The translations under genes were made by a program, and so were the position numbers. A stretch of DNA of 49,138 nucleotides, from the NCBI GenBank assembly GCA_963636895.1, contig CAVHMC010000002.1, forward strand, positions 1 through 49,138, in the 5' to 3' direction. The notes under the pieces were generated by a model, which saw only the letters and a list, made by a program, of their open reading frames with translations, searched no databases and was not told the DNA's origin. Shown piece after piece: positions 1 through 49,138 of the stretch (the stretch's first letter is position 1; the number at the start of each line of letters is the position of its first letter). The stretch is from Oscillospiraceae bacterium. GTDB lineage: Bacteria; Bacillota; Clostridia; Christensenellales; UBA1242.

Positions 1-2
1 AT

Positions 3-32
3 AAAAATTAGGTAAAAATTAGGTAAAAATTA
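3..32. repeat. short tandem repeat, 11-nt unit AAAAATTAGGT x2 plus a partial third copy
   Basis: Direct reading: 3-13 and 14-24 are identical and 25-32 is partial. It sits at the window edge just upstream of queH. Confidence 0.5.
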
Positions 33-43
33 AAAGAGAAAAA

Positions 44-601
44 ATGAGAAGAAAATTGTTGTTGCATAGTTGTTGCGGTCCTTGTTCGACGGCATGTATT
101 GATAGATTAAAAGATGATTACGACTTGACAGTATTTTATTACAACCCAAATATTTATCCGCAAGAAGAGTACGTGCATAGACTAAAGGAGCAAATAAGAT
201 ATGTCAAAGAAGCGGGGTTAAATATTTGTGTGGTTGATGGAAAATACGAGGATAATTCCGTTTTCTACAACTCTTTTTGTGGGCTTGAAAAGGAAAAAGA
301 AGGTGGTGCAAGGTGCAAAGTTTGTTTTGCTTTGCGACTAGAAAAAAGTGCACAATACGCCAAGGAAAAGGGTTTTGATATTTTTGCGACGACTCTCAGC
401 GTTTCCCCGCACAAAGATGCAAAGTTGATAAACGAGATTGGTCAAAACTTGTCAAAAAAATATGGTGTAGACTATCTTGTGAGTGATTTTAAGAAAAAGG
501 ACGGTTATCTTATCTCTATAAAAAAATCAAAAGAGTACAATTTGTATCGTCAAAATTATTGCGGTTGCAAGTTTTCCATTTATAAAAAAGAAGAAAAATA
601 A
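44..601 (+). CDS. queH: epoxyqueuosine reductase QueH (DUF208 family)
   Basis: 185-aa ORF with the N-terminal LLHSCCGPCS cysteine motif and the C-terminal YRQNYCGCKFS motif typical of QueH/DUF208. TAA stop. Confidence 0.88.
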   Translation: MRRKLLLHSCCGPCSTACIDRLKDDYDLTVFYYNPNIYPQEEYVHRLKEQIRYVKEAGLNICVVDGKYEDNSVFYNSFCGLEKEKEGGARCKVCFALRLEKSAQYAKEKGFDIFATTLSVSPHKDAKLINEIGQNLSKKYGVDYLVSDFKKKDGYLISIKKSKEYNLYRQNYCGCKFSIYKKEEK

Positions 602-891
602 GGTGGAGATTTTTACACTTTTTGAACAAAATTTTTTTTGCAATTAAATTATTTTTAGTTTTTTTAATCATTTTGTTTTCAAAGAATTCAGTCCTTAGTC
701 AATTTCATAAAACCAACACAAAAAATTGCTTTATTGCAAAATTATCGTTTCAGAATTTACATATATCAAAACTAAAATTTTTGTTTTACAGTCTTAGAAC
801 TTTCGCTCTAAAAATTTTAAAACTTATACGAAAACAAACTTTCCTTTAACCACGAGAAAATTCTTGTGCTACAATTTTTAATTTGTTTTAT

Positions 892-937
892 AAAAAAGTG
901 GACTGCTGAGTTTTTCAACTTTTGTGGTCCACTTTTT
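892..937. terminator. candidate bidirectional hairpin terminator between convergent queH and the ATPase gene
   Basis: GTGGAC (898-903) pairs with GTCCAC (927-932). An A-run lies on the left and a T-run on the right. The loop is large (~23 nt), so confidence is modest. Confidence 0.4.
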
Positions 938-992
938 AGTTATATTTTTCTTGATTTTAGAAATATCAACTTATAATTTTTTTATATAAACC

Positions 993-3353
993 TTAAGTTG
1001 TTTTAGGCTTTTGTTTTCGCTTTTGGGTAAGTTGAAAGATTTTTTCAAACAATTTTTTAAGCAAGGGATAAAATACTGCTATGCAAGTTAACGTTATTCC
1101 CACAAAAATTACTTCGCCTTTTGCGAGTTTAAGGTAGTTGAAAAATGACGGTGGAACGAGGGCAAAAACAAGTACGGCTAGTGCTAGCATGGATAGAGAT
1201 ACTGTTGTCCTAAATTTGTCGAGTGGTAGGCATAAGGTAAGCATGATAAAGAAAGCACCAAAGGTCGCGCAGTAGGAAATGAGAGTGCTAATTAGTTCCA
1301 TTTGATTTGTTACTGTGCAATAAATGTAGCACGCAAGACTACTCAAAAACAAAATCAAGGCACCTGGTAAGGCTTTTGACGACAAACTCGCAAGGAAGGA
1401 CCCACTAACACTTTCCTTTGTTGGTTGAAGTGCTAAAAAGAAGGCTGGAATTCCTATAAAAAACGTCTCCCACACAAGCATTTGATTTGGTTGCAAAGGA
1501 TATTTGTACACCCTTGAAATTAGTACAAAAATTGTTAAGAATATTGCAAAAAATGTTTTTGTTAAAAATAAACTAGATGCTTTTGAGATATTGTTGATAA
1601 CTCTTCTACCTTCGCCCACAATGCTTGGCATTGCAGAAAAATTGTCGTCCAACATGACAAGGTTGCTGGCACTTCTTGTGGCTTCGCTTCCACTTGCCAT
1701 GGCGATAGAGCAGTCGGACTCTTTAAGGGCTAAAATATCATTCACTCCGTCACCCGTCATTGCCACTTTTTTTCCTTGTGCTTTAAGAGAACGAACAAGA
1801 ACGCATTTTTGCTCGGGAGTGACCCTGCCAAAAACGTTGTAATCGTTTGCAATTTTGGACACTTCTTCAAGGGACATATTTTCCAAACTTATGCATTTAT
1901 CGTAGCCTACAACGCCTACTTTTTGCGAAATGCAACTCACAGTGTCCACGTTATCGCCCGAAATAATTTTTATTTCAACGCCGTTGTTGTTAAACCACGC
2001 AATTGTGTCTTTTGCATCTGGGCGAATGTTGTCTTCTATAGAAATAAGGGCTATTGGAGAGTTATCCTTTGAAATATTTTCGTCAATATTTTTTTCCTTT
2101 GACTCGCACAAAATAAGCACGCGATAGCCTTTTGTCGTCAAATTTTTAATAGTGTCTTTTGTTTCGTTGTCGAGATTATTCGTCACAAATTCGGGTGCAC
2201 CCAACATAAATGTCCCAAGAGACTCAAATTCAACTGCGGAGAATTTGCGTTCACTACTAAATTCTACTATATTTTTTGGGGTCTCAACATCTTTTGGGTC
2301 AATCCAAAAATATTTTGAAAGTGCCACATTTGTATTGTTTTGAGTCTTGGTGGCATGTACAAAATTTTGCATAATCTTATTTATTTCTTTGCTACTTTTG
2401 TCAAGCCCTAATACGCTTTTTACAGACATTGTTCCGTCTGTCAAGGTCCCCGTTTTGTCAAGGCACAACACATTTGTGCGGGCCAGCATTTCTATGCTAT
2501 AAATATCTTGCACAAGGGTGCGTTTTTTTGCAAGATTTATAACCCCCACAACAAGGGAAACGCTAGTAAGTAAAAACATTCCCGCAGGCATCATGCCGAT
2601 AATAGAGCCGGACGTCCTTTCAATGGTGGTTGTAAGGTCGTAGGTTGCCTTTAAATCAAGAAAAGTTAAAATTCCAAGTGGTATTAACAAAAACCCAATA
2701 GAGCGAATAATGATGTTGAGCGTTTTTAATATGTCGCTTTGGTTTTCTTTTAACTCTCGAGCCTTTTTAATTAAGGTTGAACTATATGTCTCAAGCCCCA
2801 CTTTTGTAACTATTGTCTTTGCTGTGCCATTTATCACATAACTTCCGCCCAAAAGTTTGTCGCCCGCCAATTTTTTTATAGGTTTGCTTTCTCCAGTGAG
2901 CAAACTTTCGTTTACTTCCACACTCCCTTCAAGTACAACTCCGTCGGCACAAATTTGGTCTCCGCTTTTGATAAAAACAATGTCATCTTTTACAACGCAA
3001 TTTTGTTCGACAAAAGTGTGTTCCCCGTCCCGCAAAACTTCCACCTTGCAGTTGTTGATAACGCTAATTTTATCCACCATTCTTTTTGCCCTGATTTCTT
3101 GCACAAGCCCTATGATAAGGTTGCACAAAAACACACCTGCGAAGGAGACGTTTTGAAAACTTCCCACAGCAATAAGCGTGCCTGCAAGCAAAAAACAAAT
3201 TAGGTTAAACAAAGTAAAAACATTTTCAAAAATTATTTTCCCATAGGACTTTGAAGTCTTGGTCAAAAGGGTGTTCACCTGTTTATGTTTTATGCGTTCT
3301 TCCACTTGCGACTTTGTAAGCCCGATTTCATAATCAATTTTTTCTTGTTCCAT
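993..3353 (-). CDS. cation-translocating P-type ATPase (E1-E2 type, substrate not assignable)
   Basis: 786-aa ORF with the P-type signatures TGES (LTGESKP), the phosphorylation site DKTGTLT and the hinge MTGDGVNDILALK. Multiple TM segments lie at both ends. There is no CPC metal motif. An AAGGA RBS precedes the ATG. Confidence 0.9.
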   Translation of the reverse strand: MEQEKIDYEIGLTKSQVEERIKHKQVNTLLTKTSKSYGKIIFENVFTLFNLICFLLAGTLIAVGSFQNVSFAGVFLCNLIIGLVQEIRAKRMVDKISVINNCKVEVLRDGEHTFVEQNCVVKDDIVFIKSGDQICADGVVLEGSVEVNESLLTGESKPIKKLAGDKLLGGSYVINGTAKTIVTKVGLETYSSTLIKKARELKENQSDILKTLNIIIRSIGFLLIPLGILTFLDLKATYDLTTTIERTSGSIIGMMPAGMFLLTSVSLVVGVINLAKKRTLVQDIYSIEMLARTNVLCLDKTGTLTDGTMSVKSVLGLDKSSKEINKIMQNFVHATKTQNNTNVALSKYFWIDPKDVETPKNIVEFSSERKFSAVEFESLGTFMLGAPEFVTNNLDNETKDTIKNLTTKGYRVLILCESKEKNIDENISKDNSPIALISIEDNIRPDAKDTIAWFNNNGVEIKIISGDNVDTVSCISQKVGVVGYDKCISLENMSLEEVSKIANDYNVFGRVTPEQKCVLVRSLKAQGKKVAMTGDGVNDILALKESDCSIAMASGSEATRSASNLVMLDDNFSAMPSIVGEGRRVINNISKASSLFLTKTFFAIFLTIFVLISRVYKYPLQPNQMLVWETFFIGIPAFFLALQPTKESVSGSFLASLSSKALPGALILFLSSLACYIYCTVTNQMELISTLISYCATFGAFFIMLTLCLPLDKFRTTVSLSMLALAVLVFALVPPSFFNYLKLAKGEVIFVGITLTCIAVFYPLLKKLFEKIFQLTQKRKQKPKTT

Positions 3354-3457
3354 AAATATCCTTTTTTGATTTAAAGTGCGTGTTGTCGCAAATTTTGTGT
3401 GATTATATATAATAATGTTGCAATCTAAAAAACCTAAAAAGCCTTATAATCTTAAAA

Positions 3458-4045
3458 CTAATTCAATTGTTTTACAACGCATGCACAAAGGTCATCTATA
3501 AGGTATTTCCCGTCTTCGCTATCAAAGTCAAAGTCCTTGTCGATTTCTTCCGTCAAAGCGCCAACAATTCCGCAAAAGGCAAAATTGAGATAGACGTCGT
3601 CAAGTTTATAAAGAGTGCCTTCTTCTTCGCCTTTTTCGCAAATTTGTGTAAAAAGAGTTAAAATAACCTCTCTACATTTATAAAGCATTTCGGTTATTGT
3701 GTCTGCGTTTTCTTGGCTTAGGAATGGTGCATAGTTGTCAAGAAAAGTCCATGGCATAACCATCCAATAATTTGCTTTCATCGTTATAATAATTGCCTTT
3801 AAAAAAGTTTTCAAACTTGCTCTAAAAGTTGTGACTTTAAAACTAGAAGAAAAGAACTTCACCATTTTGTTTAAATAGTAAATTATACTATTAAAAACCA
3901 TCTCATCTTTGCTCGAAAAATATTCGTAAATTGTACTTTTTCCCATCTCGCAACGCTTTGCCACGTCAGACAAAGTTATAGACTTGTAGTCCACTCGGTC
4001 GTTAAGCATAGATAGGACTTCTTCATAAATCATTTCTTTTTTCAT
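3458..4045 (-). CDS. TetR/AcrR-family transcriptional regulator
   Basis: 195 aa with an N-terminal helix-turn-helix (ITLSDVAKRCEMGKSTIYEYFSSKDEM) typical of TetR. A GGAGT RBS is present. It lies upstream of, and co-oriented with, the ATPase gene. Confidence 0.85.
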   Translation of the reverse strand: MKKEMIYEEVLSMLNDRVDYKSITLSDVAKRCEMGKSTIYEYFSSKDEMVFNSIIYYLNKMVKFFSSSFKVTTFRASLKTFLKAIIITMKANYWMVMPWTFLDNYAPFLSQENADTITEMLYKCREVILTLFTQICEKGEEEGTLYKLDDVYLNFAFCGIVGALTEEIDKDFDFDSEDGKYLIDDLCACVVKQLN

Positions 4046-4350
4046 TTTGTAACTCCATATATAATTGATATAAATTATTATAAAGGTTTATTTATTAAAA
4101 GTAAAACATTTTTATCAAGTTTTGATATGTTTTGTAAAATAAAATACTATGTTTTCCAATTTTTCGACCGAACGGACTGCTTTTAAAATCTAATAATTAG
4201 GTGCTTTTTCATAAAAACAAGTATGCAAAGTCCAAATTTTAGGACCATTGAGTCTAAAGAAAAATTGAAAGATATAATTGAAATTTTTATTGAAAAAAAG
4301 TAGATAAAAAAAATCGAAAGTTATATAATAATTATGTTAAGGAAATTATT

Positions 4351-5763
4351 ATGAGAAAAACAAAAATTGTATGCACAATAGGTCCATCGACCAATAGTTT
4401 GGAAAAAATTGTAGAACTTTTAAGAGCGGGAATGAATGTCGCAAGACTCAACATGAGCCATGGAGATTTGTCTAGTCATCAAGCAACCTTAAACCTTGTA
4501 AAGAAAGCAAGAAAATTGACCAACTTGCCTTGTGCAATTATGGTGGATACTTGTGGCCCAGAACTTAGAATCGGCACTTTTCAGAATGGAAAGATAGAAC
4601 TTAAAAAAGGAGACAACTTTGTTTTTTCTACCCTAGATACTTTGGGTGACGAAGGAAAGGTCTATTGCCCATATCCAGCCTTGCTAAAAGTTTTGAAGGC
4701 TGGGCAAAAAATGTACGCCAACAATGGCTTGCTTGAATTTGTTGTCAAAGAAATTAAACCCGAAGAGATTGTATGTCGAGTGTCTGTGGGTGGGGTGCTG
4801 AGCGACCACAAGAGCATATCCATTCCACATGTACGCCTGCCTCTTCCTTATGTGAGCGAAAAAGACGACAAGAATATTGCGTTTGCTGTAAAAAACAAAG
4901 TGGAATATATCTCGGCTTCTTTTGTAAGCAATAGAAACGACATTGATACGCTTAAAAATACAATAAAAAAATATGGCGGACAACAAGAAATTATTGCAAA
5001 AATTGAAAACCTTGAAGGAATAAACAATCTTGACTCAATCATTGACGCTTGCGACGGCATTATGGTTGCACGTGGCGATATGGGGACAGAAATTCCTATT
5101 GAGCAAATTCCTGCTGTTCAAAAGAAAATGATAGCCCATTGTATTGCTTATGCAAAAAAGGTTATCGTGGCAACTGAGATGCTCGAAAGTATGACCGCTC
5201 AACGTCGCCCAACGAGAGCGGAGACCACCGACGTCGCACAAGCAATTTACGACAAGTCGGGTTCTACCATGTTGTCCGGTGAAACTGCAAGTGGCAAGTA
5301 TCCTATTGAGAGTTGTGAGACTATGGCTAAGATAGCCCTTGCCACCGAAAAAGTTGTGAATTACGACGACGAGTTTTTATGCAATTATACAAGCAATGGG
5401 AACGATTTGTCCGCAGTCGCCTATTCCGCTTGTGCATCGTCAAGAAGTGTTGGTGCAAAAGCAATTGTGTGTTTTACGGATAAGGGCGAAACTGCCAATG
5501 CCTTATCTCGATTTAGACCAAAGGCGGACATTATTGCCATAACTCATGACGAATACACTTTTAACAAACTTGCCCTTACTTGGGGTGTTATGCCCTTACT
5601 ATCAAAGGAAATTGCAACACAAGAAGAAATGTTGTCACAAGCTTTAATCTTTGCAAAAAATTTAAAATTGGCAAAGAAAGGGGACAAAATAGTTGTAACT
5701 TTGGGTCTGCCTATTTCCAAAAAGGGGCTAACCAACGCTATTCAAATTTTAGAAGTAAAGTAA
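4351..5763 (+). CDS. pyk: pyruvate kinase
   Basis: 470 aa. N-terminal MRKTKIVCTIGPS, MVARGDMG and the rest of the sequence read as canonical pyruvate kinase. An AAGGA RBS is present. Confidence 0.95.
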   Translation: MRKTKIVCTIGPSTNSLEKIVELLRAGMNVARLNMSHGDLSSHQATLNLVKKARKLTNLPCAIMVDTCGPELRIGTFQNGKIELKKGDNFVFSTLDTLGDEGKVYCPYPALLKVLKAGQKMYANNGLLEFVVKEIKPEEIVCRVSVGGVLSDHKSISIPHVRLPLPYVSEKDDKNIAFAVKNKVEYISASFVSNRNDIDTLKNTIKKYGGQQEIIAKIENLEGINNLDSIIDACDGIMVARGDMGTEIPIEQIPAVQKKMIAHCIAYAKKVIVATEMLESMTAQRRPTRAETTDVAQAIYDKSGSTMLSGETASGKYPIESCETMAKIALATEKVVNYDDEFLCNYTSNGNDLSAVAYSACASSRSVGAKAIVCFTDKGETANALSRFRPKADIIAITHDEYTFNKLALTWGVMPLLSKEIATQEEMLSQALIFAKNLKLAKKGDKIVVTLGLPISKKGLTNAIQILEVK

Positions 5764-5791
5764 CTTGTTTGACATATGTGTTGATTATTGT

Positions 5792-5820
5792 TTGACAATT
5801 AATTTTTGTCTTCATATAAT
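5792..5820 (+). promoter_or_regulatory. consensus sigma-A type promoter for the downstream membrane protein gene
   Basis: TTGACA (5792-5797), a 17-nt spacer, then TATAAT (5815-5820). Confidence 0.65.
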
Positions 5821-5859
5821 ATTTAGGTAAATATTTTTTTGAACAAAGGGGGAAATGTC

Positions 5860-6603
5860 ATGATACATTGGAGTTCGATATTTATATTTTTGGTCTTGGG
5901 CCTGTTAGGGCTTTGGGTCGCGTTTAGTTTTCTTAACAAAAATGGTCTTATTCTATTTTCTGTCATTGCTGTTGCTCTTACATATATTCTCACAGGGGCT
6001 CAGTTTGGCGAGTCTTACACTGTGTTGATGGGCGCTGTGTTTATGCCACTTGTTTATTTTTCACTTATCGTTATGTACGAAAAATATAGCAAGGAAGATG
6101 CAAAAAAGATGTTCTTTTGCTTGCTTGCGACTTTTGGAGTCCTATTCTTATGTAAGTTTTTAAACTGCGCGTATGTAGATTCTGCTTATGGTACGGGAAC
6201 TTTCCTTACATGGCAAAATCTTGGCATAAATATTTGCCAAATCATTTCTTTTGCACTTGTTGGCTTTCTTGCCGATGCTTTTGTGGACAAATTTCCTATC
6301 AACAAACAATACAAATATCTACGTCGTGCCGTCATTGTCACAATTGCGGGTGCAATAGATGCCTTGCTTGTTGTGTTTTTGGGATATATTGGTGGAATGT
6401 ATTTTGTTGATATGCTTGTTTCTTTCTTGCTTTATGTCTTGTTTGCAAGTGGCTCAGCCTTTGCGGTAGCTTTTTTGAGAAAATATCTCAATCGTCAACC
6501 TGCACCAATAAATAAAGAGCCGGCAAAAAATGAAGAAGAAGTGGTCGAAGTGGATATAGAAAAAGATACCGACGTTAGAGAAGACGACAAAAGCAATGAA
6601 TAA
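5860..6603 (+). CDS. polytopic membrane protein with an acidic C-terminal tail, possibly VUT/YhhQ (DUF165)-like
   Basis: ATG at 5860 is preceded by AAAGGGGGA (5845-5853), so the TTG at 5839 in the ORF track is probably not the start. There are about 6 hydrophobic segments. The FLADAFVDKF ... AGAIDALLVVFLGY pattern loosely resembles the YhhQ family. The family call is weak. Confidence 0.6.
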   Translation: MIHWSSIFIFLVLGLLGLWVAFSFLNKNGLILFSVIAVALTYILTGAQFGESYTVLMGAVFMPLVYFSLIVMYEKYSKEDAKKMFFCLLATFGVLFLCKFLNCAYVDSAYGTGTFLTWQNLGINICQIISFALVGFLADAFVDKFPINKQYKYLRRAVIVTIAGAIDALLVVFLGYIGGMYFVDMLVSFLLYVLFASGSAFAVAFLRKYLNRQPAPINKEPAKNEEEVVEVDIEKDTDVREDDKSNE

Positions 6604-6815
6604 AAATTAAAAAAAAAGAGATTGTGTTTAAAAGCACTTTCTCTTTTTCTATTGAATAAAAAAAATTGAAAAGTCAAAAAATAAATTAAATAAAAAGTAA
6701 AAATTGTTATATGGAAAAATGAAGACTACATTTTTTTGTAGAAATTAATTTATATTTTTTCAGAGTTGTTTTGTTTTCTTAAATCTTTCTACAAAACTAT
6801 CACGCTCCTCGCTAA

Positions 6816-6838
6816 AATTGTGATTTTTTATCACAATT
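6816..6838. repeat. perfect 9-bp inverted repeat AATTGTGAT-N5-ATCACAATT
   Basis: Direct reading of 6816-6824 and 6830-6838. It lies in non-coding DNA between the membrane protein gene and tRNA-Val. Confidence 0.7.
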
Positions 6839-6921
6839 TCTTGACGCTCCGTTCGAGCCTCTTACATTGCCACTAACAAAAATTATTTTTAAAATTCTTA
6901 TAAATTTTTTCTATAAAACAA

Positions 6922-6948
6922 CAAAAAAAACGCACCAACTATGCGTTC
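6922..6948 (-). terminator. rho-independent terminator downstream of tRNA-Val
   Basis: On the minus strand, AACGCA, a 7-nt loop and TGCGTT are followed by a T8 run (plus-strand A-run 6923-6930). Confidence 0.6.
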
Positions 6949-6956
6949 CCTTTGTT

Positions 6957-7032
6957 TGGTGGGCAATAAGAGACTCGAACTCCTGACTTCCACTACGTCA
7001 AAGTGACACTCTACCAACTGAGTTAATTGCCC
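6957..7032 (-). tRNA. tRNA-Val (anticodon GAC)
   Basis: The reverse complement folds by hand into a 76-nt cloverleaf: GGGCAAT/ATTGCCC acceptor, ACTC/GAGT D stem, TCACT/AGTGG anticodon stem with loop TTGACGT, AGGAG/CTCTT T stem with TTCGAGT loop, and an encoded CCA. Confidence 0.8.
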
Positions 7033-7115
7033 AAAATTTTTAAGATAATTTATTATACACTAAAAAATAAAAATAATCAAGCAGTTTTTATAATAAATTT
7101 GCAATTTTTCTCAAA

Positions 7116-7150
7116 GTGTATAGTTTTACACTTATAGCAAATAAATAAAA
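7116..7150. repeat. 35-nt direct repeat, copy 1 (contains GTGTA-N6-TACAC)
   Basis: GTGTATAGTTTTACACTTATAGCAAATAAATAAAA is identical to 7207-7241. Confidence 0.85.
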
Positions 7151-7206
7151 TTTTTTTATTCATTTAGATTTCATCTTTTCCTTATTTAATTAAAATGGGT
7201 ATGAAT

Positions 7207-7241
7207 GTGTATAGTTTTACACTTATAGCAAATAAATAAAA
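7207..7241. repeat. 35-nt direct repeat, copy 2
   Basis: Identical to 7116-7150 at an offset of 91 nt. The flanking sequence is weakly similar (ATCTTTT..TTATTTAAT), which suggests a decayed ~91-nt tandem duplication. Confidence 0.85.
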
Positions 7242-7425
7242 ATTTCTTTGATATGGGCTTTAATCTTTTAAAGTTATTTAATGTCGTATAATTGTTATAA
7301 AAATTTAAAAAATATAATATCAAAAAAAGTTTTTAGAAAAGAAATTTTGCAACCCTTTATAATTTTGTAACTTTTTAATTTTTTATTTTATTTAAAGTAT
7401 TTATGGCATTTAGATTTTATTTTGG

Positions 7426-7462
7426 CATAAAAAAACCACTTTTGTTTTAAAAGTGGTTTTGT
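7426..7462 (-). terminator. rho-independent terminator of the rpsF-ssb-rpsR operon
   Basis: A 12-bp perfect stem, AAAACCACTTTT (7432-7443) with AAAAGTGGTTTT (7449-7460), has a 5-nt loop and is followed by a T-run on the minus strand. Confidence 0.8.
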
Positions 7463-7465
7463 ATT

Positions 7466-7744
7466 TTATTCTCCCCTAAATGGAAGCAATGCCATATTTC
7501 TTGCACGTTTAACAGCGGTGGTGATTTCTCTTTGATGCATAGCGCAAGTGCCTGTTTGCCTTCTTGGAACGATTTTGCCTTTTTCAGTAACAAATCTTTT
7601 AAGCGTTGCAACGTCTTTGTAGTCTATTTTTTTAGATTTGTCAGCACAAAATACGCAAATCTTTTTTCTTGCAACTCTTTTTGGCTTTCTAACAAACTTT
7701 TCTTCGGTTTGCTCTTTAGCAACTTCTTTTATTTCTTCACTCAT
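7466..7744 (-). CDS. rpsR: 30S ribosomal protein S18
   Basis: 92 aa. The C-terminal half (CVFCADK...IDYKD...[42 protein letters not shown]) is canonical S18. A GGAG RBS is present. Confidence 0.95.
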
Positions 7745-7761
7745 TGCGATAACTCCTTTTA

Positions 7762-8160
7762 TTAAAATGGTAGTGAATCATCTTCAATAGGCTCAAGGTC
7801 GCTATTGCCGTTTGAGGCTGGGGTGGAACTACCAGAACTCTCACTCCCCTTGGTGCTCAAAAATTCTACTTCGTCAGCGACGACTTCCGTAACATACCTT
7901 TTTGTGCCATCTTGCCCATCGTAGGACCTTGTTTGAAGACTGCCCACAATGCCTGCCTTGCTACCTTTTTTAAGGTACTTGTGGCAATTGTCAGCTTGAG
8001 TACGCCATACCACAATGTTTATAAATTCGGCTTCCCTTTCTCCGCCAGACACAAATCTCTTTGGCACTGCAAGTGAAAATCTGCAATAATTTATACCACT
8101 ATTTGTGGTCGACAACTCTGGGTCTTTTGTCAAATTGCCTATTAAAATAACTCTATTCAT
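7762..8160 (-). CDS. ssb: single-stranded DNA-binding protein
   Basis: 132 aa. [16 protein letters not shown] begins an OB fold and the acidic tail ends in DDSLPF. A GGAGA RBS is present. Confidence 0.95.
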
Positions 8161-8186
8161 TTATTCTCCTTAAAACTTTTAAAAAT

Positions 8187-8468
8187 TTACTTTTTGACAA
8201 TAATATGTCTCAAAATTGGCTCTGTAATAAGCATAAGTTTGCCCATTGCACTTGACGTCTCGCTATCGCAAGAATATGTCATAAGTACATAGTAGCCTTC
8301 TTTTTGAAACTTGATTGGATAAGCAAGAGTCTTTACACCCCACTTGTCAATCCCGCTAATTGTACCTTTGGCATTCTCAATCATAGCCTTAAATTTTTCT
8401 ATTACAGCCTCTCTCTCCTCGTCTGTCAACTTTGGAGAAATAACATAAAGCACTTCGTAATTAGCCAT
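8187..8468 (-). CDS. rpsF: 30S ribosomal protein S6
   Basis: 93 aa. MANYEVLYVISP...WGVKTLAYPI is canonical S6. A GGAGG RBS is present. Confidence 0.95.
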   Translation of the reverse strand: MANYEVLYVISPKLTDEEREAVIEKFKAMIENAKGTISGIDKWGVKTLAYPIKFQKEGYYVLMTYSCDSETSSAMGKLMLITEPILRHIIVKK

Positions 8469-8653
8469 CGACTTTACCTCCTTTTGGACTTATTCGGCTG
8501 AGTTTCCCCAGCAAGAAGGAACAATATTTTATATCAAAACATTATTCTAAGCCACATTTTAACAAACCTTTCTAAAAAAATCAAGACTTTTTTGTAAAAT
8601 AATAATAAAGTAAGTTGTGTTTTTATAGCCTTTTAATAACAATTTTGAATTAT

Positions 8654-9094
8654 CTACACTCTTTCATCGTGATTTGTTGCACAACAACAAGCCCCTTGGG
8701 CAAATTTCTCTTTATCATAAGGGATATTGTTTCTATCATAATAATTTTTTACAGCCGACTTTACCGCTTCTTCAGCCAAAACGGAGCAATGAATTTTGTG
8801 TGCTGGCAGTCCGCCCAAAGCTTCTACCACCGCCTTGTTGGAGAGTTCTAGTGCCTTGTCAATAGGTTGCCCTTTTATCATTTCCGTTGCAATAGAACTT
8901 GTTGCAATTGCACTACCGCACCCAAAAGTCATAAATTTTACGTCAGTTATTATGTTGTCTTTTACTTTAATGTACATTCGCATAATGTCGCCACATTTTG
9001 CGTTGCCCACTTCTCCAATGCCGTCAGCGTCGGGCATTTCTCCAACGTTTCTTGGATACTTAAAATGGTCCATAACTTTTTCGCTATATAGCAT
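8654..9094 (-). CDS. iscU: Fe-S cluster scaffold protein, IscU/NifU N-terminal type, with a short Cys-rich C-terminal extension
   Basis: 146 aa with YPRNVG, GNAKCGD, MTFGCGSAIA and HCSVLAEEA motifs. The tail is GACCCATNHDERV. A GGAGA RBS lies 8 nt upstream of the ATG. The gene overlaps the upstream gene by 11 nt. Confidence 0.9.
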   Translation of the reverse strand: MLYSEKVMDHFKYPRNVGEMPDADGIGEVGNAKCGDIMRMYIKVKDNIITDVKFMTFGCGSAIATSSIATEMIKGQPIDKALELSNKAVVEALGGLPAHKIHCSVLAEEAVKSAVKNYYDRNNIPYDKEKFAQGACCCATNHDERV

Positions 9095-10268
9095 GTTTTT
9101 GTTCTCCTTTTTTTAATTTGTCCCAAACAGGGCTTATACTTCTCAAATATTCTACTATTTTTGTTGCTTGAACAATTGTTTCGTCAATTTCTTCTTCCGT
9201 TGTAAATTTTGACAATGTAAGTCTCAAACTTCCATGGGCTATTTCGTGCGGAAGGCCTATTGCAAGCAAAACGTGACTTGGGTCGAGAGACCCACTTGTG
9301 CAAGCGGAACCGCTAGAAGCACATATGCCTTTTTCGTCAAGCCAAAGTAGCAAACTTTCGCCTTCAATTCCTTCAAAGGACATATTAAAGTTGTTTGGAA
9401 GCCTTTTTTCTTTGTCTCCGTTTATTTTGCTATGTTCAATTTTACTTAAACCTTCAAAGAGTTTGTCTCTTAAATATTTTTCTTTACGAGCAACGTCGTT
9501 AATTTCAAGGCATGCTATTTCAAGTGCTTTTGTCATACCTGCAATAGCGGGCAAATTCTCCGTCCCCGCACGCTTGTTCTTTTCTTGTGCTCCGCCAAAA
9601 ATAAAACTAAAAAGCGGGCAAGACTTTTTGCAATAAAGAAAACCGACGCCTTTTGGCCCATGAAATTTGTGGCTCGACGCACTCATCATGTCAAGATTTA
9701 ACTCTATTACATCTATTGGCAAATGTCCCACCGCTTGCACCCCGTCTGTATGAAAAATTATGTCATGTTTTTTGCAAATCTCGCCAATTTCTTTTATTGG
9801 TTGAAGTGTTCCAATTTCGTTGTTTGCAAACATTATTGTGACAAGACAAGTTTTGTCGGTTATTGCTTTTTCTAGGTCGGCAACATGCACAATTCCATTT
9901 TCATACATAGGCAAATATGTCACGACGAAACCTTCTTTTTCCTTTTGCTTCAAGGTGTTTAGTATTGCGTGATGCTCAAAAGCGGTGGTGATTATATGAT
10001 TTTTACCTTTCAATTTTCCATAAAAGCACGCACTGTTTATCGCCCAATTGTCGCTTTCACTTCCGCCAGAGGTAAAGTAAATTTCGTTTTCTTCGCAATT
10101 AATACATTTTGCAAGTCTTGCTCTACAATTTTCCAAATGCTCTTTTGCAACTTGTCCCACTGTATGCAAACTACTTGCATTGCCATAAATTTCGTCAAAA
10201 TATGGCATCATTTCATTTTTTACTTCTTCAAGAACTTTTGTTGTTCCTGCATTGTCAAGATAAATCAT
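9084..10268 (-). CDS. iscS: cysteine desulfurase (NifS/IscS class)
   Basis: The start is set to the ATG at 10268 (MIYLDNAGTT) because GGAGA sits at 10273-10277. The track ORF begins 6 codons earlier. SSHKFHGPKG is the PLP lysine motif and SSGSACTSG is the active-site Cys loop. Confidence 0.9.
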   Translation of the reverse strand: MIYLDNAGTTKVLEEVKNEMMPYFDEIYGNASSLHTVGQVAKEHLENCRARLAKCINCEENEIYFTSGGSESDNWAINSACFYGKLKGKNHIITTAFEHHAILNTLKQKEKEGFVVTYLPMYENGIVHVADLEKAITDKTCLVTIMFANNEIGTLQPIKEIGEICKKHDIIFHTDGVQAVGHLPIDVIELNLDMMSASSHKFHGPKGVGFLYCKKSCPLFSFIFGGAQEKNKRAGTENLPAIAGMTKALEIACLEINDVARKEKYLRDKLFEGLSKIEHSKINGDKEKRLPNNFNMSFEGIEGESLLLWLDEKGICASSGSACTSGSLDPSHVLLAIGLPHEIAHGSLRLTLSKFTTEEEIDETIVQATKIVEYLRSISPVWDKLKKGEQKHAI

Positions 10269-10503
10269 TTTTCTCCTTTTTTTCAAAATATAATAAAAAA
10301 TTTGTTGCTTGCTTTAATATTTTTTAAGTTAATATAGAATAGATTTTGACAAAGACCTTACGATAAAATTTATTTAAAAAAGTGCTTTTTTAAGTTTTCA
10401 AGAATTGTTTTTTTAAACTTTTTTGTTGCCTATAAAGTCTTTATTTTAAAATTTTTAACACTTAAATTTTTAAAATCTTACACAAATCAAATATTTTTTT
10501 AAA

Positions 10504-10914
10504 TCAAACTTTTTTATTCTTGTCAATTAAATCATATAAACTCACATTTGATAGATAATTGTTGATAAGTGTGGTCAAGTTTTCCCAACACTCCACACTG
10601 TCGCACTGGTTTTTTCGCGGACAAGTGACACCTTTTGCAAGACAAGGTGCAATAGGTCCCAAGTCGCCCGTTGCTTGCAAAATCTCGGCAACGGTGTACT
10701 TTTTTGCGTCTTTTTTTAGTTTATATCCGCCATTTGTCCCGCGAACACTCTCCACCAAGTTGTTTTTGACAAGTTGTGAAATTATTTTTTCAAGATATTT
10801 TTCAGTTATGCCTTGCTTTTGAGACAATTCGGCAACGGAAACTATCTTGTTGTCGTGCTTTGACAATTCTGCCATAATTCTCACCGCATATCTACCTTTT
10901 GAAGAAATCTTCAT
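10504..10914 (-). CDS. Rrf2-family transcriptional regulator (IscR/CymR-like)
   Basis: The start is set to the ATG at 10914 (MKISSKGRYAVRIMAEL), which has a GGAGA RBS. A winged-helix N-terminus is followed by three Cys (CLAKGVTCPRKNQCDSVEC). It lies upstream of iscS-iscU on the same strand. Confidence 0.85.
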   Translation of the reverse strand: MKISSKGRYAVRIMAELSKHDNKIVSVAELSQKQGITEKYLEKIISQLVKNNLVESVRGTNGGYKLKKDAKKYTVAEILQATGDLGPIAPCLAKGVTCPRKNQCDSVECWENLTTLINNYLSNVSLYDLIDKNKKV

Positions 10915-10995
10915 CTCATCTCCTTTAATAAAAAAAATATATCCTACCAAAATGGTATGATTTTATTCTATATTAAAAATTTTTCTTTGTCAACA

Positions 10996-11460
10996 CTAAT
11001 AAATTGTTTTTTCTTTTATTTTTTTATATTTTTCAAACAACTTTAAGCCATCGTTTCTATCAAGACATATAAGATTGTCTTTTAATTTTTGAGTGGAAAG
11101 GTCAAGTTTTTTATAAAAAATGTCGTCTCTAAAACCTATATCATCATTGTCTTTTATTGTGCAAGCGTAGTAAATTTTGTTTATGTTTGCCCACAATAAG
11201 GCTCCTAAACACATAGGGCAAGGCTCCCCCGTCGTATAAATGTCGCACCCTGTTAAGTCAAAATTTTTAATATTTTTGCAAGCGTTCCTAATTGCTTCCA
11301 TTTCGCCATGGCAAGTTGGGTCGTTGTTTGCTACTACCATGTTATGTCCACGTCCAAGCACAACTCCGTCTTTTACGACAACCGCCCCAAAAGGCCCGCC
11401 ATGTCCGAGATTAATCCCTATTTCTGCTTCTTCAAGTGCGAGTTTCATAAATTTATTCAT
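10996..11460 (-). CDS. CDA-fold zinc deaminase, closest in pattern to guanine deaminase GuaD
   Basis: The start is set to the ATG at 11460 (MNKFMKLALEEAE), which has a GGAGA RBS at 11466-11470. The longer track ORF (to 11556) would run into the tRNA gene. It has HGEMEAI and PCPMCLGAL zinc motifs, and GGPFGAVVVKDG resembles B. subtilis GuaD. Confidence 0.75.
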   Translation of the reverse strand: MNKFMKLALEEAEIGINLGHGGPFGAVVVKDGVVLGRGHNMVVANNDPTCHGEMEAIRNACKNIKNFDLTGCDIYTTGEPCPMCLGALLWANINKIYYACTIKDNDDIGFRDDIFYKKLDLSTQKLKDNLICLDRNDGLKLFEKYKKIKEKTIY

Positions 11461-11523
11461 TTTTTCTCCTAAAAATTTTAAAATAAAGACCCAAATTGAA
11501 AAGGTTTTCAACTGGGCCCAATT

Positions 11524-11600
11524 TGGTGCGTCTGATTGGATTTGAACCAACGACACCGAATTTCGAAGACTCGTGCTCTATCCAGCTGAGCTACAGACGC
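11524..11600 (-). tRNA. tRNA-Arg (anticodon TCG)
   Basis: Hand-folded 77-nt cloverleaf: GCGTCTG/CAGACGC acceptor, GCTC/GAGC D stem, CGAGT/ATTCG anticodon stem with loop CTTCGAA, GTTGG/CCAAT T stem with TTCAAAT loop, and an encoded CCA. Confidence 0.85.
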
Positions 11601-12044
11601 AAATGTTACATTTTTTAATGGAAAAAGTCAAATTCCTTAACTATTTGTCCCAAAAGCTGATGCTTTATCCAATTGAACTACAAATGTAAATCGGATATTT
11701 TAAAGGGAAGGGTTAAACCCAAACCTATTTTAACTCTACACCCTATTTATCAAAGTTATAAACATAAAGGAAGAAATGCTTTGAATTCGTGTAAAAAAGC
11801 ATATATAGGGTTGCCCTTCAAAGCCTTTTAAACAAAAGCAATGATATTTTACAACTTTTTTCAATTTTTTGCAAGCAACAAGGACACATGATTAAAAATT
11901 TTTAGATTAAATTTTCTTTGAGTGATAAAAATTAAACTCAAAATTATGTAAATTTTTATAAAAACTACAAACTAAGGTCTTATAAAATAATATTTTGTTG
12001 TTTTAGAAAGAAAAGAGATAAAGTAAAAAATTTGCGATATAGAT

Positions 12045-12073
12045 TTGATTTTATTTTTTTAAATATTTATAAT
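12045..12073 (+). promoter_or_regulatory. candidate promoter for lepB-degV
   Basis: TTGATT (12045-12050), a 17-nt spacer, then TATAAT (12068-12073). Confidence 0.5.
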
Positions 12074-12116
12074 AGGTAGTAAGTTTATTTGGATAAACCT
12101 ATTAGAAAGGAGAAAA

Positions 12117-12824
12117 ATGGCCGGCAAAGAAAGCGAAAAGGCAAATGAAGAACTCGTGTACAAGCAAACCTATGATATAGACGGCAAGTGGACACGCAAT
12201 AAAATTATTGCAAAAACTTTTAAATTTGCCATTATTTTACTTACTATTGTTTGCTCGCCAAGGATTATTTTAAATTTTTTCTTTGCTCAAATGCAGGTTG
12301 TTGGCGTCTCCATGCAACCTACCTTAAATGCAACTCTAGAAACAAAGAAAAGTGAAGCTTACTATGAACAGTGTGAAAAGGACACAATATATGTCTCGCG
12401 AATTTTTAGGGGCGACGTAGGAAATATAGTGGCCTTGGTGTATAACAACAAACCTATGGTGAAGCGCTTTATTGCAAAGGGTGGGCAAAAGGTTTCGCTA
12501 AAAAAAGATGAAAGCACAAATTTGTTTGTCTATTATATTGATGATAAAAAACTCGACGAGCCATATCTTGGAGAAAATTATAAGGACATGAACGCAGATT
12601 ATTTTGCTTATTTTTGCAATATTGCTTCAACCTGCGACGGTGATGAAGCAAGTTTGGTAGTCCCCGAAGGTAAAATCTTTGTATTAGGTGACAATAGGGG
12701 AGAAAGCAACGATAGCCATGTTTTTGGTTGTATAGCGGAGAGTTGCTTATTTGGTCGAGTAGATTTTTATTACAGTTACGATAGCAACCTATTTAGATAT
12801 GTATTTGGTTTAATTTTTGGATAA
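12117..12824 (+). CDS. lepB: signal peptidase I (S26 family)
   Basis: 235 aa with an N-terminal TM. It has the catalytic Ser box GVSMQPTL, the Lys box VKRFIAKGG and GDNRGESNDSH. A GGAGA RBS is present. Confidence 0.9.
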   Translation: MAGKESEKANEELVYKQTYDIDGKWTRNKIIAKTFKFAIILLTIVCSPRIILNFFFAQMQVVGVSMQPTLNATLETKKSEAYYEQCEKDTIYVSRIFRGDVGNIVALVYNNKPMVKRFIAKGGQKVSLKKDESTNLFVYYIDDKKLDEPYLGENYKDMNADYFAYFCNIASTCDGDEASLVVPEGKIFVLGDNRGESNDSHVFGCIAESCLFGRVDFYYSYDSNLFRYVFGLIFG

Positions 12825-12838
12825 AAAGGAGAAAGAAT

Positions 12839-13693
12839 ATGAAAATACAAATAACGGCAGATAGTACAATAGATTTAACTCCCGAGTTGTACGAAAGATT
12901 TGATATAAAGGTCCTTCCTTTTGTTGTAACTTTGGGCGACAAGACTTATTATGACGGGGTGGATATTGTGCCACAAGACATATTTGACTATGTCCAAAGG
13001 ACAAAAGAATTGCCAAAAACGGGGGCTAGAAGTGTAGACGATTTGGAAAAATTTTTCAAACAATTTACGGATAACGATTGCGAAGTGGTGCATATTGGGA
13101 TAGGAAGTAAACTCAGTAGTGGTTATGGATATGCCGTTTCCGCCTCAAAAAGTAACCCAAAGGTGCACGTTGTTGATACGTCAACCTTGTCTTCCGGGTC
13201 GGGGCTTCTTGCCATGTATGCAAGCGAACTTGCAAAAAGTGGGAAGTACACTGTCGAACAAGTGGTCGAGATGGTAAGCAAACGTGTGCCATATTCTCAA
13301 TCGTCTTTTATTGTGGAAAAGTTGAATTATTTATATAAAGGTGGAAGGTGTAGTGCTTTGAGTTTATTTGGTGCTAACCTTTTGCGTCTTAAACCTTGTC
13401 TTCAACTTGTAAACGGGGAAATAAAGGTAACAAAAAAATATATAGGGAGTATGGTTAGTTGTCTAAAAAAATATATGGAAGATGAACTGGCTACCTACAA
13501 CAACCCAGACCACACAAGATGCATGGTGACATATCCCTCCGCCACACCCGAGATGCTAAAAACCGCAAGAGAGGTGCTAGAAAAATATGGCAAGTTTAAG
13601 GAAGTCCTATTTACAAATGCGGGCAGTGTGATAACTTCTCACTGTGGTGAAAACACCATAGGAATATTGTATATAAACGACGGCGACCACTAA
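12839..13693 (+). CDS. DegV-family fatty-acid-binding protein
   Basis: 284 aa. MKIQITADSTIDL plus the overall DegV pattern (SSGSG..., ITSHCGENTIG). A GGAGA RBS is present. Confidence 0.88.
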   Translation: MKIQITADSTIDLTPELYERFDIKVLPFVVTLGDKTYYDGVDIVPQDIFDYVQRTKELPKTGARSVDDLEKFFKQFTDNDCEVVHIGIGSKLSSGYGYAVSASKSNPKVHVVDTSTLSSGSGLLAMYASELAKSGKYTVEQVVEMVSKRVPYSQSSFIVEKLNYLYKGGRCSALSLFGANLLRLKPCLQLVNGEIKVTKKYIGSMVSCLKKYMEDELATYNNPDHTRCMVTYPSATPEMLKTAREVLEKYGKFKEVLFTNAGSVITSHCGENTIGILYINDGDH

Positions 13694-13832
13694 AAATATG
13701 GTTTTTTTCAAAAAAAATGGGCGTTTTGGTGTATAATTTTGAGAAAAATAGCAAAAATTGTTAGGAAATTCGTTTTTTTTGTGTTATGATTGAAATAACC
13801 TTAAAGGGGAAATTTTTAAAAGGAGATTTTTT

Positions 13833-14102
13833 ATGAATAAAGGTGAATTGATTAGTGCAATCGCAGAAAAGGCAGGTTTTACACTTAAAGATGCTGATGA
13901 AGCATACAAAGCATTTGTGTCTGTCCTTGCGGAAACACTTAAAAAAGGAGAAGATGTTACTCTTGCAGGCTTTGGTACTTTCAAAGTAAAAACTAGAGCT
14001 GCTAGAACAGGTATCAATCCACAAACAAAGCAAAAAATTAGCATTCCAGCTTCAAAAGTTCCATCTCTTAAGTTTGGTAAATCTTTTAAAGATATGCTTT
14101 AA
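13833..14102 (+). CDS. hup: HU-family nucleoid-associated DNA-binding protein
   Basis: 89 aa. MNKGELISAIAEK...GFGTFKVKTRAARTGINPQTKQKISIPASKVPSLKFGKSFKD is canonical HU. A GGAGA RBS is present. Confidence 0.95.
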   Translation: MNKGELISAIAEKAGFTLKDADEAYKAFVSVLAETLKKGEDVTLAGFGTFKVKTRAARTGINPQTKQKISIPASKVPSLKFGKSFKDML

Positions 14103-14164
14103 TTTCTTTGTTTGTATTATGAATGGCACTTTTATGTGCATAAACCTTCATAAAAAACAGCGAG

Positions 14165-14198
14165 AAGGGAGTCTTTTTTAGGCTCTCTTTTTGTTTTT
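14165..14198 (+). terminator. rho-independent terminator of hup
   Basis: AAGGGAGTC (14165-14173) pairs with GGCTCTCTT (14181-14189), including two G-U pairs, around a 7-nt loop. TTTGTTTTT follows. Confidence 0.55.
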
Positions 14199-14426
14199 AG
14201 AGAATTCAAGAAAAAAAGTTTTTATTGTCAAATTATTTGGTTTTTTTTGGATAAAATAGTATTATATAATTATATTGATGGGAACTCTTATTTGCGTGCT
14301 TATCTTTTCATGAAGTCATTTTAAAATTAAAGAGCGAATTGGTGGCAACTTTTATAATAGTGGTGTAACGATTTTGAAATTTACTTTCCATAATCATATT
14401 GATTTTTGGATAAAAAGGAGAAATTT

Positions 14427-17400
14427 ATGCGAAATTTTTTTGAAAAAGGTAAATGGTTATTGCTCGGGCTTGTCTTTCTTGTCCTTCCAATGTGCTTGGT
14501 GGGGGTATATTCATTTTCTGGTGAAAATGCTTGGAAAAATGATAGTAGTTTGGCTATGTCAACTTTGGGTAAAGGGCTTGACACCGGCGACCGCCTAGCG
14601 ACTGCTTCGCCCCGCTCGGCGACCGCCTCTACAAATTTAAACGACCTTTCTACATATAGTTTAAACAACACTAGACAGTCTGTCGCAAATGTGAGTTTAA
14701 GCGAAGTACATTGGAATCCAAGCGAGGGTGTTGATACTAACGACGGGACAAATCCGTCTCTTGCTGTAAAGACTCTCGACAAAGCAAAAATGCTTGTGTC
14801 TCCCAATGGCAAAATATATATGTCGGGACAATATACTCTTGAAAAAGATACGACTATAGATTTTGGCGGACTTTCTATTTCTCTTTTGGGTGGTGTGACA
14901 GGAGATGCCTACTTTAACGTAAATGGGGCCTACAATTTAACCTTTAAAAATGCAACTATTACAACTCAAGATACAATAACTCTTCCGCTTATAAAATGCG
15001 CAAACAGTTCGACTTTGAATATTTCAGACATAACTTTCAGTAATTTAAAGGCAAACAATATTATTCAAGGCGAAGCAAAAAGCAATATTACAATAGAAGA
15101 TTCTTCTATAGAAAATTGCAATATGACACACTTTATAACGGGAAAATATGCAAGTTTGAGTCTTAAAAATTGCACTTTCACAAGCAACACTTCTTCTAGT
15201 GTTGGTGGGGCTTTGTACCTTGAAGGTGAGACGACGCTAAGCGATTGTACCTTTACAAAAAACACAAGCACTGGTGGAGGTGGAGCAATTTATGTTGCAA
15301 GCGGAAGCCTTTATGTAAAAGACAAACTAACTGTGCAAGGCAACAAATCAATAGTTGCGGAAGACGCCTTGGTTGGTGGTGGAATTTATGTAGCTGAGAA
15401 TGCAACTCTTGTGATTGAAAGAGACGTGCTGTTTGTTTGTACTGAAAACACGCATAAAGTGTCAAGTGGCGACACTGAAACAAACGACAACCTTCTCCTT
15501 ATGACGACAAATAAAAAAATTTTAAAAGGCGATTTGCAAACTGGAAGTACTTTTGGGCTTGGGTGTCGAGCAACAGATTCTGCCGAACAAAATGCACTTT
15601 TAAGTTTTGGTTTAAATTATCCTTTGTTGGAGACCTTGAAAGGTTGTGCGACTTCGGATAATGACGACTATGGGCTAAAATTTGTCTCTATAAAAGGTGG
15701 CGATTGCGGACTTGTGTTCTACAAAAAAGAACAAACAAATTATTGGTCTATTGTAGACGATAGGGCAGTAAAATACGACGCAACAAAAAGTTATACTGTA
15801 AACGATATAACTATTATGTATGGCGATGAAGAAGTGGATAAAGTGTCTTGTACTACGAAATACTCCACTGATGGCACAACTTTTTCTTCTCAAAAGCCAA
15901 CATTTACAGGTGTGGGACAATATGAAGTGAAATATCAAACGACTGTTACAACTTCTGACGGTCACGATACCACAATATCGGGCAGTACCTATCTTTCTAT
16001 AATAGGAGTTAGATTGTATGTCGAAAGTTATCCAAAGGCTTATTTGACCTACAAGGGATATTTGAGAGACGCAAGTTTTGTCGGTGGTCGTGTTGTAAAT
16101 GATGAAGGCAAAATTGTCACAGGAACATGGTCTTTTGTCGATGAAAATACAGAAGGTAACAACAATGTTATATATTCTGCAAAGTTTACTCCCTCAAACA
16201 CCGCAACCTTAAACGTAGGCAGTGATTATTTCTTGACTGAATTGCAATTAGCAATTCGTTATTCCATTGTTTTCTACAAAGACGGATATTTTTGCACAGA
16301 CTTAAATACTTATAGCCGTATTGGAAATATCACGCAATTGGAAGATATTATTGCTTTAATGGAAGATGATGGGACGTTGGTTTTTTGTAGCACATACAAG
16401 GTTAATGGGGTGGAGACTATTGACGTGAAAGACAAAACCCTAACGTTTGCTCGACATAAAGATTTTGTTTCAAGCCCTATGATTTCTGTGGAAGCAAACA
16501 CAAACGAATTAAAAAATTCTCTTACACTGAGTGGCGATATTGTTTTCGACGGTGCATCTCCATATGGTGGGAATATTTCGGATAGCGGAAATGTAAAAAA
16601 TGATGCCATATTTGAAGTAGGAAACCCGTCAGTTGATACAGCTACGGGTGGGACCTTGAACATAAACAGCGGGGTCGTTATAAAAAATTGGACTTTAGAG
16701 TTTAGTGCTCAAAAAGGGCTTATAATTATTTGTTCACCAGGAACAGTCAACCTAGACGGGTGTAAGATTTCCAGCAACAAAATAACTTCGTCGGGAGACT
16801 ATAAGTCAAGTGTTATTTTAAATTCTGGCACGCTAAACCTTGTAAGTGGCGAATTTTATGAGAATGAGAACTATTATCTGCCTTCTACCATCTCAGGCGA
16901 AACCACCACAAGCACCGCTTATTATGGAGGCTTCTTATCTTGCGTTGGGGGAAAGGCGACGATGACGGGCGGAACAATTGGAAAAAATACCGCAAATTAT
17001 GGCGGGGCAATTTATCTTGAAGATGCAACACTAAAGTTGCTTGGTGGAAAGATTTATGCCAACAAAGGCATAACGGCTGGCGGTGCTATTTATGCCACAG
17101 GGTCTTCTTCTATCACAATTGACGAAGATTTTGCTATAACGGACAACATGTCGGGCAGTTTGGGGACTTTAGTCCTTAACAATGTGGAAAAAACGGATAG
17201 TATAACAATAGTAAATTCGGACGGCACTGCTGTAACTGGTATAAGTGCAATGTCTAAACTTGACGAAATTGAAAGAAAAAATTTAAACAATGTTGAGTTT
17301 AAAAATATATCCCCAAAAAATAACGACGAAAACACCACACAAGAACGCTCGGTCGGAGTCGTTCTACCTATAGCATGTGCAACATGTGTCGTGCTAATTT

Positions 17401-17456
17401 GTCTCGCAATTTATGAATTTATTAGAAAAAACAAGACAAAATTTACAAAAAAGTAA
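14427..17456 (+). CDS. tail-anchored surface protein with Pmp-type beta-helix repeats; smaller paralogue of the giant gene
   Basis: ATG at 14427 follows AAGGAGA (14415-14421). The track's TTG at 14406 lies inside the RBS region. It has a hydrophobic N-terminal signal (WLLLGLVFLVLPMCLVGV). Repeated (N/D)CxFxxN and GGA(I/L)Y motifs occur (KNCTFTSN, SDCTFTKN, VGGALYLEG, GGGAIYVASG, YGGAIYLEDA, AGGAIYATG). An Ig-like module (GTWSFVDEN...FTPSNT) is present. A C-terminal TM (VGVVLPIACATCVVLICLAIYEFI) is followed by a basic tail, RKNKTKFTKK. There is no LPXTG. Confidence 0.85.
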   Translation: MRNFFEKGKWLLLGLVFLVLPMCLVGVYSFSGENAWKNDSSLAMSTLGKGLDTGDRLATASPRSATASTNLNDLSTYSLNNTRQSVANVSLSEVHWNPSEGVDTNDGTNPSLAVKTLDKAKMLVSPNGKIYMSGQYTLEKDTTIDFGGLSISLLGGVTGDAYFNVNGAYNLTFKNATITTQDTITLPLIKCANSSTLNISDITFSNLKANNIIQGEAKSNITIEDSSIENCNMTHFITGKYASLSLKNCTFTSNTSSSVGGALYLEGETTLSDCTFTKNTSTGGGGAIYVASGSLYVKDKLTVQGNKSIVAEDALVGGGIYVAENATLVIERDVLFVCTENTHKVSSGDTETNDNLLLMTTNKKILKGDLQTGSTFGLGCRATDSAEQNALLSFGLNYPLLETLKGCATSDNDDYGLKFVSIKGGDCGLVFYKKEQTNYWSIVDDRAVKYDATKSYTVNDITIMYGDEEVDKVSCTTKYSTDGTTFSSQKPTFTGVGQYEVKYQTTVTTSDGHDTTISGSTYLSIIGVRLYVESYPKAYLTYKGYLRDASFVGGRVVNDEGKIVTGTWSFVDENTEGNNNVIYSAKFTPSNTATLNVGSDYFLTELQLAIRYSIVFYKDGYFCTDLNTYSRIGNITQLEDIIALMEDDGTLVFCSTYKVNGVETIDVKDKTLTFARHKDFVSSPMISVEANTNELKNSLTLSGDIVFDGASPYGGNISDSGNVKNDAIFEVGNPSVDTATGGTLNINSGVVIKNWTLEFSAQKGLIIICSPGTVNLDGCKISSNKITSSGDYKSSVILNSGTLNLVSGEFYENENYYLPSTISGETTTSTAYYGGFLSCVGGKATMTGGTIGKNTANYGGAIYLEDATLKLLGGKIYANKGITAGGAIYATGSSSITIDEDFAITDNMSGSLGTLVLNNVEKTDSITIVNSDGTAVTGISAMSKLDEIERKNLNNVEFKNISPKNNDENTTQERSVGVVLPIACATCVVLICLAIYEFIRKNKTKFTKK

Positions 17457-17530
17457 TAAAAAACATAAATCTTATTCTTACTGTGAATATGAGAGTAAAA
17501 TAAAACCATCTCAAAATTTTGTATTTTAAG

Positions 17531-17566
17531 CTACTTTCGACTGTTTGGTCGGGCGTAGTTTTTTTA
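17531..17566 (+). terminator. rho-independent terminator of the first adhesin gene
   Basis: CTACTTTCGAC (17531-17541) pairs with GTCGGGCGTAG (17548-17558) with one mismatch and two G-U pairs, around a 6-nt loop. TTTTTTTA follows. Confidence 0.6.
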
Positions 17567-18056
17567 TGTTTTGAGGGCGAAAATATAGAGAACCTTTAAA
17601 CGCAAAAACTAAAGAAATCAATAACAACTTAATAAAAATCTCCAAAAAATAAAAACTCAAAAAAAATAAAAAGCATAGAAAATAAAAAACATGCAACAAA
17701 TAAGAAAAAACGAAAAAAAAGATATAAGAGAAAAAATAGAAAAATGTAAAAACTTTAAATAGAAAAACAAACAAAAACCAAACAAAGAGATAAAGACAAA
17801 AACTAGAAAAACAAGACAACAAACAAAATGATAATTATCAACAAATTAAACGCGGTAATTGTTAGATAAAGTGGAATAAAGGGCCAAGTAAAATTAGTCA
17901 AAAAAATAGTTAAAAAAATTAACAAAAAAGTAAGCAAAAAAGTAAGCAAAACACACATCAAAAAAGTATAAAAAATACAAAAAAATAATAGAGAAAAAAC
18001 ATAGCAAAAAATAACAAAAAAATAATTAAAAAATAACAAAAAAAATAAAAAAATTT
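17567..18056. other. extreme A-skewed non-coding tract upstream of the giant gene promoter
   Basis: Hand count over 17581-18060 gives about 312 A, 75 T and 93 G+C out of 480. There are many A6-A8 runs and a local tandem AAAAAAGTAAGC x2 near 17925-17950. There is no plus-strand ORF. The minus-strand ORFs are poly-Phe/Leu composition artefacts. Confidence 0.85.
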
Positions 18057-18101
18057 TTAGAAAATTTTACAAATTTTTTCCAAAAAAGTTGTGTAAATTG
18101 T

Positions 18102-18130
18102 TTGTCGAAAAAATGGATATATTATATAAT
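18102..18130 (+). promoter_or_regulatory. candidate promoter of the giant gene
   Basis: TTGTCG (18102-18107), a 17-nt spacer, then TATAAT (18125-18130). An imperfect palindrome, GGATAT (18115-18120) with ATATCC (18132-18137), overlaps it. Confidence 0.6.
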
Positions 18131-18208
18131 TATATCCGTAGAAAATTAGTTTTGTTTTATCGTGTAATTTTTTTTGGTAATTAGCAAAGACTAAGATAAG
18201 GAGAAAAA

Positions 18209-18310
18209 ATGAAAAAAGGAAGATTGGGTTTTGTAGTTCTATTGCTTGTGAGCTTGTTCTGTGGCGGGCTTTTTGCTGTCGATTGGACAGGTGCAAGAGT
18301 TGTAAATGCG
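18209..18310 (+). other. Sec-type signal peptide of the giant protein
   Basis: MKKGRLGFVVLLLVSLFCGGLFAVDWTGARVVNA: basic N-region, hydrophobic core, and a VNA-D candidate cleavage site. SLFC is not a canonical lipobox. Confidence 0.7.
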
Positions 18311-21300
18311 GACTCCGTTGAGAGTGGGGCTGTCGTCGTCTACTATGTTGACGATACAAGTACTGCAGGTAGTGCTGATGGGCAGTCGAGCACACCTTTC
18401 CGAACTCTTCAAGAGGCTGTAAATGCGTGCAATGATTATTCCGATTTGTCAAGTGTTGATAGTTTTAAAATTGTTCTCAAATCTTCTCTTTTTATCGGGA
18501 ATGTCGGTACAGTTTTGTTTGAAAATAAAACGGGCAAGGATATTTACATTTTGAAAGATTCAACTTTTAGCGCAAAAAACGGCAACACTTCTATGATAAA
18601 TTTTGCGCAATTGGAAAGCGGTAAAAAACTCAACCTTGAATTTAACGGCAAAAATGGCAAATTTATTTTTGAGGGCAAGGATATTAAGGGCAATGAAGTT
18701 GTGGGCACTGCTCAACAAAGCGCACTTTGTATTGGGACAAAAAATAGTTCGGGCTCGGGTGCTGTGTATGTAAAAGATATGTCTTTAACGCTTACAAATG
18801 TAACCTTTCAAAATTTTAAATGTAAAAGCAATACATATGGTCTTGTTAATGTTGGGTGCAAGTCTACGCTTACAAATGTGGAGTTTAAGAACAACCAAGT
18901 GAGAGTGGATAGTTATTCGGAATACAACAACATGGGATATGTCTTCGACACGTCCTATTCAACGATAACTCCTTTTGAACAAAAATTTGACAGTTGTGTT
19001 TTTGAAGGGAATATTGGTGGGCTTATTTCTATTGAAAATAAAAACGACTCAATAAAAAATGTCATTATAAAAGATTGCACCTTTAAAAACAACTCTATTA
19101 AATTTGGTGCCCTTGTTAATTTGGACCAAATAGGTGTATCAAACGATAAACAGTCGTTGGCTGACGAGAAGACCTCTTCCTTGGGCTTTTCGGGGACGGA
19201 ATTTGTGGGCAACAAAGCTTTGACTACGGACACACAAGGTTCGTCGGCTTTTCTAATCAAAGCCACCAACATGTTAAGATTTGCGATGGAAAAAAGTTCG
19301 ACTAGAGTTCAAGCTGAGGGGCAGTCGGCAGATGAAGTAGGTTGCAATATCTTTAAAAATAACGAGTATGAAAGTTCCACCACAGACGCAAGTTATGCAG
19401 TAGATATTAGCGTAGCAACTATTGAAGAAAGCAAAAGTGCAATACAACTTAGTGATTTGGTTGTTGAAGATAACAATGCTACCAAAAAAGCCAATAGTTC
19501 GGCAGTGTTCTTTAGATTGTCAACGGGCAAAGGCTCGGTAAATAATGTGGTCGCAAAGAATAACCGTCAAAACTTGTTCTTGTCAAATGAAATGACGTCA
19601 ATGAATTTTGTTGACTCTACGTTTCAAGACGACAACACTTATGGCAATGGTCAATATGCGATAAAAATAGTGGACACTTTGGGGCAATGCAATTTTACAA
19701 TGAAAAACTGCACAATAAATTCGTTCAGGGCTAAAACGGGGAAGGAAAATGCTGTTGTTTGTGTGACGAATGCTTTTCAAACTGAATTTAATAATGTAAC
19801 CATAAAAAACATTGCAAATCAAACGAACACTTCTTTTGCTATAAAAATTATGGGTTGCTCAAATAATAAATTTATAGACATAAACATTGATAATTGCGAC
19901 AATGGTATCTATGTTGAAAAAGTGGGGTCTGGGCTATTTATAGATGGCGTATATTATGGCTTTTATATGTCAACTAGTAAAACAGAAAAAATGAACACCA
20001 TCTCCAACACTCGCGTTGTCTCAATATATTTGGGGGTCGTCAAAGGTATGGGTGAGACACAAGCCCTCATAAAAAATCTTAATTTGCAAAATAGTGGAAG
20101 AATTGAATATGGCGAAAGTAGTTCTAGCGTTGAAACAACGGACGAATATTCTTTTGAATTAAACAATGTCCACTATTATGGCAGGCATAGGTCAAAAGTT
20201 GAGAGTGACGACACAACGTATGGGGGGCTGTATGGCTTTAAATGGTTGTCGCTATACAACCTTTATCAAGTGATTATTGGCAACTGCTCTTATCATGACA
20301 ATAGCAAAGGGAGTTCTTGTGTGGCAAAGGTGGGCGACACAGCAACAACAGACAACTCTCAATTTGCAAATTCCATTATGGAGATAACAAATATAGCAAA
20401 CTATGTCATGATGTCTAATTGCCAATTTTACAACGTGGACAATACAAACACGGGAAATAGTTTGATTTCAATAAGCGTAAAAGAAGATTTAACCCTACAA
20501 AATTGCGAATTTAGAGGCTTCAACAACAACCTTTCGGGAGAAAAGTCAAGCTCGACTTTAATGAGCCTAAAAGCAAAAAATATATCGTTGACGAGCAATG
20601 TAACGATAGACGGGTATTGGGCTGGAAATAGTGCGATAAGATTGTCGGGGATTGAAGCTGGCTCTACAGCAAAGCTAGGTGACGTCACGTTTACGAACAA
20701 CAAATTGTGGATTTCTTCTGATAAAATGAACGAATGTGCCTTGCTTTATATTGACGCGAACAATTTTAGCAGTGTTAAAATTGGCAATACAATCTTTGGG
20801 TCGACAATGCCCGATACTGATGTGACTTCGGGCGGAAACCATATCACAGGTGCAAGCAATTATTATGGCGGGTTGATATGTATAAATGTTGATACAAGTA
20901 ATACCGAGAACAAAACAATAGAAATGTCAAACACCGTTATTGCGGGTAACATCGTGGAAAATGGCTATGCCTTGTTTGCTAGTGCGAAAAAATCAAATAT
21001 CACGTTAAGTGATGTAAAGTTGATACATAACGATATGTTGCGTACGGGGGAAAGTTCGGTCGGTGGAAGTACGATTAGATTAACTTCGTTTACTAAGGCA
21101 TCTTTGGATAACATCAAAATAGAAGATAGCAACATTTATGGATATGGTTACGATTTTTCGTATGTTGACGAAATATCTCTTACGAATAGCACATATAGTG
21201 GCAATGCTTGTGCGGGAACAACAAGTGGTTCATGCGCGGGCGCAGTGTCATTTTATGGTACAATTACAAATGCAAACATTGAGTCTTGTAGCTTTTTGGA

Positions 21301-24300
21301 TAACAAGTTTGGTAGCAACTTAATATATTATGACAATAGCAATAGTGCGGGGACTACGATAGCAACTCTCACTTTTAAGAAAAATCAATTAAAAAACAAC
21401 GAAGCTAAAAGGGTGAGTTATTTTACTAGCAAAGTGATTGTCGACTCAGATTACAAAGGCTGGTTGCTCAATTGTACTGCGGGACAAACTGTGGAATTGC
21501 AAGCCAATATAATAAGTGGTAACAAAGCAAATATCCTTAGTTTAACAAAAATAACCGGTTCTATCATTATTGATGGTGGTGAAATAACAGACAATACTAT
21601 CCCAAAATCAAACGACGGAGTGGCTAGTTCTTTCTCCAACTCTTGTATACTCAACATTCAATCTATACTAAAAACTATCAAAATTATTGGTGGGCTTGAG
21701 ATTTCACGCAATACGGTGGTGGGCAATAGTTCGATAAATTCACAAGATTCAAAGACTTACACCTTTATCAATATTTCGTCTTGTCTTGATTGGACAAATG
21801 CTTTTTATGGCAAAGTAGAATTGCTTTATATTGATGAAATTATTTGCAAGGACAATGTTTCTCTTGCTTCGGACATGATTTTGACAAGTTTGTTCCGCAT
21901 TTATAGTGTTGTAGAAACGGAAATCAAAAATGCAAATATAGAAAACAACTTTTCAAATGCAACCTTAGATTGTGTCCTTTCGTTGCCTTCAGAAAATTCC
22001 AAGCGTTTTTCGTTTACAAGTGGGACAATTTCGGGACATGATACAGTAAAAAATATTTTGTCGACATCTAGTGGTCGCCAATATGCACCTCAAATAAATT
22101 TTGCAGACTCCACCATATCTGGCAATACTTTTAGGTCCTATGCTTTTGGACAAGGGAGCGGAGAGTTGTATTATACGTTGAGTTTAAACAATTTAAAATT
22201 TGTTTATAACGTTGTAACCGCTACCAGCAATGACGATACAAATTTAATTTATTTGGGTTTGGTTCATGTTAGAAACGAAAAAATGTCCATAGACAAATGT
22301 GAGTTTTTATACAATGTATCAAGCAATGTAAGCACTGCGGGCGTTTATTTCAACAATGCCAGAGGGTCATACTCCTACGAACTTAAAAATTGTGTGTTTA
22401 CGGGCAACAAGGGGGCTAATGGTAGTGCTGTATATGTTGCAGATGGGGTAACGGTAACTTTGACTAGTTGTACAGTAGATTTAAACGAATCAACATCTGG
22501 GGCTATTTATTCAAGGAGCAAACTTACCCTAAACGATTGTACCTTTTACAAAAACAACGCAAGTGCAAATGGTGGCGTAATAAATGGTTCGAATATTTAC
22601 GTCAATGGGTGCACTTTTAAAGAAAATAGTGCAAAGTTTGGTGGTGCAATTTATCTTGTGAGTTCGGGTACTTTGATTATTGACAAGGGGTATCAAGGAA
22701 GGACCATTTTTGATGGAAATTATGTAAAAACACCAGACTCTTCTTCCAAGACGACCTTGAGTGGTGGTGCCTTGTACCTTGGTAGCAAATCGGTTACTTT
22801 GTCTTATGGCAATTTGTTCCAAAACTGCTACATCTCGGGTGGCAGTAGCGACACGATGCAGGGTGGAGCAATTTATGTCGGGACAAATGCCTCTCTTAAT
22901 CTTGAAAAGAATAGTAAAAATGGTTATGTTTCCGAATTTATAAACAATGGTAAAAGTTCCAATTATGGCGGTGCAATCGCAAACTTTGGTTCTATATATA
23001 TGAAAGACGTCGTTGCAAGCGGAAATATTGCCCAAAATGGCGGTTTTGTCTATCAACCAATAAATGAAAGCAATGTTGCGTCTTTGGAGATTTACGATAG
23101 CACAATTTCCTCTTGCTATGCAGAGGGTACAACGGATACCACAGGTCTTGGTGGCGGGTTGTACTTATCTAGCAAAGTTATTGTGTCGGGGTGTACCTTT
23201 GTCGATAATGTTGCAAATAGCTATGGTGGGGCAATTTACTATAAGGAGACAAGGACTAAAGAAGAGGGCATAGATATCCTAAATTGCACTTTCAGCGGTT
23301 CTACGGCAAACTCTTGCCATGGTACAGCCATTGCAATTGCCAATGGCAACACCGAATATGTGGTAATCAACAACGTTACGGTTAACAACACTTCTGGCGA
23401 GAGTGGAATTTTTGTTGGAGACGGCAATGTTCAAATAGAAGACCTTGAGACAACTGCCGATATAAAGGTTGGCATGGAAGTTGCAATTGCAAACACAAGG
23501 ACTTCGGTGGTGTATTTGGGGAGAAAAATTGTTTTGCCACAAGCATCTAGTGGTGCAGGGCTTACGACAAATGTCGCACTAAAATTATTTAGTGTTTTGC
23601 TTGACGAAAGCACTATTGCTATAAGTCCAACTTTTGAAGGCGTGGTGCTTGAGAGCGACGGGTCATATGTTATCAAGAGTAGCGACTTTAACAAACTTCA
23701 AAGTTGCAATACAAAGTACAAACTTTCCTTTAAAATAAACGATGGAACTAATTTTACAAAGAACACAGTTAATGCAGTTGCAGTTGATAGTGGCAGTGTA
23801 TGTGTAGCAAACGACTTTTATGGCTTTTCTACAGACAAAAATTCGCCTACTTCAGCGCTTCAAGTTTTTGCATACAATTATGGAAGCAATGTGGAAATTC
23901 TTTATGGGACAAGCATAGACGCTTGCACAAGTACAGAATGGATAACAGGGCTAGACCTTGGCGTTTTGCATACAATTTACTATGAAGTAAAAGTTGATAG
24001 CGTGACAAAAGCCAAAGGACAAGGATACGTATTTATGGAAAATGCCATAGGTATTTATGTTGCAGTTTTGCCAACTATAGGGACTGTGCAAGTGGATACT
24101 TCTTTGGACAATGGTGCTATTTCTGGCGGGGAAGTCGTGGAGTATGGCGACACAAGTGCTCGTATTGCGGGTACGTTTAGTTGGGCTCTTGATAGCAATG
24201 GGCAGGTTGTTTCTCCAACGGAAACGGGCTTAAATAGGTTTAATATTGTGTTTACTCCAAAGGATAGCAAGTATGCTTCTATTACCTTCGGTGTCGTGGT

Positions 24301-27300
24301 AGAAGTGGTGGGGTACGGTGTTGTTTATTATGGAGTAAAAGACACCGGCTCGCTTGTCACACAAGAAATGTATAAGACTGCGGAAGATGCAAAAAAGAAT
24401 GACAACCCTATTATTACTAGGGGAATTTTAGATAGCGATATCTTTACCGAAATGATGAAAAAGATGGCCGATGGCGGAACAATATATATGTTTAAAAATT
24501 GTGCCTATCCTGTCAATCTTTACGTTGACGGCAAGACAATTTATATCAAAAAATATGCTAGTGATGCTGACCCATCTACCTTATCAACAACTAAATATAA
24601 TGAACATACAAATTCCGCTATGTTTTCCTTTGTCACAATGGTGAGCGGAAGTATCTCTTTTGGTTCCGCCAATATGACGGGTAAAATTATAATTGATGGC
24701 GATGGGAAGAAGAGTTATTATCCACTTATTGAACTAGGTGGCTTTGATACCACAATAGTGAATGCAAGTTTCTACAACGGAGTAGAAATAACCAATTTCA
24801 ATGGTATCGGTTGTTCGGCAATAGGGGTTGTGGGCTATATCAACTTGACAATATATGGCTTAAAGGCAACCAATTGCAATTATATTCTTCCGCGCAATTT
24901 GGATAATGATGACGTTACAGTCCCAATAGAGAAAGTCGCGGGTAGAAACAATCCAATCTTGTATTATGGTGGTGCGGTTTTATCTACAAGAACGGGGTAT
25001 ATAGCGGACAATTCTAGCAACACGCGCTATACTCCAAGAGTTACGATAGAAGATTTTGAAGCGGACAATTGCTCGTCAGAGTCTTATGGTGGTGCTATAT
25101 GTATAACAAGCATGCCTGTGGGTTGTCAGTTTTATATAAACAAAGATAGTAGAGGCAATATTGCTATGGGTATGCTTTGCGATAATACAAGATATTATCC
25201 TATATCTATAGCAAATATGACTATATCAAATTGTTCTGCAGTGAAAGGTGGCGGTGCTTTTGCTACCTTGTGCGCGACAGGACTTGTTATAAAGAATATG
25301 ACGCTTACAAACAATAGTACAAACGGAAACGGTGGTGCTATATACCTAAAATATGCCGAGTCTATGTACAAAGGCGAGATATCCAACAACCATGCGGACA
25401 AATATGGTGGCGGAATTTATGTGGAAAATCAACCAACAAGTGTGGCTACTGCAAATTCGTTGACAGATACAGAAAAACAAAACACCACTTATTATGATGT
25501 AGAACTTGGTATTAATGCGCAAAACACTTTGGATATATTGTCCAACTCTGCAGGTCTTCTTGGTGGCGGTGTCTATGCAGAGAATGGGCTTACAATGTCT
25601 TATGCCAACATTATATCCAACACTATAACCATTGGAGAGACTTTTAGTGGAGATTTGGGCGATTGGTGTTTCTATGGTGCGGGTATTTATGCAAATTGCG
25701 AAAAGACAACCAACCAATACAAGCTTGATACGGTAAGGCTTACGCTTAGCAATTGCGTTGTAAAAAACAACAAGATAATCAACAACAATGCAAATGTGAT
25801 TAAACTTGCAGGTGCGGGTATTTATGCAAAAGAAATTAGTCTTAGCAACGTAACAATAACGCAAAACTCCATAATTCTCAATGTCAAAACAACGAGCACA
25901 ATTTTTATGCAAGGTGCAGGTTTGTCGTTGCAAAAAATAAATTCTACAAGTAATACAATCGAAAATTGTGAGATTACAAATAACAATATAAAGGTTTTTG
26001 TCTCCACCGAGGCTTTTGTGGGTGGGGCAGGTGTTTCTTTGGCTTCGTCTACACCAGACAGTAACGGGATAGAAAACATGCTTACCATCAAGAACTCCGA
26101 CACCTCAAACAACTTCTTTGATATTGCAAGTGCTTCTGACAAGGTTGTCTCCAAATACTCTCAAGTTTTAGTGGAAGCTCTTTATAATTCAGAGGAAGAT
26201 AGTGCTACAACTACAGTAGTGCTTACTCTTGATGGTGTTACAAGTTATTCTACAAGCAAAGAGGGTGGGATAGGCAGTATAGGGATAGGTGTTTCTGGCT
26301 CGCAACCTATTTTGTCAAGCAAAATCAATGTGTCTCTCATTCGTCTCACAGGCTTGCTAAATATCACTTCCGCTCTCGAGGCTACGAGTTTCACTTCTGG
26401 CATGCCGGGTGGTTGTACCAATTTGCATGACGACTATGAAATAGATTACTATTGCTCCATATATGCTTATGATTTGGATAAAGATTCAGTTGTTAAGATT
26501 AATATAACCGAAGAAAATGGCGTAGAAAAATATCAAATTGTTCAATTTGACCAAGAATATGCACGTTCGCTTTCTTCCACAGATAGCGACATATACGAGT
26601 TGGGGGCTAACGCCATCAATGAGCAAAACAAGGTGACGATTGACGTTTTGAGCAGTCTAAGAAATATTTTTGATTTTACGATTGTAAAAACCATGTCCGA
26701 AGGCGAAACAAAGATAGAATACAAAAAATTTTATTCAACAATTGGTTTGATAAGTGTAGACACTTATTCTACAACAATTTACGGTCCATTTGCAGTTTAT
26801 GCACAAAAGACAAGCGATACAACTTTGCTAGAAGAAATTTTCTGGGACCCTATTAATGGCAACGATAGCTATTCGGGTTCTACAGCAAAATATTCTGTAA
26901 AGACTTTGGAAAACGCTGTAAAGAAATCTATTAGTGGCGCAACAATTTATTTAATCAACAGCCTTGAAATAACCAAAAACACAACCTTAACAGCAAAAAA
27001 TAGGATAATTCAACGTAATTCCAACAATAAAATAACAATAAGGGCGGGCGTCACTTTGACTTTACAAGACATCGTTTTTGATGAAAGTAACGCTACGACG
27101 CAATATGGAACACTTATTGATATTCTCACAGGTGGGACACTTGTTGTAGAGACAGGCACAAATATAACAAACCTTCAATCAAACAACTCACAAGCCTTTT
27201 CTTCAATTATAAACAATAGGGGCAATCTTATCATCAATGGTGGGCAATTTACCTTAAACTCCGTCAATGGCAGTGGTGGAATTATTTATTCAACGGGGGC

Positions 27301-30300
27301 AATTGAGATAAATGACGGCTTCTTTAGCGACAACTTTGCTTTGCAAGGCTCAGTTGCTTGGATTGAAGCGGGCGAAGTTATTATAAATGGCGGAAGTTTT
27401 GTGAGAAATAGACAATACTCTTCTAGCGACGTGACTTCCCTAGTTGTTCAAAAAGGTGGTGTGTTTTATGTCAACGAAAAAGCAACCCTTACCATCAACG
27501 ATGGGTCCTTTGAAGGCAACAATGCAATGTTGGGGGCTGTGATTTATAGCGTAGGCAAGGTCAATATTACGGGCGGTGTGTTCTATAACAACAATGCAAG
27601 AACTGCCAAAGATTATACAGACGACCTTTACACCTACTATGCTCCGGGTTTTGGTGGTGTAGGATACTTTGAAAAGGGCACAGCAAATGTTAGCGGTGGT
27701 AATTTCGAAGCAAATGTTGCCACCAATGGGGCTGTGTTTGTCGTGGGGAGCGTAAATACTTCTGCACAACTAGATATTAGTTCAAAGGCGGTGTTCTACA
27801 ACAACTCGGCTATTACTTTGACGGGCGCTAGAGATAAATATCTTACAAGCTTTACCTCAGCTACTACATGGTCAAAAAATAACCTTTCTAATAAGATTAT
27901 TAATAATATGAAATTCGGCTCGGGCGGTGTGATTTTTGGCTATCAAAATGCTACTATAAACATCTCAGGCGGAGACATAAATAGCAATATTTCAGCCAAC
28001 TATGGTGGGGCTTTGTACGTGCTTGGGAGCACACTTGTCATTTCGGGCGGTGCAATAAGGAACAATAGAATAGACTTTTATGGTTCGGTAGAAAGTGACA
28101 ACAGCGAGTACAATTCTAGGAAAAATAGAGACACAAAGGGTGGCGCTATATACTATGAAGGCATGGAGAACCTAGAAGGGTTTAGTTTTGTCAACAACGA
28201 AATAGATGCGGATACTCAAGCGATTACAAATACAACGATTTCTTCCATAAAGAATCCAAGATTTGTTATAAAGGGTGGTGTAATTAGTGGCAACTTAGCC
28301 AACCAAGGCTCTGCAATTTATTTGGCTACAGGCTCTAGCAACGCTTATTATGCAAGTTTGGTTATCTCTGGGGGAGAAATTGTCAGCAATGGCGAATTTG
28401 AGTTTAGGTATTATGGGACTTCTCAAGCGCAACAGGTCAATGGCGGAGCGATTTATGCCGTTGCAAATACCTTTATTGAGATGAAAGATGATGCATACAT
28501 TGCATGCAACAAAGCATTTTTTGCTGGCGCAATATATACAGACGGAAATATCCTTGTCAATGGTGGAAGAATTGAAAACAATGAAACAAACAACGAGACA
28601 AGTACCACCGCTTCAGCAATTTATGCGGGCGGGGAAAACGGCTCTGTTGTAATTAGAGATGGCATCATTTCTAACAACCTTGCACATGCTGGCAAATTAT
28701 ATAGCACGCCTGCAGTATATGTGGTGGCAGGGGGTTTGTATCTTGGCGAAAACGCATACGTTTTTGGCAACAATAACGAATACATACTAGAAGGCTCTAT
28801 AAAACAAAGGCAAATCGATATTCTTTTTGAAAAATTGGTAGATGGAAGCAAGAAAAATGTTTTTATTTACGACAATTTTTCGAGTAGCGCAAAAATAGGC
28901 TTTTATTCTCAAGAGACAAATATAGGGACAAAGAAATTACGTTTTGCACAAGTCAACCCTAAGGCGTGTGATAGTGCGGTTGTAAAAGTGTTTGAAAACA
29001 CAAGTGACAATACTATTTATCTTGCACTCATCGGTACGGGGCTTTATATTGGTGCACAAGAGATAAAGACTGTAAAATACACCGCAAGCGATTACATTGC
29101 AAGGCGAGACGGAGACGTGCATGGTATTGACATAACAATTGAAGAAGCATCAAATACGATTGAGCCGGAATTCCTTTGCTTAGAAGAAGGCGTGATTAAC
29201 TACTATGGAAATGATCTCTCAAAAGTTTATGAAGCAAAGAAAAACGACTCGGAGTGGGTAAAAGAAAATCCAAAGGTGGCAAGTGGCACATATTATGTTC
29301 TCTTTAGATTTTATGACACTTTAACTAGCACATATTTGACTGATGCAAATGGCAATGACTTTTATGATTATAGGGTTATAAAAATAACCACAAAAGATTA
29401 TTTTGTAGAGAAAAACCCTACAGTAACCACTGAGCTTATCGCGGGAGTGAATTATGTCGCTAGTGGTGGGAGTGAAAACGTATATGTTATTAGATTTGTA
29501 GAAAACGATTGGAAGGTTGTTGACAGCCTAAATAATGCAATAGTTCTAGATGGCGTTTTCATGTTGGCCTCGACAAGTATCAAATTTGATACTATTGGCA
29601 AACAATACATGCTCGTAAAATATATTCCAGAAGATAAAACATATGCCGAAAAGACTTTTGCTATAGAAGTTTTTGTCAGCGCACAAGATATTTATTACAG
29701 CGAGAGTAAAGGGACTTTCTACCTTGACGAAAACTTGACTCTCAAGGCCTTTACTACAGATTCAAGCATAGCGCCTACAATGAAAGATGCCCTTGATGCT
29801 CTTACCGCAAATGGTAGCATTGTAATTAAAGACGGAAGTTATAAGGTAACAAGCAACGAAGAATGGAATATTGTTAACAAAACAATAGTCTTCAAAAGGG
29901 GTACAAATGCAAAAGATGCATTGATTGAGACGGTGAAGGGCTCTTTGACTATCAATGCAACAGGGACAGGCTCACTGACTATTGATGGAGGTGCTTTGTG
30001 GTTTGAGGAAGTATCTTCCGGCAAGTGGAACGACTCCGACCCTACAAAAATTGATGTAAGTAAGCAATATCAACAAACTTCTGGACTTCAATCTAGAGGT
30101 GCGTTGATTTACGCAAAGTCAAACGTCACAATTTCGGGCAAGGTAATTTTGCAAAACAATGAAAATACGGATAATGGCGGTGCAATTTACGCTGAGTCGG
30201 GTGTAGTAACCTTGTCAAACGGCGTGTCTATTTTAAGCAATATGGCACAAAATGGTGGGGCTATTTACATAGGCAATACTGCTGACCTTAACATAAAGAA

Positions 30301-33300
30301 TTCGGGCGAACAAGTTGTAATAAAACAAAATGCAACAAGAAGTGGCTTTGGTGGTGCAATATATGTCTCTACGGGTCGTGAACTTGCAATAGACAATGCA
30401 AATATCACCACAAACTTGGCTCGTGGCAGTGGTGGGGCGATATATGCTTTTGATGCAAAATCTTTAAATTTAACCAACACTATTATAGATAATTGTAAAA
30501 GTACAGATTCGACAATATATGTGTCTGTGTCTTCAAAGGACACTGTGTTGACCTTGAAAGATTGCAACTTCACTGTGCCAACAGATGTAGACGTAAAAGG
30601 GATAATCTATTCTGGCAACAAGACAAAGATGGCGGGTGTTGTGTTTGAGGGCGAGAACTACTTTAGAGGGTCAATTCTTCTTGACGAGAATATCTTTATA
30701 CACGACAAATCTTCCGCTTTGAAAGAGGACAGTGCTGTTGGTGTAAAAAGATTAAATGATGAAGAAAGCATAGCCGACATATTGGTCGCGTTGTCAAATA
30801 CATCAAGCGATGATTATTCTTCAAAATATTCACTTATATCTGATAATACAAAACTTGTTAATATTACTACACATAATGCCGACAATTATTACAATGAAAA
30901 AGGTTATGCAAATTATGTGACAATAAATGGTAAACAAATTGCCACAAATACTCTCCAAATCGGTGGCGGGTTTGAGGCTTCAATTTTGCCATATCAAGGG
31001 GCTACAAACACTTACACAATAAAGATGGAATATGGCAAGTTGTATGGAGATTATTTCAATGCAAACAATACAAAGATAAGCAATGTAAAACTTTCTGACG
31101 GCACGTATGGCGAGATAGACTTGACACAAGAGAAAGTTGGATACAAAAAGATTTCTTATGAGTTAAATCTAAATAGTGACAATAAGACGATGAATATGTC
31201 GTATCAAGTTGTTTATAACGCTGGGATAAAGATAATCGCCACGTGGGAGCAAGCACAACCTACCTTTGAGGTAGAAGTTTACACTTTTGATGAAAAAATT
31301 GAAACTGAAGATAGCAAAGGTACTGTAGTAGGTTATAAAGGGCTAAATAAAGTAGAAGCAGTGAAGGGCACTTACAATACAACCTATGGCAAGCAAGTGC
31401 TTGTAAAAGTTACAATAACCAACAGAAACGACACCGATTTTAGTTATAGGGTAAATAGTGCCAATGGGGAATTTACTCAAGAGCGTGATAGCGAAGACGA
31501 TGTCTATTTTGCATATATTTTAAAAGAGGCTTCTATATATGACTTTACAATAATTTCTATCGCAACAAATAATGTAACGCAAGACGATAAGCGAAGTGAA
31601 CAAAAGGTTACAGTTAATATTGCAAAAGCGATTATAGACTTGAAACTAGACGACTCGGTGTTGTCACGCACCTTTGACGGCAACGACATGTCTATACAAG
31701 TAAGCGATTTAATTGTCGACACTAAACTAGAATACAACGATAGCAAAGACGACCTTAACCTTGCCATTGTGACAAGTGCAAAAGAGAAGGGAGACAGTGG
31801 TGCCACTGCTCGCAATGTGGGGACTTACAATTGTGTTGTGTCGGTGGGCAATAACAACTATCAATTGTCAAGCGCGACATTGGCTTGGCACATAACCCCA
31901 CTTCAACTTAAAATTAGCCATTATATTGATATTTGGGATAACAACAAAATATATACAAATGATTTCCAAGGCGGAAGTCACTACCTTGTCCCATGTTTTG
32001 AGAATGTAAAGGGGAGCGACAAAGTCAACGTCTCCATATCTACACAAAATTACAGCACAAGTGAAACAGAGACTTTGATATATCAATTTAGCAACGTTGA
32101 CCCTTATACCTTGCTAAATGATTTGATAAAACCAACGTCACATTCTTTAAAAGCCCCTTTCTTTAGCAAAATAGGCAAGTATATTGGGAATATTGAAAAA
32201 ATATACAATATTGATAACAATTATAAATTGTCAGACGACGAGCAAGATACCACTTATACATACACGTGGAATATCACAAAGTCTCAAGCCTTTATTTCCA
32301 AATTTGTTTTGTCAGACGGAACTCCTACAAATAAAGAAGAGATAATAGCCAACACCATAGTCGGTGGGGCTTATGATATGGGGAGCAAGACATATTCGGG
32401 CAACACAAAGTACCTTTCGGTTATCATGAAAGATTCTGTAGGCAACGAGATTACAAGTGGCTTAACTTTGGAACTTACATTATACAATAATACAACAAAT
32501 GTTAAAGTGGGAGAGACAAAGACCGTTATTGTTGGAGTGGGCGACCCCTTTGACACAAGCAAATTTGTTTCCTTTACAAATGCGGGGACATATAGGCTAG
32601 AAGTTAAAGTAACTGAAGGCTACGATATGGACACAAAGTCTGTTTATAAGGCTATCTTTAACCTTGAAAAAGAGCAACTCACGCTTCAATGGGCATTGGG
32701 TATAGCGACAAGTGAGAGTGAAGAGGTGTCGGAATACACAAGAAATGAATCTATAAATGGCACATATCACTTGGCTATATCATATCTAGCAAAAGAAGTT
32801 TATGCATATGTAACAGGTGCCACTGTAAATGGGGAAGCTTTTAATATAGTGTCAGACATGTTTGAATATGCAAAGGGTCTTGACGAAGTCTTCACAACAA
32901 ATTGCAAAAACTTAAGTCTTAGAGACAATACAAAGAATTTGGAAGTGGAAAGGGTGGTGCGATTGACAAGCACCTATAGCGACAACTACGAAATTGTCTC
33001 CAATGCAAGTTGTCTTGTCTTTATCTCAAAAACAAAACTTTCTGTAACTTGGGACTCAAACACACAAAAAGAATTTACAGGTAGTGATATACTCTTTGAA
33101 CCTACCGTCAAGACAAATTTGAACGAGGTAGTAAACGTAAGTAGTTTTTATGACCTTAGTGGCAATAAATACACAGCAATTAATAGTTATACGTGTACAA
33201 TACAAGGGACACAAGCTCTTGAAGACTCAAACTATTATATTGCAACAGAAGACACAACATGTGCATGGTCCATTATACCTAAAGAGATAACTCTAGAGTG

Positions 33301-36300
33301 GTATGCGGTAAGTTACACAGATGAAAATGGTAACGGGCAAGTAAAGCTTGGTAGCAAGACCTTTAGTTTTGTTTATGACGGCAAGTATTATGATTTGATG
33401 GCAAATCCTTATGGCCTTATCGCGGGGCGTACAGATGTTTCGGTCGCACTTGAAGGTAGTGGCGCACAAAAAAATGTTCGTAGTGGAGCGGTCTCTAGTT
33501 ATACTAAGGTAGCAAAGGACTTGACGGGTTCTGACTCGGGATATTATACAATAAAGGCGGATAGTATAGAAAAAACTTGGCAAATTACACCTTGCCCAGT
33601 GATTATAGAGTGGACGGTGGAAAGGGACAGTTATGAAACAAGCAATCTTTCTAGCGTTCGTGAAGTCTATTATACAGGGAAAGATAGAGTTGTAACCTTT
33701 ACTTCTAGTGGGTTTATAAATACAACCGAGAAAAGCAGTTGGGACAAAACAGCCTCAATAACAACCAAATATAGGAGTTCGGCAATTTCTAACCTAGTTG
33801 ACGCAAGCGGGACAAAGGAAGTCGGTATCTATATTACATCTGTTACGTCAAATGACAGCAATTACAAGGTAGACATAAGTAGCGGTAGCGTTACGTGGGA
33901 AATTAAGAAAGCACCTATGACAATAGAATGGCAATGGCTTGATTCAAATGTAGATATCTATAAGAACAAAAAGCTTCTTCCTGCGGGAGACACCGATTAC
34001 AACGGGACAAGTGTTGTCTATACCTCTCAAGCCAATTATCTTACAACTGTTAAGGCAGTAGCAAGCAATGACGCTACAATGTCAATAACTCAATTTAGCC
34101 CTACCTATAAAATTTATGGCGGGGACCCAATAAATACAAAAGACATAAAAAATGCAGGTACCTACGAAGTAACCGTAATTTTGGCAAACGAAACGGATAG
34201 AAACCATTACGAACTCACCAACCCTAGCATGACTTTTGCCATTGACCCAGCAACCATTGGCTTTGAGTGGAAGTCCTCAGCGGATAGCTACTTTAAGGAG
34301 GGTGCATCTGGGGTCCCAGAAGCAGAAGTTTTAATAAATTCTTCAACGGGCGAAGCAAAGGCTCAATACTATTATTTTGAAGAAAAAGACCCTGCAAAGT
34401 CAGATGGCTCGGTGATTTCTTACAAGGTAGAATTCCTTTATAACAATGTGATAAAACAAACAAATATTGAAAATGTCACACCAAAACCAGAGACAAGTTC
34501 AACCCTTATTGCGTTTAAAGATTTCCTTGCGAATAATTCCAAAGATGCAGGCACATATACTATAAGAATTACAGGAATGTCATCGACCAACAACTATGTT
34601 TTTGACAAAAACTCAAGTACAAACTCAATAACTTATGTTATAAAACCTAAACAGCTTGACGAGTCGACACGTATCACTCTTGTTTATTCTGACGGCACAA
34701 GTTATACATATGATGGAACTCAAAAAACAATTGATGTCCAAATATCAAATAACTTTGCTCTGGGAGTTGTGTTTGATAATTATAAATTGACGGGAACGAC
34801 GACAGCCAAATATGCAGGCAATTATAACTTTAAGGTGGAAATAACTGACCCTAACTATATCTTTAGTGGAACAGGTACAAACGTGTCGAGTGATTTGACG
34901 TGGACAATAGGGAAAAGAGAAGCAACAATTGTTTGGCACAATACTAAATTGGAGACAATATCCGCTGGCTATATGTTTGACTATACAGGGGCTTTTCAAG
35001 GACCTGTTGCACCAAAGGTTATCAATGCTGTAGAGGGCGACGTGTTTGATTTTACATATGACACGACTTCGCCTTATGTAAAAGAAGCAAGAGAAGTGGG
35101 CAAATATACTACAAGATTGAACAGTGTCGAAAATAAGAATTATTACCTTTCGGACAATACTAGGGACTTTAGTTGGGAAATTGTTAATACAAGGATAAGC
35201 TTTAAATGGAGTGCGTCAAATACTTCGTTTGCAAAAGATAGCGATGACGTGCAGACTGCCACCTATACAGCCAACCCTATGTACTTTATGCCAACAACTA
35301 CAAGCATCTTTAATACCGATAGAGAGGATATAACATTTAGAATTGACGTCTATTACAGCGATACAGCAACCTCTTTCACAGGGGCTGGGACAGATACGGC
35401 GTCAACTTGTTTCACAATCTCTGATATAAATACTAGCGGATTTAACTACAACCCAACGAAGACTTGCATAAATGTTGGGTACTATATGGCAAAAGTGACA
35501 CTTGTAAACGCTGGCAACTATCAATTAAGTAACGACAATACCAATGTCTTTATGTGGAGAATTTCTCAAAGAACGGTAAACTTTAGTTGGACGAAAACAA
35601 GTGTTACATATAATGGAACACAACAAAATCCTACTGCAACGGTGCTAGGAGCACAAAGTACGGCAGATTTAGGGCAATTTTCATTAACCTTTCAATTCTC
35701 ATCTTTAAGCACTGAAGACTGGGGTGACAGTTCTCCTAAAAATGCTGGACAATATAGGGTAAAAGTGTACAGTTTAGGCAAGGCAGAGGTGCTTAGCAAC
35801 TACACCTTTAATGCTAATGATTATATAACGTTTACCATTAACAAAAAATCTCTTGGAGATATAACGTTTATTCGTGGAGACAGTTCTTCTTCCTTGATTT
35901 ACGAGGGCTCCGCAAAATATTATTTGCTTGATACCACAAAAGTGTCCGACATGGGTGTTGAAAGCAGTGATATAAGCAATATCGTCTTTAATCACACCTA
36001 TTACTACAAGAGTGTAAAAGGCACTACCTTTAATGAACTTTCCGAAGGAGGTACAAGTTGCAAGAATGCAGGCTCCTATCGTCTTGAAATTTTGCTTGGA
36101 GATGACACTACAAGTGCAAATTACAAATTAAACAACAATACAACGCAAACTTGGCAAATTGTGCAAAAGAGCATTACTTTTAATTGGTATGTTGAAAATG
36201 AAAAAGATTATCAAACAAAAGAAAATATGCCCTTTAATATAATTTATTGCGGGAAAGAAATCGTAGTAAAAGCAAAGGCTGTTATTGATAATGTAGAACA

Positions 36301-39300
36301 AAGTACAGAAATCGTGGGGAGTTATGGCAACAATATAGGTAAGGACGTCGCAACAAAGACGGCAGAAGTCTTGAGTTTGTCAAGCCAAAATCTATACGAC
36401 AACAACTATACGTTTAGCAAGGATACTAATTCTAATTATCAAAAGTCTTGGAGCATTGTAAAGCGTGCTGTGAGTATCAGTTGGGCTTGCAGTGTTGCTG
36501 GCGACACTTCTTATCAAAAAGTTTACAACGGCAATGCCTATTATTACTATCCAACCTTTGAAGGCACGAGCAAAATTGAGGGTGACGACCTTGCTTTTCA
36601 AACCACAATTACAAGGGCAGGTATCTCAATTTCTACCTTTACAAATTGTGTAGATGCGGGGAGTTACACAGCAAGTGTATCTGGCATGTCCGGTGTGTCG
36701 AGTGGCAACTATGAGTTAAGCTCTTCTGCAAACAAACAACAAAGTTGGACAATCATGCCACAAGAGCTTACAGTCGAGGCAGATGGCTCGACAAGTGTAA
36801 CCTACGACAGTGCAGAGCATAGATTTAAGGCAAAAATAACAAGCGGACTTGTTGTTACAGACGACGTGCAACTTTTATACACTTACACCGTTGATGGAGA
36901 AGAACAACAAAAGGTTTATTTTGTGTCGGCAACCAATGTGGGTACATACACAGCAACGTTATCTCTTGGGGGCGAGAAAGCGGGCAACTACACCATCAAG
37001 TCCGATAATCAAAGTCTTGTGTTTACAATAACAAAGTGTCAACTTACGATTAGTTGGAGTAGTTCGTCTTACTCTTATAACTTTAATGGGTTAGAACAAC
37101 ACCCAGAGCCAACTATCGTCAACCCAATTGATGTTTCTACTAGCACAATTGTCAGTTATAAATACAAAGCACAAGCTAGCGGATCTACGGGGTATACCCT
37201 AGAGACTATATCTCCTATTCATGCTGGAAATTATCAAATGACAGCACAATTAAATGACCCAACAAATTACGAGTGGAGTGGCACCAACGAAACAAGCTTT
37301 ACCATAAATCAAGTGACTCCAGCAATCAACATATATCCTATTGCTATGGGTAGTGCATCTGGCAGTGGCTCTAACACGACTGCATTAATCGTTGTTAGTG
37401 GTTGCGGAGACGACGCTCCTTATGGGTCAGTAATATTAACTGTGGGTACTACTGTTTATAGTGATTTGAACTTAACTCAATTACCACTTACCACAGTTTC
37501 TTCTGACGGCAAGACGACAAGATTTGATGGGGTTGGCAATAATGATACTGCAAAAGAAATTTTGCAAACATATTATAGCAATGTGGGGTGCTCCTATTGT
37601 ATCTATTCTTATCCAGAAACAAACGCCGAAGGTTATACGCCTACTGCTAAGTATACAGCTGGAAAAGACGATAGCAAATACTCAATGGAAAGCAACTATA
37701 CGAACGTTTCTGTGCCACAAGCGGGTCAACAATTTGTTCCACAAGGGAATAATCAAGAAGACATATATCTTTATTACGAGTCAAGCAATAGCATACAACC
37801 TGTCACATCGTCTTCGACGATAAGTGGTTACAAATATGGAGACAGGGTAACTTTCTATATTACAGGCGGTTCAGATATTACTTATGAAACAAACACGACA
37901 ACGCAAGATACTTATAATAACTTCTATAGAATAATGATTAACTCTCAAGTCGCGACACCTTCCGCTTCTTCTAATTCTGTTGAAGTAATAGAAAATGGCA
38001 TATCAATAGCCAAAGTGACTTATGTAAGTCTTCTTGAGAGCAAAGATGGGGTAACAACTATTAATGGACTAAAAATATTGCAAGTGGAAGTGCAATTCCT
38101 TAAACCAACAGGTGCAAACGCCTTATACGTTGGTGCTTACAAAAAAGGTGGAGATTACGTTGACGCTAGTAGTAATAAGAAAAACTTTGCGCAAGTTGCA
38201 TCTAATCCGGGCAAATTCTTTATTGACAAAAAGGCGATAACCATCAATGTCCCAGATGCAACAATGAACTATGGAGATAAGTCTTCTCTTGCTTTTGCAA
38301 AAGACGGGAGTGGAAACCTTGTAAGATATACCCTAGATAGCAGTGGCGCTATTGTACAACCATATCAATTTTTGTCTAATTTCAGTTTGACGAGTGGTGG
38401 TCTTGTTCGTGATACGGATAAGGCGGACATAATAAGTGCCTTAAAGCCAAAGATAATAGAAAAAGCTTCGACAAAGACCGGCTATAATAGCAAGGTTGTA
38501 ACTTTGGAGACTCTTTACAATGATTATTATATCTTTACTACTTCAGGAAATACTTATGGCGGGTTGCTTATAACGGGAAGAAAGTTGACCGCTAGCGACG
38601 TCATCGTAACTCTTCAAGACGAAGCAAATTTGTGCTACGTAGGAGAAAAATTGCAACCTACAATAACAAGCATTAAGACAACGGATACCAACTCTACAAC
38701 TTTAGGTAGTGATAGTTATGATATAAAAGACTATGGCGAATATATTAATGCAGGTGTGGGTGTAATTACAATTCAATTTAAGGGCGACTACACAGGCACT
38801 ATTGAAAGACAATACAAGATAAACAAACTTGATATTTCAAAAGCCACGAAAAATGACACTTCTTCAACAAAAACAAAGTTGTTTACTTCGAAAGACGGCA
38901 CATATTATTTGTGTTATGATGCGAAATTGGAAGAAGAAGTCTCATATACAGGTGAAACTATTGTTAAAAATTTTGATAGTGTATTTACAATAGTAAAAAA
39001 TGACGCTACGATTAAAACGTTTGCATATAAAGCCTTGCCTTCTGATATCAAGATTACTTCTTTCAGTAATCAAAATGCCGGTAGGGCAAATATAAAGATT
39101 GAAGCGTTGTCCAATTCTACCAACTTTACAGGCACAAAGGATATTTACTTTAATATAACCGCATGTACCGTAAATAGCGAAGATATCACAAGTTACACTT
39201 TGAGTGATGGCAATAGCAATCATGAGATAGTGTTTAGTGGCTTAAACAACAACCCTAATGTGTTAGAAGTAAAGTATAAAACAAATATTTCGCTTGCTTA

Positions 39301-42300
39301 TACAATTGTTGATTGGTACAAATATGATACCACAAGCAAAAAATATAGCAAAGTGACACAAGCCGAAACGATGAATGTCGGGACCTATTATGTAGGTTTA
39401 AATATAACGGGTGAAAGGAATGCTTATTATGTAAATTACACCGGCACAGTGTACCTTGAGTATAGTGTGACTCAATTTAATATTAACTCACTAGATGTAA
39501 CAATTGAGATTGAAGAGGGGCAAGACTTACAATATACAGGTTTGTCTATAAATCCAACTATAAAGGTGTATTGGCGAGCACCGGTTGTGACGACAGACAG
39601 CAATGGAAATGTTACATTTAATGGCGTGTATACACAAACGTTGCTTGAAGATAATAGAGATTATGATTATTCTTCGGCAGGAGAAGGCACAAATATCAAT
39701 GCAGGTAAAAATAGTGGAATTATCAAAATAAAAGCAAAATCTAGCAACTTTACAGGAGAAAAACAAGCTCTCTTTGATATTGAAAAACGTGACTTGTACG
39801 CGATATCCGACCAAAATCTTACGCCAAATTGGAAAAATTCGTATTCTTATACGGGTAGTCAAATCATAATAAACGGTACCGAGTTGCCAACTATTTCTTG
39901 GGGAACCAAAACTTTATCTTTTGGGACAGATTATGTAATTCTTCCAGCAGGAGAAGGCACAAATATCAATCAGGGCAAAGGTTCTATCACTATTCGTGGT
40001 ACAGGTACAAATTATACAGGAGAGAAGGCTTTAACCTTTACCATTAGCAAACTAGATGTCAATAACAACCAAAATAAGTTTAATGTCACTTTGGAGAAGT
40101 CGGAGTATTATTACACAGGAGATGCAATACAACCACAAGTCTTGTATGTAACCTTTAACAACAAGCTTTTGACTGCGGGCGTTGACTACAACGAGACAAT
40201 AAATTATGGCTCTGAGAACACCAATGCGAGTACGAACAAAGCCAAAGTTTACATTACCTTTGGACAAGACCTTGCAAGCAACTTTACAGGGAAACTTGAG
40301 TGGACGTTTGAGATAAAACCACTCTCAATAGAAAGTGCAGACTTCGTCGTGAGGGAAAATAATGTCGAAGACGGTGCAACAAGTGTCATGTCACAAATTA
40401 CAGATGTTGTTTACACAGGCTCTGACATTACAAAAACTATCTATCTTTATGCAAAATTTGGCAATACGTATAAAAAACTTTATACACAAGCAATGCTTCA
40501 AGATACTTCTACCAACCCAGATTATGAGTATTCGTTCTCAAACAACCAAAATGTTGGCGAAGCGACGATTACCATTAGTGGTCTCAACAATTACACAGGG
40601 ACAATCAAAAAATCATTTAAAATAAATGCACTCGATATGTTCGACCTTATTAAAAATGGCCAAGCTACGGTGGCCGGCGAGTCGGGCGAAAGTATTAAAG
40701 TATCTTCTCAAGAATACACTAGAAGTGTCATTGTTCCCGATGTTTCTATAGCTTGGGGTATAAAAACTCTTGTACGTAACACCGACTACACTTTGACGGC
40801 TGTGTTTGACAACTGCGACAATGTTAATGTTAGCACAAACAACAAAACAAGGATAGACTTTATGGGCAATTACACAGGCTCGTATACCTTTACATTTGAA
40901 ATTACCCAAAGGTCATTAGCTTCAGCTACAATAAGTATTCCAGATATAGAGTATACGGGAAGTGATATTACAAGTGACGACTTGGCAAAACTATTCTCCT
41001 TGTATGACGATAATTATTTGTTGAGTTATGGGACAGATTATACGATAAATATCAACTCGACAGATAAGAAAAACGTAGGACCAAAGCCCTATGAAATTGT
41101 GGGGACAGGCAATTATACGGGGAAAATAGAAAACCTTACCTTTAACATTGTTGCAAGAAATATTGCAAACCATGTGGCGGACTTTACTCTATCTACAAGT
41201 AATGTCTATTATACGGGAAGCGTTATAAACCTTGCGGATACGAAAAAAGGTTACAACGTTGAATTTAAATATCTTGGGACAACATTGAGTTCGAATATTG
41301 ACGGTGGAGATTATAGCTTTGGTACGTACGAAAATGCCACCAATGCAGGCACCGCTTACGTAACAATAACGGGGAAAGGCAACTTTACGGGCTCGGCAAA
41401 ATTTGCCTTTACAATAGAGAGGCAAGATTTAAAGAGTTTGCCAACGAAGAATATTAAAATTAATCAAAGTTATAGATACACAGGCAAGGCTGTTTGCCCT
41501 GTGCCAACAGCAGTAACCGACCTTTATGGCAATACTGTTTCTCCAGAGCAATATACAATACAGTACAAAAACAATATCTCAGTCTCCAGCGAAAACTCCA
41601 AGCCTTCGCTAACCCTTATCTTCAAGGGCAATTATAGCGGAACTGTGACAAAAGAGTTTGAGATAGCAAAAACATATTTGACAGCAAGCGATTTGGTATA
41701 TACTCCAGCGAACCTTGTTTATACGGGTAAAACTATTGTCCCAACGTTTGAACAAATTGGAAGTTTGAGCATTAAGCGTGACGACAACGGAAAGACTATT
41801 CTTGTTACTCAAGACGATATTCAAAGTATAACTGAATATACGGGAAATAGCCTTAATTCAAAGACTGTTGATAACACAAATGTTTCTTCTGGGGCAAAAT
41901 GTGGTGCATTCGAGATTACTTTTGGTGGATACAACAATATTTATACGGGTACGGTTGTATTATCCTTTAATATTACGCAACTTGACATTTCAAGCGACTT
42001 AGTGACAATAGATAGCAACTTGACAAAAGACGAAACATATACGGGCGCTTCCATCACAAAAACATTTGATGGTAAAATCAAGGTGGGCGACGTTTCTCTT
42101 GACGGCAATTACAATGTTCAATCTTACACAAGCAATACTGACGTTGGTGTGGTTACGATAACAATTGAAGGCACAAACAATTTGACAGGCACAAGAAAAA
42201 TTCAATTCAACATAGTACCTTTTGATATTGGAAGTGCCACAGTTGGCGCCATTGCTTCTCAAACCTACAACTATGGGCGAGAAGTCACTTTGGATAGTCT

Positions 42301-45300
42301 TAAAGTTAACGTGACATTGTCTAGTGGGGCTAGAACCCTTGAAAAAAATACCGAGTATAGGATAGCGGGATACGAAAACAACACTCAAGTTGGCACCGCT
42401 ACTGTGTATATCCAAGGTGTTGGCAACTTTACGGGGACAATAACTATGACTTTTAAAATTACCACTGTGGAAATCGGCACCAATTACGAATTAAAAGAAA
42501 CAAAGACATACACCTATTCGGGAGAGGGAATTCGCCTTGGCGACCAACGAGACGAAAACGGGAAATCATACTTTGTGCTTGTAGTTGACGGTCTTGACGA
42601 GATAAAAATTTATGACGACAAGTGCAAGTATGCCAACAACTTAAAAGCAAGTACTGTTGACTCTAAAGCGAGTGTGTCCTTTAATATTTCAAATTTTTCA
42701 AACAATTATGCAAGTAAGGATATTACTATTGAATACGAAATAGAGAGACTTGCTTATGATAGTTCATATATTTCTGTGCCAGATATTCCAACTCAATTAG
42801 CAGGGGCTACCCCTATCACTATAACCTTTGAGCAAAACACTTTTGGCGAGATAAAATATAAAGAGACAACGCTTGTAGAAGGCATAGATTACACCTTGGA
42901 GCAATTCCCAACAAATGCAAGTGCAATAGCCGACACCATAGGTGGCGTGAGAATAACCTTTATTGGCAACTTTACGGGCGAAGTGGTAAAAAGATTTGCG
43001 ATAAAGAGAAATCAACCAACACAAGAAGATTTTGGAGAACAAAATTTCAAAATTGTTCCAAACGATGCAACATCTACAACTGACGTCATAAGATATGGCG
43101 AGTATGGCACTCTTGCAGATTTGAAAATTGTGAACAACTCAGGCGTTGACTCGTCAAGCATTGTGTGGTTTGAAGACCCAACCACCCCAATCAACTTTGT
43201 GGGTACGATTACTGTGTATGTTAGGTATCAACCAGACGACACCTACGATGCGGGGCTATTCGAGTTGCCTTTGACAGTTGAAAAAGGCATATACAAGGAC
43301 GAAGTCAATGTTTACGCGGACAAAAAAGACGACGAGCAATACTTTACAATAAAATACAAAAAAGGTATTGTGCTTACGGACGTTGAGTTGCCAGAAGGCT
43401 TTAGTTGGCAATATCAAGTGATTAATGCAAGCGATATTAAGTCTGGCACTCGTTATTCTACAGATGGAATTGAGTTCAAGACATATGATGGCGAGCCACT
43501 TAACACATCTCTTACTTATTACGAAGAGACGACAAGCCTAGAGTTTACTATTGGGAACGAACAATATGTAGAAAAGACCTTTAAAGCAAAATACAATTAC
43601 AATAGTGCATATTATCAAGACGTAAAGGATATTGTAGTAAAAGTTAGATTGCTCAAGGGAGACCTAGACCCAAGTGTGTTTAGATATAGAGACACCACAG
43701 TTACTTATTCTCCTACCATTACTGCATCATCTATCAAACTTCCTACTACAGATTGGCCTTGGACATGGATTGGAAATCAAAAGGGCTTTAGTTCTTCTGT
43801 CCTTAAAGTTGAAAACAGCCCATACACGTTCTATATGACCTTCGACCCAGCAAAGACCAACGAAAGTGGTGTGCCAGTTAATGGCGGTTTCCCTGAGAGT
43901 GTGTATGGCAACAAACTCAACTACAATACGCTTACGGTGGAAGCAAAGATTTACGTCAATCGTGCCGACTACACTCAAAACAAGATAAACTCTGCACTTG
44001 CAGAATACGTCGTGTCTACAGTGACTTACAAGAAAGACCTTCGTACAAGCGAAATTGACCTAAACTTGCCACAAGGTTTTGACTTGAGAGACGAAAATCA
44101 ACTTTTGTCTTATGGCGAGAACGATGTCTATGTTGTTTACAACAAGGAAAGCAAATTTGACAACAACTACAACCCTTATGGCGAAAGTGTGACAAATAGC
44201 ATATCTGTCAAGGTCCTTGTGATTTCGCCTACTCTTGTAGGGTCGCTTGAAGAAGGTGGCGGAGAAGTGGTCACCACCGCAACGGGCGGACTTGCAATAA
44301 GTAGGACATATGGAGATAATCTTGCGAATAATAGAGCTATCCCATTTGGAGTAACCTATTTCAACTACATTACGGGCAGTTGGGAAGCTGTCAACGGCTC
44401 CTCAGAGTGGGTTGACGGTTCAGAAAAGTTACTCTCCGTTGGAGTTATCACAAGGCAAGTAAAGTTTACGCCAAGTGATACAAACTTCATTTCGGGCAAG
44501 GAATATATAACTTTTGACGTCGAAGTGCTTATCTCTCAACAAGGAAATGAAGGAGAACTTAGACAAAGTCTAGCTTTTGCAAGCGACGAGCAATACATGG
44601 CTTACACGCCATCTTCCACTTTGGCAAATATCAACAAGATTCAAAGAGTGGAAGGCTCAACATCGGCGGTTGTATTTAATGCTTTTGACGACGTCTTCTA
44701 CACCTACAAATATATTACGCTTGACAAAGACGGCCATTATACACCACAAGACGTGAAAAATGCCACCGAGTACGAGTTGACAAACTCCACCGTTTTGTCC
44801 GCAAAGGGCAATAGCGAAGGTGCATATCGTTCCTTGTACATTATCTATGCCAACTTCACACGTGGCGGGTGCGTGTACTACAACTTTGGCGAAGACTACA
44901 AGCCATCGTATGAGTTGTATATTTACAAAGCGACCTTGAACGTCAACCTTCCATCTATAACCAAAACTTATGGCGACTTGTCCATTTCGGGGAATATAGA
45001 AGACGTGGGTGCCACAGGCTTAAGTGCTTTGGAAAATGGCAAAGATTACGTCTTCAATGTGCGTGATAGCAATGGCAATGCTGTTTATCTAAATTACGCC
45101 ACCCCAGCTGGTGTGTACACTATGGAAATCACTTTGGTGGATAAAAATGGCTCGCTTAGCAACAACTACGATTTTGACAAAACCAAGACCGCGACCTATA
45201 CCATTGAGAAATTGGCGATAACGGACTTCAAACTCGACCATGGCGTGTTGTATGAGAACGGCTCTATTTTGAACGACAAAATCACAATAACCTTTGACAC

Positions 45301-45784
45301 ATCACTCTTTGTTGGCGGACAAGTGCCAGATTTCGACGTGGTATTCGAAAAAGACGGCAAGGAAGTAGGCGGAGTCGTTTCAAGTGGCAAATACACCGTT
45401 CGTGTAGTGTTCAAAAATGCCAACTACGAATGTACAATGACAAGAACTTTCGAAGTCTACCAAGCACAAAGTTACAAACTTTTGATTATCCTTTTGTCAG
45501 TTATTGGCGGGGTTGCAATGTTGTCCTTTATTGCTGTGGCGTCCGTAAAACTCAATAGAAAGAGATTTAAACGTGCTATCCAAAGAAAACAATTTGAAAC
45601 TCTCAAAGACGAGATAAACAAGACCAACCCAGAGATTTTGAATAGTCACAAGTCGCACCAAGAGTCTGCTCAAAACGAGAACGACTACGGCTATTACGAC
45701 GAGCAAGGCAATTGGCAATATTACGATGGCTATTACGACGAACAAGGCAATTGGCACGACTACCAAGACGGAAATAAAAAATAA
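18209..45784 (+). CDS. giant (9,191 aa) tail-anchored surface protein / putative adhesin: signal peptide, four Pmp-type beta-helix blocks, about 35 Ig/MBG-like repeats, C-terminal TM and cytoplasmic tail
   Basis: An uninterrupted 27,576-nt ORF in AT-rich, stop-rich DNA cannot arise by chance. A GGAGA RBS lies 6 nt before the ATG. The domain logic is consistent along the whole length (see sub-features). TAA stop. Confidence 0.95.
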   Translation: MKKGRLGFVVLLLVSLFCGGLFAVDWTGARVVNADSVESGAVVVYYVDDTSTAGSADGQSSTPFRTLQEAVNACNDYSDLSSVDSFKIVLKSSLFIGNVGTVLFENKTGKDIYILKDSTFSAKNGNTSMINFAQLESGKKLNLEFNGKNGKFIFEGKDIKGNEVVGTAQQSALCIGTKNSSGSGAVYVKDMSLTLTNVTFQNFKCKSNTYGLVNVGCKSTLTNVEFKNNQVRVDSYSEYNNMGYVFDTSYSTITPFEQKFDSCVFEGNIGGLISIENKNDSIKNVIIKDCTFKNNSIKFGALVNLDQIGVSNDKQSLADEKTSSLGFSGTEFVGNKALTTDTQGSSAFLIKATNMLRFAMEKSSTRVQAEGQSADEVGCNIFKNNEYESSTTDASYAVDISVATIEESKSAIQLSDLVVEDNNATKKANSSAVFFRLSTGKGSVNNVVAKNNRQNLFLSNEMTSMNFVDSTFQDDNTYGNGQYAIKIVDTLGQCNFTMKNCTINSFRAKTGKENAVVCVTNAFQTEFNNVTIKNIANQTNTSFAIKIMGCSNNKFIDINIDNCDNGIYVEKVGSGLFIDGVYYGFYMSTSKTEKMNTISNTRVVSIYLGVVKGMGETQALIKNLNLQNSGRIEYGESSSSVETTDEYSFELNNVHYYGRHRSKVESDDTTYGGLYGFKWLSLYNLYQVIIGNCSYHDNSKGSSCVAKVGDTATTDNSQFANSIMEITNIANYVMMSNCQFYNVDNTNTGNSLISISVKEDLTLQNCEFRGFNNNLSGEKSSSTLMSLKAKNISLTSNVTIDGYWAGNSAIRLSGIEAGSTAKLGDVTFTNNKLWISSDKMNECALLYIDANNFSSVKIGNTIFGSTMPDTDVTSGGNHITGASNYYGGLICINVDTSNTENKTIEMSNTVIAGNIVENGYALFASAKKSNITLSDVKLIHNDMLRTGESSVGGSTIRLTSFTKASLDNIKIEDSNIYGYGYDFSYVDEISLTNSTYSGNACAGTTSGSCAGAVSFYGTITNANIESCSFLDNKFGSNLIYYDNSNSAGTTIATLTFKKNQLKNNEAKRVSYFTSKVIVDSDYKGWLLNCTAGQTVELQANIISGNKANILSLTKITGSIIIDGGEITDNTIPKSNDGVASSFSNSCILNIQSILKTIKIIGGLEISRNTVVGNSSINSQDSKTYTFINISSCLDWTNAFYGKVELLYIDEIICKDNVSLASDMILTSLFRIYSVVETEIKNANIENNFSNATLDCVLSLPSENSKRFSFTSGTISGHDTVKNILSTSSGRQYAPQINFADSTISGNTFRSYAFGQGSGELYYTLSLNNLKFVYNVVTATSNDDTNLIYLGLVHVRNEKMSIDKCEFLYNVSSNVSTAGVYFNNARGSYSYELKNCVFTGNKGANGSAVYVADGVTVTLTSCTVDLNESTSGAIYSRSKLTLNDCTFYKNNASANGGVINGSNIYVNGCTFKENSAKFGGAIYLVSSGTLIIDKGYQGRTIFDGNYVKTPDSSSKTTLSGGALYLGSKSVTLSYGNLFQNCYISGGSSDTMQGGAIYVGTNASLNLEKNSKNGYVSEFINNGKSSNYGGAIANFGSIYMKDVVASGNIAQNGGFVYQPINESNVASLEIYDSTISSCYAEGTTDTTGLGGGLYLSSKVIVSGCTFVDNVANSYGGAIYYKETRTKEEGIDILNCTFSGSTANSCHGTAIAIANGNTEYVVINNVTVNNTSGESGIFVGDGNVQIEDLETTADIKVGMEVAIANTRTSVVYLGRKIVLPQASSGAGLTTNVALKLFSVLLDESTIAISPTFEGVVLESDGSYVIKSSDFNKLQSCNTKYKLSFKINDGTNFTKNTVNAVAVDSGSVCVANDFYGFSTDKNSPTSALQVFAYNYGSNVEILYGTSIDACTSTEWITGLDLGVLHTIYYEVKVDSVTKAKGQGYVFMENAIGIYVAVLPTIGTVQVDTSLDNGAISGGEVVEYGDTSARIAGTFSWALDSNGQVVSPTETGLNRFNIVFTPKDSKYASITFGVVVEVVGYGVVYYGVKDTGSLVTQEMYKTAEDAKKNDNPIITRGILDSDIFTEMMKKMADGGTIYMFKNCAYPVNLYVDGKTIYIKKYASDADPSTLSTTKYNEHTNSAMFSFVTMVSGSISFGSANMTGKIIIDGDGKKSYYPLIELGGFDTTIVNASFYNGVEITNFNGIGCSAIGVVGYINLTIYGLKATNCNYILPRNLDNDDVTVPIEKVAGRNNPILYYGGAVLSTRTGYIADNSSNTRYTPRVTIEDFEADNCSSESYGGAICITSMPVGCQFYINKDSRGNIAMGMLCDNTRYYPISIANMTISNCSAVKGGGAFATLCATGLVIKNMTLTNNSTNGNGGAIYLKYAESMYKGEISNNHADKYGGGIYVENQPTSVATANSLTDTEKQNTTYYDVELGINAQNTLDILSNSAGLLGGGVYAENGLTMSYANIISNTITIGETFSGDLGDWCFYGAGIYANCEKTTNQYKLDTVRLTLSNCVVKNNKIINNNANVIKLAGAGIYAKEISLSNVTITQNSIILNVKTTSTIFMQGAGLSLQKINSTSNTIENCEITNNNIKVFVSTEAFVGGAGVSLASSTPDSNGIENMLTIKNSDTSNNFFDIASASDKVVSKYSQVLVEALYNSEEDSATTTVVLTLDGVTSYSTSKEGGIGSIGIGVSGSQPILSSKINVSLIRLTGLLNITSALEATSFTSGMPGGCTNLHDDYEIDYYCSIYAYDLDKDSVVKINITEENGVEKYQIVQFDQEYARSLSSTDSDIYELGANAINEQNKVTIDVLSSLRNIFDFTIVKTMSEGETKIEYKKFYSTIGLISVDTYSTTIYGPFAVYAQKTSDTTLLEEIFWDPINGNDSYSGSTAKYSVKTLENAVKKSISGATIYLINSLEITKNTTLTAKNRIIQRNSNNKITIRAGVTLTLQDIVFDESNATTQYGTLIDILTGGTLVVETGTNITNLQSNNSQAFSSIINNRGNLIINGGQFTLNSVNGSGGIIYSTGAIEINDGFFSDNFALQGSVAWIEAGEVIINGGSFVRNRQYSSSDVTSLVVQKGGVFYVNEKATLTINDGSFEGNNAMLGAVIYSVGKVNITGGVFYNNNARTAKDYTDDLYTYYAPGFGGVGYFEKGTANVSGGNFEANVATNGAVFVVGSVNTSAQLDISSKAVFYNNSAITLTGARDKYLTSFTSATTWSKNNLSNKIINNMKFGSGGVIFGYQNATINISGGDINSNISANYGGALYVLGSTLVISGGAIRNNRIDFYGSVESDNSEYNSRKNRDTKGGAIYYEGMENLEGFSFVNNEIDADTQAITNTTISSIKNPRFVIKGGVISGNLANQGSAIYLATGSSNAYYASLVISGGEIVSNGEFEFRYYGTSQAQQVNGGAIYAVANTFIEMKDDAYIACNKAFFAGAIYTDGNILVNGGRIENNETNNETSTTASAIYAGGENGSVVIRDGIISNNLAHAGKLYSTPAVYVVAGGLYLGENAYVFGNNNEYILEGSIKQRQIDILFEKLVDGSKKNVFIYDNFSSSAKIGFYSQETNIGTKKLRFAQVNPKACDSAVVKVFENTSDNTIYLALIGTGLYIGAQEIKTVKYTASDYIARRDGDVHGIDITIEEASNTIEPEFLCLEEGVINYYGNDLSKVYEAKKNDSEWVKENPKVASGTYYVLFRFYDTLTSTYLTDANGNDFYDYRVIKITTKDYFVEKNPTVTTELIAGVNYVASGGSENVYVIRFVENDWKVVDSLNNAIVLDGVFMLASTSIKFDTIGKQYMLVKYIPEDKTYAEKTFAIEVFVSAQDIYYSESKGTFYLDENLTLKAFTTDSSIAPTMKDALDALTANGSIVIKDGSYKVTSNEEWNIVNKTIVFKRGTNAKDALIETVKGSLTINATGTGSLTIDGGALWFEEVSSGKWNDSDPTKIDVSKQYQQTSGLQSRGALIYAKSNVTISGKVILQNNENTDNGGAIYAESGVVTLSNGVSILSNMAQNGGAIYIGNTADLNIKNSGEQVVIKQNATRSGFGGAIYVSTGRELAIDNANITTNLARGSGGAIYAFDAKSLNLTNTIIDNCKSTDSTIYVSVSSKDTVLTLKDCNFTVPTDVDVKGIIYSGNKTKMAGVVFEGENYFRGSILLDENIFIHDKSSALKEDSAVGVKRLNDEESIADILVALSNTSSDDYSSKYSLISDNTKLVNITTHNADNYYNEKGYANYVTINGKQIATNTLQIGGGFEASILPYQGATNTYTIKMEYGKLYGDYFNANNTKISNVKLSDGTYGEIDLTQEKVGYKKISYELNLNSDNKTMNMSYQVVYNAGIKIIATWEQAQPTFEVEVYTFDEKIETEDSKGTVVGYKGLNKVEAVKGTYNTTYGKQVLVKVTITNRNDTDFSYRVNSANGEFTQERDSEDDVYFAYILKEASIYDFTIISIATNNVTQDDKRSEQKVTVNIAKAIIDLKLDDSVLSRTFDGNDMSIQVSDLIVDTKLEYNDSKDDLNLAIVTSAKEKGDSGATARNVGTYNCVVSVGNNNYQLSSATLAWHITPLQLKISHYIDIWDNNKIYTNDFQGGSHYLVPCFENVKGSDKVNVSISTQNYSTSETETLIYQFSNVDPYTLLNDLIKPTSHSLKAPFFSKIGKYIGNIEKIYNIDNNYKLSDDEQDTTYTYTWNITKSQAFISKFVLSDGTPTNKEEIIANTIVGGAYDMGSKTYSGNTKYLSVIMKDSVGNEITSGLTLELTLYNNTTNVKVGETKTVIVGVGDPFDTSKFVSFTNAGTYRLEVKVTEGYDMDTKSVYKAIFNLEKEQLTLQWALGIATSESEEVSEYTRNESINGTYHLAISYLAKEVYAYVTGATVNGEAFNIVSDMFEYAKGLDEVFTTNCKNLSLRDNTKNLEVERVVRLTSTYSDNYEIVSNASCLVFISKTKLSVTWDSNTQKEFTGSDILFEPTVKTNLNEVVNVSSFYDLSGNKYTAINSYTCTIQGTQALEDSNYYIATEDTTCAWSIIPKEITLEWYAVSYTDENGNGQVKLGSKTFSFVYDGKYYDLMANPYGLIAGRTDVSVALEGSGAQKNVRSGAVSSYTKVAKDLTGSDSGYYTIKADSIEKTWQITPCPVIIEWTVERDSYETSNLSSVREVYYTGKDRVVTFTSSGFINTTEKSSWDKTASITTKYRSSAISNLVDASGTKEVGIYITSVTSNDSNYKVDISSGSVTWEIKKAPMTIEWQWLDSNVDIYKNKKLLPAGDTDYNGTSVVYTSQANYLTTVKAVASNDATMSITQFSPTYKIYGGDPINTKDIKNAGTYEVTVILANETDRNHYELTNPSMTFAIDPATIGFEWKSSADSYFKEGASGVPEAEVLINSSTGEAKAQYYYFEEKDPAKSDGSVISYKVEFLYNNVIKQTNIENVTPKPETSSTLIAFKDFLANNSKDAGTYTIRITGMSSTNNYVFDKNSSTNSITYVIKPKQLDESTRITLVYSDGTSYTYDGTQKTIDVQISNNFALGVVFDNYKLTGTTTAKYAGNYNFKVEITDPNYIFSGTGTNVSSDLTWTIGKREATIVWHNTKLETISAGYMFDYTGAFQGPVAPKVINAVEGDVFDFTYDTTSPYVKEAREVGKYTTRLNSVENKNYYLSDNTRDFSWEIVNTRISFKWSASNTSFAKDSDDVQTATYTANPMYFMPTTTSIFNTDREDITFRIDVYYSDTATSFTGAGTDTASTCFTISDINTSGFNYNPTKTCINVGYYMAKVTLVNAGNYQLSNDNTNVFMWRISQRTVNFSWTKTSVTYNGTQQNPTATVLGAQSTADLGQFSLTFQFSSLSTEDWGDSSPKNAGQYRVKVYSLGKAEVLSNYTFNANDYITFTINKKSLGDITFIRGDSSSSLIYEGSAKYYLLDTTKVSDMGVESSDISNIVFNHTYYYKSVKGTTFNELSEGGTSCKNAGSYRLEILLGDDTTSANYKLNNNTTQTWQIVQKSITFNWYVENEKDYQTKENMPFNIIYCGKEIVVKAKAVIDNVEQSTEIVGSYGNNIGKDVATKTAEVLSLSSQNLYDNNYTFSKDTNSNYQKSWSIVKRAVSISWACSVAGDTSYQKVYNGNAYYYYPTFEGTSKIEGDDLAFQTTITRAGISISTFTNCVDAGSYTASVSGMSGVSSGNYELSSSANKQQSWTIMPQELTVEADGSTSVTYDSAEHRFKAKITSGLVVTDDVQLLYTYTVDGEEQQKVYFVSATNVGTYTATLSLGGEKAGNYTIKSDNQSLVFTITKCQLTISWSSSSYSYNFNGLEQHPEPTIVNPIDVSTSTIVSYKYKAQASGSTGYTLETISPIHAGNYQMTAQLNDPTNYEWSGTNETSFTINQVTPAINIYPIAMGSASGSGSNTTALIVVSGCGDDAPYGSVILTVGTTVYSDLNLTQLPLTTVSSDGKTTRFDGVGNNDTAKEILQTYYSNVGCSYCIYSYPETNAEGYTPTAKYTAGKDDSKYSMESNYTNVSVPQAGQQFVPQGNNQEDIYLYYESSNSIQPVTSSSTISGYKYGDRVTFYITGGSDITYETNTTTQDTYNNFYRIMINSQVATPSASSNSVEVIENGISIAKVTYVSLLESKDGVTTINGLKILQVEVQFLKPTGANALYVGAYKKGGDYVDASSNKKNFAQVASNPGKFFIDKKAITINVPDATMNYGDKSSLAFAKDGSGNLVRYTLDSSGAIVQPYQFLSNFSLTSGGLVRDTDKADIISALKPKIIEKASTKTGYNSKVVTLETLYNDYYIFTTSGNTYGGLLITGRKLTASDVIVTLQDEANLCYVGEKLQPTITSIKTTDTNSTTLGSDSYDIKDYGEYINAGVGVITIQFKGDYTGTIERQYKINKLDISKATKNDTSSTKTKLFTSKDGTYYLCYDAKLEEEVSYTGETIVKNFDSVFTIVKNDATIKTFAYKALPSDIKITSFSNQNAGRANIKIEALSNSTNFTGTKDIYFNITACTVNSEDITSYTLSDGNSNHEIVFSGLNNNPNVLEVKYKTNISLAYTIVDWYKYDTTSKKYSKVTQAETMNVGTYYVGLNITGERNAYYVNYTGTVYLEYSVTQFNINSLDVTIEIEEGQDLQYTGLSINPTIKVYWRAPVVTTDSNGNVTFNGVYTQTLLEDNRDYDYSSAGEGTNINAGKNSGIIKIKAKSSNFTGEKQALFDIEKRDLYAISDQNLTPNWKNSYSYTGSQIIINGTELPTISWGTKTLSFGTDYVILPAGEGTNINQGKGSITIRGTGTNYTGEKALTFTISKLDVNNNQNKFNVTLEKSEYYYTGDAIQPQVLYVTFNNKLLTAGVDYNETINYGSENTNASTNKAKVYITFGQDLASNFTGKLEWTFEIKPLSIESADFVVRENNVEDGATSVMSQITDVVYTGSDITKTIYLYAKFGNTYKKLYTQAMLQDTSTNPDYEYSFSNNQNVGEATITISGLNNYTGTIKKSFKINALDMFDLIKNGQATVAGESGESIKVSSQEYTRSVIVPDVSIAWGIKTLVRNTDYTLTAVFDNCDNVNVSTNNKTRIDFMGNYTGSYTFTFEITQRSLASATISIPDIEYTGSDITSDDLAKLFSLYDDNYLLSYGTDYTININSTDKKNVGPKPYEIVGTGNYTGKIENLTFNIVARNIANHVADFTLSTSNVYYTGSVINLADTKKGYNVEFKYLGTTLSSNIDGGDYSFGTYENATNAGTAYVTITGKGNFTGSAKFAFTIERQDLKSLPTKNIKINQSYRYTGKAVCPVPTAVTDLYGNTVSPEQYTIQYKNNISVSSENSKPSLTLIFKGNYSGTVTKEFEIAKTYLTASDLVYTPANLVYTGKTIVPTFEQIGSLSIKRDDNGKTILVTQDDIQSITEYTGNSLNSKTVDNTNVSSGAKCGAFEITFGGYNNIYTGTVVLSFNITQLDISSDLVTIDSNLTKDETYTGASITKTFDGKIKVGDVSLDGNYNVQSYTSNTDVGVVTITIEGTNNLTGTRKIQFNIVPFDIGSATVGAIASQTYNYGREVTLDSLKVNVTLSSGARTLEKNTEYRIAGYENNTQVGTATVYIQGVGNFTGTITMTFKITTVEIGTNYELKETKTYTYSGEGIRLGDQRDENGKSYFVLVVDGLDEIKIYDDKCKYANNLKASTVDSKASVSFNISNFSNNYASKDITIEYEIERLAYDSSYISVPDIPTQLAGATPITITFEQNTFGEIKYKETTLVEGIDYTLEQFPTNASAIADTIGGVRITFIGNFTGEVVKRFAIKRNQPTQEDFGEQNFKIVPNDATSTTDVIRYGEYGTLADLKIVNNSGVDSSSIVWFEDPTTPINFVGTITVYVRYQPDDTYDAGLFELPLTVEKGIYKDEVNVYADKKDDEQYFTIKYKKGIVLTDVELPEGFSWQYQVINASDIKSGTRYSTDGIEFKTYDGEPLNTSLTYYEETTSLEFTIGNEQYVEKTFKAKYNYNSAYYQDVKDIVVKVRLLKGDLDPSVFRYRDTTVTYSPTITASSIKLPTTDWPWTWIGNQKGFSSSVLKVENSPYTFYMTFDPAKTNESGVPVNGGFPESVYGNKLNYNTLTVEAKIYVNRADYTQNKINSALAEYVVSTVTYKKDLRTSEIDLNLPQGFDLRDENQLLSYGENDVYVVYNKESKFDNNYNPYGESVTNSISVKVLVISPTLVGSLEEGGGEVVTTATGGLAISRTYGDNLANNRAIPFGVTYFNYITGSWEAVNGSSEWVDGSEKLLSVGVITRQVKFTPSDTNFISGKEYITFDVEVLISQQGNEGELRQSLAFASDEQYMAYTPSSTLANINKIQRVEGSTSAVVFNAFDDVFYTYKYITLDKDGHYTPQDVKNATEYELTNSTVLSAKGNSEGAYRSLYIIYANFTRGGCVYYNFGEDYKPSYELYIYKATLNVNLPSITKTYGDLSISGNIEDVGATGLSALENGKDYVFNVRDSNGNAVYLNYATPAGVYTMEITLVDKNGSLSNNYDFDKTKTATYTIEKLAITDFKLDHGVLYENGSILNDKITITFDTSLFVGGQVPDFDVVFEKDGKEVGGVVSSGKYTVRVVFKNANYECTMTRTFEVYQAQSYKLLIILLSVIGGVAMLSFIAVASVKLNRKRFKRAIQRKQFETLKDEINKTNPEILNSHKSHQESAQNENDYGYYDEQGNWQYYDGYYDEQGNWHDYQDGNKK
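18311..23450 (+). other. beta-helix block 1 (long CxFxxN-type repeats ending in a dense GGAIY cluster at ~22380-23400)
   Basis: Recurrent motifs include KDCTFKNN, KNCTINSF, GNCSYHDN, SNCQFYNV, QNCEFRGF, KNCVFTGN, NDCTFYKN, NGCTFKEN, SGCTFVDN and LNCTFSGS. They are interleaved with NGSAVYV, FGGAIYLVSSG, SGGALYLGS, QGGAIYVGT, YGGAIANFG, LGGGLYLSS and YGGAIYYKE. These are the two signature tetrapeptides (GGA[ILV], FxxN) of the polymorphic-membrane-protein repeat family. Confidence 0.75.
24700..26150 (+). other. beta-helix block 2
   Basis: YGGAICITS, KGGGAFATL, GNGGAIYLKY, KYGGGIYVEN, LLGGGVYAEN, YGAGIYAN, LAGAGIYAKE and VGGAGVSLAS, interleaved with NCS/NNS-type turns. Boundaries are approximate. 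Confidence 0.65.
27050..28790 (+). other. beta-helix block 3
   Basis: SGGIIYSTG, KGGVFYVNE, MLGAVIYSVG, GFGGVGYFEKG, NYGGALYVLGS, TKGGAIYYEG, NQGSAIYLATG, VNGGAIYAVAN, FAGAIYTDG and VAGGLYLGEN, with repeated INGG/ISGG turns. Boundaries are approximate. Confidence 0.65.
30000..30600 (+). other. beta-helix block 4 (short)
   Basis: SRGALIYAKS, DNGGAIYAESG, QNGGAIYIGNT, GFGGAIYVSTG and GSGGAIYAFDA. Boundaries are approximate. Confidence 0.65.
31620..37330 (+). repeat. class I Ig/MBG-like tandem repeats (about 18 units, roughly 105 aa each)
   Basis: By eye there are about 19 repeat junctions of the form aromatic-x-I-x-x-[KPQ]-x-[LI] (LAWHITPLQL, YTWNITKSQA, CAWSIIPKEI, KTWQITPCPV, VTWEIKKAPM, LTWTIGKREA, FSWEIVNTRI, FMWRISQRTV, QTWQIVQKSI, KSWSIVKRAV and others). 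Each is preceded by N[AV]G[TSQ]Y and followed by a [YF]xG/YDG/YNG strand (TFDGND, FVYDGKYY, YTYDGTQK, VTYNGTQQ). This matches the pattern I know as the MBG (YGX-type) domain. The family name comes from memory, not from a search. Confidence 0.6.
38210..43010 (+). repeat. class II MBG-like tandem repeats (about 16-18 units, ~90 aa period)
   Basis: About 16 copies of the closing motif G-[ND]-[YF]-T-G followed by x-F-x-I (GDYTGTIERQYKI, GNYTGKIENLTFNI, GNFTGSAKFAFTI, GNFTGTITMTFKI and others). Each repeat opens with a YTG strand (LQYTGLSINP, YSYTGSQII, YYYTGDAIQP, VVYTGSDIT, IEYTGSDIT). A 24-nt identical DNA segment at 39677-39700 and 39947-39970 gives a 270-nt (90-aa) period. Confidence 0.65.
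43010..45470 (+). repeat. C-terminal Ig-like repeats of a third type (membrane-proximal stalk)
   Basis: A recurring pattern reads ...L-P-x-G-F-x-W / LPTTDWPWTW / LPQGFDL ... Y-x-P ... NY ... V-x-V-x-[KR]. One module, GSWEAVNGSSEWVDG...VKFTPSDTNF, resembles GTFSWALDSNG...FTPKDSKY at ~24170-24300 and GTWSFVDEN...FTPSNT in the 14427 paralogue. Confidence 0.5.
45479..45547 (+). other. C-terminal transmembrane tail anchor of the giant protein
   Basis: LLIILLSVIGGVAMLSFIAVASV (23 hydrophobic residues) is immediately followed by the basic stop-transfer sequence KLNRKRFKRAIQRK. No LPXTG or other sorting motif is present. Confidence 0.8.
45548..45781 (+). other. predicted cytoplasmic tail with a duplicated YYDEQGNW motif
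   Basis: A positive-inside segment is followed by DYGYYDEQGNWQYYDGYYDEQGNWHDYQDGNKK. The two YYDEQGNW copies are also near-identical at the DNA level (45688-45770). Confidence 0.65.
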
Positions 45785-45976
45785 AACCTACAAGACGACA
45801 AAGGAAATAATAGACCTTATTGTACGTGAGCCCCCCTTGCTATTGGGGCTATGATTTAACCTATCACACACACTCCCCCTTGCTATTGGGGCTAAATGGG
45901 GGTAGTAAAAACACCGTCCCCTACAAGAGTGTGTGAGACTAACCTATTCTACAAAGGTGTGTGAGACCAACCTATT

Positions 45977-46202
45977 AATACCGTCCCTTGTAAGGGAAGG
46001 TGTCACGCAGTGACGGAAGGGTAGTAAAGTTTGAACTCCTACTCGCCTAACTAAAAGGTAAAAATACCGTCCCTTGTAAGGGAAGGTGTCACGCAGTGAC
46101 GGAAGGGTAGTAAAGTTTGAACTCTTACTCGCCTAACTAAAAGGTAAAAAGATTTTACAACCCCCCAGTCCTAACGGACAGCCCCCCTTGCTATTGGGGC
46201 TA
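45977..46202. repeat. 226-bp long direct repeat, copy 1 (two 86-nt units plus the AGATTTTACAACCCCCCAGTCCTAACGGACAGCCCCCCTTGCTATTGGGGCTA module)
   Basis: Base-for-base identical to 46317-46542 by visual alignment, at an offset of 340 nt. Confidence 0.9.
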
Positions 46203-46316
46203 TGATTTGACCTATCACACACACTCCCCCTTGCTATTGGGGTTATGATTTAACCTATCACACACACTCCCCCTTGCGAGGGGGAGTGTCGGCAAAGCCG
46301 ACGAGGGGGTAGTAAA

Positions 46317-46542
46317 AATACCGTCCCTTGTAAGGGAAGGTGTCACGCAGTGACGGAAGGGTAGTAAAGTTTGAACTCCTACTCGCCTAACTAAAAGGTA
46401 AAAATACCGTCCCTTGTAAGGGAAGGTGTCACGCAGTGACGGAAGGGTAGTAAAGTTTGAACTCTTACTCGCCTAACTAAAAGGTAAAAAGATTTTACAA
46501 CCCCCCAGTCCTAACGGACAGCCCCCCTTGCTATTGGGGCTA
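46317..46542. repeat. 226-bp long direct repeat, copy 2
   Basis: Identical to 45977-46202. Within each copy the two 86-nt units differ at one position (C/T at 46039 vs 46125 and at 46379 vs 46465). Confidence 0.9.
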
Positions 46543-46628
46543 AATGGGGGGTAGTAAACCTTTTCCCCACCCTAAACAAAACCTTTTCAATTTGTGCAAA
46601 AATAAATAAAAAAATATCGTTTTTTTAC

Positions 46629-46657
46629 TTGACACCTTTAAAAAAGTCCTATATAAT
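46629..46657 (+). promoter_or_regulatory. consensus sigma-A type promoter of the lipoprotein gene
   Basis: TTGACA (46629-46634), a 17-nt spacer, then TATAAT (46652-46657). Confidence 0.7.
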
Positions 46658-46663
46658 CATTTA

Positions 46664-46861
46664 CGTAGAATGTTTTAGCACCTTTTATTCAAACAAAATT
46701 TGGTAAGGCAGTAACATTTTTCGGGCGTTTGACATAAAAAATCTAAAGTGCGAAGACGTAATACACTTATGGGCTCGGAGATTGTTCTGCCTTTTTTTAT
46801 CTGTGGCGGATAAGGCAAAGCATATTGTACGACCCCAAAAATTTTAAAAGGAGAAATTTAT
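46664..46861 (+). promoter_or_regulatory. long (~200 nt) structured 5' leader with competing pairings and an internal U7 tract
   Basis: AAGGCAGTAACA (46705-46716) can pair with TGTTCTGCCTT (46783-46793) over 11 bp with one bulge, followed directly by a T7 run (46792-46798). The same TGCCTT can instead pair with AAGGCA at 46812-46817. I recognise no known riboswitch consensus. Confidence 0.4.
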
Positions 46862-48979
46862 ATGAAAAAAGCAAAAAGTAAAATTTTATCGGCGTTGTTG
46901 TTCGCGTTGCTTATTGTTCCTTGCATGCTTATCGTTACCGCTTGCGGAGAAGAGCACAAGGCAGTATCCGACTGGTCCAGCAATGCTACACATCACTGGC
47001 ATGCTTGCTCGGTAAAAGACTGCAAAGAGCATGAAGGTGAAAAAGCTTTTAATTATGCAGAACATACCGGCATGGAAGATCACATTTGCGACGTTTGCGG
47101 ATATAAAGAACATAAGGCAACTACAACTTATGGCAAAGACGACACAAAACACTGGTTTACATGCCAAATCGAGGGTTGCAAAGAACATTTTGGAGAAGCA
47201 ACTCATAATTACGACGCAACTACACACGAATGTGTTTGCGGAAAGGTTGACCCAGCCTATGTGGCAAAAATTACTACTACAGGTGAAGCGCCTACCACAA
47301 CTTACTACAAAAGTTTGCAAGAGGCTATAAATGATGCAAGTGCAGGAGCCACGGTAACACTTGTAAAAAATACTTCTATAGATAGTTATGTTACGGTTTC
47401 AGGGAAAAAATTGACACTCGACTTGGGTGGCAAGAGCTTGACCTCTGCTAAGACAGGTATCTATGCAACAGGCGCAAATACAGATTTAACTTTGAAGAAT
47501 GGTACGATTAACTCGGGTGCTACAGGTGTATTTTTGGACAATCAAGCCAAAGTTACAGTAAATGGAGACGTCACGATTGGTTCGAATAGTTCTAAGAGTA
47601 ATAAAGAAGCTGGCATAATTATTTTATCCAAAGCAACACTTGAAATGAATGGTAAGATAAATGGCTTTGGCTATGGTATTGCTGGAAATGGCGGGAAGAA
47701 GGGTGAGACGGAAGATAAAAACGAAGATTATGGTGGCATCACTATAACCCTTGGTTCAACAGCTGAAATTATTGCTTCAGACGATGCTTTGTTCATGCCA
47801 AGCAGTGGGACTTTGACAATCGCCGAGGGTGCTAGACTCACAGCGGGAGACACTGCTTTGTATGTAAAATGTGGCAACGTAACGATAAATGGCGGTACGT
47901 TTGTTACGACAAGTGAAAAAACACCTTATAAACCAACTACTAGCGGTTGCTATCCAACAGGGGCAGCAGTAGTTATCGACACTGTCAACGGTGACAGTTA
48001 CATTGGTGGAAACCCAACAGTCACAATCAATGGCGGAACTTTCACTGTTGCACAAGTTGAAGATGGCAAGACTCCAGCAAATGCTATAGAATATTATCAC
48101 TTGGCTGATGAAACTTATTCTGCTACAATATCTTATGGTGATAAAGTAACTGCTAGAGCGGTAGAATATGTCTATACTCCAGCTGGCGACGGAACTGAAG
48201 CTAAAGTTACACCAGTTGTTACTTATGTTTCGACTTTCGCTGAACTCACTTCCGCAATTGCCGACGCAAATGTAAAAACAGTTGTGCTTACTGAAGACAT
48301 AACAGCAAATACTACGAGCTCAGGTGAAGACGGACACGTGACGGTTTCTAGAAAAGTTACTCTTGACCTTAATGGAAAAACCTTGAAAGGTAGTGGATAT
48401 TGGGGAGTTCTTCATATCGTTGGTGGAGACTTAACGGTTGAAGGCTCTAAAGACGGCAGTGCTGTAGTCGCAAACGGCGCTTGGGGAGAAATAACCGGTG
48501 GAAACGGTTATCGTGCTATGGCTGTCTATGCTTATGGCGGTAAAGTTACTATTAATGGTGGTCATTTCTCGAATACTATCCCAGAAACTTCTAGGAGGGC
48601 ATATAATGATTTGATTTATGCTAAAAATAACACTGATAACAATCAAAAAGTTGGAGCTGAAATAATCATAAATGGTGGTACTTTTGAAAGCGTTACATCA
48701 GGTTGGGTTTTGAATATCAGTGATGGGAGTAAAAGTGGCGAAACAAGTTCTACTATCACGGTTTATGGCGGAAAGTTTAAAAAGTTTAACCCTGAAACAA
48801 ACAAGGGCTTTGACACTCTAGAGTCGGGAGAGGAAGAAGGGAAAGTAAATAGGACGGGAGGTCAATCGGACGGTTCCTTCGTTGCAACTGACTACAAAGT
48901 GGTAAAAGAAATAAAAGATAATGTTGATTGGTATACTGTGGTTGAAAAAACTGCAGAAGAGAAAGCAAAAGAAGGCTAA
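46862..48979 (+). CDS. surface lipoprotein with a duplicated Cys/His-rich module and a beta-helix-like body
   Basis: A GGAGA RBS is present. The signal peptide has the lipobox IVTA-C (Cys28 at 46943-46945). Two copies of H-x-W-x-x-C-x4-CKEH-x-GE...H-x-C-x-CG are present. Recurrent turns are VTINGGTF, VTINGGHF, IIINGGTF and ITVYGGKF. There is an internal duplication (VTLVKN...KKLTLDLGGKSLTS and VVLTED...RKVTLDLNGKTLKGS). Confidence 0.88.
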   Translation: MKKAKSKILSALLFALLIVPCMLIVTACGEEHKAVSDWSSNATHHWHACSVKDCKEHEGEKAFNYAEHTGMEDHICDVCGYKEHKATTTYGKDDTKHWFTCQIEGCKEHFGEATHNYDATTHECVCGKVDPAYVAKITTTGEAPTTTYYKSLQEAINDASAGATVTLVKNTSIDSYVTVSGKKLTLDLGGKSLTSAKTGIYATGANTDLTLKNGTINSGATGVFLDNQAKVTVNGDVTIGSNSSKSNKEAGIIILSKATLEMNGKINGFGYGIAGNGGKKGETEDKNEDYGGITITLGSTAEIIASDDALFMPSSGTLTIAEGARLTAGDTALYVKCGNVTINGGTFVTTSEKTPYKPTTSGCYPTGAAVVIDTVNGDSYIGGNPTVTINGGTFTVAQVEDGKTPANAIEYYHLADETYSATISYGDKVTARAVEYVYTPAGDGTEAKVTPVVTYVSTFAELTSAIADANVKTVVLTEDITANTTSSGEDGHVTVSRKVTLDLNGKTLKGSGYWGVLHIVGGDLTVEGSKDGSAVVANGAWGEITGGNGYRAMAVYAYGGKVTINGGHFSNTIPETSRRAYNDLIYAKNNTDNNQKVGAEIIINGGTFESVTSGWVLNISDGSKSGETSSTITVYGGKFKKFNPETNKGFDTLESGEEEGKVNRTGGQSDGSFVATDYKVVKEIKDNVDWYTVVEKTAEEKAKEG

Positions 48980-49042
48980 TGTCTAATCGCACGAAACGTT
49001 TAATTAACTTGTTTGAAACATTTTAAACACAGTTTTAATTTA

Positions 49043-49076
49043 AAAAATCAGGTTCACTCAACCTGATTTTTTATTT
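49043..49076 (+). terminator. rho-independent terminator of the lipoprotein gene
   Basis: AAAAATCAGGTT (49043-49054) pairs with AACCTGATTTTT (49060-49071) around the loop CACTC. A T-rich run follows. Confidence 0.85.
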
Positions 49077-49089
49077 TCACAATATTTTT

Positions 49090-49117
49090 AATTTAATTTA
49101 ATTTAATTTAATTTAAT
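49090..49117. repeat. pentanucleotide microsatellite (AATTT)x5 plus AAT
   Basis: Direct reading of 49090-49114, with a partial unit to 49117. It lies just downstream of the terminator near the window end. Confidence 0.8.
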
Positions 49118-49138
49118 GTTGGTGAACCGCAACTTGAA

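Follow-up and report, generated by a model that had tools for sequence, protein, structure and literature searches.

A predicted 1-MDa, tail-anchored fibrillar surface protein in a walled Clostridia lineage

Comparison with described giant surface proteins

Chlamydial Pmp proteins belong to the type V autotransporters and carry an outer-membrane beta-barrel at the C-terminus, and repeats of the Pmp type are best known from adhesins. The staphylococcal protein Ebh is made of alpha-helical FIVAR-GA and DUF1542 modules, and CmbA of Lactobacillus reuteri is a far smaller protein that carries an LPXTG anchor. Ebh, of about 1.1 MDa, has its C-terminus anchored in the membrane, and its function is described as unknown (PMC4856396), while CmbA is described as an adhesin that is anchored in the cell wall and controls adhesion to mucosa (PMC13339910). 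Five proteins of Apilactobacillus kunkeei, Giant1-5, of 3,000 to 8,000 aa, start with a beta-solenoid at the N-terminus and continue into long, imperfect repeats (PMC12863079).

The window examined here, that is, the whole stretch of 49,138 nucleotides that was analysed, contains an open reading frame (ORF) of similar dimensions (Table 1). We consider it probable that the ORF represents one genuine gene that has its own promoter-like site and encodes a fibrillar cell-surface protein of about 1.0 MDa in a walled Clostridia. The giant protein shares with staphylococcal Ebh/Embp a similar size, the lack of an LPXTG motif and its origin from one gene in a Bacillota chromosome (PMC4856396). Sec export combined with a C-terminal membrane anchor at such a size, which the initial annotation had called mechanistically interesting, is already found in Ebh at about 1 MDa (PMC4856396), and neither size nor export route alone raises a new mechanistic question. 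In contrast to these resemblances, the two are unrelated in sequence and in domains: the giant protein is all-beta, its sequence has no YSIRK-type signal peptide motif, and Pfam scans found in it no FIVAR, GA or DUF1542 module; overall topology alone is shared with Ebh. The same annotation had ranked the protein among the largest bacterial polypeptides. Its mass of about 1 MDa stands, and the protein is unusually large, but the ranking is generous, since UniProtKB lists over 41,000 proteins with 5,000 aa or more, surface proteins being among the major bacterial groups (PMC11573180), and bacterial proteins of up to 85,804 aa have been predicted (bioRxiv 10.1101/2023.11.21.568195).

The A. kunkeei Giant1-5 proteins are similar in having a Sec signal peptide, a distal beta-solenoid, a long array of imperfect 60-100-aa repeats and clustered genes for large surface proteins (PMC12863079). 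However, no sequence similarity to them was detected, the beta-helix modules are several and spread over about 4,400 aa instead of being one, and the Giant1-5 proteins have no transmembrane domain and are attached by C-terminal SH3b-like/DUF5776 domains (PMC12863079), whereas here a transmembrane helix is present and no such domain. With CmbA (LAR_0958, PDB 4ng0), the likeness is at the level of the repeat, as a profile of one of the two repeat families described below (family A) spans the whole 97-residue solved repeat. Unlike CmbA, which is cell-wall anchored (PMC13339910), the giant protein has a transmembrane helix, and next to 18-19 such repeats it has beta-helix modules and repeats of another type. 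Finally, as in chlamydial Pmps (TIGR01376/PF02415), clusters of GGA[ILV] repeats are predicted to form a right-handed beta-helix, with two matches over curated cut-offs. The host, however, is Gram-positive, a single transmembrane alpha-helix and a tail make up the C-terminus, and no autotransporter beta-barrel family was found in Pfam and NCBIfam scans of the whole protein.

Table 1. Positions of the giant ORF, its control signals, protein regions and neighbouring genes in the window
Feature	Residues (aa)	Position	Strand	Basis or remark
Upstream 1,016-aa neighbour		14406..17456	+	Pfam Chlam_PMP E=1.2e-10, Beta_helix E=5e-9
Promoter-like site TTGTCG-17-TATAAT		18102..18130	+	10/12 matches; ~79 nt upstream of start codon
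Ribosome-binding site AAGGAG		18198..18203	+	5 nt ahead of ATG; direct sequence reading
Giant ORF		18209..45784	+	9,191 codons + TAA stop; 1,004,568 Da; pI 4.8
Sec-type signal peptide	1-~35	18209..18313	+	MKKGR then 18-20-aa hydrophobic core; hydropathy and sequence
N-terminal distal region	36-4473	18314..31627	+	G/N/S/T-rich, P-poor
Pmp-type right-handed beta-helix cluster 1	1354-1700	22268..23308	+	Pfam Beta_helix E=4.8e-8, above cut-off; GGA[ILV] motifs
Pmp-type beta-helix cluster 2	2254-2470	24968..25618	+	GGA[ILV] motifs; Chlam_PMP match under cut-off
Pmp-type beta-helix cluster 3	2960-3530	27086..28798	+	Cap motif ahead at aa ~2870-2905; BLASTP to upstream 1,016-aa protein E=5e-6
Pmp-type beta-helix cluster 4	3900-4270	29906..31018	+	Chlam_PMP and TIGR01376 above cut-offs
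Family A array, 18 tandem ~100-aa domains	~4474-6380	31628..37348	+	Iterated HMM searches
Intervening segment	6381-6805	37349..38623	+	Gly/Ser stretch; MBG 'YG.'-like unit at aa ~6673-6800; no Pfam match
Family B ("GNYTG") array, 16 tandem ~85-110-aa domains	6806-8295	38624..43093	+	Repeat HMM searches
Membrane-proximal region	8296-9090	43094..45478	+	About 6 divergent beta-rich units, one family A/MBG(YG.)-type domain, last ~80-aa domain
Single C-terminal transmembrane helix, LLIILLSVIGGVAMLSFIAVASV	9091-9113	45479..45547	+	Hydropathy
78-aa basic tail, begins KLNRKRFKRAIQRK		45548..45781	+	Sequence; cytoplasmic placement predicted
Two GYYDEQGNW hairpin-type motifs	9158-9182	45680..45754	+	EAGR-box-like; PDB 4dcz_A match
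Downstream 705-aa neighbour, lipoprotein (lipobox VTAC), pectate-lyase-like adhesive beta-helix domain		46862..48979	+	Pfam Pectate_lyase_5 E=8e-9

Reading frame, protein ends and domain arrays

As initially annotated, a single continuous ORF accounts for a protein of about 1 MDa: according to the ORF listing and the translation, it starts with ATG and its single stop is the terminal TAA. Each of the five remaining frames has 249 to 764 stops over this stretch, that is, it closes every 12 to 37 codons. There is no N in the window, and the G+C content of the ORF DNA is about 37%. The start of the ORF is unambiguous because an in-frame stop lies four codons 5' of the ATG and an AAGGAG site precedes it. 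The promoter-like site is a consensus match alone, in a region that is not enriched for such sites, and a terminator-like hairpin is found at 17536-17553, 3' of the upstream gene. The initial annotation had suggested that this gene may need special control of processivity. We rejected such transcriptional features, as the ORF has no more terminator-like sites than expected by chance (13 vs 8.8±2.4 and 10 vs 8.8±3.5), no significant structure was found in the 5' leader and the 3' region, and the window contains no antiterminator gene.

Hydropathy reveals two hydrophobic segments only, aa 4-28 and aa 9091-9113. The first belongs to the signal peptide, in which cleavage is possible, judging from the residues, after LFA (aa 23) or VNA (aa 35), and no canonical lipobox is seen. 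The second is directly followed by KLNRKRFKR, and the beginning of the tail, KLNRKRFKRAIQRK, fits the positive-inside rule, which suggests that the tail is cytoplasmic. The C-terminal region has no LPXTG motif, the sole match to LP.[TSA][GANS] being at aa 1776. The ribosome-binding site, plausible promoter, signal peptide and C-terminal tail anchor claimed earlier thus correspond to AAGGAG, TTGTCG-17-TATAAT, aa 4-28 and aa 9091-9113, respectively. Likewise, the reported lack in the window of type I secretion, accessory Sec, sortase signal and glycosyltransferase agrees with Pfam scans of the window's genes, which include none for type I secretion (ABC, MFP, TolC), accessory Sec, sortase or glycosyltransferase, and with the absence of a C-terminal LPXTG. 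Traits of RTX/type I giant adhesins such as LapA and SiiE are missing (no GGxGxD, no HemolysinCabind, no type I genes in the window), and so are those of SRRP/accessory Sec substrates (no (S[AVTE])x6 runs, no secA2/secY2 or glycosyltransferases in the window); serine makes up 9.8% of the residues.

GGA[ILV] occurs 22 times, vs 2.1±1.4 in shuffles, and is grouped in the four N-terminal clusters of Table 1, in which canonical '...GGAIY...' rungs are readable; FxxN is modestly enriched (58 vs 32±5). Beta-helix cap motifs of the PF.TL.EA type are present at aa ~45-75 and ~2870-2905. The segment aa 3641-4640 scores 23.6 bits with Chlam_PMP (cut-off 20.6) and 22.7 bits with TIGR01376 (cut-off 15), and the other clusters are sub-threshold for both. 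In total, about 1,500 of the 4,470 N-terminal residues can be assigned to Pmp/beta-helix clusters. An iterated HMM of single rungs did not extend them, hydrophobic autocorrelation gave no rung periodicity, a PDB sequence search with the N-terminal half returned no match, and a single-sequence AlphaFold model of aa 36-1200 was discarded (pLDDT 37).

The C-terminal half consists of about 45 tandem all-beta domains of 85-110 aa. Family A, with the motif Y.G...P ... NAGTY.v.v...NY.l....W.I.k, has 18 units in its array and one further, membrane-proximal unit. Its profile (alignment A2, 14 repeats) matches residues 7-96 of the 97 of PDB 4ng0_A (E=3.6e-6), and on profile evidence the 18-19 family A repeats are homologous at the domain level to the LAR_0958 (CmbA) adhesin repeat of Lactobacillus reuteri. 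No Pfam MBG model was found above its gathering score, MBG_3 reaching 17.2, 16.4 and 10 bits vs a cut-off of 25. Family B, with the motif YTG...... DY....N.NVG.A.vtI.G.GNYTGt....F.I, is weakly related to family A (hhalign E=7.8e-4, probability 25%). AlphaFold modelled it from a 15-repeat alignment as a domain of seven strands (pLDDT 80.6), for which Foldseek found no significant neighbour (best E=1.4 in PDB and 0.14 in BFVD); the family B profile gave only chance-level nanobody matches among PDB sequences. Nearer to the membrane, Pfam matches nothing in aa 8290-8964, and the family A/MBG(YG.) domain lies at aa ~8905-9007 (HMM match at aa 8966-9007, E=8e-10).

The succession first described, Pmp-type beta-helix repeats and then MBG/Ig-like adhesin arrays, is therefore borne out by the Chlam_PMP and TIGR01376 matches and by the match of the family A profile to 4ng0_A. 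The 'coherent domain grammar' said to run from end to end has to be tempered: of the 4,470 N-terminal residues, just the 1,500 or so of the Pmp/beta-helix clusters are assigned, Pfam MBG scores stay below cut-off, and the family B fold has no structural neighbour.

The upstream neighbour is a smaller protein of the same design, with an N-terminal signal/anchor, Pmp/beta-helix modules, a C-terminal transmembrane helix and a short basic tail, and by BLASTP it matches the beta-helix modules of the giant protein. Since both neighbours are smaller beta-helix surface proteins, the three genes form a small surface-protein locus. The host is a walled, Christensenellales-like Clostridia lineage: the closest source-named pyruvate kinases are from 'Clostridia bacterium' and 'Christensenellaceae', the contig of a relative with an 81% identical pyruvate kinase carries the sporulation gene yabP, and TGA is used as a stop, in keeping with the standard code. 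A mollicute origin, suggested by an EAGR match in the tail (see below), was rejected on these same three grounds.

Proposed role at the cell surface

By its architecture, the giant protein groups with the giant tail-anchored fibrillar surface proteins, which are a functional class and no sequence family: it has a signal peptide, a long tandem array of folded domains, a single transmembrane helix near the C-terminus and a tail that fits the positive-inside rule. It is a sequence-orphan whose construction is like that of known giant bacterial surface adhesins.

From this architecture, the following scheme may be proposed. The precursor would be exported N-terminus first by the general Sec pathway, using its classical signal peptide. 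Translocation would halt at the C-terminal transmembrane helix, such that the 78-aa basic tail stays in the cytoplasm and the protein is held in the membrane. The membrane-proximal half, with its approximately 45 all-beta domains, including those of the LAR_0958/CmbA type, would form a long stalk through the cell wall, and the distal half, made of the Pmp-type GGAIY beta-helix modules and about 3,000 further residues, would be displayed far from the cell. If fully extended, the protein could reach about 0.2-0.3 um, an estimate that takes an Ig-like domain as about 4 nm long and a beta-helix rung as 0.48 nm. Judging from the domain types, the protein most likely serves to attach the cell to host glycans, mucus, plant polysaccharide or other cells, or to aggregate it with them.

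Alternatively, the protein may be real but not primarily an adhesin: it could have a structural role in the cell envelope, as proposed for Ebh, or be a carbohydrate-active scaffold displayed at the surface, with pectate-lyase-like beta-helices that bind polysaccharide or cut it. For Ebh, which comes closest in topology, the function is indeed described as unknown (PMC4856396), and giant proteins elsewhere have been tied to carbohydrate degradation (bioRxiv 10.1101/2023.11.21.568195). Moreover, many lyases and hydrolases that act on polysaccharides adopt the right-handed beta-helix fold, the downstream neighbour matches Pectate_lyase_5, and about 3,000 residues of the N-terminal half are without family assignment. 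However, neither Pfam nor NCBIfam detected a catalytic family at any threshold tried, the sole solved relative is an adhesin repeat, and Pmp-type repeats are chiefly known in adhesins. We therefore tend to regard a non-adhesive role as unlikely, and favour adhesion.

Gene continuity, tail motifs and significance

Continuity of the giant gene rests on one metagenomic assembly, the other source of this genome being short Logan contigs of the same run (SRR13434599); exact look-ups of the HU protein and of the 705-aa neighbour returned these contigs only, or nothing. Inside the ORF there are no tandem DNA repeats, and the identity between internal repeats of the protein peaks at about 52% and is mostly less than 36%. 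As no repeat is of high identity, repeat collapse is unlikely. Synonymous codon usage is, over the whole length, that of the window's housekeeping genes. GC3 is 0.35 over the first 8,400 codons and climbs gradually to 0.47 in the last 700, a rise that could be due to recombination or, less likely, to a join.

Relatives were sought in several collections. No relative of aa 1-1200 was found among 1.84 billion representative proteins, of aa 4201-9191 in a scan of GTDB genomes, or of aa 1-4990 in a scan of JGI metagenomes. A homologue search with aa 1-1500 gave one weak beta-helix match, and one with the last 144 aa gave nothing. These protein, GTDB-genome and JGI-metagenome searches thus yielded no conserved orthologue. 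In relatives whose pyruvate kinase is 81-84% identical, conservation is confined to the block of QueH, P-type ATPase, TetR and pyruvate kinase; the gene is missing from the syntenic position, and no giant gene lies within 10 kb.

Could the ORF then be an assembly artefact or a decaying gene, in which at least two surface-protein genes were fused in frame, or frameshifts were polished away? Dependence on a single assembly, supplemented only by short contigs of the same run, the GC3 increase over the last ~700 codons and the failure to find an orthologue in the searches made are all compatible with such an accident. Nevertheless, an in-frame join is very unlikely to leave 9,191 codons free of stops where the other frames close so frequently, neither protein repeats above the stated identity nor tandem DNA repeats are available to mediate a mis-join, and GC3 shifts gradually, without a step. 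The order of the parts is also a logical one, from signal peptide to beta-helix modules, stalk and exactly one terminal transmembrane helix. We consequently hold an artefact to be very improbable, and retain a genuine single gene.

A last point concerns the tail. Its GYYDEQGNW pair arose through a local 39-nt duplication, visible as a direct repeat in the DNA. The tail matches PDB 4dcz_A, the EAGR box of MG200, with E=8.2e-5, a value that overstates independence, as one 9-residue motif is duplicated in both proteins; this is the sole PDB sequence match for either half of the giant protein. EAGR_box (PF16713) is the top Pfam match of the tail, at 21.8 bits under a cut-off of 27, and the giant protein does not reach the cut-off of TIGR03834 (17.1 bits vs 34.1). 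The EAGR box has been described in MG200 and MG312, motility proteins of the terminal organelle, the latter being intracellular and cytoskeletal (PMC9262362). Compared with the Mycoplasma EAGR box (MG200, MG312, MG386), the tandem G-Y-[YF]-D-E-x-G-x-W motifs and their spacing are similar, but here they lie on the tail of a Clostridia transmembrane surface protein and are sub-cut-off in both Pfam and NCBIfam. Motifs of the GYYDEQGNW type were found at 43 loci of many phyla, periplasmic and extracellular contexts included, and cytoplasmic EAL-domain proteins of Christensenellales (~620 aa) have the same repeats at their C-terminus.

An EAGR-like cytoplasmic tail that would make this an inside-out regulated or cytoskeleton-coupled adhesin, akin to the Mycoplasma terminal-organelle or gliding machinery, is suggested by the match to the solved box, by the lead of EAGR_box among Pfam matches and by the repeats shared with the EAL-domain proteins, but it is very unlikely given a sub-cut-off Pfam score, a match that is essentially one duplicated 9-residue motif, the spread of this motif over many phyla and outside the cytoplasm, the lack of a partner gene in the window, and a walled Clostridia host that is no mollicute. 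There is also a slim chance that the 78-aa tail, through its GYYDEQGNW motifs, is a docking module by which an intracellular partner controls display, clustering or release of the adhesin, the candidate partner being the EAL (c-di-GMP-type) protein of Christensenellales that has these repeats. If so, it would constitute an inside-out link across the membrane of a Gram-positive cell, from c-di-GMP signalling to a giant adhesin, and would carry the EAGR motif beyond the gliding proteins of Mycoplasma.

Under the preferred reading, that of a single gene for a fibrillar surface protein, the case illustrates that databases cover such proteins poorly, as its first 1,200 residues are without detectable relatives among the 1.84 billion representative proteins and family B has neither a Pfam model nor a structural neighbour. 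It also provides an all-beta counterpart to Ebh, and thereby a second example in Bacillota of a Sec-exported, tail-anchored protein of about 1 MDa. If expressed, it would endow an uncultured Clostridia lineage of gut or rumen type with a surface fibre estimated at about 0.2-0.3 um, which probably sets what the cell sticks to.

Reading frame and signals of the giant gene

The giant gene is one continuous frame, as the initial annotation had claimed: across these 27.6 kb, each of the other five frames is interrupted by 249 to 764 stops, and no N occurs in the window. An in-frame stop lies 4 codons upstream of the ATG, so that the start is unambiguous. The product has a calculated mass of 1,004,568 Da and a pI of 4.8. 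With its own promoter-like site and AAGGAG motif, and with a terminator-like hairpin after the preceding gene, the giant gene looks like a separate transcription unit. The special processivity control envisaged for such a length found no support: terminator-like sites occur within the ORF about as often as expected by chance, and neither the leader (z=-0.6) nor the 3' flank (z=-0.1) folds unusually. Directly upstream of the promoter-like site, about 550 nt of intergenic DNA (17560-18100) are extremely A-rich on the + strand and consist of degenerate 11-23-nt units, for example CAAAAAAATAA; this stretch could be curved DNA, or a UP-like or silencer region.

The question arises as to whether the ORF is an assembly artefact or a pseudogene, which we consider very improbable. 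Repeat collapse, a concern of the initial annotation, requires near-identical repeats. Tandem Repeats Finder reported nothing of note inside the ORF, and self-BLASTP of the protein gave diverged repeats only (mostly 28 to 36% identity, maximum 52%), so that collapse is unlikely. Synonymous codon usage, scored against the housekeeping genes of the window, is uniform, and frame 0 is favoured in 18 of the 19 500-codon blocks. The one irregularity that could speak for an artefact is a rise in GC3 towards the membrane-proximal end (43700-45784, aa ~8500-9191), from 0.35 (codons 1-8400) to 0.47 (the last 700 codons), peaking at 0.56 within aa 8851-9000. However, this change is gradual, without a step. 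GC3 is back to 0.31 in the downstream gene, and the intergenic DNA between is likewise G+C-rich; the tract may result from recombination or acquisition. The other sources of this genome are only short Logan contigs (run SRR13434599).

Features of the giant gene, its surroundings and the proteins sharing its tail motif
Feature	Position	Strand	Description
Giant ORF	18209..45784	+	ATG start, TAA end, 9,191 sense codons (ORF listing)
AAGGAG motif	5 nt 5' of giant ORF's ATG	+	
Promoter-like site	18102-18130	+	TTGTCG-17-TATAAT, upstream of giant gene
Terminator-like hairpin	17536-17553		after gene upstream of giant gene
Upstream neighbour, 1,016 aa			signal or anchor sequence, Pmp/beta-helix repeats, own C-terminal transmembrane helix
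Downstream neighbour, 705 aa			lipoprotein with pectate-lyase-like adhesive domain
queH, P-type ATPase, TetR regulator, pyruvate kinase			upstream ordinary chromosomal genes
tRNA-Val, then rpsF-ssb-rpsR			upstream ordinary chromosomal genes
iscU-nifS with Rrf2 regulator, then tadA, tRNA-Arg			upstream ordinary chromosomal genes
Signal peptidase I	12117-12824		upstream of giant gene
degV, hup			upstream of giant gene, listed after signal peptidase I
~620-aa motif protein	L032:6088-7998	+	
~620-aa motif protein	L047:2547-4415	-	
~620-aa motif proteins	L018, L021, L023, L034, L045, L046		

Topology and repeat architecture

Hydropathy analysis finds exactly two hydrophobic segments in the giant protein. 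The first (aa 4-28), preceded by MKKGR, is a Sec-type signal peptide in which a canonical lipobox is absent; the second (aa 9091-9113) is followed by KLNRKRFKRAIQRK. By the positive-inside rule, this pattern predicts that the bulk of the protein lies outside the cell, held by a single transmembrane anchor, with a 78-aa tail in the cytoplasm. The C-terminal end lacks an LPXTG, RTX motifs and Ser-rich repeats are absent from the protein, and Pfam detected no FIVAR/GA, SLH or cell-wall-binding family.

In the N-terminal 4,470 aa, Pfam recognises a right-handed beta-helix (aa 1354-1490, E=4.8e-8). The Pfam/TIGRFAM search that had been proposed confirmed Pmp repeats, above the curated cut-offs in one cluster (Chlam_PMP 23.6 bits, cut-off 20.6; TIGR01376 22.7 bits, cut-off 15) and below them in the remaining ones. 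The tetrapeptide GGA[ILV] occurs 22 times, versus 2.1±1.4 in shuffles, always within aa 1478-4252, in four clusters whose rungs read as canonical '...GGAIY...' sequences; two cap motifs of the PF.TLQEA type, which is characteristic of the beginning of a beta-helix, are present at aa ~45-75 and ~2870-2905. The other ~3,000 aa of this half match no Pfam or NCBIfam family and no PDB sequence, and a search of 1.84 billion representative proteins gave no relative of aa 1-1200 at E≤0.001. An AlphaFold model of aa 36-1200, built from the single sequence, had pLDDT 37 and was not used.

Two tandem repeat families, A and B, were defined in the C-terminal half by iterated HMM searches within the protein; the N-terminal half contains neither. 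Family A comprises 18 consecutive units (aa ~4474-6380) and one more at aa 8966. Its profile aligns with residues 7-96 of the 97 of PDB 4ng0_A, the solved repeat of the L. reuteri adhesin LAR_0958/CmbA (E=3.6e-6); the MBG domains suggested in the initial annotation did appear, as an MBG_3 match, but only below the Pfam cut-off. Family B comprises 16 units (aa 6806-8295; 38624-43093) with the motif N.NVG.A.vtI.G.GNYTGt....F.I; neither Pfam nor NCBIfam has a model for it, and no PDB sequence matches. Its relationship to family A is weak (hhalign E=7.8e-4, probability 25%), with motifs in the same order. An AlphaFold model with 15 repeats as alignment is seven-stranded and all-beta (pLDDT 80.6, pTM 0.60), with no significant Foldseek neighbour in PDB or BFVD, of which wrong domain boundaries are a likely cause; family B could represent a domain family not yet described, or its isolation may be an effect of the boundaries chosen. 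The beta-rich regions at aa 6381-6805 and aa 8296-8900, without Pfam match, look like further divergent repeat units.

The EAGR-like tail and the host

The tail ends with YGYYDEQGNWQYYDGYYDEQGNW and matches the solved EAGR box of Mycoplasma genitalium MG200 (4dcz_A; YGYFDETGDWSW-KGYFDEQGKW) at E=8.2e-5, EAGR_box also being its top Pfam match (21.8 bits, under the cut-off of 27). This significance is inflated, because a single 9-residue motif is locally duplicated both in the tail (DNA repeat D5 in the giant gene) and in MG200. In M. genitalium, the motility proteins MG200 and MG312 of the terminal organelle carry EAGR boxes, and gliding is impaired when these boxes are deleted (PMC9262362).

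A mollicute host, prompted by this match, was rejected. TGA serves as a stop in the window, hence a standard genetic code. The closest pyruvate kinases (81 to 84% identical) are on ENA, NCBI and Logan metagenome contigs, the nearest source-named ones belong to 'Clostridia bacterium' (63%) and 'Christensenellaceae bacterium', and a relative's 148-kb contig carries the sporulation gene yabP. The host is thus a walled, Gram-positive, uncultured member of the Clostridia.

In a scan of 185,579 species genomes, the pattern G-Y-[YF]-D-E-Q-G-x-W was found at 43 loci, against a rough chance expectation of ~4. These loci are spread over many phyla, and their settings vary: in Lachnospiraceae the motif follows signal peptides, and in Sphingorhabdus it follows glycine-zipper segments. 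At eight loci, in MAGs of Christensenellales and other Clostridia, the motif is at the C-terminus of ~620-aa proteins, which have no transmembrane segment and end in 4 to 6 copies of a G-[HY]-[YFW]-[DN]-E-x-G/Q-x-W repeat. The Pfam-scanned pair, L032 and L047, has an N-terminal EAL domain (E~1e-19), a long charged linker, several motif copies and EAGR_box matches below threshold. By its distribution, the motif is a widespread hairpin-type repeat and no Mycoplasma hallmark; since these Clostridia proteins carry them, EAGR-like repeats are far more widespread than the Mycoplasma terminal organelle. That cytoplasmic EAL proteins from the same order also bear the motif hints at a possible link with the tail of the giant protein, but proves nothing.

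Genomic setting and significance

The queH-ATPase-tetR-pyk synteny is kept in both relatives examined, neither of which has a giant gene within 10 kb. A 254-aa multi-pass membrane protein (5839-6603, +) has no Pfam match, nor has a similar-sized gene (250-276 aa) after pyruvate kinase on relatives' contigs. At 10996-11600 (-), the longest ORF of the tadA-like deaminase (GTG start 11556) overlaps the tRNA-Arg(TCG) gene on the same strand (11524-11600), and its real start is probably further downstream.

Two smaller surface-protein genes flank the giant gene, and the upstream one shares beta-helix modules with it. Between the giant gene and the next lies a G+C-rich repeat cluster (45785-46600). 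Here 226 nt are duplicated exactly (45977-46202 and 46317-46542), 86-nt units stand in tandem, and the palindrome-containing CCCCCTTGCTATTGGGG, absent from the rest of the window, is present five times. The cluster has no Rfam match and no copy in the other loci retrieved, and RNA stability of its first 146 nt is not unusual. At 46629-46861, a perfect sigma-70 consensus promoter (TTGACA-17-TATAAT, 12/12) precedes the ~200-nt leader of the lipoprotein gene, which holds a terminator-like hairpin, AAGGCAGTAACA...TTGTTCTGCCTTTTTTT, and may be an attenuator or riboswitch; no Rfam family matches it.

Directly supported are the intact ORF, the signal-peptide/transmembrane-helix pattern, the Pmp/beta-helix clusters and some 35 tandem beta domains that can be recognised, with one of their families homologous, by its profile match, to a solved adhesin repeat. 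We infer that the protein would be exported by Sec, with stop-transfer at the C-terminal helix, and that the repeat stalk would cross the wall and project the beta-helix-rich distal half, with an estimated extended length of ~0.2-0.3 um and a presumably adhesive or aggregative function. Export of ~1 MDa by Sec with a tail anchor, singled out in the initial annotation as mechanistically interesting, has a direct precedent in the ~1-MDa Ebh of S. aureus, which likewise combines a signal peptide with anchoring of its C-terminus in the membrane (PMC4856396). Giant surface proteins make up one of the two classes into which bacterial giant genes are classically divided, and UniProtKB lists over 41,000 proteins of 5,000 aa or more (PMC11573180); bacterial predictions extend to 85,804 aa (bioRxiv 10.1101/2023.11.21.568195). 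Giant1-5 of Apilactobacillus kunkeei share the plan of a distal beta-solenoid and long imperfect repeats (PMC12863079).

The giant protein thus appears to be a real ~1.0-MDa, tail-anchored fibrillar surface protein of an uncultured member of the Clostridia, and a sequence orphan, almost no relative having emerged from any search for the parts tested. Its interest lies in a repeat type without family or structural neighbour, in an all-beta analogue of the Ebh topology and in the EAGR-like tail.

Follow-up and report, generated by a model that had tools for sequence, protein, structure and literature searches.

REP sequences are often located in 3' untranslated regions, where they stabilise the upstream mRNA and sometimes attenuate transcription. 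In classical REPs, which are imperfect palindromes of 20-40 nt that often occur as inverted pairs, the tetranucleotide GTAG lies immediately 5' of the palindrome. [quoted passage not shown] The STAR repeats of Staphylococcus aureus are characterized by a 14-nt GC-rich motif that appears every ~40 nt.

The composite logic boxA-boxBn-boxC of BOX elements was described by Croucher et al. 2011 (PMC3049150), and the number of boxB units varies among the different BOX elements (PMC3049150). Small-repeat families (BOX, RUP, SPRITE) form clusters and nest by inserting into each other (PMC3049150). REP/BIME and BOX elements have been reported as 3' exonuclease barriers and, occasionally, as attenuators (PMC3049150). 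MITEs are usually AT-rich (PMC3049150).

The window considered here is the whole stretch of DNA that was analysed, a contig of 49,138 nt. Between a giant gene and the promoter of the following gene it carries a mosaic of repeated modules. With a probability of about one in two, this mosaic is a cluster of lineage-specific structured repeats of the BOX/BIME/MITE type, enlarged by local duplication and known from one locus.

The intergenic locus and its repeat units

The giant ORF (18209-45784, with its stop at 45784) encodes a surface protein of 9191 aa that contains a signal peptide, beta-helix/PMP-type repeats and a C-terminal membrane anchor. Its stop is separated by 845 nt from the next promoter, a perfect sigma-70 consensus (12/12 match) at 46629-46657. 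This promoter, which lies 70 nt from the mosaic, belongs to the downstream gene, coding for a 705-aa lipoprotein/adhesin. The mosaic itself (45829-46560, ~730 nt) is composed almost entirely of reused modules. Besides the giant protein, the contig encodes two further surface proteins as well as housekeeping functions (QueH, P-type ATPase, TetR, pyruvate kinase, S6-SSB-S18, NifU-IscS-Rrf2, deaminase, signal peptidase, DegV, and HU).

The first-pass annotation had described this segment as a mosaic of a few reused modules between the giant-gene stop and the promoter, GC-richer than its surroundings, devoid of ORFs and of a transposase, and not CRISPR-like; on all these points the analysis agrees with it. 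The GC content of the mosaic, 47.8%, exceeds that of the window (37.3%), of the giant gene (38.5%) and of the contig's 11 other intergenic regions (16-27%). Almost half of the window's runs of at least five C or G (12/28) are located inside these 730 nt. The mosaic is non-coding, the longest ORF being of 43 aa, and none of the unit lengths (86, 43, and 28 nt) is a multiple of 3. No transposase or Y1/RAYT gene is present among the genes of the 49-kb contig. All stretches lying between repeats are repeats themselves, and without unique spacers the mosaic is not a CRISPR array.

The mosaic is arranged in the order E1, a variant head plus a 28-nt pair, two copies of unit A, E2, two further copies of unit A, and E3, where E1, E2 and E3 are composite elements. 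All modules share one (direct) orientation. Unit A, of 86 nt, occurs four times on the + strand, as had been annotated, in two tandem pairs (98% matches) located at 45977-46148 (repeat score 341) and 46317-46488 (score 351). The second pair is identical to the first, and the single C/T difference between the first and the second copy is present alike in both. The unit-A head is 48 nt long, carries the hairpins ACC-G-TCCCT/TGTA/AGGGA-A-GGT and GTCAC/GCA/GTGAC, and ends in GGGTAG; it is followed by TAAA, a 30-nt tail (GTTTGAACTCYTACTCGCCTAACTAAAAGG) and again TAAA.

A second unit had been given a length of ~45 nt. It does occur in tandem, but its actual length is 43 nt. This unit (unit B) is represented on the + strand by three full copies (45832-45874, 46183-46225, and 46226-46268) plus partial ones: 2.2 copies in tandem at 46183-46277, and a further copy together with a partial one at 45829-45894. 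The 28-nt unit, CTACAA(A)GNGTGTGTGAGACYAACCTATT, was also correctly reported to occur twice; the pair is located at 45921-45976 (+ strand, 89% identity), and a complementarity exists between its GAGTGTGTGAGA part and the tail TCACACACACTC of the B units. The two 28-nt units are preceded by a variant of the beginning of unit A (AACACCGTCCCCTACAAG, with 87% identity to 46305-46334), and the whole occupies positions 45910-45976 of the + strand. The GTCC-TAAC-GGAC hairpin flanked by C6 runs is likewise found twice on the + strand, as C6-AGTCCTAACGGACAG-C6 at 46161-46187 and 46501-46527.

Positions 45977-46202 and 46317-46542 (+ strand) constitute a higher-order duplication of 226 nt, 100% identical and 340 nt apart, which the first-pass annotation had not mentioned. 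This perfect duplicate indicates that much of the repetition is due to one recent higher-order duplication of a ~340-nt block, whose copy number is given as in this assembly, a perfect 226-nt repeat being difficult for short reads to resolve. The decamer GGGTAGTAAA ends seven modules, against an expectation of 0.11.

Composite elements, inverted termini and folding

The reverse complement of GGGTAGTAAA corresponds to the + strand motif TTTAC[A/T]ACCCCC. Five exact copies of this 12-nt motif exist, all within the mosaic: two on the + strand, at 46154 and 46494, and three on the - strand, at 45898-45909, 46305-46316, and 46547-46558. A scan of the window allowing 1 mismatch gave six matches where 0.47 would be expected, and one of them, at 2536, is not in the mosaic. 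The absence of inverted terminal ends stated in the first-pass annotation is therefore incorrect, since the motif is present in inverted orientation at element ends and had been missed.

The BOX-like modular organisation that had been proposed was recovered in two blocks. In each, an opener is followed by a closer with between 0 and 2 full 43-nt units in the middle, and the ends pair. E2, the complete composite (46154-46316, + strand, 163 nt), contains an opener (TTTACAACCCCCC-AGTCCTAACGGAC), two B units, and a 48-nt closer (46269-46316). This closer carries the hairpins ACTCCCCC/TTGCGA/GGGGGAGT and GTCGGC/AAA/GCCGAC and ends in GGGGGTAGTAAA. E3, the minimal composite (46494-46558, + strand, 65 nt), is composed of an opener and a 36-nt closer. 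Its right end adjoins a unique flank, CCTTTTCCCCACCC, which is kept in a related contig, L003 (see below). E1 is a partial composite (45817-45909, + strand) consisting of a degenerate left end (TTGTACGTGAGCCCCCC), one B unit at 45832-45874, and a 35-nt closer (45875-45909) that also ends in GGGGGTAGTAAA; its right terminal motif is on the - strand at 45898-45909. The number of full 43-nt units per composite is thus 0 (E3), 1 (E1), or 2 (E2). Unit A also has the right-end motif GGGTAG-TAAA and is otherwise unrelated to the composites.

All the hairpins named in the first-pass annotation are present in the sequence and in the predicted folds. Its statement that nearly every module has a hairpin is literally true, but structure beyond that of shuffled sequences is clear only for the closer and the closed composites. 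The predicted RNA fold of E2 (-74.4 kcal/mol, z -7.1) is closed by a terminal stem, and the DNA fold has a z of -6.2. In E3 the termini TTTACAACCCCCC and GGGGGGTAGTAAA pair (-34 kcal/mol, z -3.5). In both elements, the predicted folds have paired termini and independent internal hairpins. The closer is strongly structured on both strands (z -3.9 on + and -4.3 on -), the 86-nt unit only marginally so (z -2.0 on + and -1.6 on -). The 43-nt and 28-nt units taken singly fold no better than shuffles, the segment 45910-45976 has z values of +0.4 (+) and +1.1 (-), and E1 is not a closed fold (z 0.07). The whole mosaic folds beyond shuffles on both strands, with z -5.7 (+) and -6.0 (-). Since both strands fold equally well, folding tells neither which strand is active nor whether RNA or DNA is the relevant molecule.

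The conserved terminal motif of the seven modules includes GTAG, and hairpins are abundant. These features could point to a REP/RAYT-type or IS200/IS605-derived origin, in which an HUH Y1 transposase encoded elsewhere in the genome would recognise, in single-stranded DNA, the hairpins with their adjacent conserved GTAG. The single orientation of all modules would also fit, and the TAAA that follows every module, and that precedes 3/4 of the unit-A heads, could be a target sequence; however, this TAAA may instead belong to the termini, the independent insertions being few. The window contains no Y1 transposase and, unlike in classical REPs, the GTAG is located at the 3' end of the modules on the + strand, 3' of the hairpins and at least 8 nt from the next one. 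The direct orientation of all modules also departs from the inverted pairs in which REPs often occur. With the resemblance confined to the GTAG motif, such an origin is considered quite unlikely.

Transcription, searches and a related contig

No promoter-like site was detected inside the mosaic on either strand, and no canonical terminator (hairpin plus U-tract) exists on the + strand between 45785 and 46860. In this respect the giant gene differs from the neighbouring 1016-aa gene, which has a textbook terminator soon after its stop (17536-17553 plus a T-run), from the downstream 705-aa gene, with a textbook terminator at 49042-49076, and from the homologue of the giant protein encoded on contig L007. 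Because there is no terminator from the stop to the mosaic and no internal promoter, the mosaic is probably transcribed as a 3' UTR, that is, as the 3' untranslated end of the giant gene's 27.6-kb mRNA.

These data do not support two functions that had been suggested for the region. A stacked terminator in the canonical sense would need a hairpin followed by a U-tract, which the + strand lacks. An array of small structured RNAs, each independently expressed, could be proposed from the folding of the whole region beyond shuffles on both strands. Nevertheless, this proposal meets neither an internal promoter on either strand nor a + strand terminator in the mosaic; just three weak sites of a 5-bp hairpin plus T5 occur, on the - strand and inside unit A. 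Moreover, the equal folding of both strands is what DNA palindromes would give, and no Rfam family reaches threshold, the best being miRNA models at 30 bits vs 84. Such an array is highly improbable.

In the search against Rfam 15, only two tRNAs of the window passed the gathering threshold and the mosaic gave no match. At E<=10, the best matches to the mosaic were mir-506 (30 bits vs a gathering value of 84.5) and Moco (23.8 vs 36). This is in line with the first-pass annotation, which had not recognised the sequences of the modules. Within the 49-kb contig, the modules have no 14-mer in common with the remaining sequence on either strand, including the 11 other intergenic regions. No match was obtained in phages and plasmids with a distant-mode similarity search using the modules, in IMG/VR with four modules, or, with a unit-A 23-mer, in JGI metagenomes. 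The JGI metagenomes were also scanned for orthologous loci with a 24-mer from the conserved leader downstream, again without a match. The sole match among GTDB species genomes, to the 43-nt core in a Bacteroidota MAG, was judged to be due to chance, its flanks containing no other module.

Mis-called ORFs were also considered. A 434-aa concatenate of stop-free module translations, compared with 5.8 billion proteins, gave nothing at E<=10. An 85-codon frame of the - strand was compared by HMMER with 1.84 billion representatives and gave three matches. These were rejected as repeat-inflated artefacts without DNA similarity to the modules: one has a 55-aa period, another corresponds to an 82-nt satellite in contig L010, and the third is a genuine repeat protein.

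The exact 705-aa downstream protein is absent from protein records. The exact pyruvate kinase, HU and S18 proteins came from a single run, SRR13434599, and there solely from short Logan contigs that are syntenic with the window. The organism is very rare in public data. Contigs encoding homologues of the downstream protein with 34-35% identity (L004-L006) carry no modules. The same is true of L007, which encodes the sole detected homologue of the C-terminus of the giant protein (42% identity) and has an ordinary terminator.

The closest homologue of the downstream lipoprotein/adhesin (P0002) shows 62% identity in the N-terminal 186 aa, with divergence in the remainder. It is encoded on L003, a 3-kb Logan contig from a run different from SRR13434599. 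The exact HU, S18 and pyruvate kinase were not found in the sample of L003, which is consistent with a distinct lineage. L003 begins with 47 nt of the unit-A head (ATACCGTCCCTTGTAAGGGAAGGTGTCACGCAGTGACGGAAGGGTAG), 47/47 identical to the window, which is fused directly to the orthologous promoter-proximal flank at the GGGTAG boundary. The module adjoining this flank is therefore the E3 closer in the window and a unit-A head in L003; both end in GGGTAG and use the same junction. The start of L003 is within a base or two of the left boundary of the module, a position that hints at an assembly-graph branch at a repeat.

The presence of this copy means that the modules exist and were not created by the assembly of the window contig, and the different module at the same flank indicates that the mosaic has been remodelled between lineages. 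Identity between L003 and the window is 81% in the spacer, 79% in the promoter, 73-83% in the coding sequence (73% at third codon positions), and 95.6% in the 5' leader. The probability of observing 47/47 is ~3e-5 at a background identity of 80%, and ~0.12 even at the rate of the leader, all this in one cross-genome comparison of 47 nt. The contrast with the ~80% identity of the flanking non-leader sequence indicates that the modules are constrained or recently spread, and not neutral.

This comparison bears on the possibility that local duplication and slippage in tolerant intergenic DNA produced the mosaic neutrally, with neither function nor mobility. A neutral local duplication product had been kept in view in the first-pass annotation, and the perfect 226-nt duplication and the tandem pairs do show that local duplication took place; no copy was found elsewhere in the contig. 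The 47/47 conservation in L003 contradicts this explanation, as the flanking non-coding DNA retains ~80% identity (P ~3e-5). A GC content double that of the other intergenic DNA, the inverted termini, and closed folds far past those of shuffles also argue against it, making it very unlikely.

A repeat cluster and its counterparts

The repeat-cluster reading is favoured by an architecture of the type opener-(unit)n-closer whose termini are inverted and by the existence of several unrelated module types that have a common end motif. It is also favoured by the GC contrast to all other intergenic DNA of the contig and by the conservation of sequence across lineages with a different module order in L003. 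Families of this kind are defined by their dispersal, and membership of a dispersed family is weakened by the finding of one locus in 49 kb and of no copies in the collections searched. No clear target-site duplication is visible around the mosaic elements.

In its anatomy, the mosaic comprises three composites of the type opener - n x 43-nt unit - closer, two of them complete and one that has lost its left end. The composites are interleaved with two tandem pairs of the unrelated 86-nt unit, a degenerate 28-nt pair being also there. A very recent segmental duplication of ~340 nt has enlarged the array. Remodelling may proceed via recombination between the common GGGTAG(TAAA) ends, which would explain the different module on the same flank in L003. 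The modules could represent, or descend from, non-autonomous elements whose conserved termini and sequence allow their recognition in trans. By analogy with known repeats, stable closed structures in the transcript would impede 3'-to-5' exonucleases, and they may slow or partly stop the RNA polymerase ahead of the next promoter.

The related copy occupies the orthologous site, as would be expected equally of a repeat family and of a functional element that is specific to the locus and inherited vertically. The mosaic could accordingly be a sequence-constrained cis element maintained by selection and amplified only locally, providing binding or processing/termination sites for the giant transcript or control of the downstream adhesin promoter. 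Its position beside the same promoter in L003, with a 47/47 identity that goes beyond the needs of hairpin maintenance, would agree with this, as would its restriction to a single locus in the contig, with no copies in the searched collections, and a giant gene without its own canonical terminator. However, at least three unrelated module types with common termini, together with inverted ends, are what dispersed repeat families typically show, and not a single cis signal. The module content is unlike between the window and L003, the perfect 226-nt duplication points to continuing turnover and not to a fixed functional layout, and conservation is that of one 47-nt comparison. The cis element, the main alternative, is possible but doubtful.

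It is unlikely that the modules, instead of being selfish repeats, represent a conserved and sequence-specific cis system of this lineage's giant surface-protein genes. Such a system would be a candidate non-canonical termination, processing or 3'-end protection array with a dedicated protein, needed to complete or stabilise the 27.6-kb mRNA. Alternatively, it could lie upstream of the neighbouring variable adhesin gene as an array for its control. The exact conservation (47/47) at this locus in a diverged genome, the missing canonical terminator of the giant gene and the lack of another copy in 49 kb would be compatible with such a system.

If the repeat-cluster reading is right, the mosaic introduces a new BOX/BIME-like repeat family from a low-GC bacterium that is uncultured, probably wall-less and hardly represented in public data. 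It would then be a useful model for annotation, as repeats of this kind interrupt assemblies and give rise to spurious ORFs, it could be used as a strain marker, and it would offer a natural case of how a 27.6-kb transcript ends and is protected. It opens no long-standing question, the more interesting possibility being a 3' element that is sequence-specific and dedicated to giant genes.

With respect to known systems, the STAR repeats and the mosaic have in common GC-rich short repeats in low-GC intergenic DNA, the copy number of STAR varying between strains. STAR has no composite opener/closer architecture and no sequence similarity to the mosaic. The mosaic elements resemble MITEs, such as Correia/NEMIS (Neisseria) and RUP (pneumococcus), in being short, non-autonomous, highly base-paired and intergenic, and in possessing terminal inverted repeats, since TTTAC[A/T]ACCCCC is inverted at the ends of E2 and E3. 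They differ in being GC-rich, and neither a parent IS with matching ends nor a target-site duplication has been identified in the mosaic. The BIMEs/REP of enterobacteria and pseudomonads are, like the mosaic, GC-rich palindromic units with linker motifs between genes and have a conserved GTAG beside the hairpins. However, REPs alternate their orientation in BIMEs, while the modules of the mosaic are all direct, longer and heterogeneous, and the host phylum is different.

The closest counterparts are the BOX elements of Streptococcus pneumoniae and S. suis. Both these and the mosaic composites are non-coding, shorter than 200 nt, and made of an opener, a variable tandem of a ~45-nt middle unit, and a closer; E2 contains an opener, 2 x 43 nt and a closer, E3 an opener and a closer, and the ends of each pair. 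In both systems the complementary ends close the structure and the middle unit folds by itself. BOX elements are found in intergenic DNA of low-GC Gram-positive type, clustered with other repeats and co-transcribed with their neighbours (PMC3049150); the mosaic is alike, its co-transcription being probable. BOX has more than 100 dispersed copies per genome in a streptococcal host, whereas the mosaic is one locus examined in a host that is not a streptococcus. In a weak test with the BOXA1R primer, no match was found in the mosaic at <=3 mismatches. The mosaic is built like BOX and would work like it, yet it is not BOX by sequence or host. The sequence family is previously uncatalogued, and it belongs to a familiar kind and not to a new kind of system.

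Junctions between the mosaic modules

Every module of the mosaic located downstream of the giant gene is directly followed on its 3' side by the tetranucleotide TAAA (window positions 45906-46558), and the 86-nt unit itself has two parts, a head (48 nt) and a tail (30 nt), each followed by TAAA. This tetranucleotide could be a target-site duplication, a preferred target or merely a part of the module termini.

A HMMER search with a translated minus-strand frame of the modules also led to L010, a public contig in which a 589-aa "protein" of the public collection (positions 427-2196) was rejected, being a three-frame read-through of an 82-nt tandem satellite unrelated to the modules. This case illustrates how tandem arrays yield false ORFs and repeat-inflated HMMER matches.

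Other repeats in the contig

About 500 nt of DNA located 5' of the giant gene (17560-18080) are extremely A-rich in the + strand (AT skew 0.495, GC content about 21%) and hold degenerate tandem repeats of 11-12 nt and 23 nt (CAAAAAAATAA); a promoter-like site (18102-18130) lies shortly past this stretch. At the other end of the gene, a 39-nt tandem duplication (45684-45761) codes for YYDEQGNW motifs; the giant protein's cytoplasmic tail, which follows the C-terminal membrane helix, ends in them. Simple tandem repeats are present at both contig ends, TAAAAATTAGG (2.8 copies; 2-32) on the left and TTTAA (6.2 copies; 49087-49117) on the right, and are probably the reason why the assembly stops there.

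The downstream lipoprotein/adhesin and its leader

The lipoprotein/adhesin encoded past the mosaic (46862-48979) contains a VTAC lipobox and was compared with P0002, its relative encoded by contig L003 from another sample. The N-terminal 186 residues, rich in Cys and His, are 62% identical in both proteins, while the remainder, including the pectate-lyase-like adhesive domain, is nearly unalignable. This is the pattern of a conserved anchor joined to a rapidly diverging surface portion.

In the two-genome alignment, the 5' leader of the gene (window 46658-46815; L003 152-310) shows 95.6% identity, whereas the promoter, spacer and coding sequence show 67-83%. The leader had no match among Rfam families and is a candidate for an uncharacterised cis-regulatory element. 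Its predicted fold, a hairpin of about 90 nt (AAGGCAG...CUGCCUU) followed by U7, looks like an attenuator.

What the first reader, a model, noticed from the sequence alone, without database searches (positions are those of the whole stretch)
45875..46558. Divergent modules keep the same layout (one C-run, two competing G-runs, then TAGTAAA), a covariation-like signal
The motif [G-run]TAGTAAA occurs seven times, with TAGTAAA starting at 45903, 46022, 46108, 46310, 46362, 46448 and 46552. Each is preceded by the same logic in three different sequence versions.
- Version 1: CCCTT .. AAGGG .. [GTCAC-GCA-GTGAC hairpin] .. GGAAGGG-TAGTAAAG.
- Version 2: CTCCCCC .. GGGGGAG .. [GTCGGC-AAA-GCCGAC hairpin] .. 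GAGGGGG-TAGTAAAA.
- Version 3: CCCCC TTGCTATT GGGG CTAAAT GGGGG-TAGTAAAA, with no inserted hairpin.

In versions 1 and 2 both helices differ in sequence but remain perfectly complementary. In all three versions the pyrimidine run can pair with either of two purine runs.

Preserved pairing despite sequence change points to selection on structure. The either/or pairing is what a switch or pseudoknot would look like.
Basis: partly seen in the sequence, partly recalled or inferred. Interest (0 to 1): 0.72.

Follow-up and report, generated by a model that had tools for sequence, protein, structure and literature searches.

The report
Nested palindromic repeats between adhesin genes
The seven "modules" are copies, most of them recent duplicates, of a short hairpin-forming repeat stacked up in the spacer between two giant surface-protein genes; it looks like an ordinary bacterial intergenic palindromic repeat array, not an RNA switch.

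Summary
The motif is real. GGGTAGTAAA occurs exactly seven times at the stated coordinates and nowhere else in the 49-kb contig. The seven are not independent:
- Four (version 1) are identical copies, from an 86-nt tandem repeat inside a 226-nt block that is itself duplicated at 100% identity.
- Versions 2 and 3 share identical flanks.

The array (45820-46558) is about 2.1 copies of a ~345-nt super-unit. It lies after the stop of a 9191-aa gene and upstream of the next gene's promoter.

That shows the "second G-run + TAGTAAA" has its own inverted partner, TTTACAACCCCCC(A), a 14-nt match with one mismatch. So the G-runs do not compete: the helices nest into closed multi-hairpin palindromes.

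Folding shows no poised alternative pairing. The proposed competing helix shows no compensatory change. The local hairpins do keep pairing across versions, with 3-5 pairs changed on both sides.

There is no Rfam match and no homologue in any collection searched, apart from one related strain whose array composition differs.

Best reading: a lineage-specific mosaic of palindromic units resembling REP/BIME/REPIN or BOX elements. Function is inferred only, most likely passive RNA 3'-end hairpins. Low to moderate interest.

The parts
45820..45836 (+). Left boundary. Degenerate closing arm TTGTAC-GTGAG-CCCCCC of super-unit I, 36 nt after the stop codon of the 9191-aa gene.
   Evidence: Read. It resembles the Z arm TTTTAC-AA-CCCCCC and can pair with GGGGG-TA-GTAAAA at 45898-45910 with one G.A mismatch (my reading, not scored by a tool).
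45829..45874 (+). A module: hairpin AGCCCC/GGGGCT with a 10-nt loop, then the linker ATGATTTAACCTATCACACACACT. Further copies at 46180-46225 and 46226-46268 (43-nt tandem period).
45864..45912 (+). Version 3a: ACTCCCCC-TTGCTATT-GGGG-CTAAAT-GGGGG-TAGTAAA. It is enclosed by the inverted repeat TCACACACACTC / GAGTGTGTGAGA (45864-45875 / 45927-45938).
45910..45976 (+). X segment, unique to super-unit I. Contains a 28-nt tandem repeat x2 (45921-45976) and no significant fold.
45977..46148 (+). Two 86-nt units. Each is a version-1 module of 52 nt (hairpin TCCCT-TGTA-AGGGA, hairpin GTCAC-GCA-GTGAC, then GGAAGGG-TAGTAAA) plus a 34-nt Y linker. Repeated identically at 46317-46488.
46151..46209 (-). Version 4, in inverted orientation: CCCC-AATAGCAA-GGGGGG-CT-[GTCC GTTA GGAC]-T-GGGGGG-TTGTAAAA. 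Its + strand start, TTTACAACCCCCCA (46154-46167), is the 5' closing arm.
   Evidence: Covariance-model hit of 34.1 bits, E = 3e-8 in the whole-window search. Inverted repeats I4 and I5.
46258..46316 (+). Version 2: a perfect 11-bp hairpin ACACTCCCCCT-TGCG-AGGGGGAGTGT, a hairpin GTCGGC-AAA-GCCGAC, then GAGGGGG-TAGTAAA. In context its tail pairs with 46153-46166.
46317..46488 (+). Second pair of 86-nt units (version-1 copies 3 and 4). Part of the 226-nt block that is 100% identical to 45977-46202.
46491..46549 (-). Second copy of the inverted version 4. It shares its central hairpin with version 3b.
   Evidence: Covariance-model hit of 26.8 bits
46492..46558 (+). Super-unit III: a compact quasi-symmetric doublet. 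TTTACAACCCCCCA ... TGGGGGGTAGTAAA (14 nt, 93% complementary) closes a three-way junction made of GTCC-TAAC-GGAC and CCCCCC-loop-GGGG.
   Evidence: I5. RNA fold -39.0 kcal/mol, z = -3.8. DNA fold z = -4.5.
46559..46628 (+). Unique right flank, CCTTTTCCCCACCC... The related strain L002 has the same flank joined to a version-1 module that ends in TAGCAA.
46629..46657 (+). Context only: consensus promoter TTGACA-17-TATAAT for the downstream 705-aa gene. The array lies wholly upstream of it.

Best explanation
This is a lineage-specific mosaic array of short, GC-rich, nested palindromic repeat units. It is the same kind of object as REP/BIME/REPIN clusters or BOX elements. It fills the spacer between the stop codon of a 9191-aa surface-protein gene and the promoter of the next adhesin-like gene.

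The basic design is an interrupted long palindrome:
- outer arm TTTAC(A/T)A + C-run
- small GTC...GAC hairpin
- inner C-run, loop, inner G-run
- optional second GTC...GAC hairpin
- outer G-run + T(A/T)GTAAA

The second G-run belongs to the outer closing helix and is not a competitor.

The array has grown by local duplication at three scales (43, 86 and ~340 nt). Its composition differs between strains, so it turns over by slippage or unequal recombination among its own repeats.

Shown here: the sequences, their nesting, both orientations, the duplications and the strain difference.

Inferred only:
- The array is transcribed as the tail of the giant gene's mRNA, because no canonical terminator precedes it.
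- It folds there into closed multi-hairpin domains that act passively as 3'-exonuclease barriers or transcript-end insulators, as REP and BIME elements do.
- Hairpin complementarity is kept because the palindrome itself is the unit that is copied or recognised, not because a ligand-responsive switch is under selection.
For: - Hierarchical duplication.
- The motif is confined to this spacer.
- A fourth version sits on the opposite strand with the same layout, and the spacing from hairpin 2 to GTAAA is exactly 9 nt in versions 1, 2 and 4 (and direct reading).
- There is a dedicated inverted partner for [G-run]TAGTAAA, 14 nt at 93% complementarity.
- Super-units fold as closed domains: -39.0 kcal/mol, z = -3.8 for unit III and -77.3 kcal/mol, z = -6.3 for unit II. 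The same folds appear with DNA parameters.
- The local hairpins are conserved across versions.
- The related strain joins a different module type to the same unique flank, immediately after GGGTAG(T/C)AA.
- The version-1 module is 46/46 identical between the two strains, while the adjacent spacer is 81% identical.
- The region has no coding potential, no terminator-like site on the + strand inside the array, and no known RNA family.
Against: - No second genomic locus with the element could be found, so a dispersed family is unproven. No other copy lies in the roughly 20 kb of ordinary genes and spacers in the window.
- No RAYT-like or IS200-like gene was found among the window ORFs that were scanned.
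- Version 1 has only one C-run, so within that module the two G-runs really do share a partner.
- Function is entirely inferred; there are no expression data.
- The 100% identity of the duplicated block could partly be an assembly artefact.
Confidence: 0.55

Rival explanations
1. A mobile miniature element (MITE, REPIN or PATE type). Each closed unit with the ends TTTAC...GTAAA would be moved as a hairpin-forming single strand by a transposase encoded elsewhere in the genome (RAYT-like or IS200/IS605-like). The array would be a pile-up of nested insertions.
For: - Terminal inverted repeats of 14 nt with one mismatch.
- Both orientations are present.
- There is a fixed 9-nt spacing between a subterminal hairpin and the GTAAA/TTTAC end in three versions (reading).
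- On the minus strand the end reads TTTAC, which contains TTAC, the IS608 target. That last point comes from my own knowledge and is a lead only.
- The module is more conserved between strains than its flanks.
Against: - No target-site duplication at any unit boundary (reading).
- No other copy in the window.
- No transposase among the window ORFs that were scanned.
- No match in GTDB genomes, JGI metagenomes, IMG/VR, plasmids or phages.
- The 43-, 86- and 340-nt periodicities are explained more simply by tandem duplication.
Confidence: 0.2
2. One reading: a cis-acting structured RNA in which the C-run toggles between two G-runs, as a switch or pseudoknot that regulates a neighbouring gene.
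For: - The local hairpins are preserved through sequence change.
- In version 1 the single C-run could pair with either G-run.
- One U.G pair in the extended version-1 stem fits the + strand as RNA (reading).
Against: - No balanced alternative: more than 99% of the ensemble is in one state, and the alternative is 3.8-7.3 kcal/mol worse.
- The competing helix has no compensatory change and fails in register for version 1.
- In versions 2 and 3b, G-run 2 has its own partner.
- The position is wrong: after a stop codon and before the next promoter.
- The module occurs in both orientations.
- It is repeated up to seven times.
- There is no Rfam match.
Confidence: 0.07
3. A DNA-level protein-binding or recombination array. 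The repeated palindromes would be sites for a recombinase or nucleoid protein that drives variation or expression of the two adhesin genes.
For: - The location, between two large surface-protein genes.
- Orientation-independent palindromes.
- The array composition differs between strains.
Against: - No recombinase gene in the window.
- No inverted repeats bracket the promoter at 46629.
- The strain difference is equally explained by slippage.
Confidence: 0.08
4. A tandem cluster of small-RNA genes, like LhrC1-4 or the csRNAs, or small RNAs processed from the 3' UTR that use C-rich motifs.
For: - The 86-nt unit size.
- C-rich motifs (UCCC, CUCCU) as used by Firmicute sRNAs (own knowledge).
- Weak terminator-like sites on the minus strand after the TCCCT/AGGGA hairpin.
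Against: - No promoter-like site within the array on either strand.
- The stems are only 5 bp and are followed by CGGTATTTTT.
- The units are identical, and the C-runs are buried in stems.
Confidence: 0.05
5. The copy number is partly an assembly artefact: a de Bruijn graph cycle was traversed twice, or two strain alleles of the middle segment were threaded in series. The true locus would then hold one super-unit.
For: - The 226-nt block is 100% identical in both super-units, while the segments between them differ.
- The related-strain contig breaks exactly at a module start.
Against: The module types themselves, the inverted version and the closing arms do not depend on copy number. None of this is testable without reads.
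Confidence: 0.15

Closest known systems
REP / BIME / REPIN elements of Enterobacteria and Pseudomonas
   Same: - Short GC-rich imperfect palindromes in intergenic DNA, usually 3' of genes.
- Clustered as mosaics of several unit types with specific linkers.
- Units in alternating orientation that form larger hairpin doublets.
- Copy number varies between strains.
- Act as RNA 3'-end stabilisers when transcribed (own knowledge).
   Different: - GTAG is not at the 5' foot of the palindrome, and the inverted version has GTTG.
- No dispersed copies in 49 kb and no RAYT gene seen.
- The sequence is unrelated.
- The host is a low-GC Firmicute- or Mollicute-like organism.
BOX elements of Streptococcus pneumoniae (boxA-boxB(n)-boxC)
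   Same: - Modular build with a variable number of internal ~45-nt units.
- Strong predicted secondary structure.
- Intergenic position near surface and virulence genes in a low-GC Gram-positive organism (own knowledge).
   Different: - BOX is dispersed in more than 100 copies per genome. Here only one locus is known.
- Sequence relatedness was not tested, because no BOX model was available in the tools.
MITEs with terminal inverted repeats (e.g. the Correia/NEMIS element of Neisseria)
   Same: - A closed unit bounded by terminal inverted repeats of about 14 nt.
- Folds into a long hairpin when transcribed.
   Different: - No target-site duplication.
- Arranged in tandem and nested, not dispersed.
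- No parent IS element.
Riboswitch or attenuator expression platforms (mutually exclusive helices)
   Same: In the version-1 module, one pyrimidine run is complementary to two purine runs.
   Different: - Not located in a leader.
- No aptamer family match.
- No poised equilibrium between the two pairings.
- No covariation for the alternative helix.
- The second purine run has its own partner in the full element.

Membership tests
REP/BIME/REPIN | Short (20-40 nt) GC-rich imperfect palindromes in intergenic DNA | tested here: met
   Version 1 and version 2 each fold into two hairpins. DNA-parameter z-scores are -3.6 and -4.8. The region is non-coding.
REP/BIME/REPIN | Units clustered in alternating orientation, forming inverted doublets | tested here: met
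   Minus-strand version 4 lies next to plus-strand versions 2 and 3. There is a 14-nt closing inverted repeat.
REP/BIME/REPIN | Conserved GTAG tetranucleotide directly at the 5' foot of the palindrome | tested here: not met
   GTAG lies 6 nt 3' of hairpin 2 on the + strand. Version 4 has GTTG and L002 has GTAGCAA.
REP/BIME/REPIN | Tens to hundreds of dispersed copies per genome | tested here: inconclusive
   There is no copy elsewhere in the 49-kb contig, but the genome is not available. Collection scans found nothing.
REP/BIME/REPIN | An associated RAYT (TnpA-REP) gene | not testable with these tools
   None was found among the window ORFs that were scanned. The rest of the genome is unknown.
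MITE | Terminal inverted repeats | tested here: met
   TTTACAACCCCCCA / TGGGGGGTAGTAAA, 93% complementary.
MITE | Target-site duplication flanking each copy | tested here: not met
   The flanks are AAAGA|...|CCTTT, AAAGA|...|ATACC and CCTTA|...|ACACC. None shows a direct repeat (reading).
Riboswitch/attenuator-type RNA switch | Lies in the 5' leader, between the promoter and the regulated ORF | tested here: not met
   The array spans 45820-46558. The only strong promoter is at 46629-46657, and the upstream stop codon is at 45784.
Riboswitch/attenuator-type RNA switch | Two mutually exclusive helices of comparable stability | tested here: not met
   Summed pair probability for the C-run is 2.99 vs 0.001 (version 1), 4.99 vs 0.009 (version 2) and 0.006 vs 4.95 (version 3a). 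Blocking the preferred partner costs 3.8-7.3 kcal/mol.
Riboswitch/attenuator-type RNA switch | Covariation supporting the alternative helix | tested here: not met
   None of 6 pairs has changes on both sides. 154 of 500 shuffles do as well, and version 1 is unpaired in register. There are only about 3 independent sequences.
Riboswitch/attenuator-type RNA switch | Match to a described RNA family | tested here: not met
   Nothing at Rfam 15 gathering thresholds. At E <= 10 there were only miRNA and Moco matches far below threshold.
CRISPR array | Identical repeats separated by unique spacers of similar length | tested here: not met
   The "spacers" are themselves repeated identically: 43-, 86- and 340-nt periods at 96-100% identity.
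Tandem sRNA genes (LhrC-like) | Each unit has its own promoter and intrinsic terminator | tested here: not met
   There is no promoter-like site inside the array on either strand. Only weak 5-bp minus-strand terminator-like sites were found.
BOX element | Modular A-B(n)-C build with a variable internal copy number | tested here: inconclusive
   A modular build with variable internal copies is seen. Homology to boxA, boxB or boxC was not tested, because no model was available.

The most novel reading that the evidence does not exclude
The units are a previously undescribed family of self-closing multi-hairpin elements in an uncultivated low-GC lineage. They would have ends TTTAC.../...GTAAA, a subterminal GTC...GAC hairpin at a fixed 9-nt distance, and C-run/G-run helices. 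Either they are moved as single-stranded DNA by a hairpin-recognising (Y1/HUH-type) enzyme, or they are selected as a specialised 3'-end protection device for an exceptionally long (27.6-kb) mRNA.
Probability: 0.12. Interest if true: 0.55.

Novelty: new member of a known kind. Interest (0 to 1): 0.27.

Why it matters
If this reading is right, the finding matters mainly as a caution. Nested palindromic repeat arrays can look like RNA covariation, because duplicated copies inflate the count and each palindrome arm automatically matches its partner.

It also adds a repeat element with no sequence homologue to the catalogue of bacterial intergenic mosaics. It sits at a strain-variable junction between two very large adhesin-like genes, where such arrays could affect mRNA stability or recombination.

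It does not open a long-standing question.

Tried and rejected
- **Rfam.** Nothing relevant at gathering thresholds or at E <= 10.
- **Exact-pattern scans.**
  - The version-1 hairpin 23-mer found nothing in GTDB genomes or JGI metagenomes.
  - The A-module 20-mer gave one chance hit inside a Bacteroidota coding region and nothing in IMG/VR.
  - Two further module patterns found nothing in IMG/VR.
  - The conserved downstream leader 21-mer found nothing in JGI.
- **blastn** of the array against plasmids and phages: no match.
- **Protein searches.**
  - The downstream 705-aa protein has only one close relative (P0002, giving L002) and distant ones whose upstream regions lack any such repeat.
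  - The giant protein's C-terminus returned no hits.
  - A six-frame translation of the array, meant to catch spurious ORF calls in other assemblies, returned nothing.
  - An exact look-up of the window's own 705-aa protein found it is not on record.
- **Literature.** A string search for the motifs returned only primer coincidences. Sample accessions were not found.
- **Ideas considered and dropped.**
  - CRISPR: the spacers are repeated.
  - Type I toxin-antitoxin repeats: no small hydrophobic ORF.
  - Integron attC: GCCTAAC is present, but there is no GTTRRRY partner.
  - A CsrA-type GGA decoy: absent from versions 2 and 3.
  - A two-tetrad G-quadruplex: fails for version 3.
  - The direct repeat flanking hairpin 2 as a target-site duplication: replaced by the nested-palindrome reading.
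  - A mini-ORF after GGAAGGG (TTG + 7 codons): rests on a single synonymous difference.

Full report
**Context**

The window is a complete 49,138-nt contig (one search lists it as the longest contig) from a low-GC bacterium, about 37% GC. It carries ordinary housekeeping genes: pyruvate kinase, IscS/NifU, signal peptidase, DegV, SSB and QueH. It also has two tRNAs.

One ORF of 9191 aa runs from 18209 to 45784 on the + strand. A 705-aa adhesin-like ORF starts at 46862. The finding lies in the 1077-nt spacer between them.

The only strong promoter in the spacer is TTGACA-17-TATAAT at 46629-46657. The repeat array (45820-46558) is therefore downstream of a stop codon and upstream of the next gene's promoter. 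It has no coding potential.

**Checking the observation**

TAGTAAA starts at exactly the seven stated positions. Extended to GGGTAGTAAA, there are seven exact matches. All lie within 45900-46558 and none elsewhere in the window. The three sequence versions read as described.

The seven are far from independent:
- Tandem Repeats Finder and the repeat finder show an 86-nt unit repeated twice (45977-46148). It sits inside a 226-nt block present twice at 100% identity, 340 nt apart. This accounts for all four version-1 copies.
- A self-comparison shows that the array is about 2.1 copies of a ~345-nt super-unit: 45829-46179, 46180-46519 and a partial third copy at 46520-46558, 87% identical over 377 columns.
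- Versions 2 and 3 occupy the same position in different super-units. They share their first 20 and last 14 nt exactly.
- Similarity between versions 1 and 2 beats shuffles only because of the shared GGGTAGTAAA tail (z = 4.05 with it, 1.2 without).
- CCCCCTTGCTATTGGGG occurs five times, but only two copies carry the second G-run + TAGTAAA.

The effective sample is two or three sequences.

Besides the training copies it found two matches on the minus strand, at 46209-46151 (34.1 bits, E about 3e-8) and 46549-46491 (26.8 bits). Nothing above 13.5 bits turned up elsewhere in the window.

The alignment shows a fourth version with the complete layout: CCCC-AATAGCAA-GGGGGG-CT-[GTCC GTTA GGAC]-T-GGGGGG-TTGTAAAA.

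Two things follow:
- **Conserved spacing.** In versions 1, 2 and 4, hairpin 2 always begins GTC and ends GAC. It is always followed by exactly 9 nt (GGAAGGGTA, GAGGGGGTA, TGGGGGGTT) before GTAAA.
- **A dedicated partner.** On the + strand this inverted copy reads TTTACAACCCCCCA. That is the reverse complement, with one mismatch, of TGGGGGGTAGTAAA. The repeat finder confirms 14-nt arms at 93% complementarity, 46494-46507 with 46545-46558 and 46154-46167 with 46545-46558.

The "second G-run + TAGTAAA" therefore has its own C-run partner.

**Folding in context**

- Super-unit III (46476-46572) folds into a closed three-way junction at -39.0 kcal/mol, z = -3.8. The outer helix is TTTAC.AACCCCCC with GGGGGGT.AGTAA. 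The two inner hairpins are GTCC-TAAC-GGAC and CCCCCC-loop-GGGG. DNA parameters give the same fold, z = -4.5.
- Super-unit II (46136-46330) is closed by the same outer helix around four inner hairpins at -77.3 kcal/mol, z = -6.3.
- Super-unit I begins with a degenerate arm, TTGTAC-GTGAG-CCCCCC (45820-45836, read).
- A further inverted repeat, TCACACACACTC / GAGTGTGTGAGA, brackets version 3a.

The region is a nest of interrupted palindromes.

**Testing the switch idea**

- **Ensemble.** In isolated modules the C-run pairs almost exclusively with one G-run: G-run 1 in versions 1 and 2, G-run 2 in version 3. Blocking the preferred partner costs 3.8-7.3 kcal/mol.
- **Local hairpins.** On the five-row alignment, 89% of cells are paired, against 29-58% when the partner is slid. 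Three pairs change on both sides.
- **Competing helix.** It has no pair changed on both sides and does no better than shuffles (154/500). It is unpaired in register for version 1, which needs a two-column shift.
- **With the inverted copies added.** The local hairpins reach five pairs with double changes. The number of such pairs is still within the shuffles (209/500), and the cell counts are inflated by duplicated rows.

Hairpin preservation is real but anecdotal. The either/or pairing is not supported. Version 1 is the exception, since it has only one C-run. Even there the local hairpin wins by 4.9 kcal/mol.

**Relatives**

No Rfam family matches.

Exact-pattern scans of GTDB genomes, JGI metagenomes and IMG/VR found nothing beyond one chance hit in a coding region. 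So did blastn against plasmids and phages. A six-frame protein trick and a search with the giant protein's C-terminus also failed.

The downstream protein has one close relative, on a 3-kb Logan contig (L002):
- That contig begins exactly at the start of a version-1 module.
- The first 46 nt of the module are identical to the window.
- The module is joined directly to the same unique flank...GGAAGGGTAGCAA|CCCTTTCCCCCACCCC, against ...GGGGGGTAGTAAA|CCTTTTCCCCACCC in the window.

The last module of the array therefore differs between strains, although the junction falls at the same point in the motif. The module is better conserved than the adjacent spacer, which is 81% identical. This fits constraint, concerted evolution or recent spread.

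More distant homologues of the downstream gene have plain AT-rich upstream regions.

**Interpretation**

The best-supported reading is a lineage-specific mosaic of nested palindromic units. It was amplified locally at 43-, 86- and ~340-nt periods and turns over between strains. In kind it resembles REP/BIME/REPIN clusters and BOX elements.

Membership in REP proper fails on the position of GTAG. It is untestable for copy number and for RAYT. MITE membership fails on target-site duplications.

Occurrence in both orientations and equally good DNA folds point to a DNA-level palindromic element, not a strand-specific RNA.

Because no terminator-like site on the + strand precedes or lies within the array, I infer that it is transcribed as the tail of the 27.6-kb mRNA. 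There its closed hairpin domains would act passively as 3'-end barriers. This step is inference from what REP and BIME elements do, not a result.

A mobile-element origin remains a live rival at about 0.2. The evidence for it is the hairpin-recognising-transposase idea, the TTTAC end and the fixed 9-nt spacing.

**Caveat**

The 100% identical blocks in a metagenome contig could reflect an assembly cycle. The module types and their nesting do not depend on this, but the count of seven does.

**Verdict**

Noticed in passing
window 46629-46861: A perfect consensus promoter (TTGACA-17-TATAAT) is followed by a ~200-nt leader before the 705-aa gene. The leader is 91.5% identical to the related strain, against 81% for the spacer just upstream. 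It contains a long imperfect hairpin (about 46705-46793) with several G.U pairs, followed by U7. This could be an attenuator or a ~135-nt small RNA. An A-to-G difference in L002 keeps the pairing as G.U. No Rfam match.
   Followed up: partly
window 46578-46594 (+) and 11492-11508 (-): An exact 17-nt match, AAAACCTTTTCAATTTG. The second copy is part of a hairpin (CCCAGTTGAAAACCTTTTCAATTTGGG) immediately 3' of the tRNA at 11527-11600. It may be a shared terminator fragment or chance.
   Followed up: partly
window 18209-45784: A single 9191-aa ORF, presumably a surface protein. Its neighbour, the 1016-aa ORF at 14406-17456, has Chlam_PMP and beta-helix Pfam hits. The giant ORF's C-terminus has a membrane anchor and a duplicated YYDEQGNW tail, with a weak EAGR_box hit (E = 0.0018). 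A search with the last 450 aa found no homologue.
   Followed up: partly
L002 1-52 versus window 46404-46454: The version-1 module is 46/46 identical between the two strains, while the neighbouring unique spacer is only 81% identical. The terminal TAGTAAA is TAGCAA in L002.
   Followed up: yes
window 46029-46062 and 46115-46148: The only difference between the two 86-nt units is C/T at 46039/46125 (CTCCTAC vs CTCTTAC). It falls in a possible 7-codon mini-ORF (TTG AAC TCC/TCT TAC TCG CCT AAC TAA) that follows the purine-rich GGAAGGG, and it would be synonymous. This is a single observation, probably coincidence.
   Followed up: no
window 45977-46202 and 46317-46542: A 226-nt block is 100% identical in two places within one metagenome contig. 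Copy number here could be an assembly-graph cycle instead of biology.
   Followed up: no
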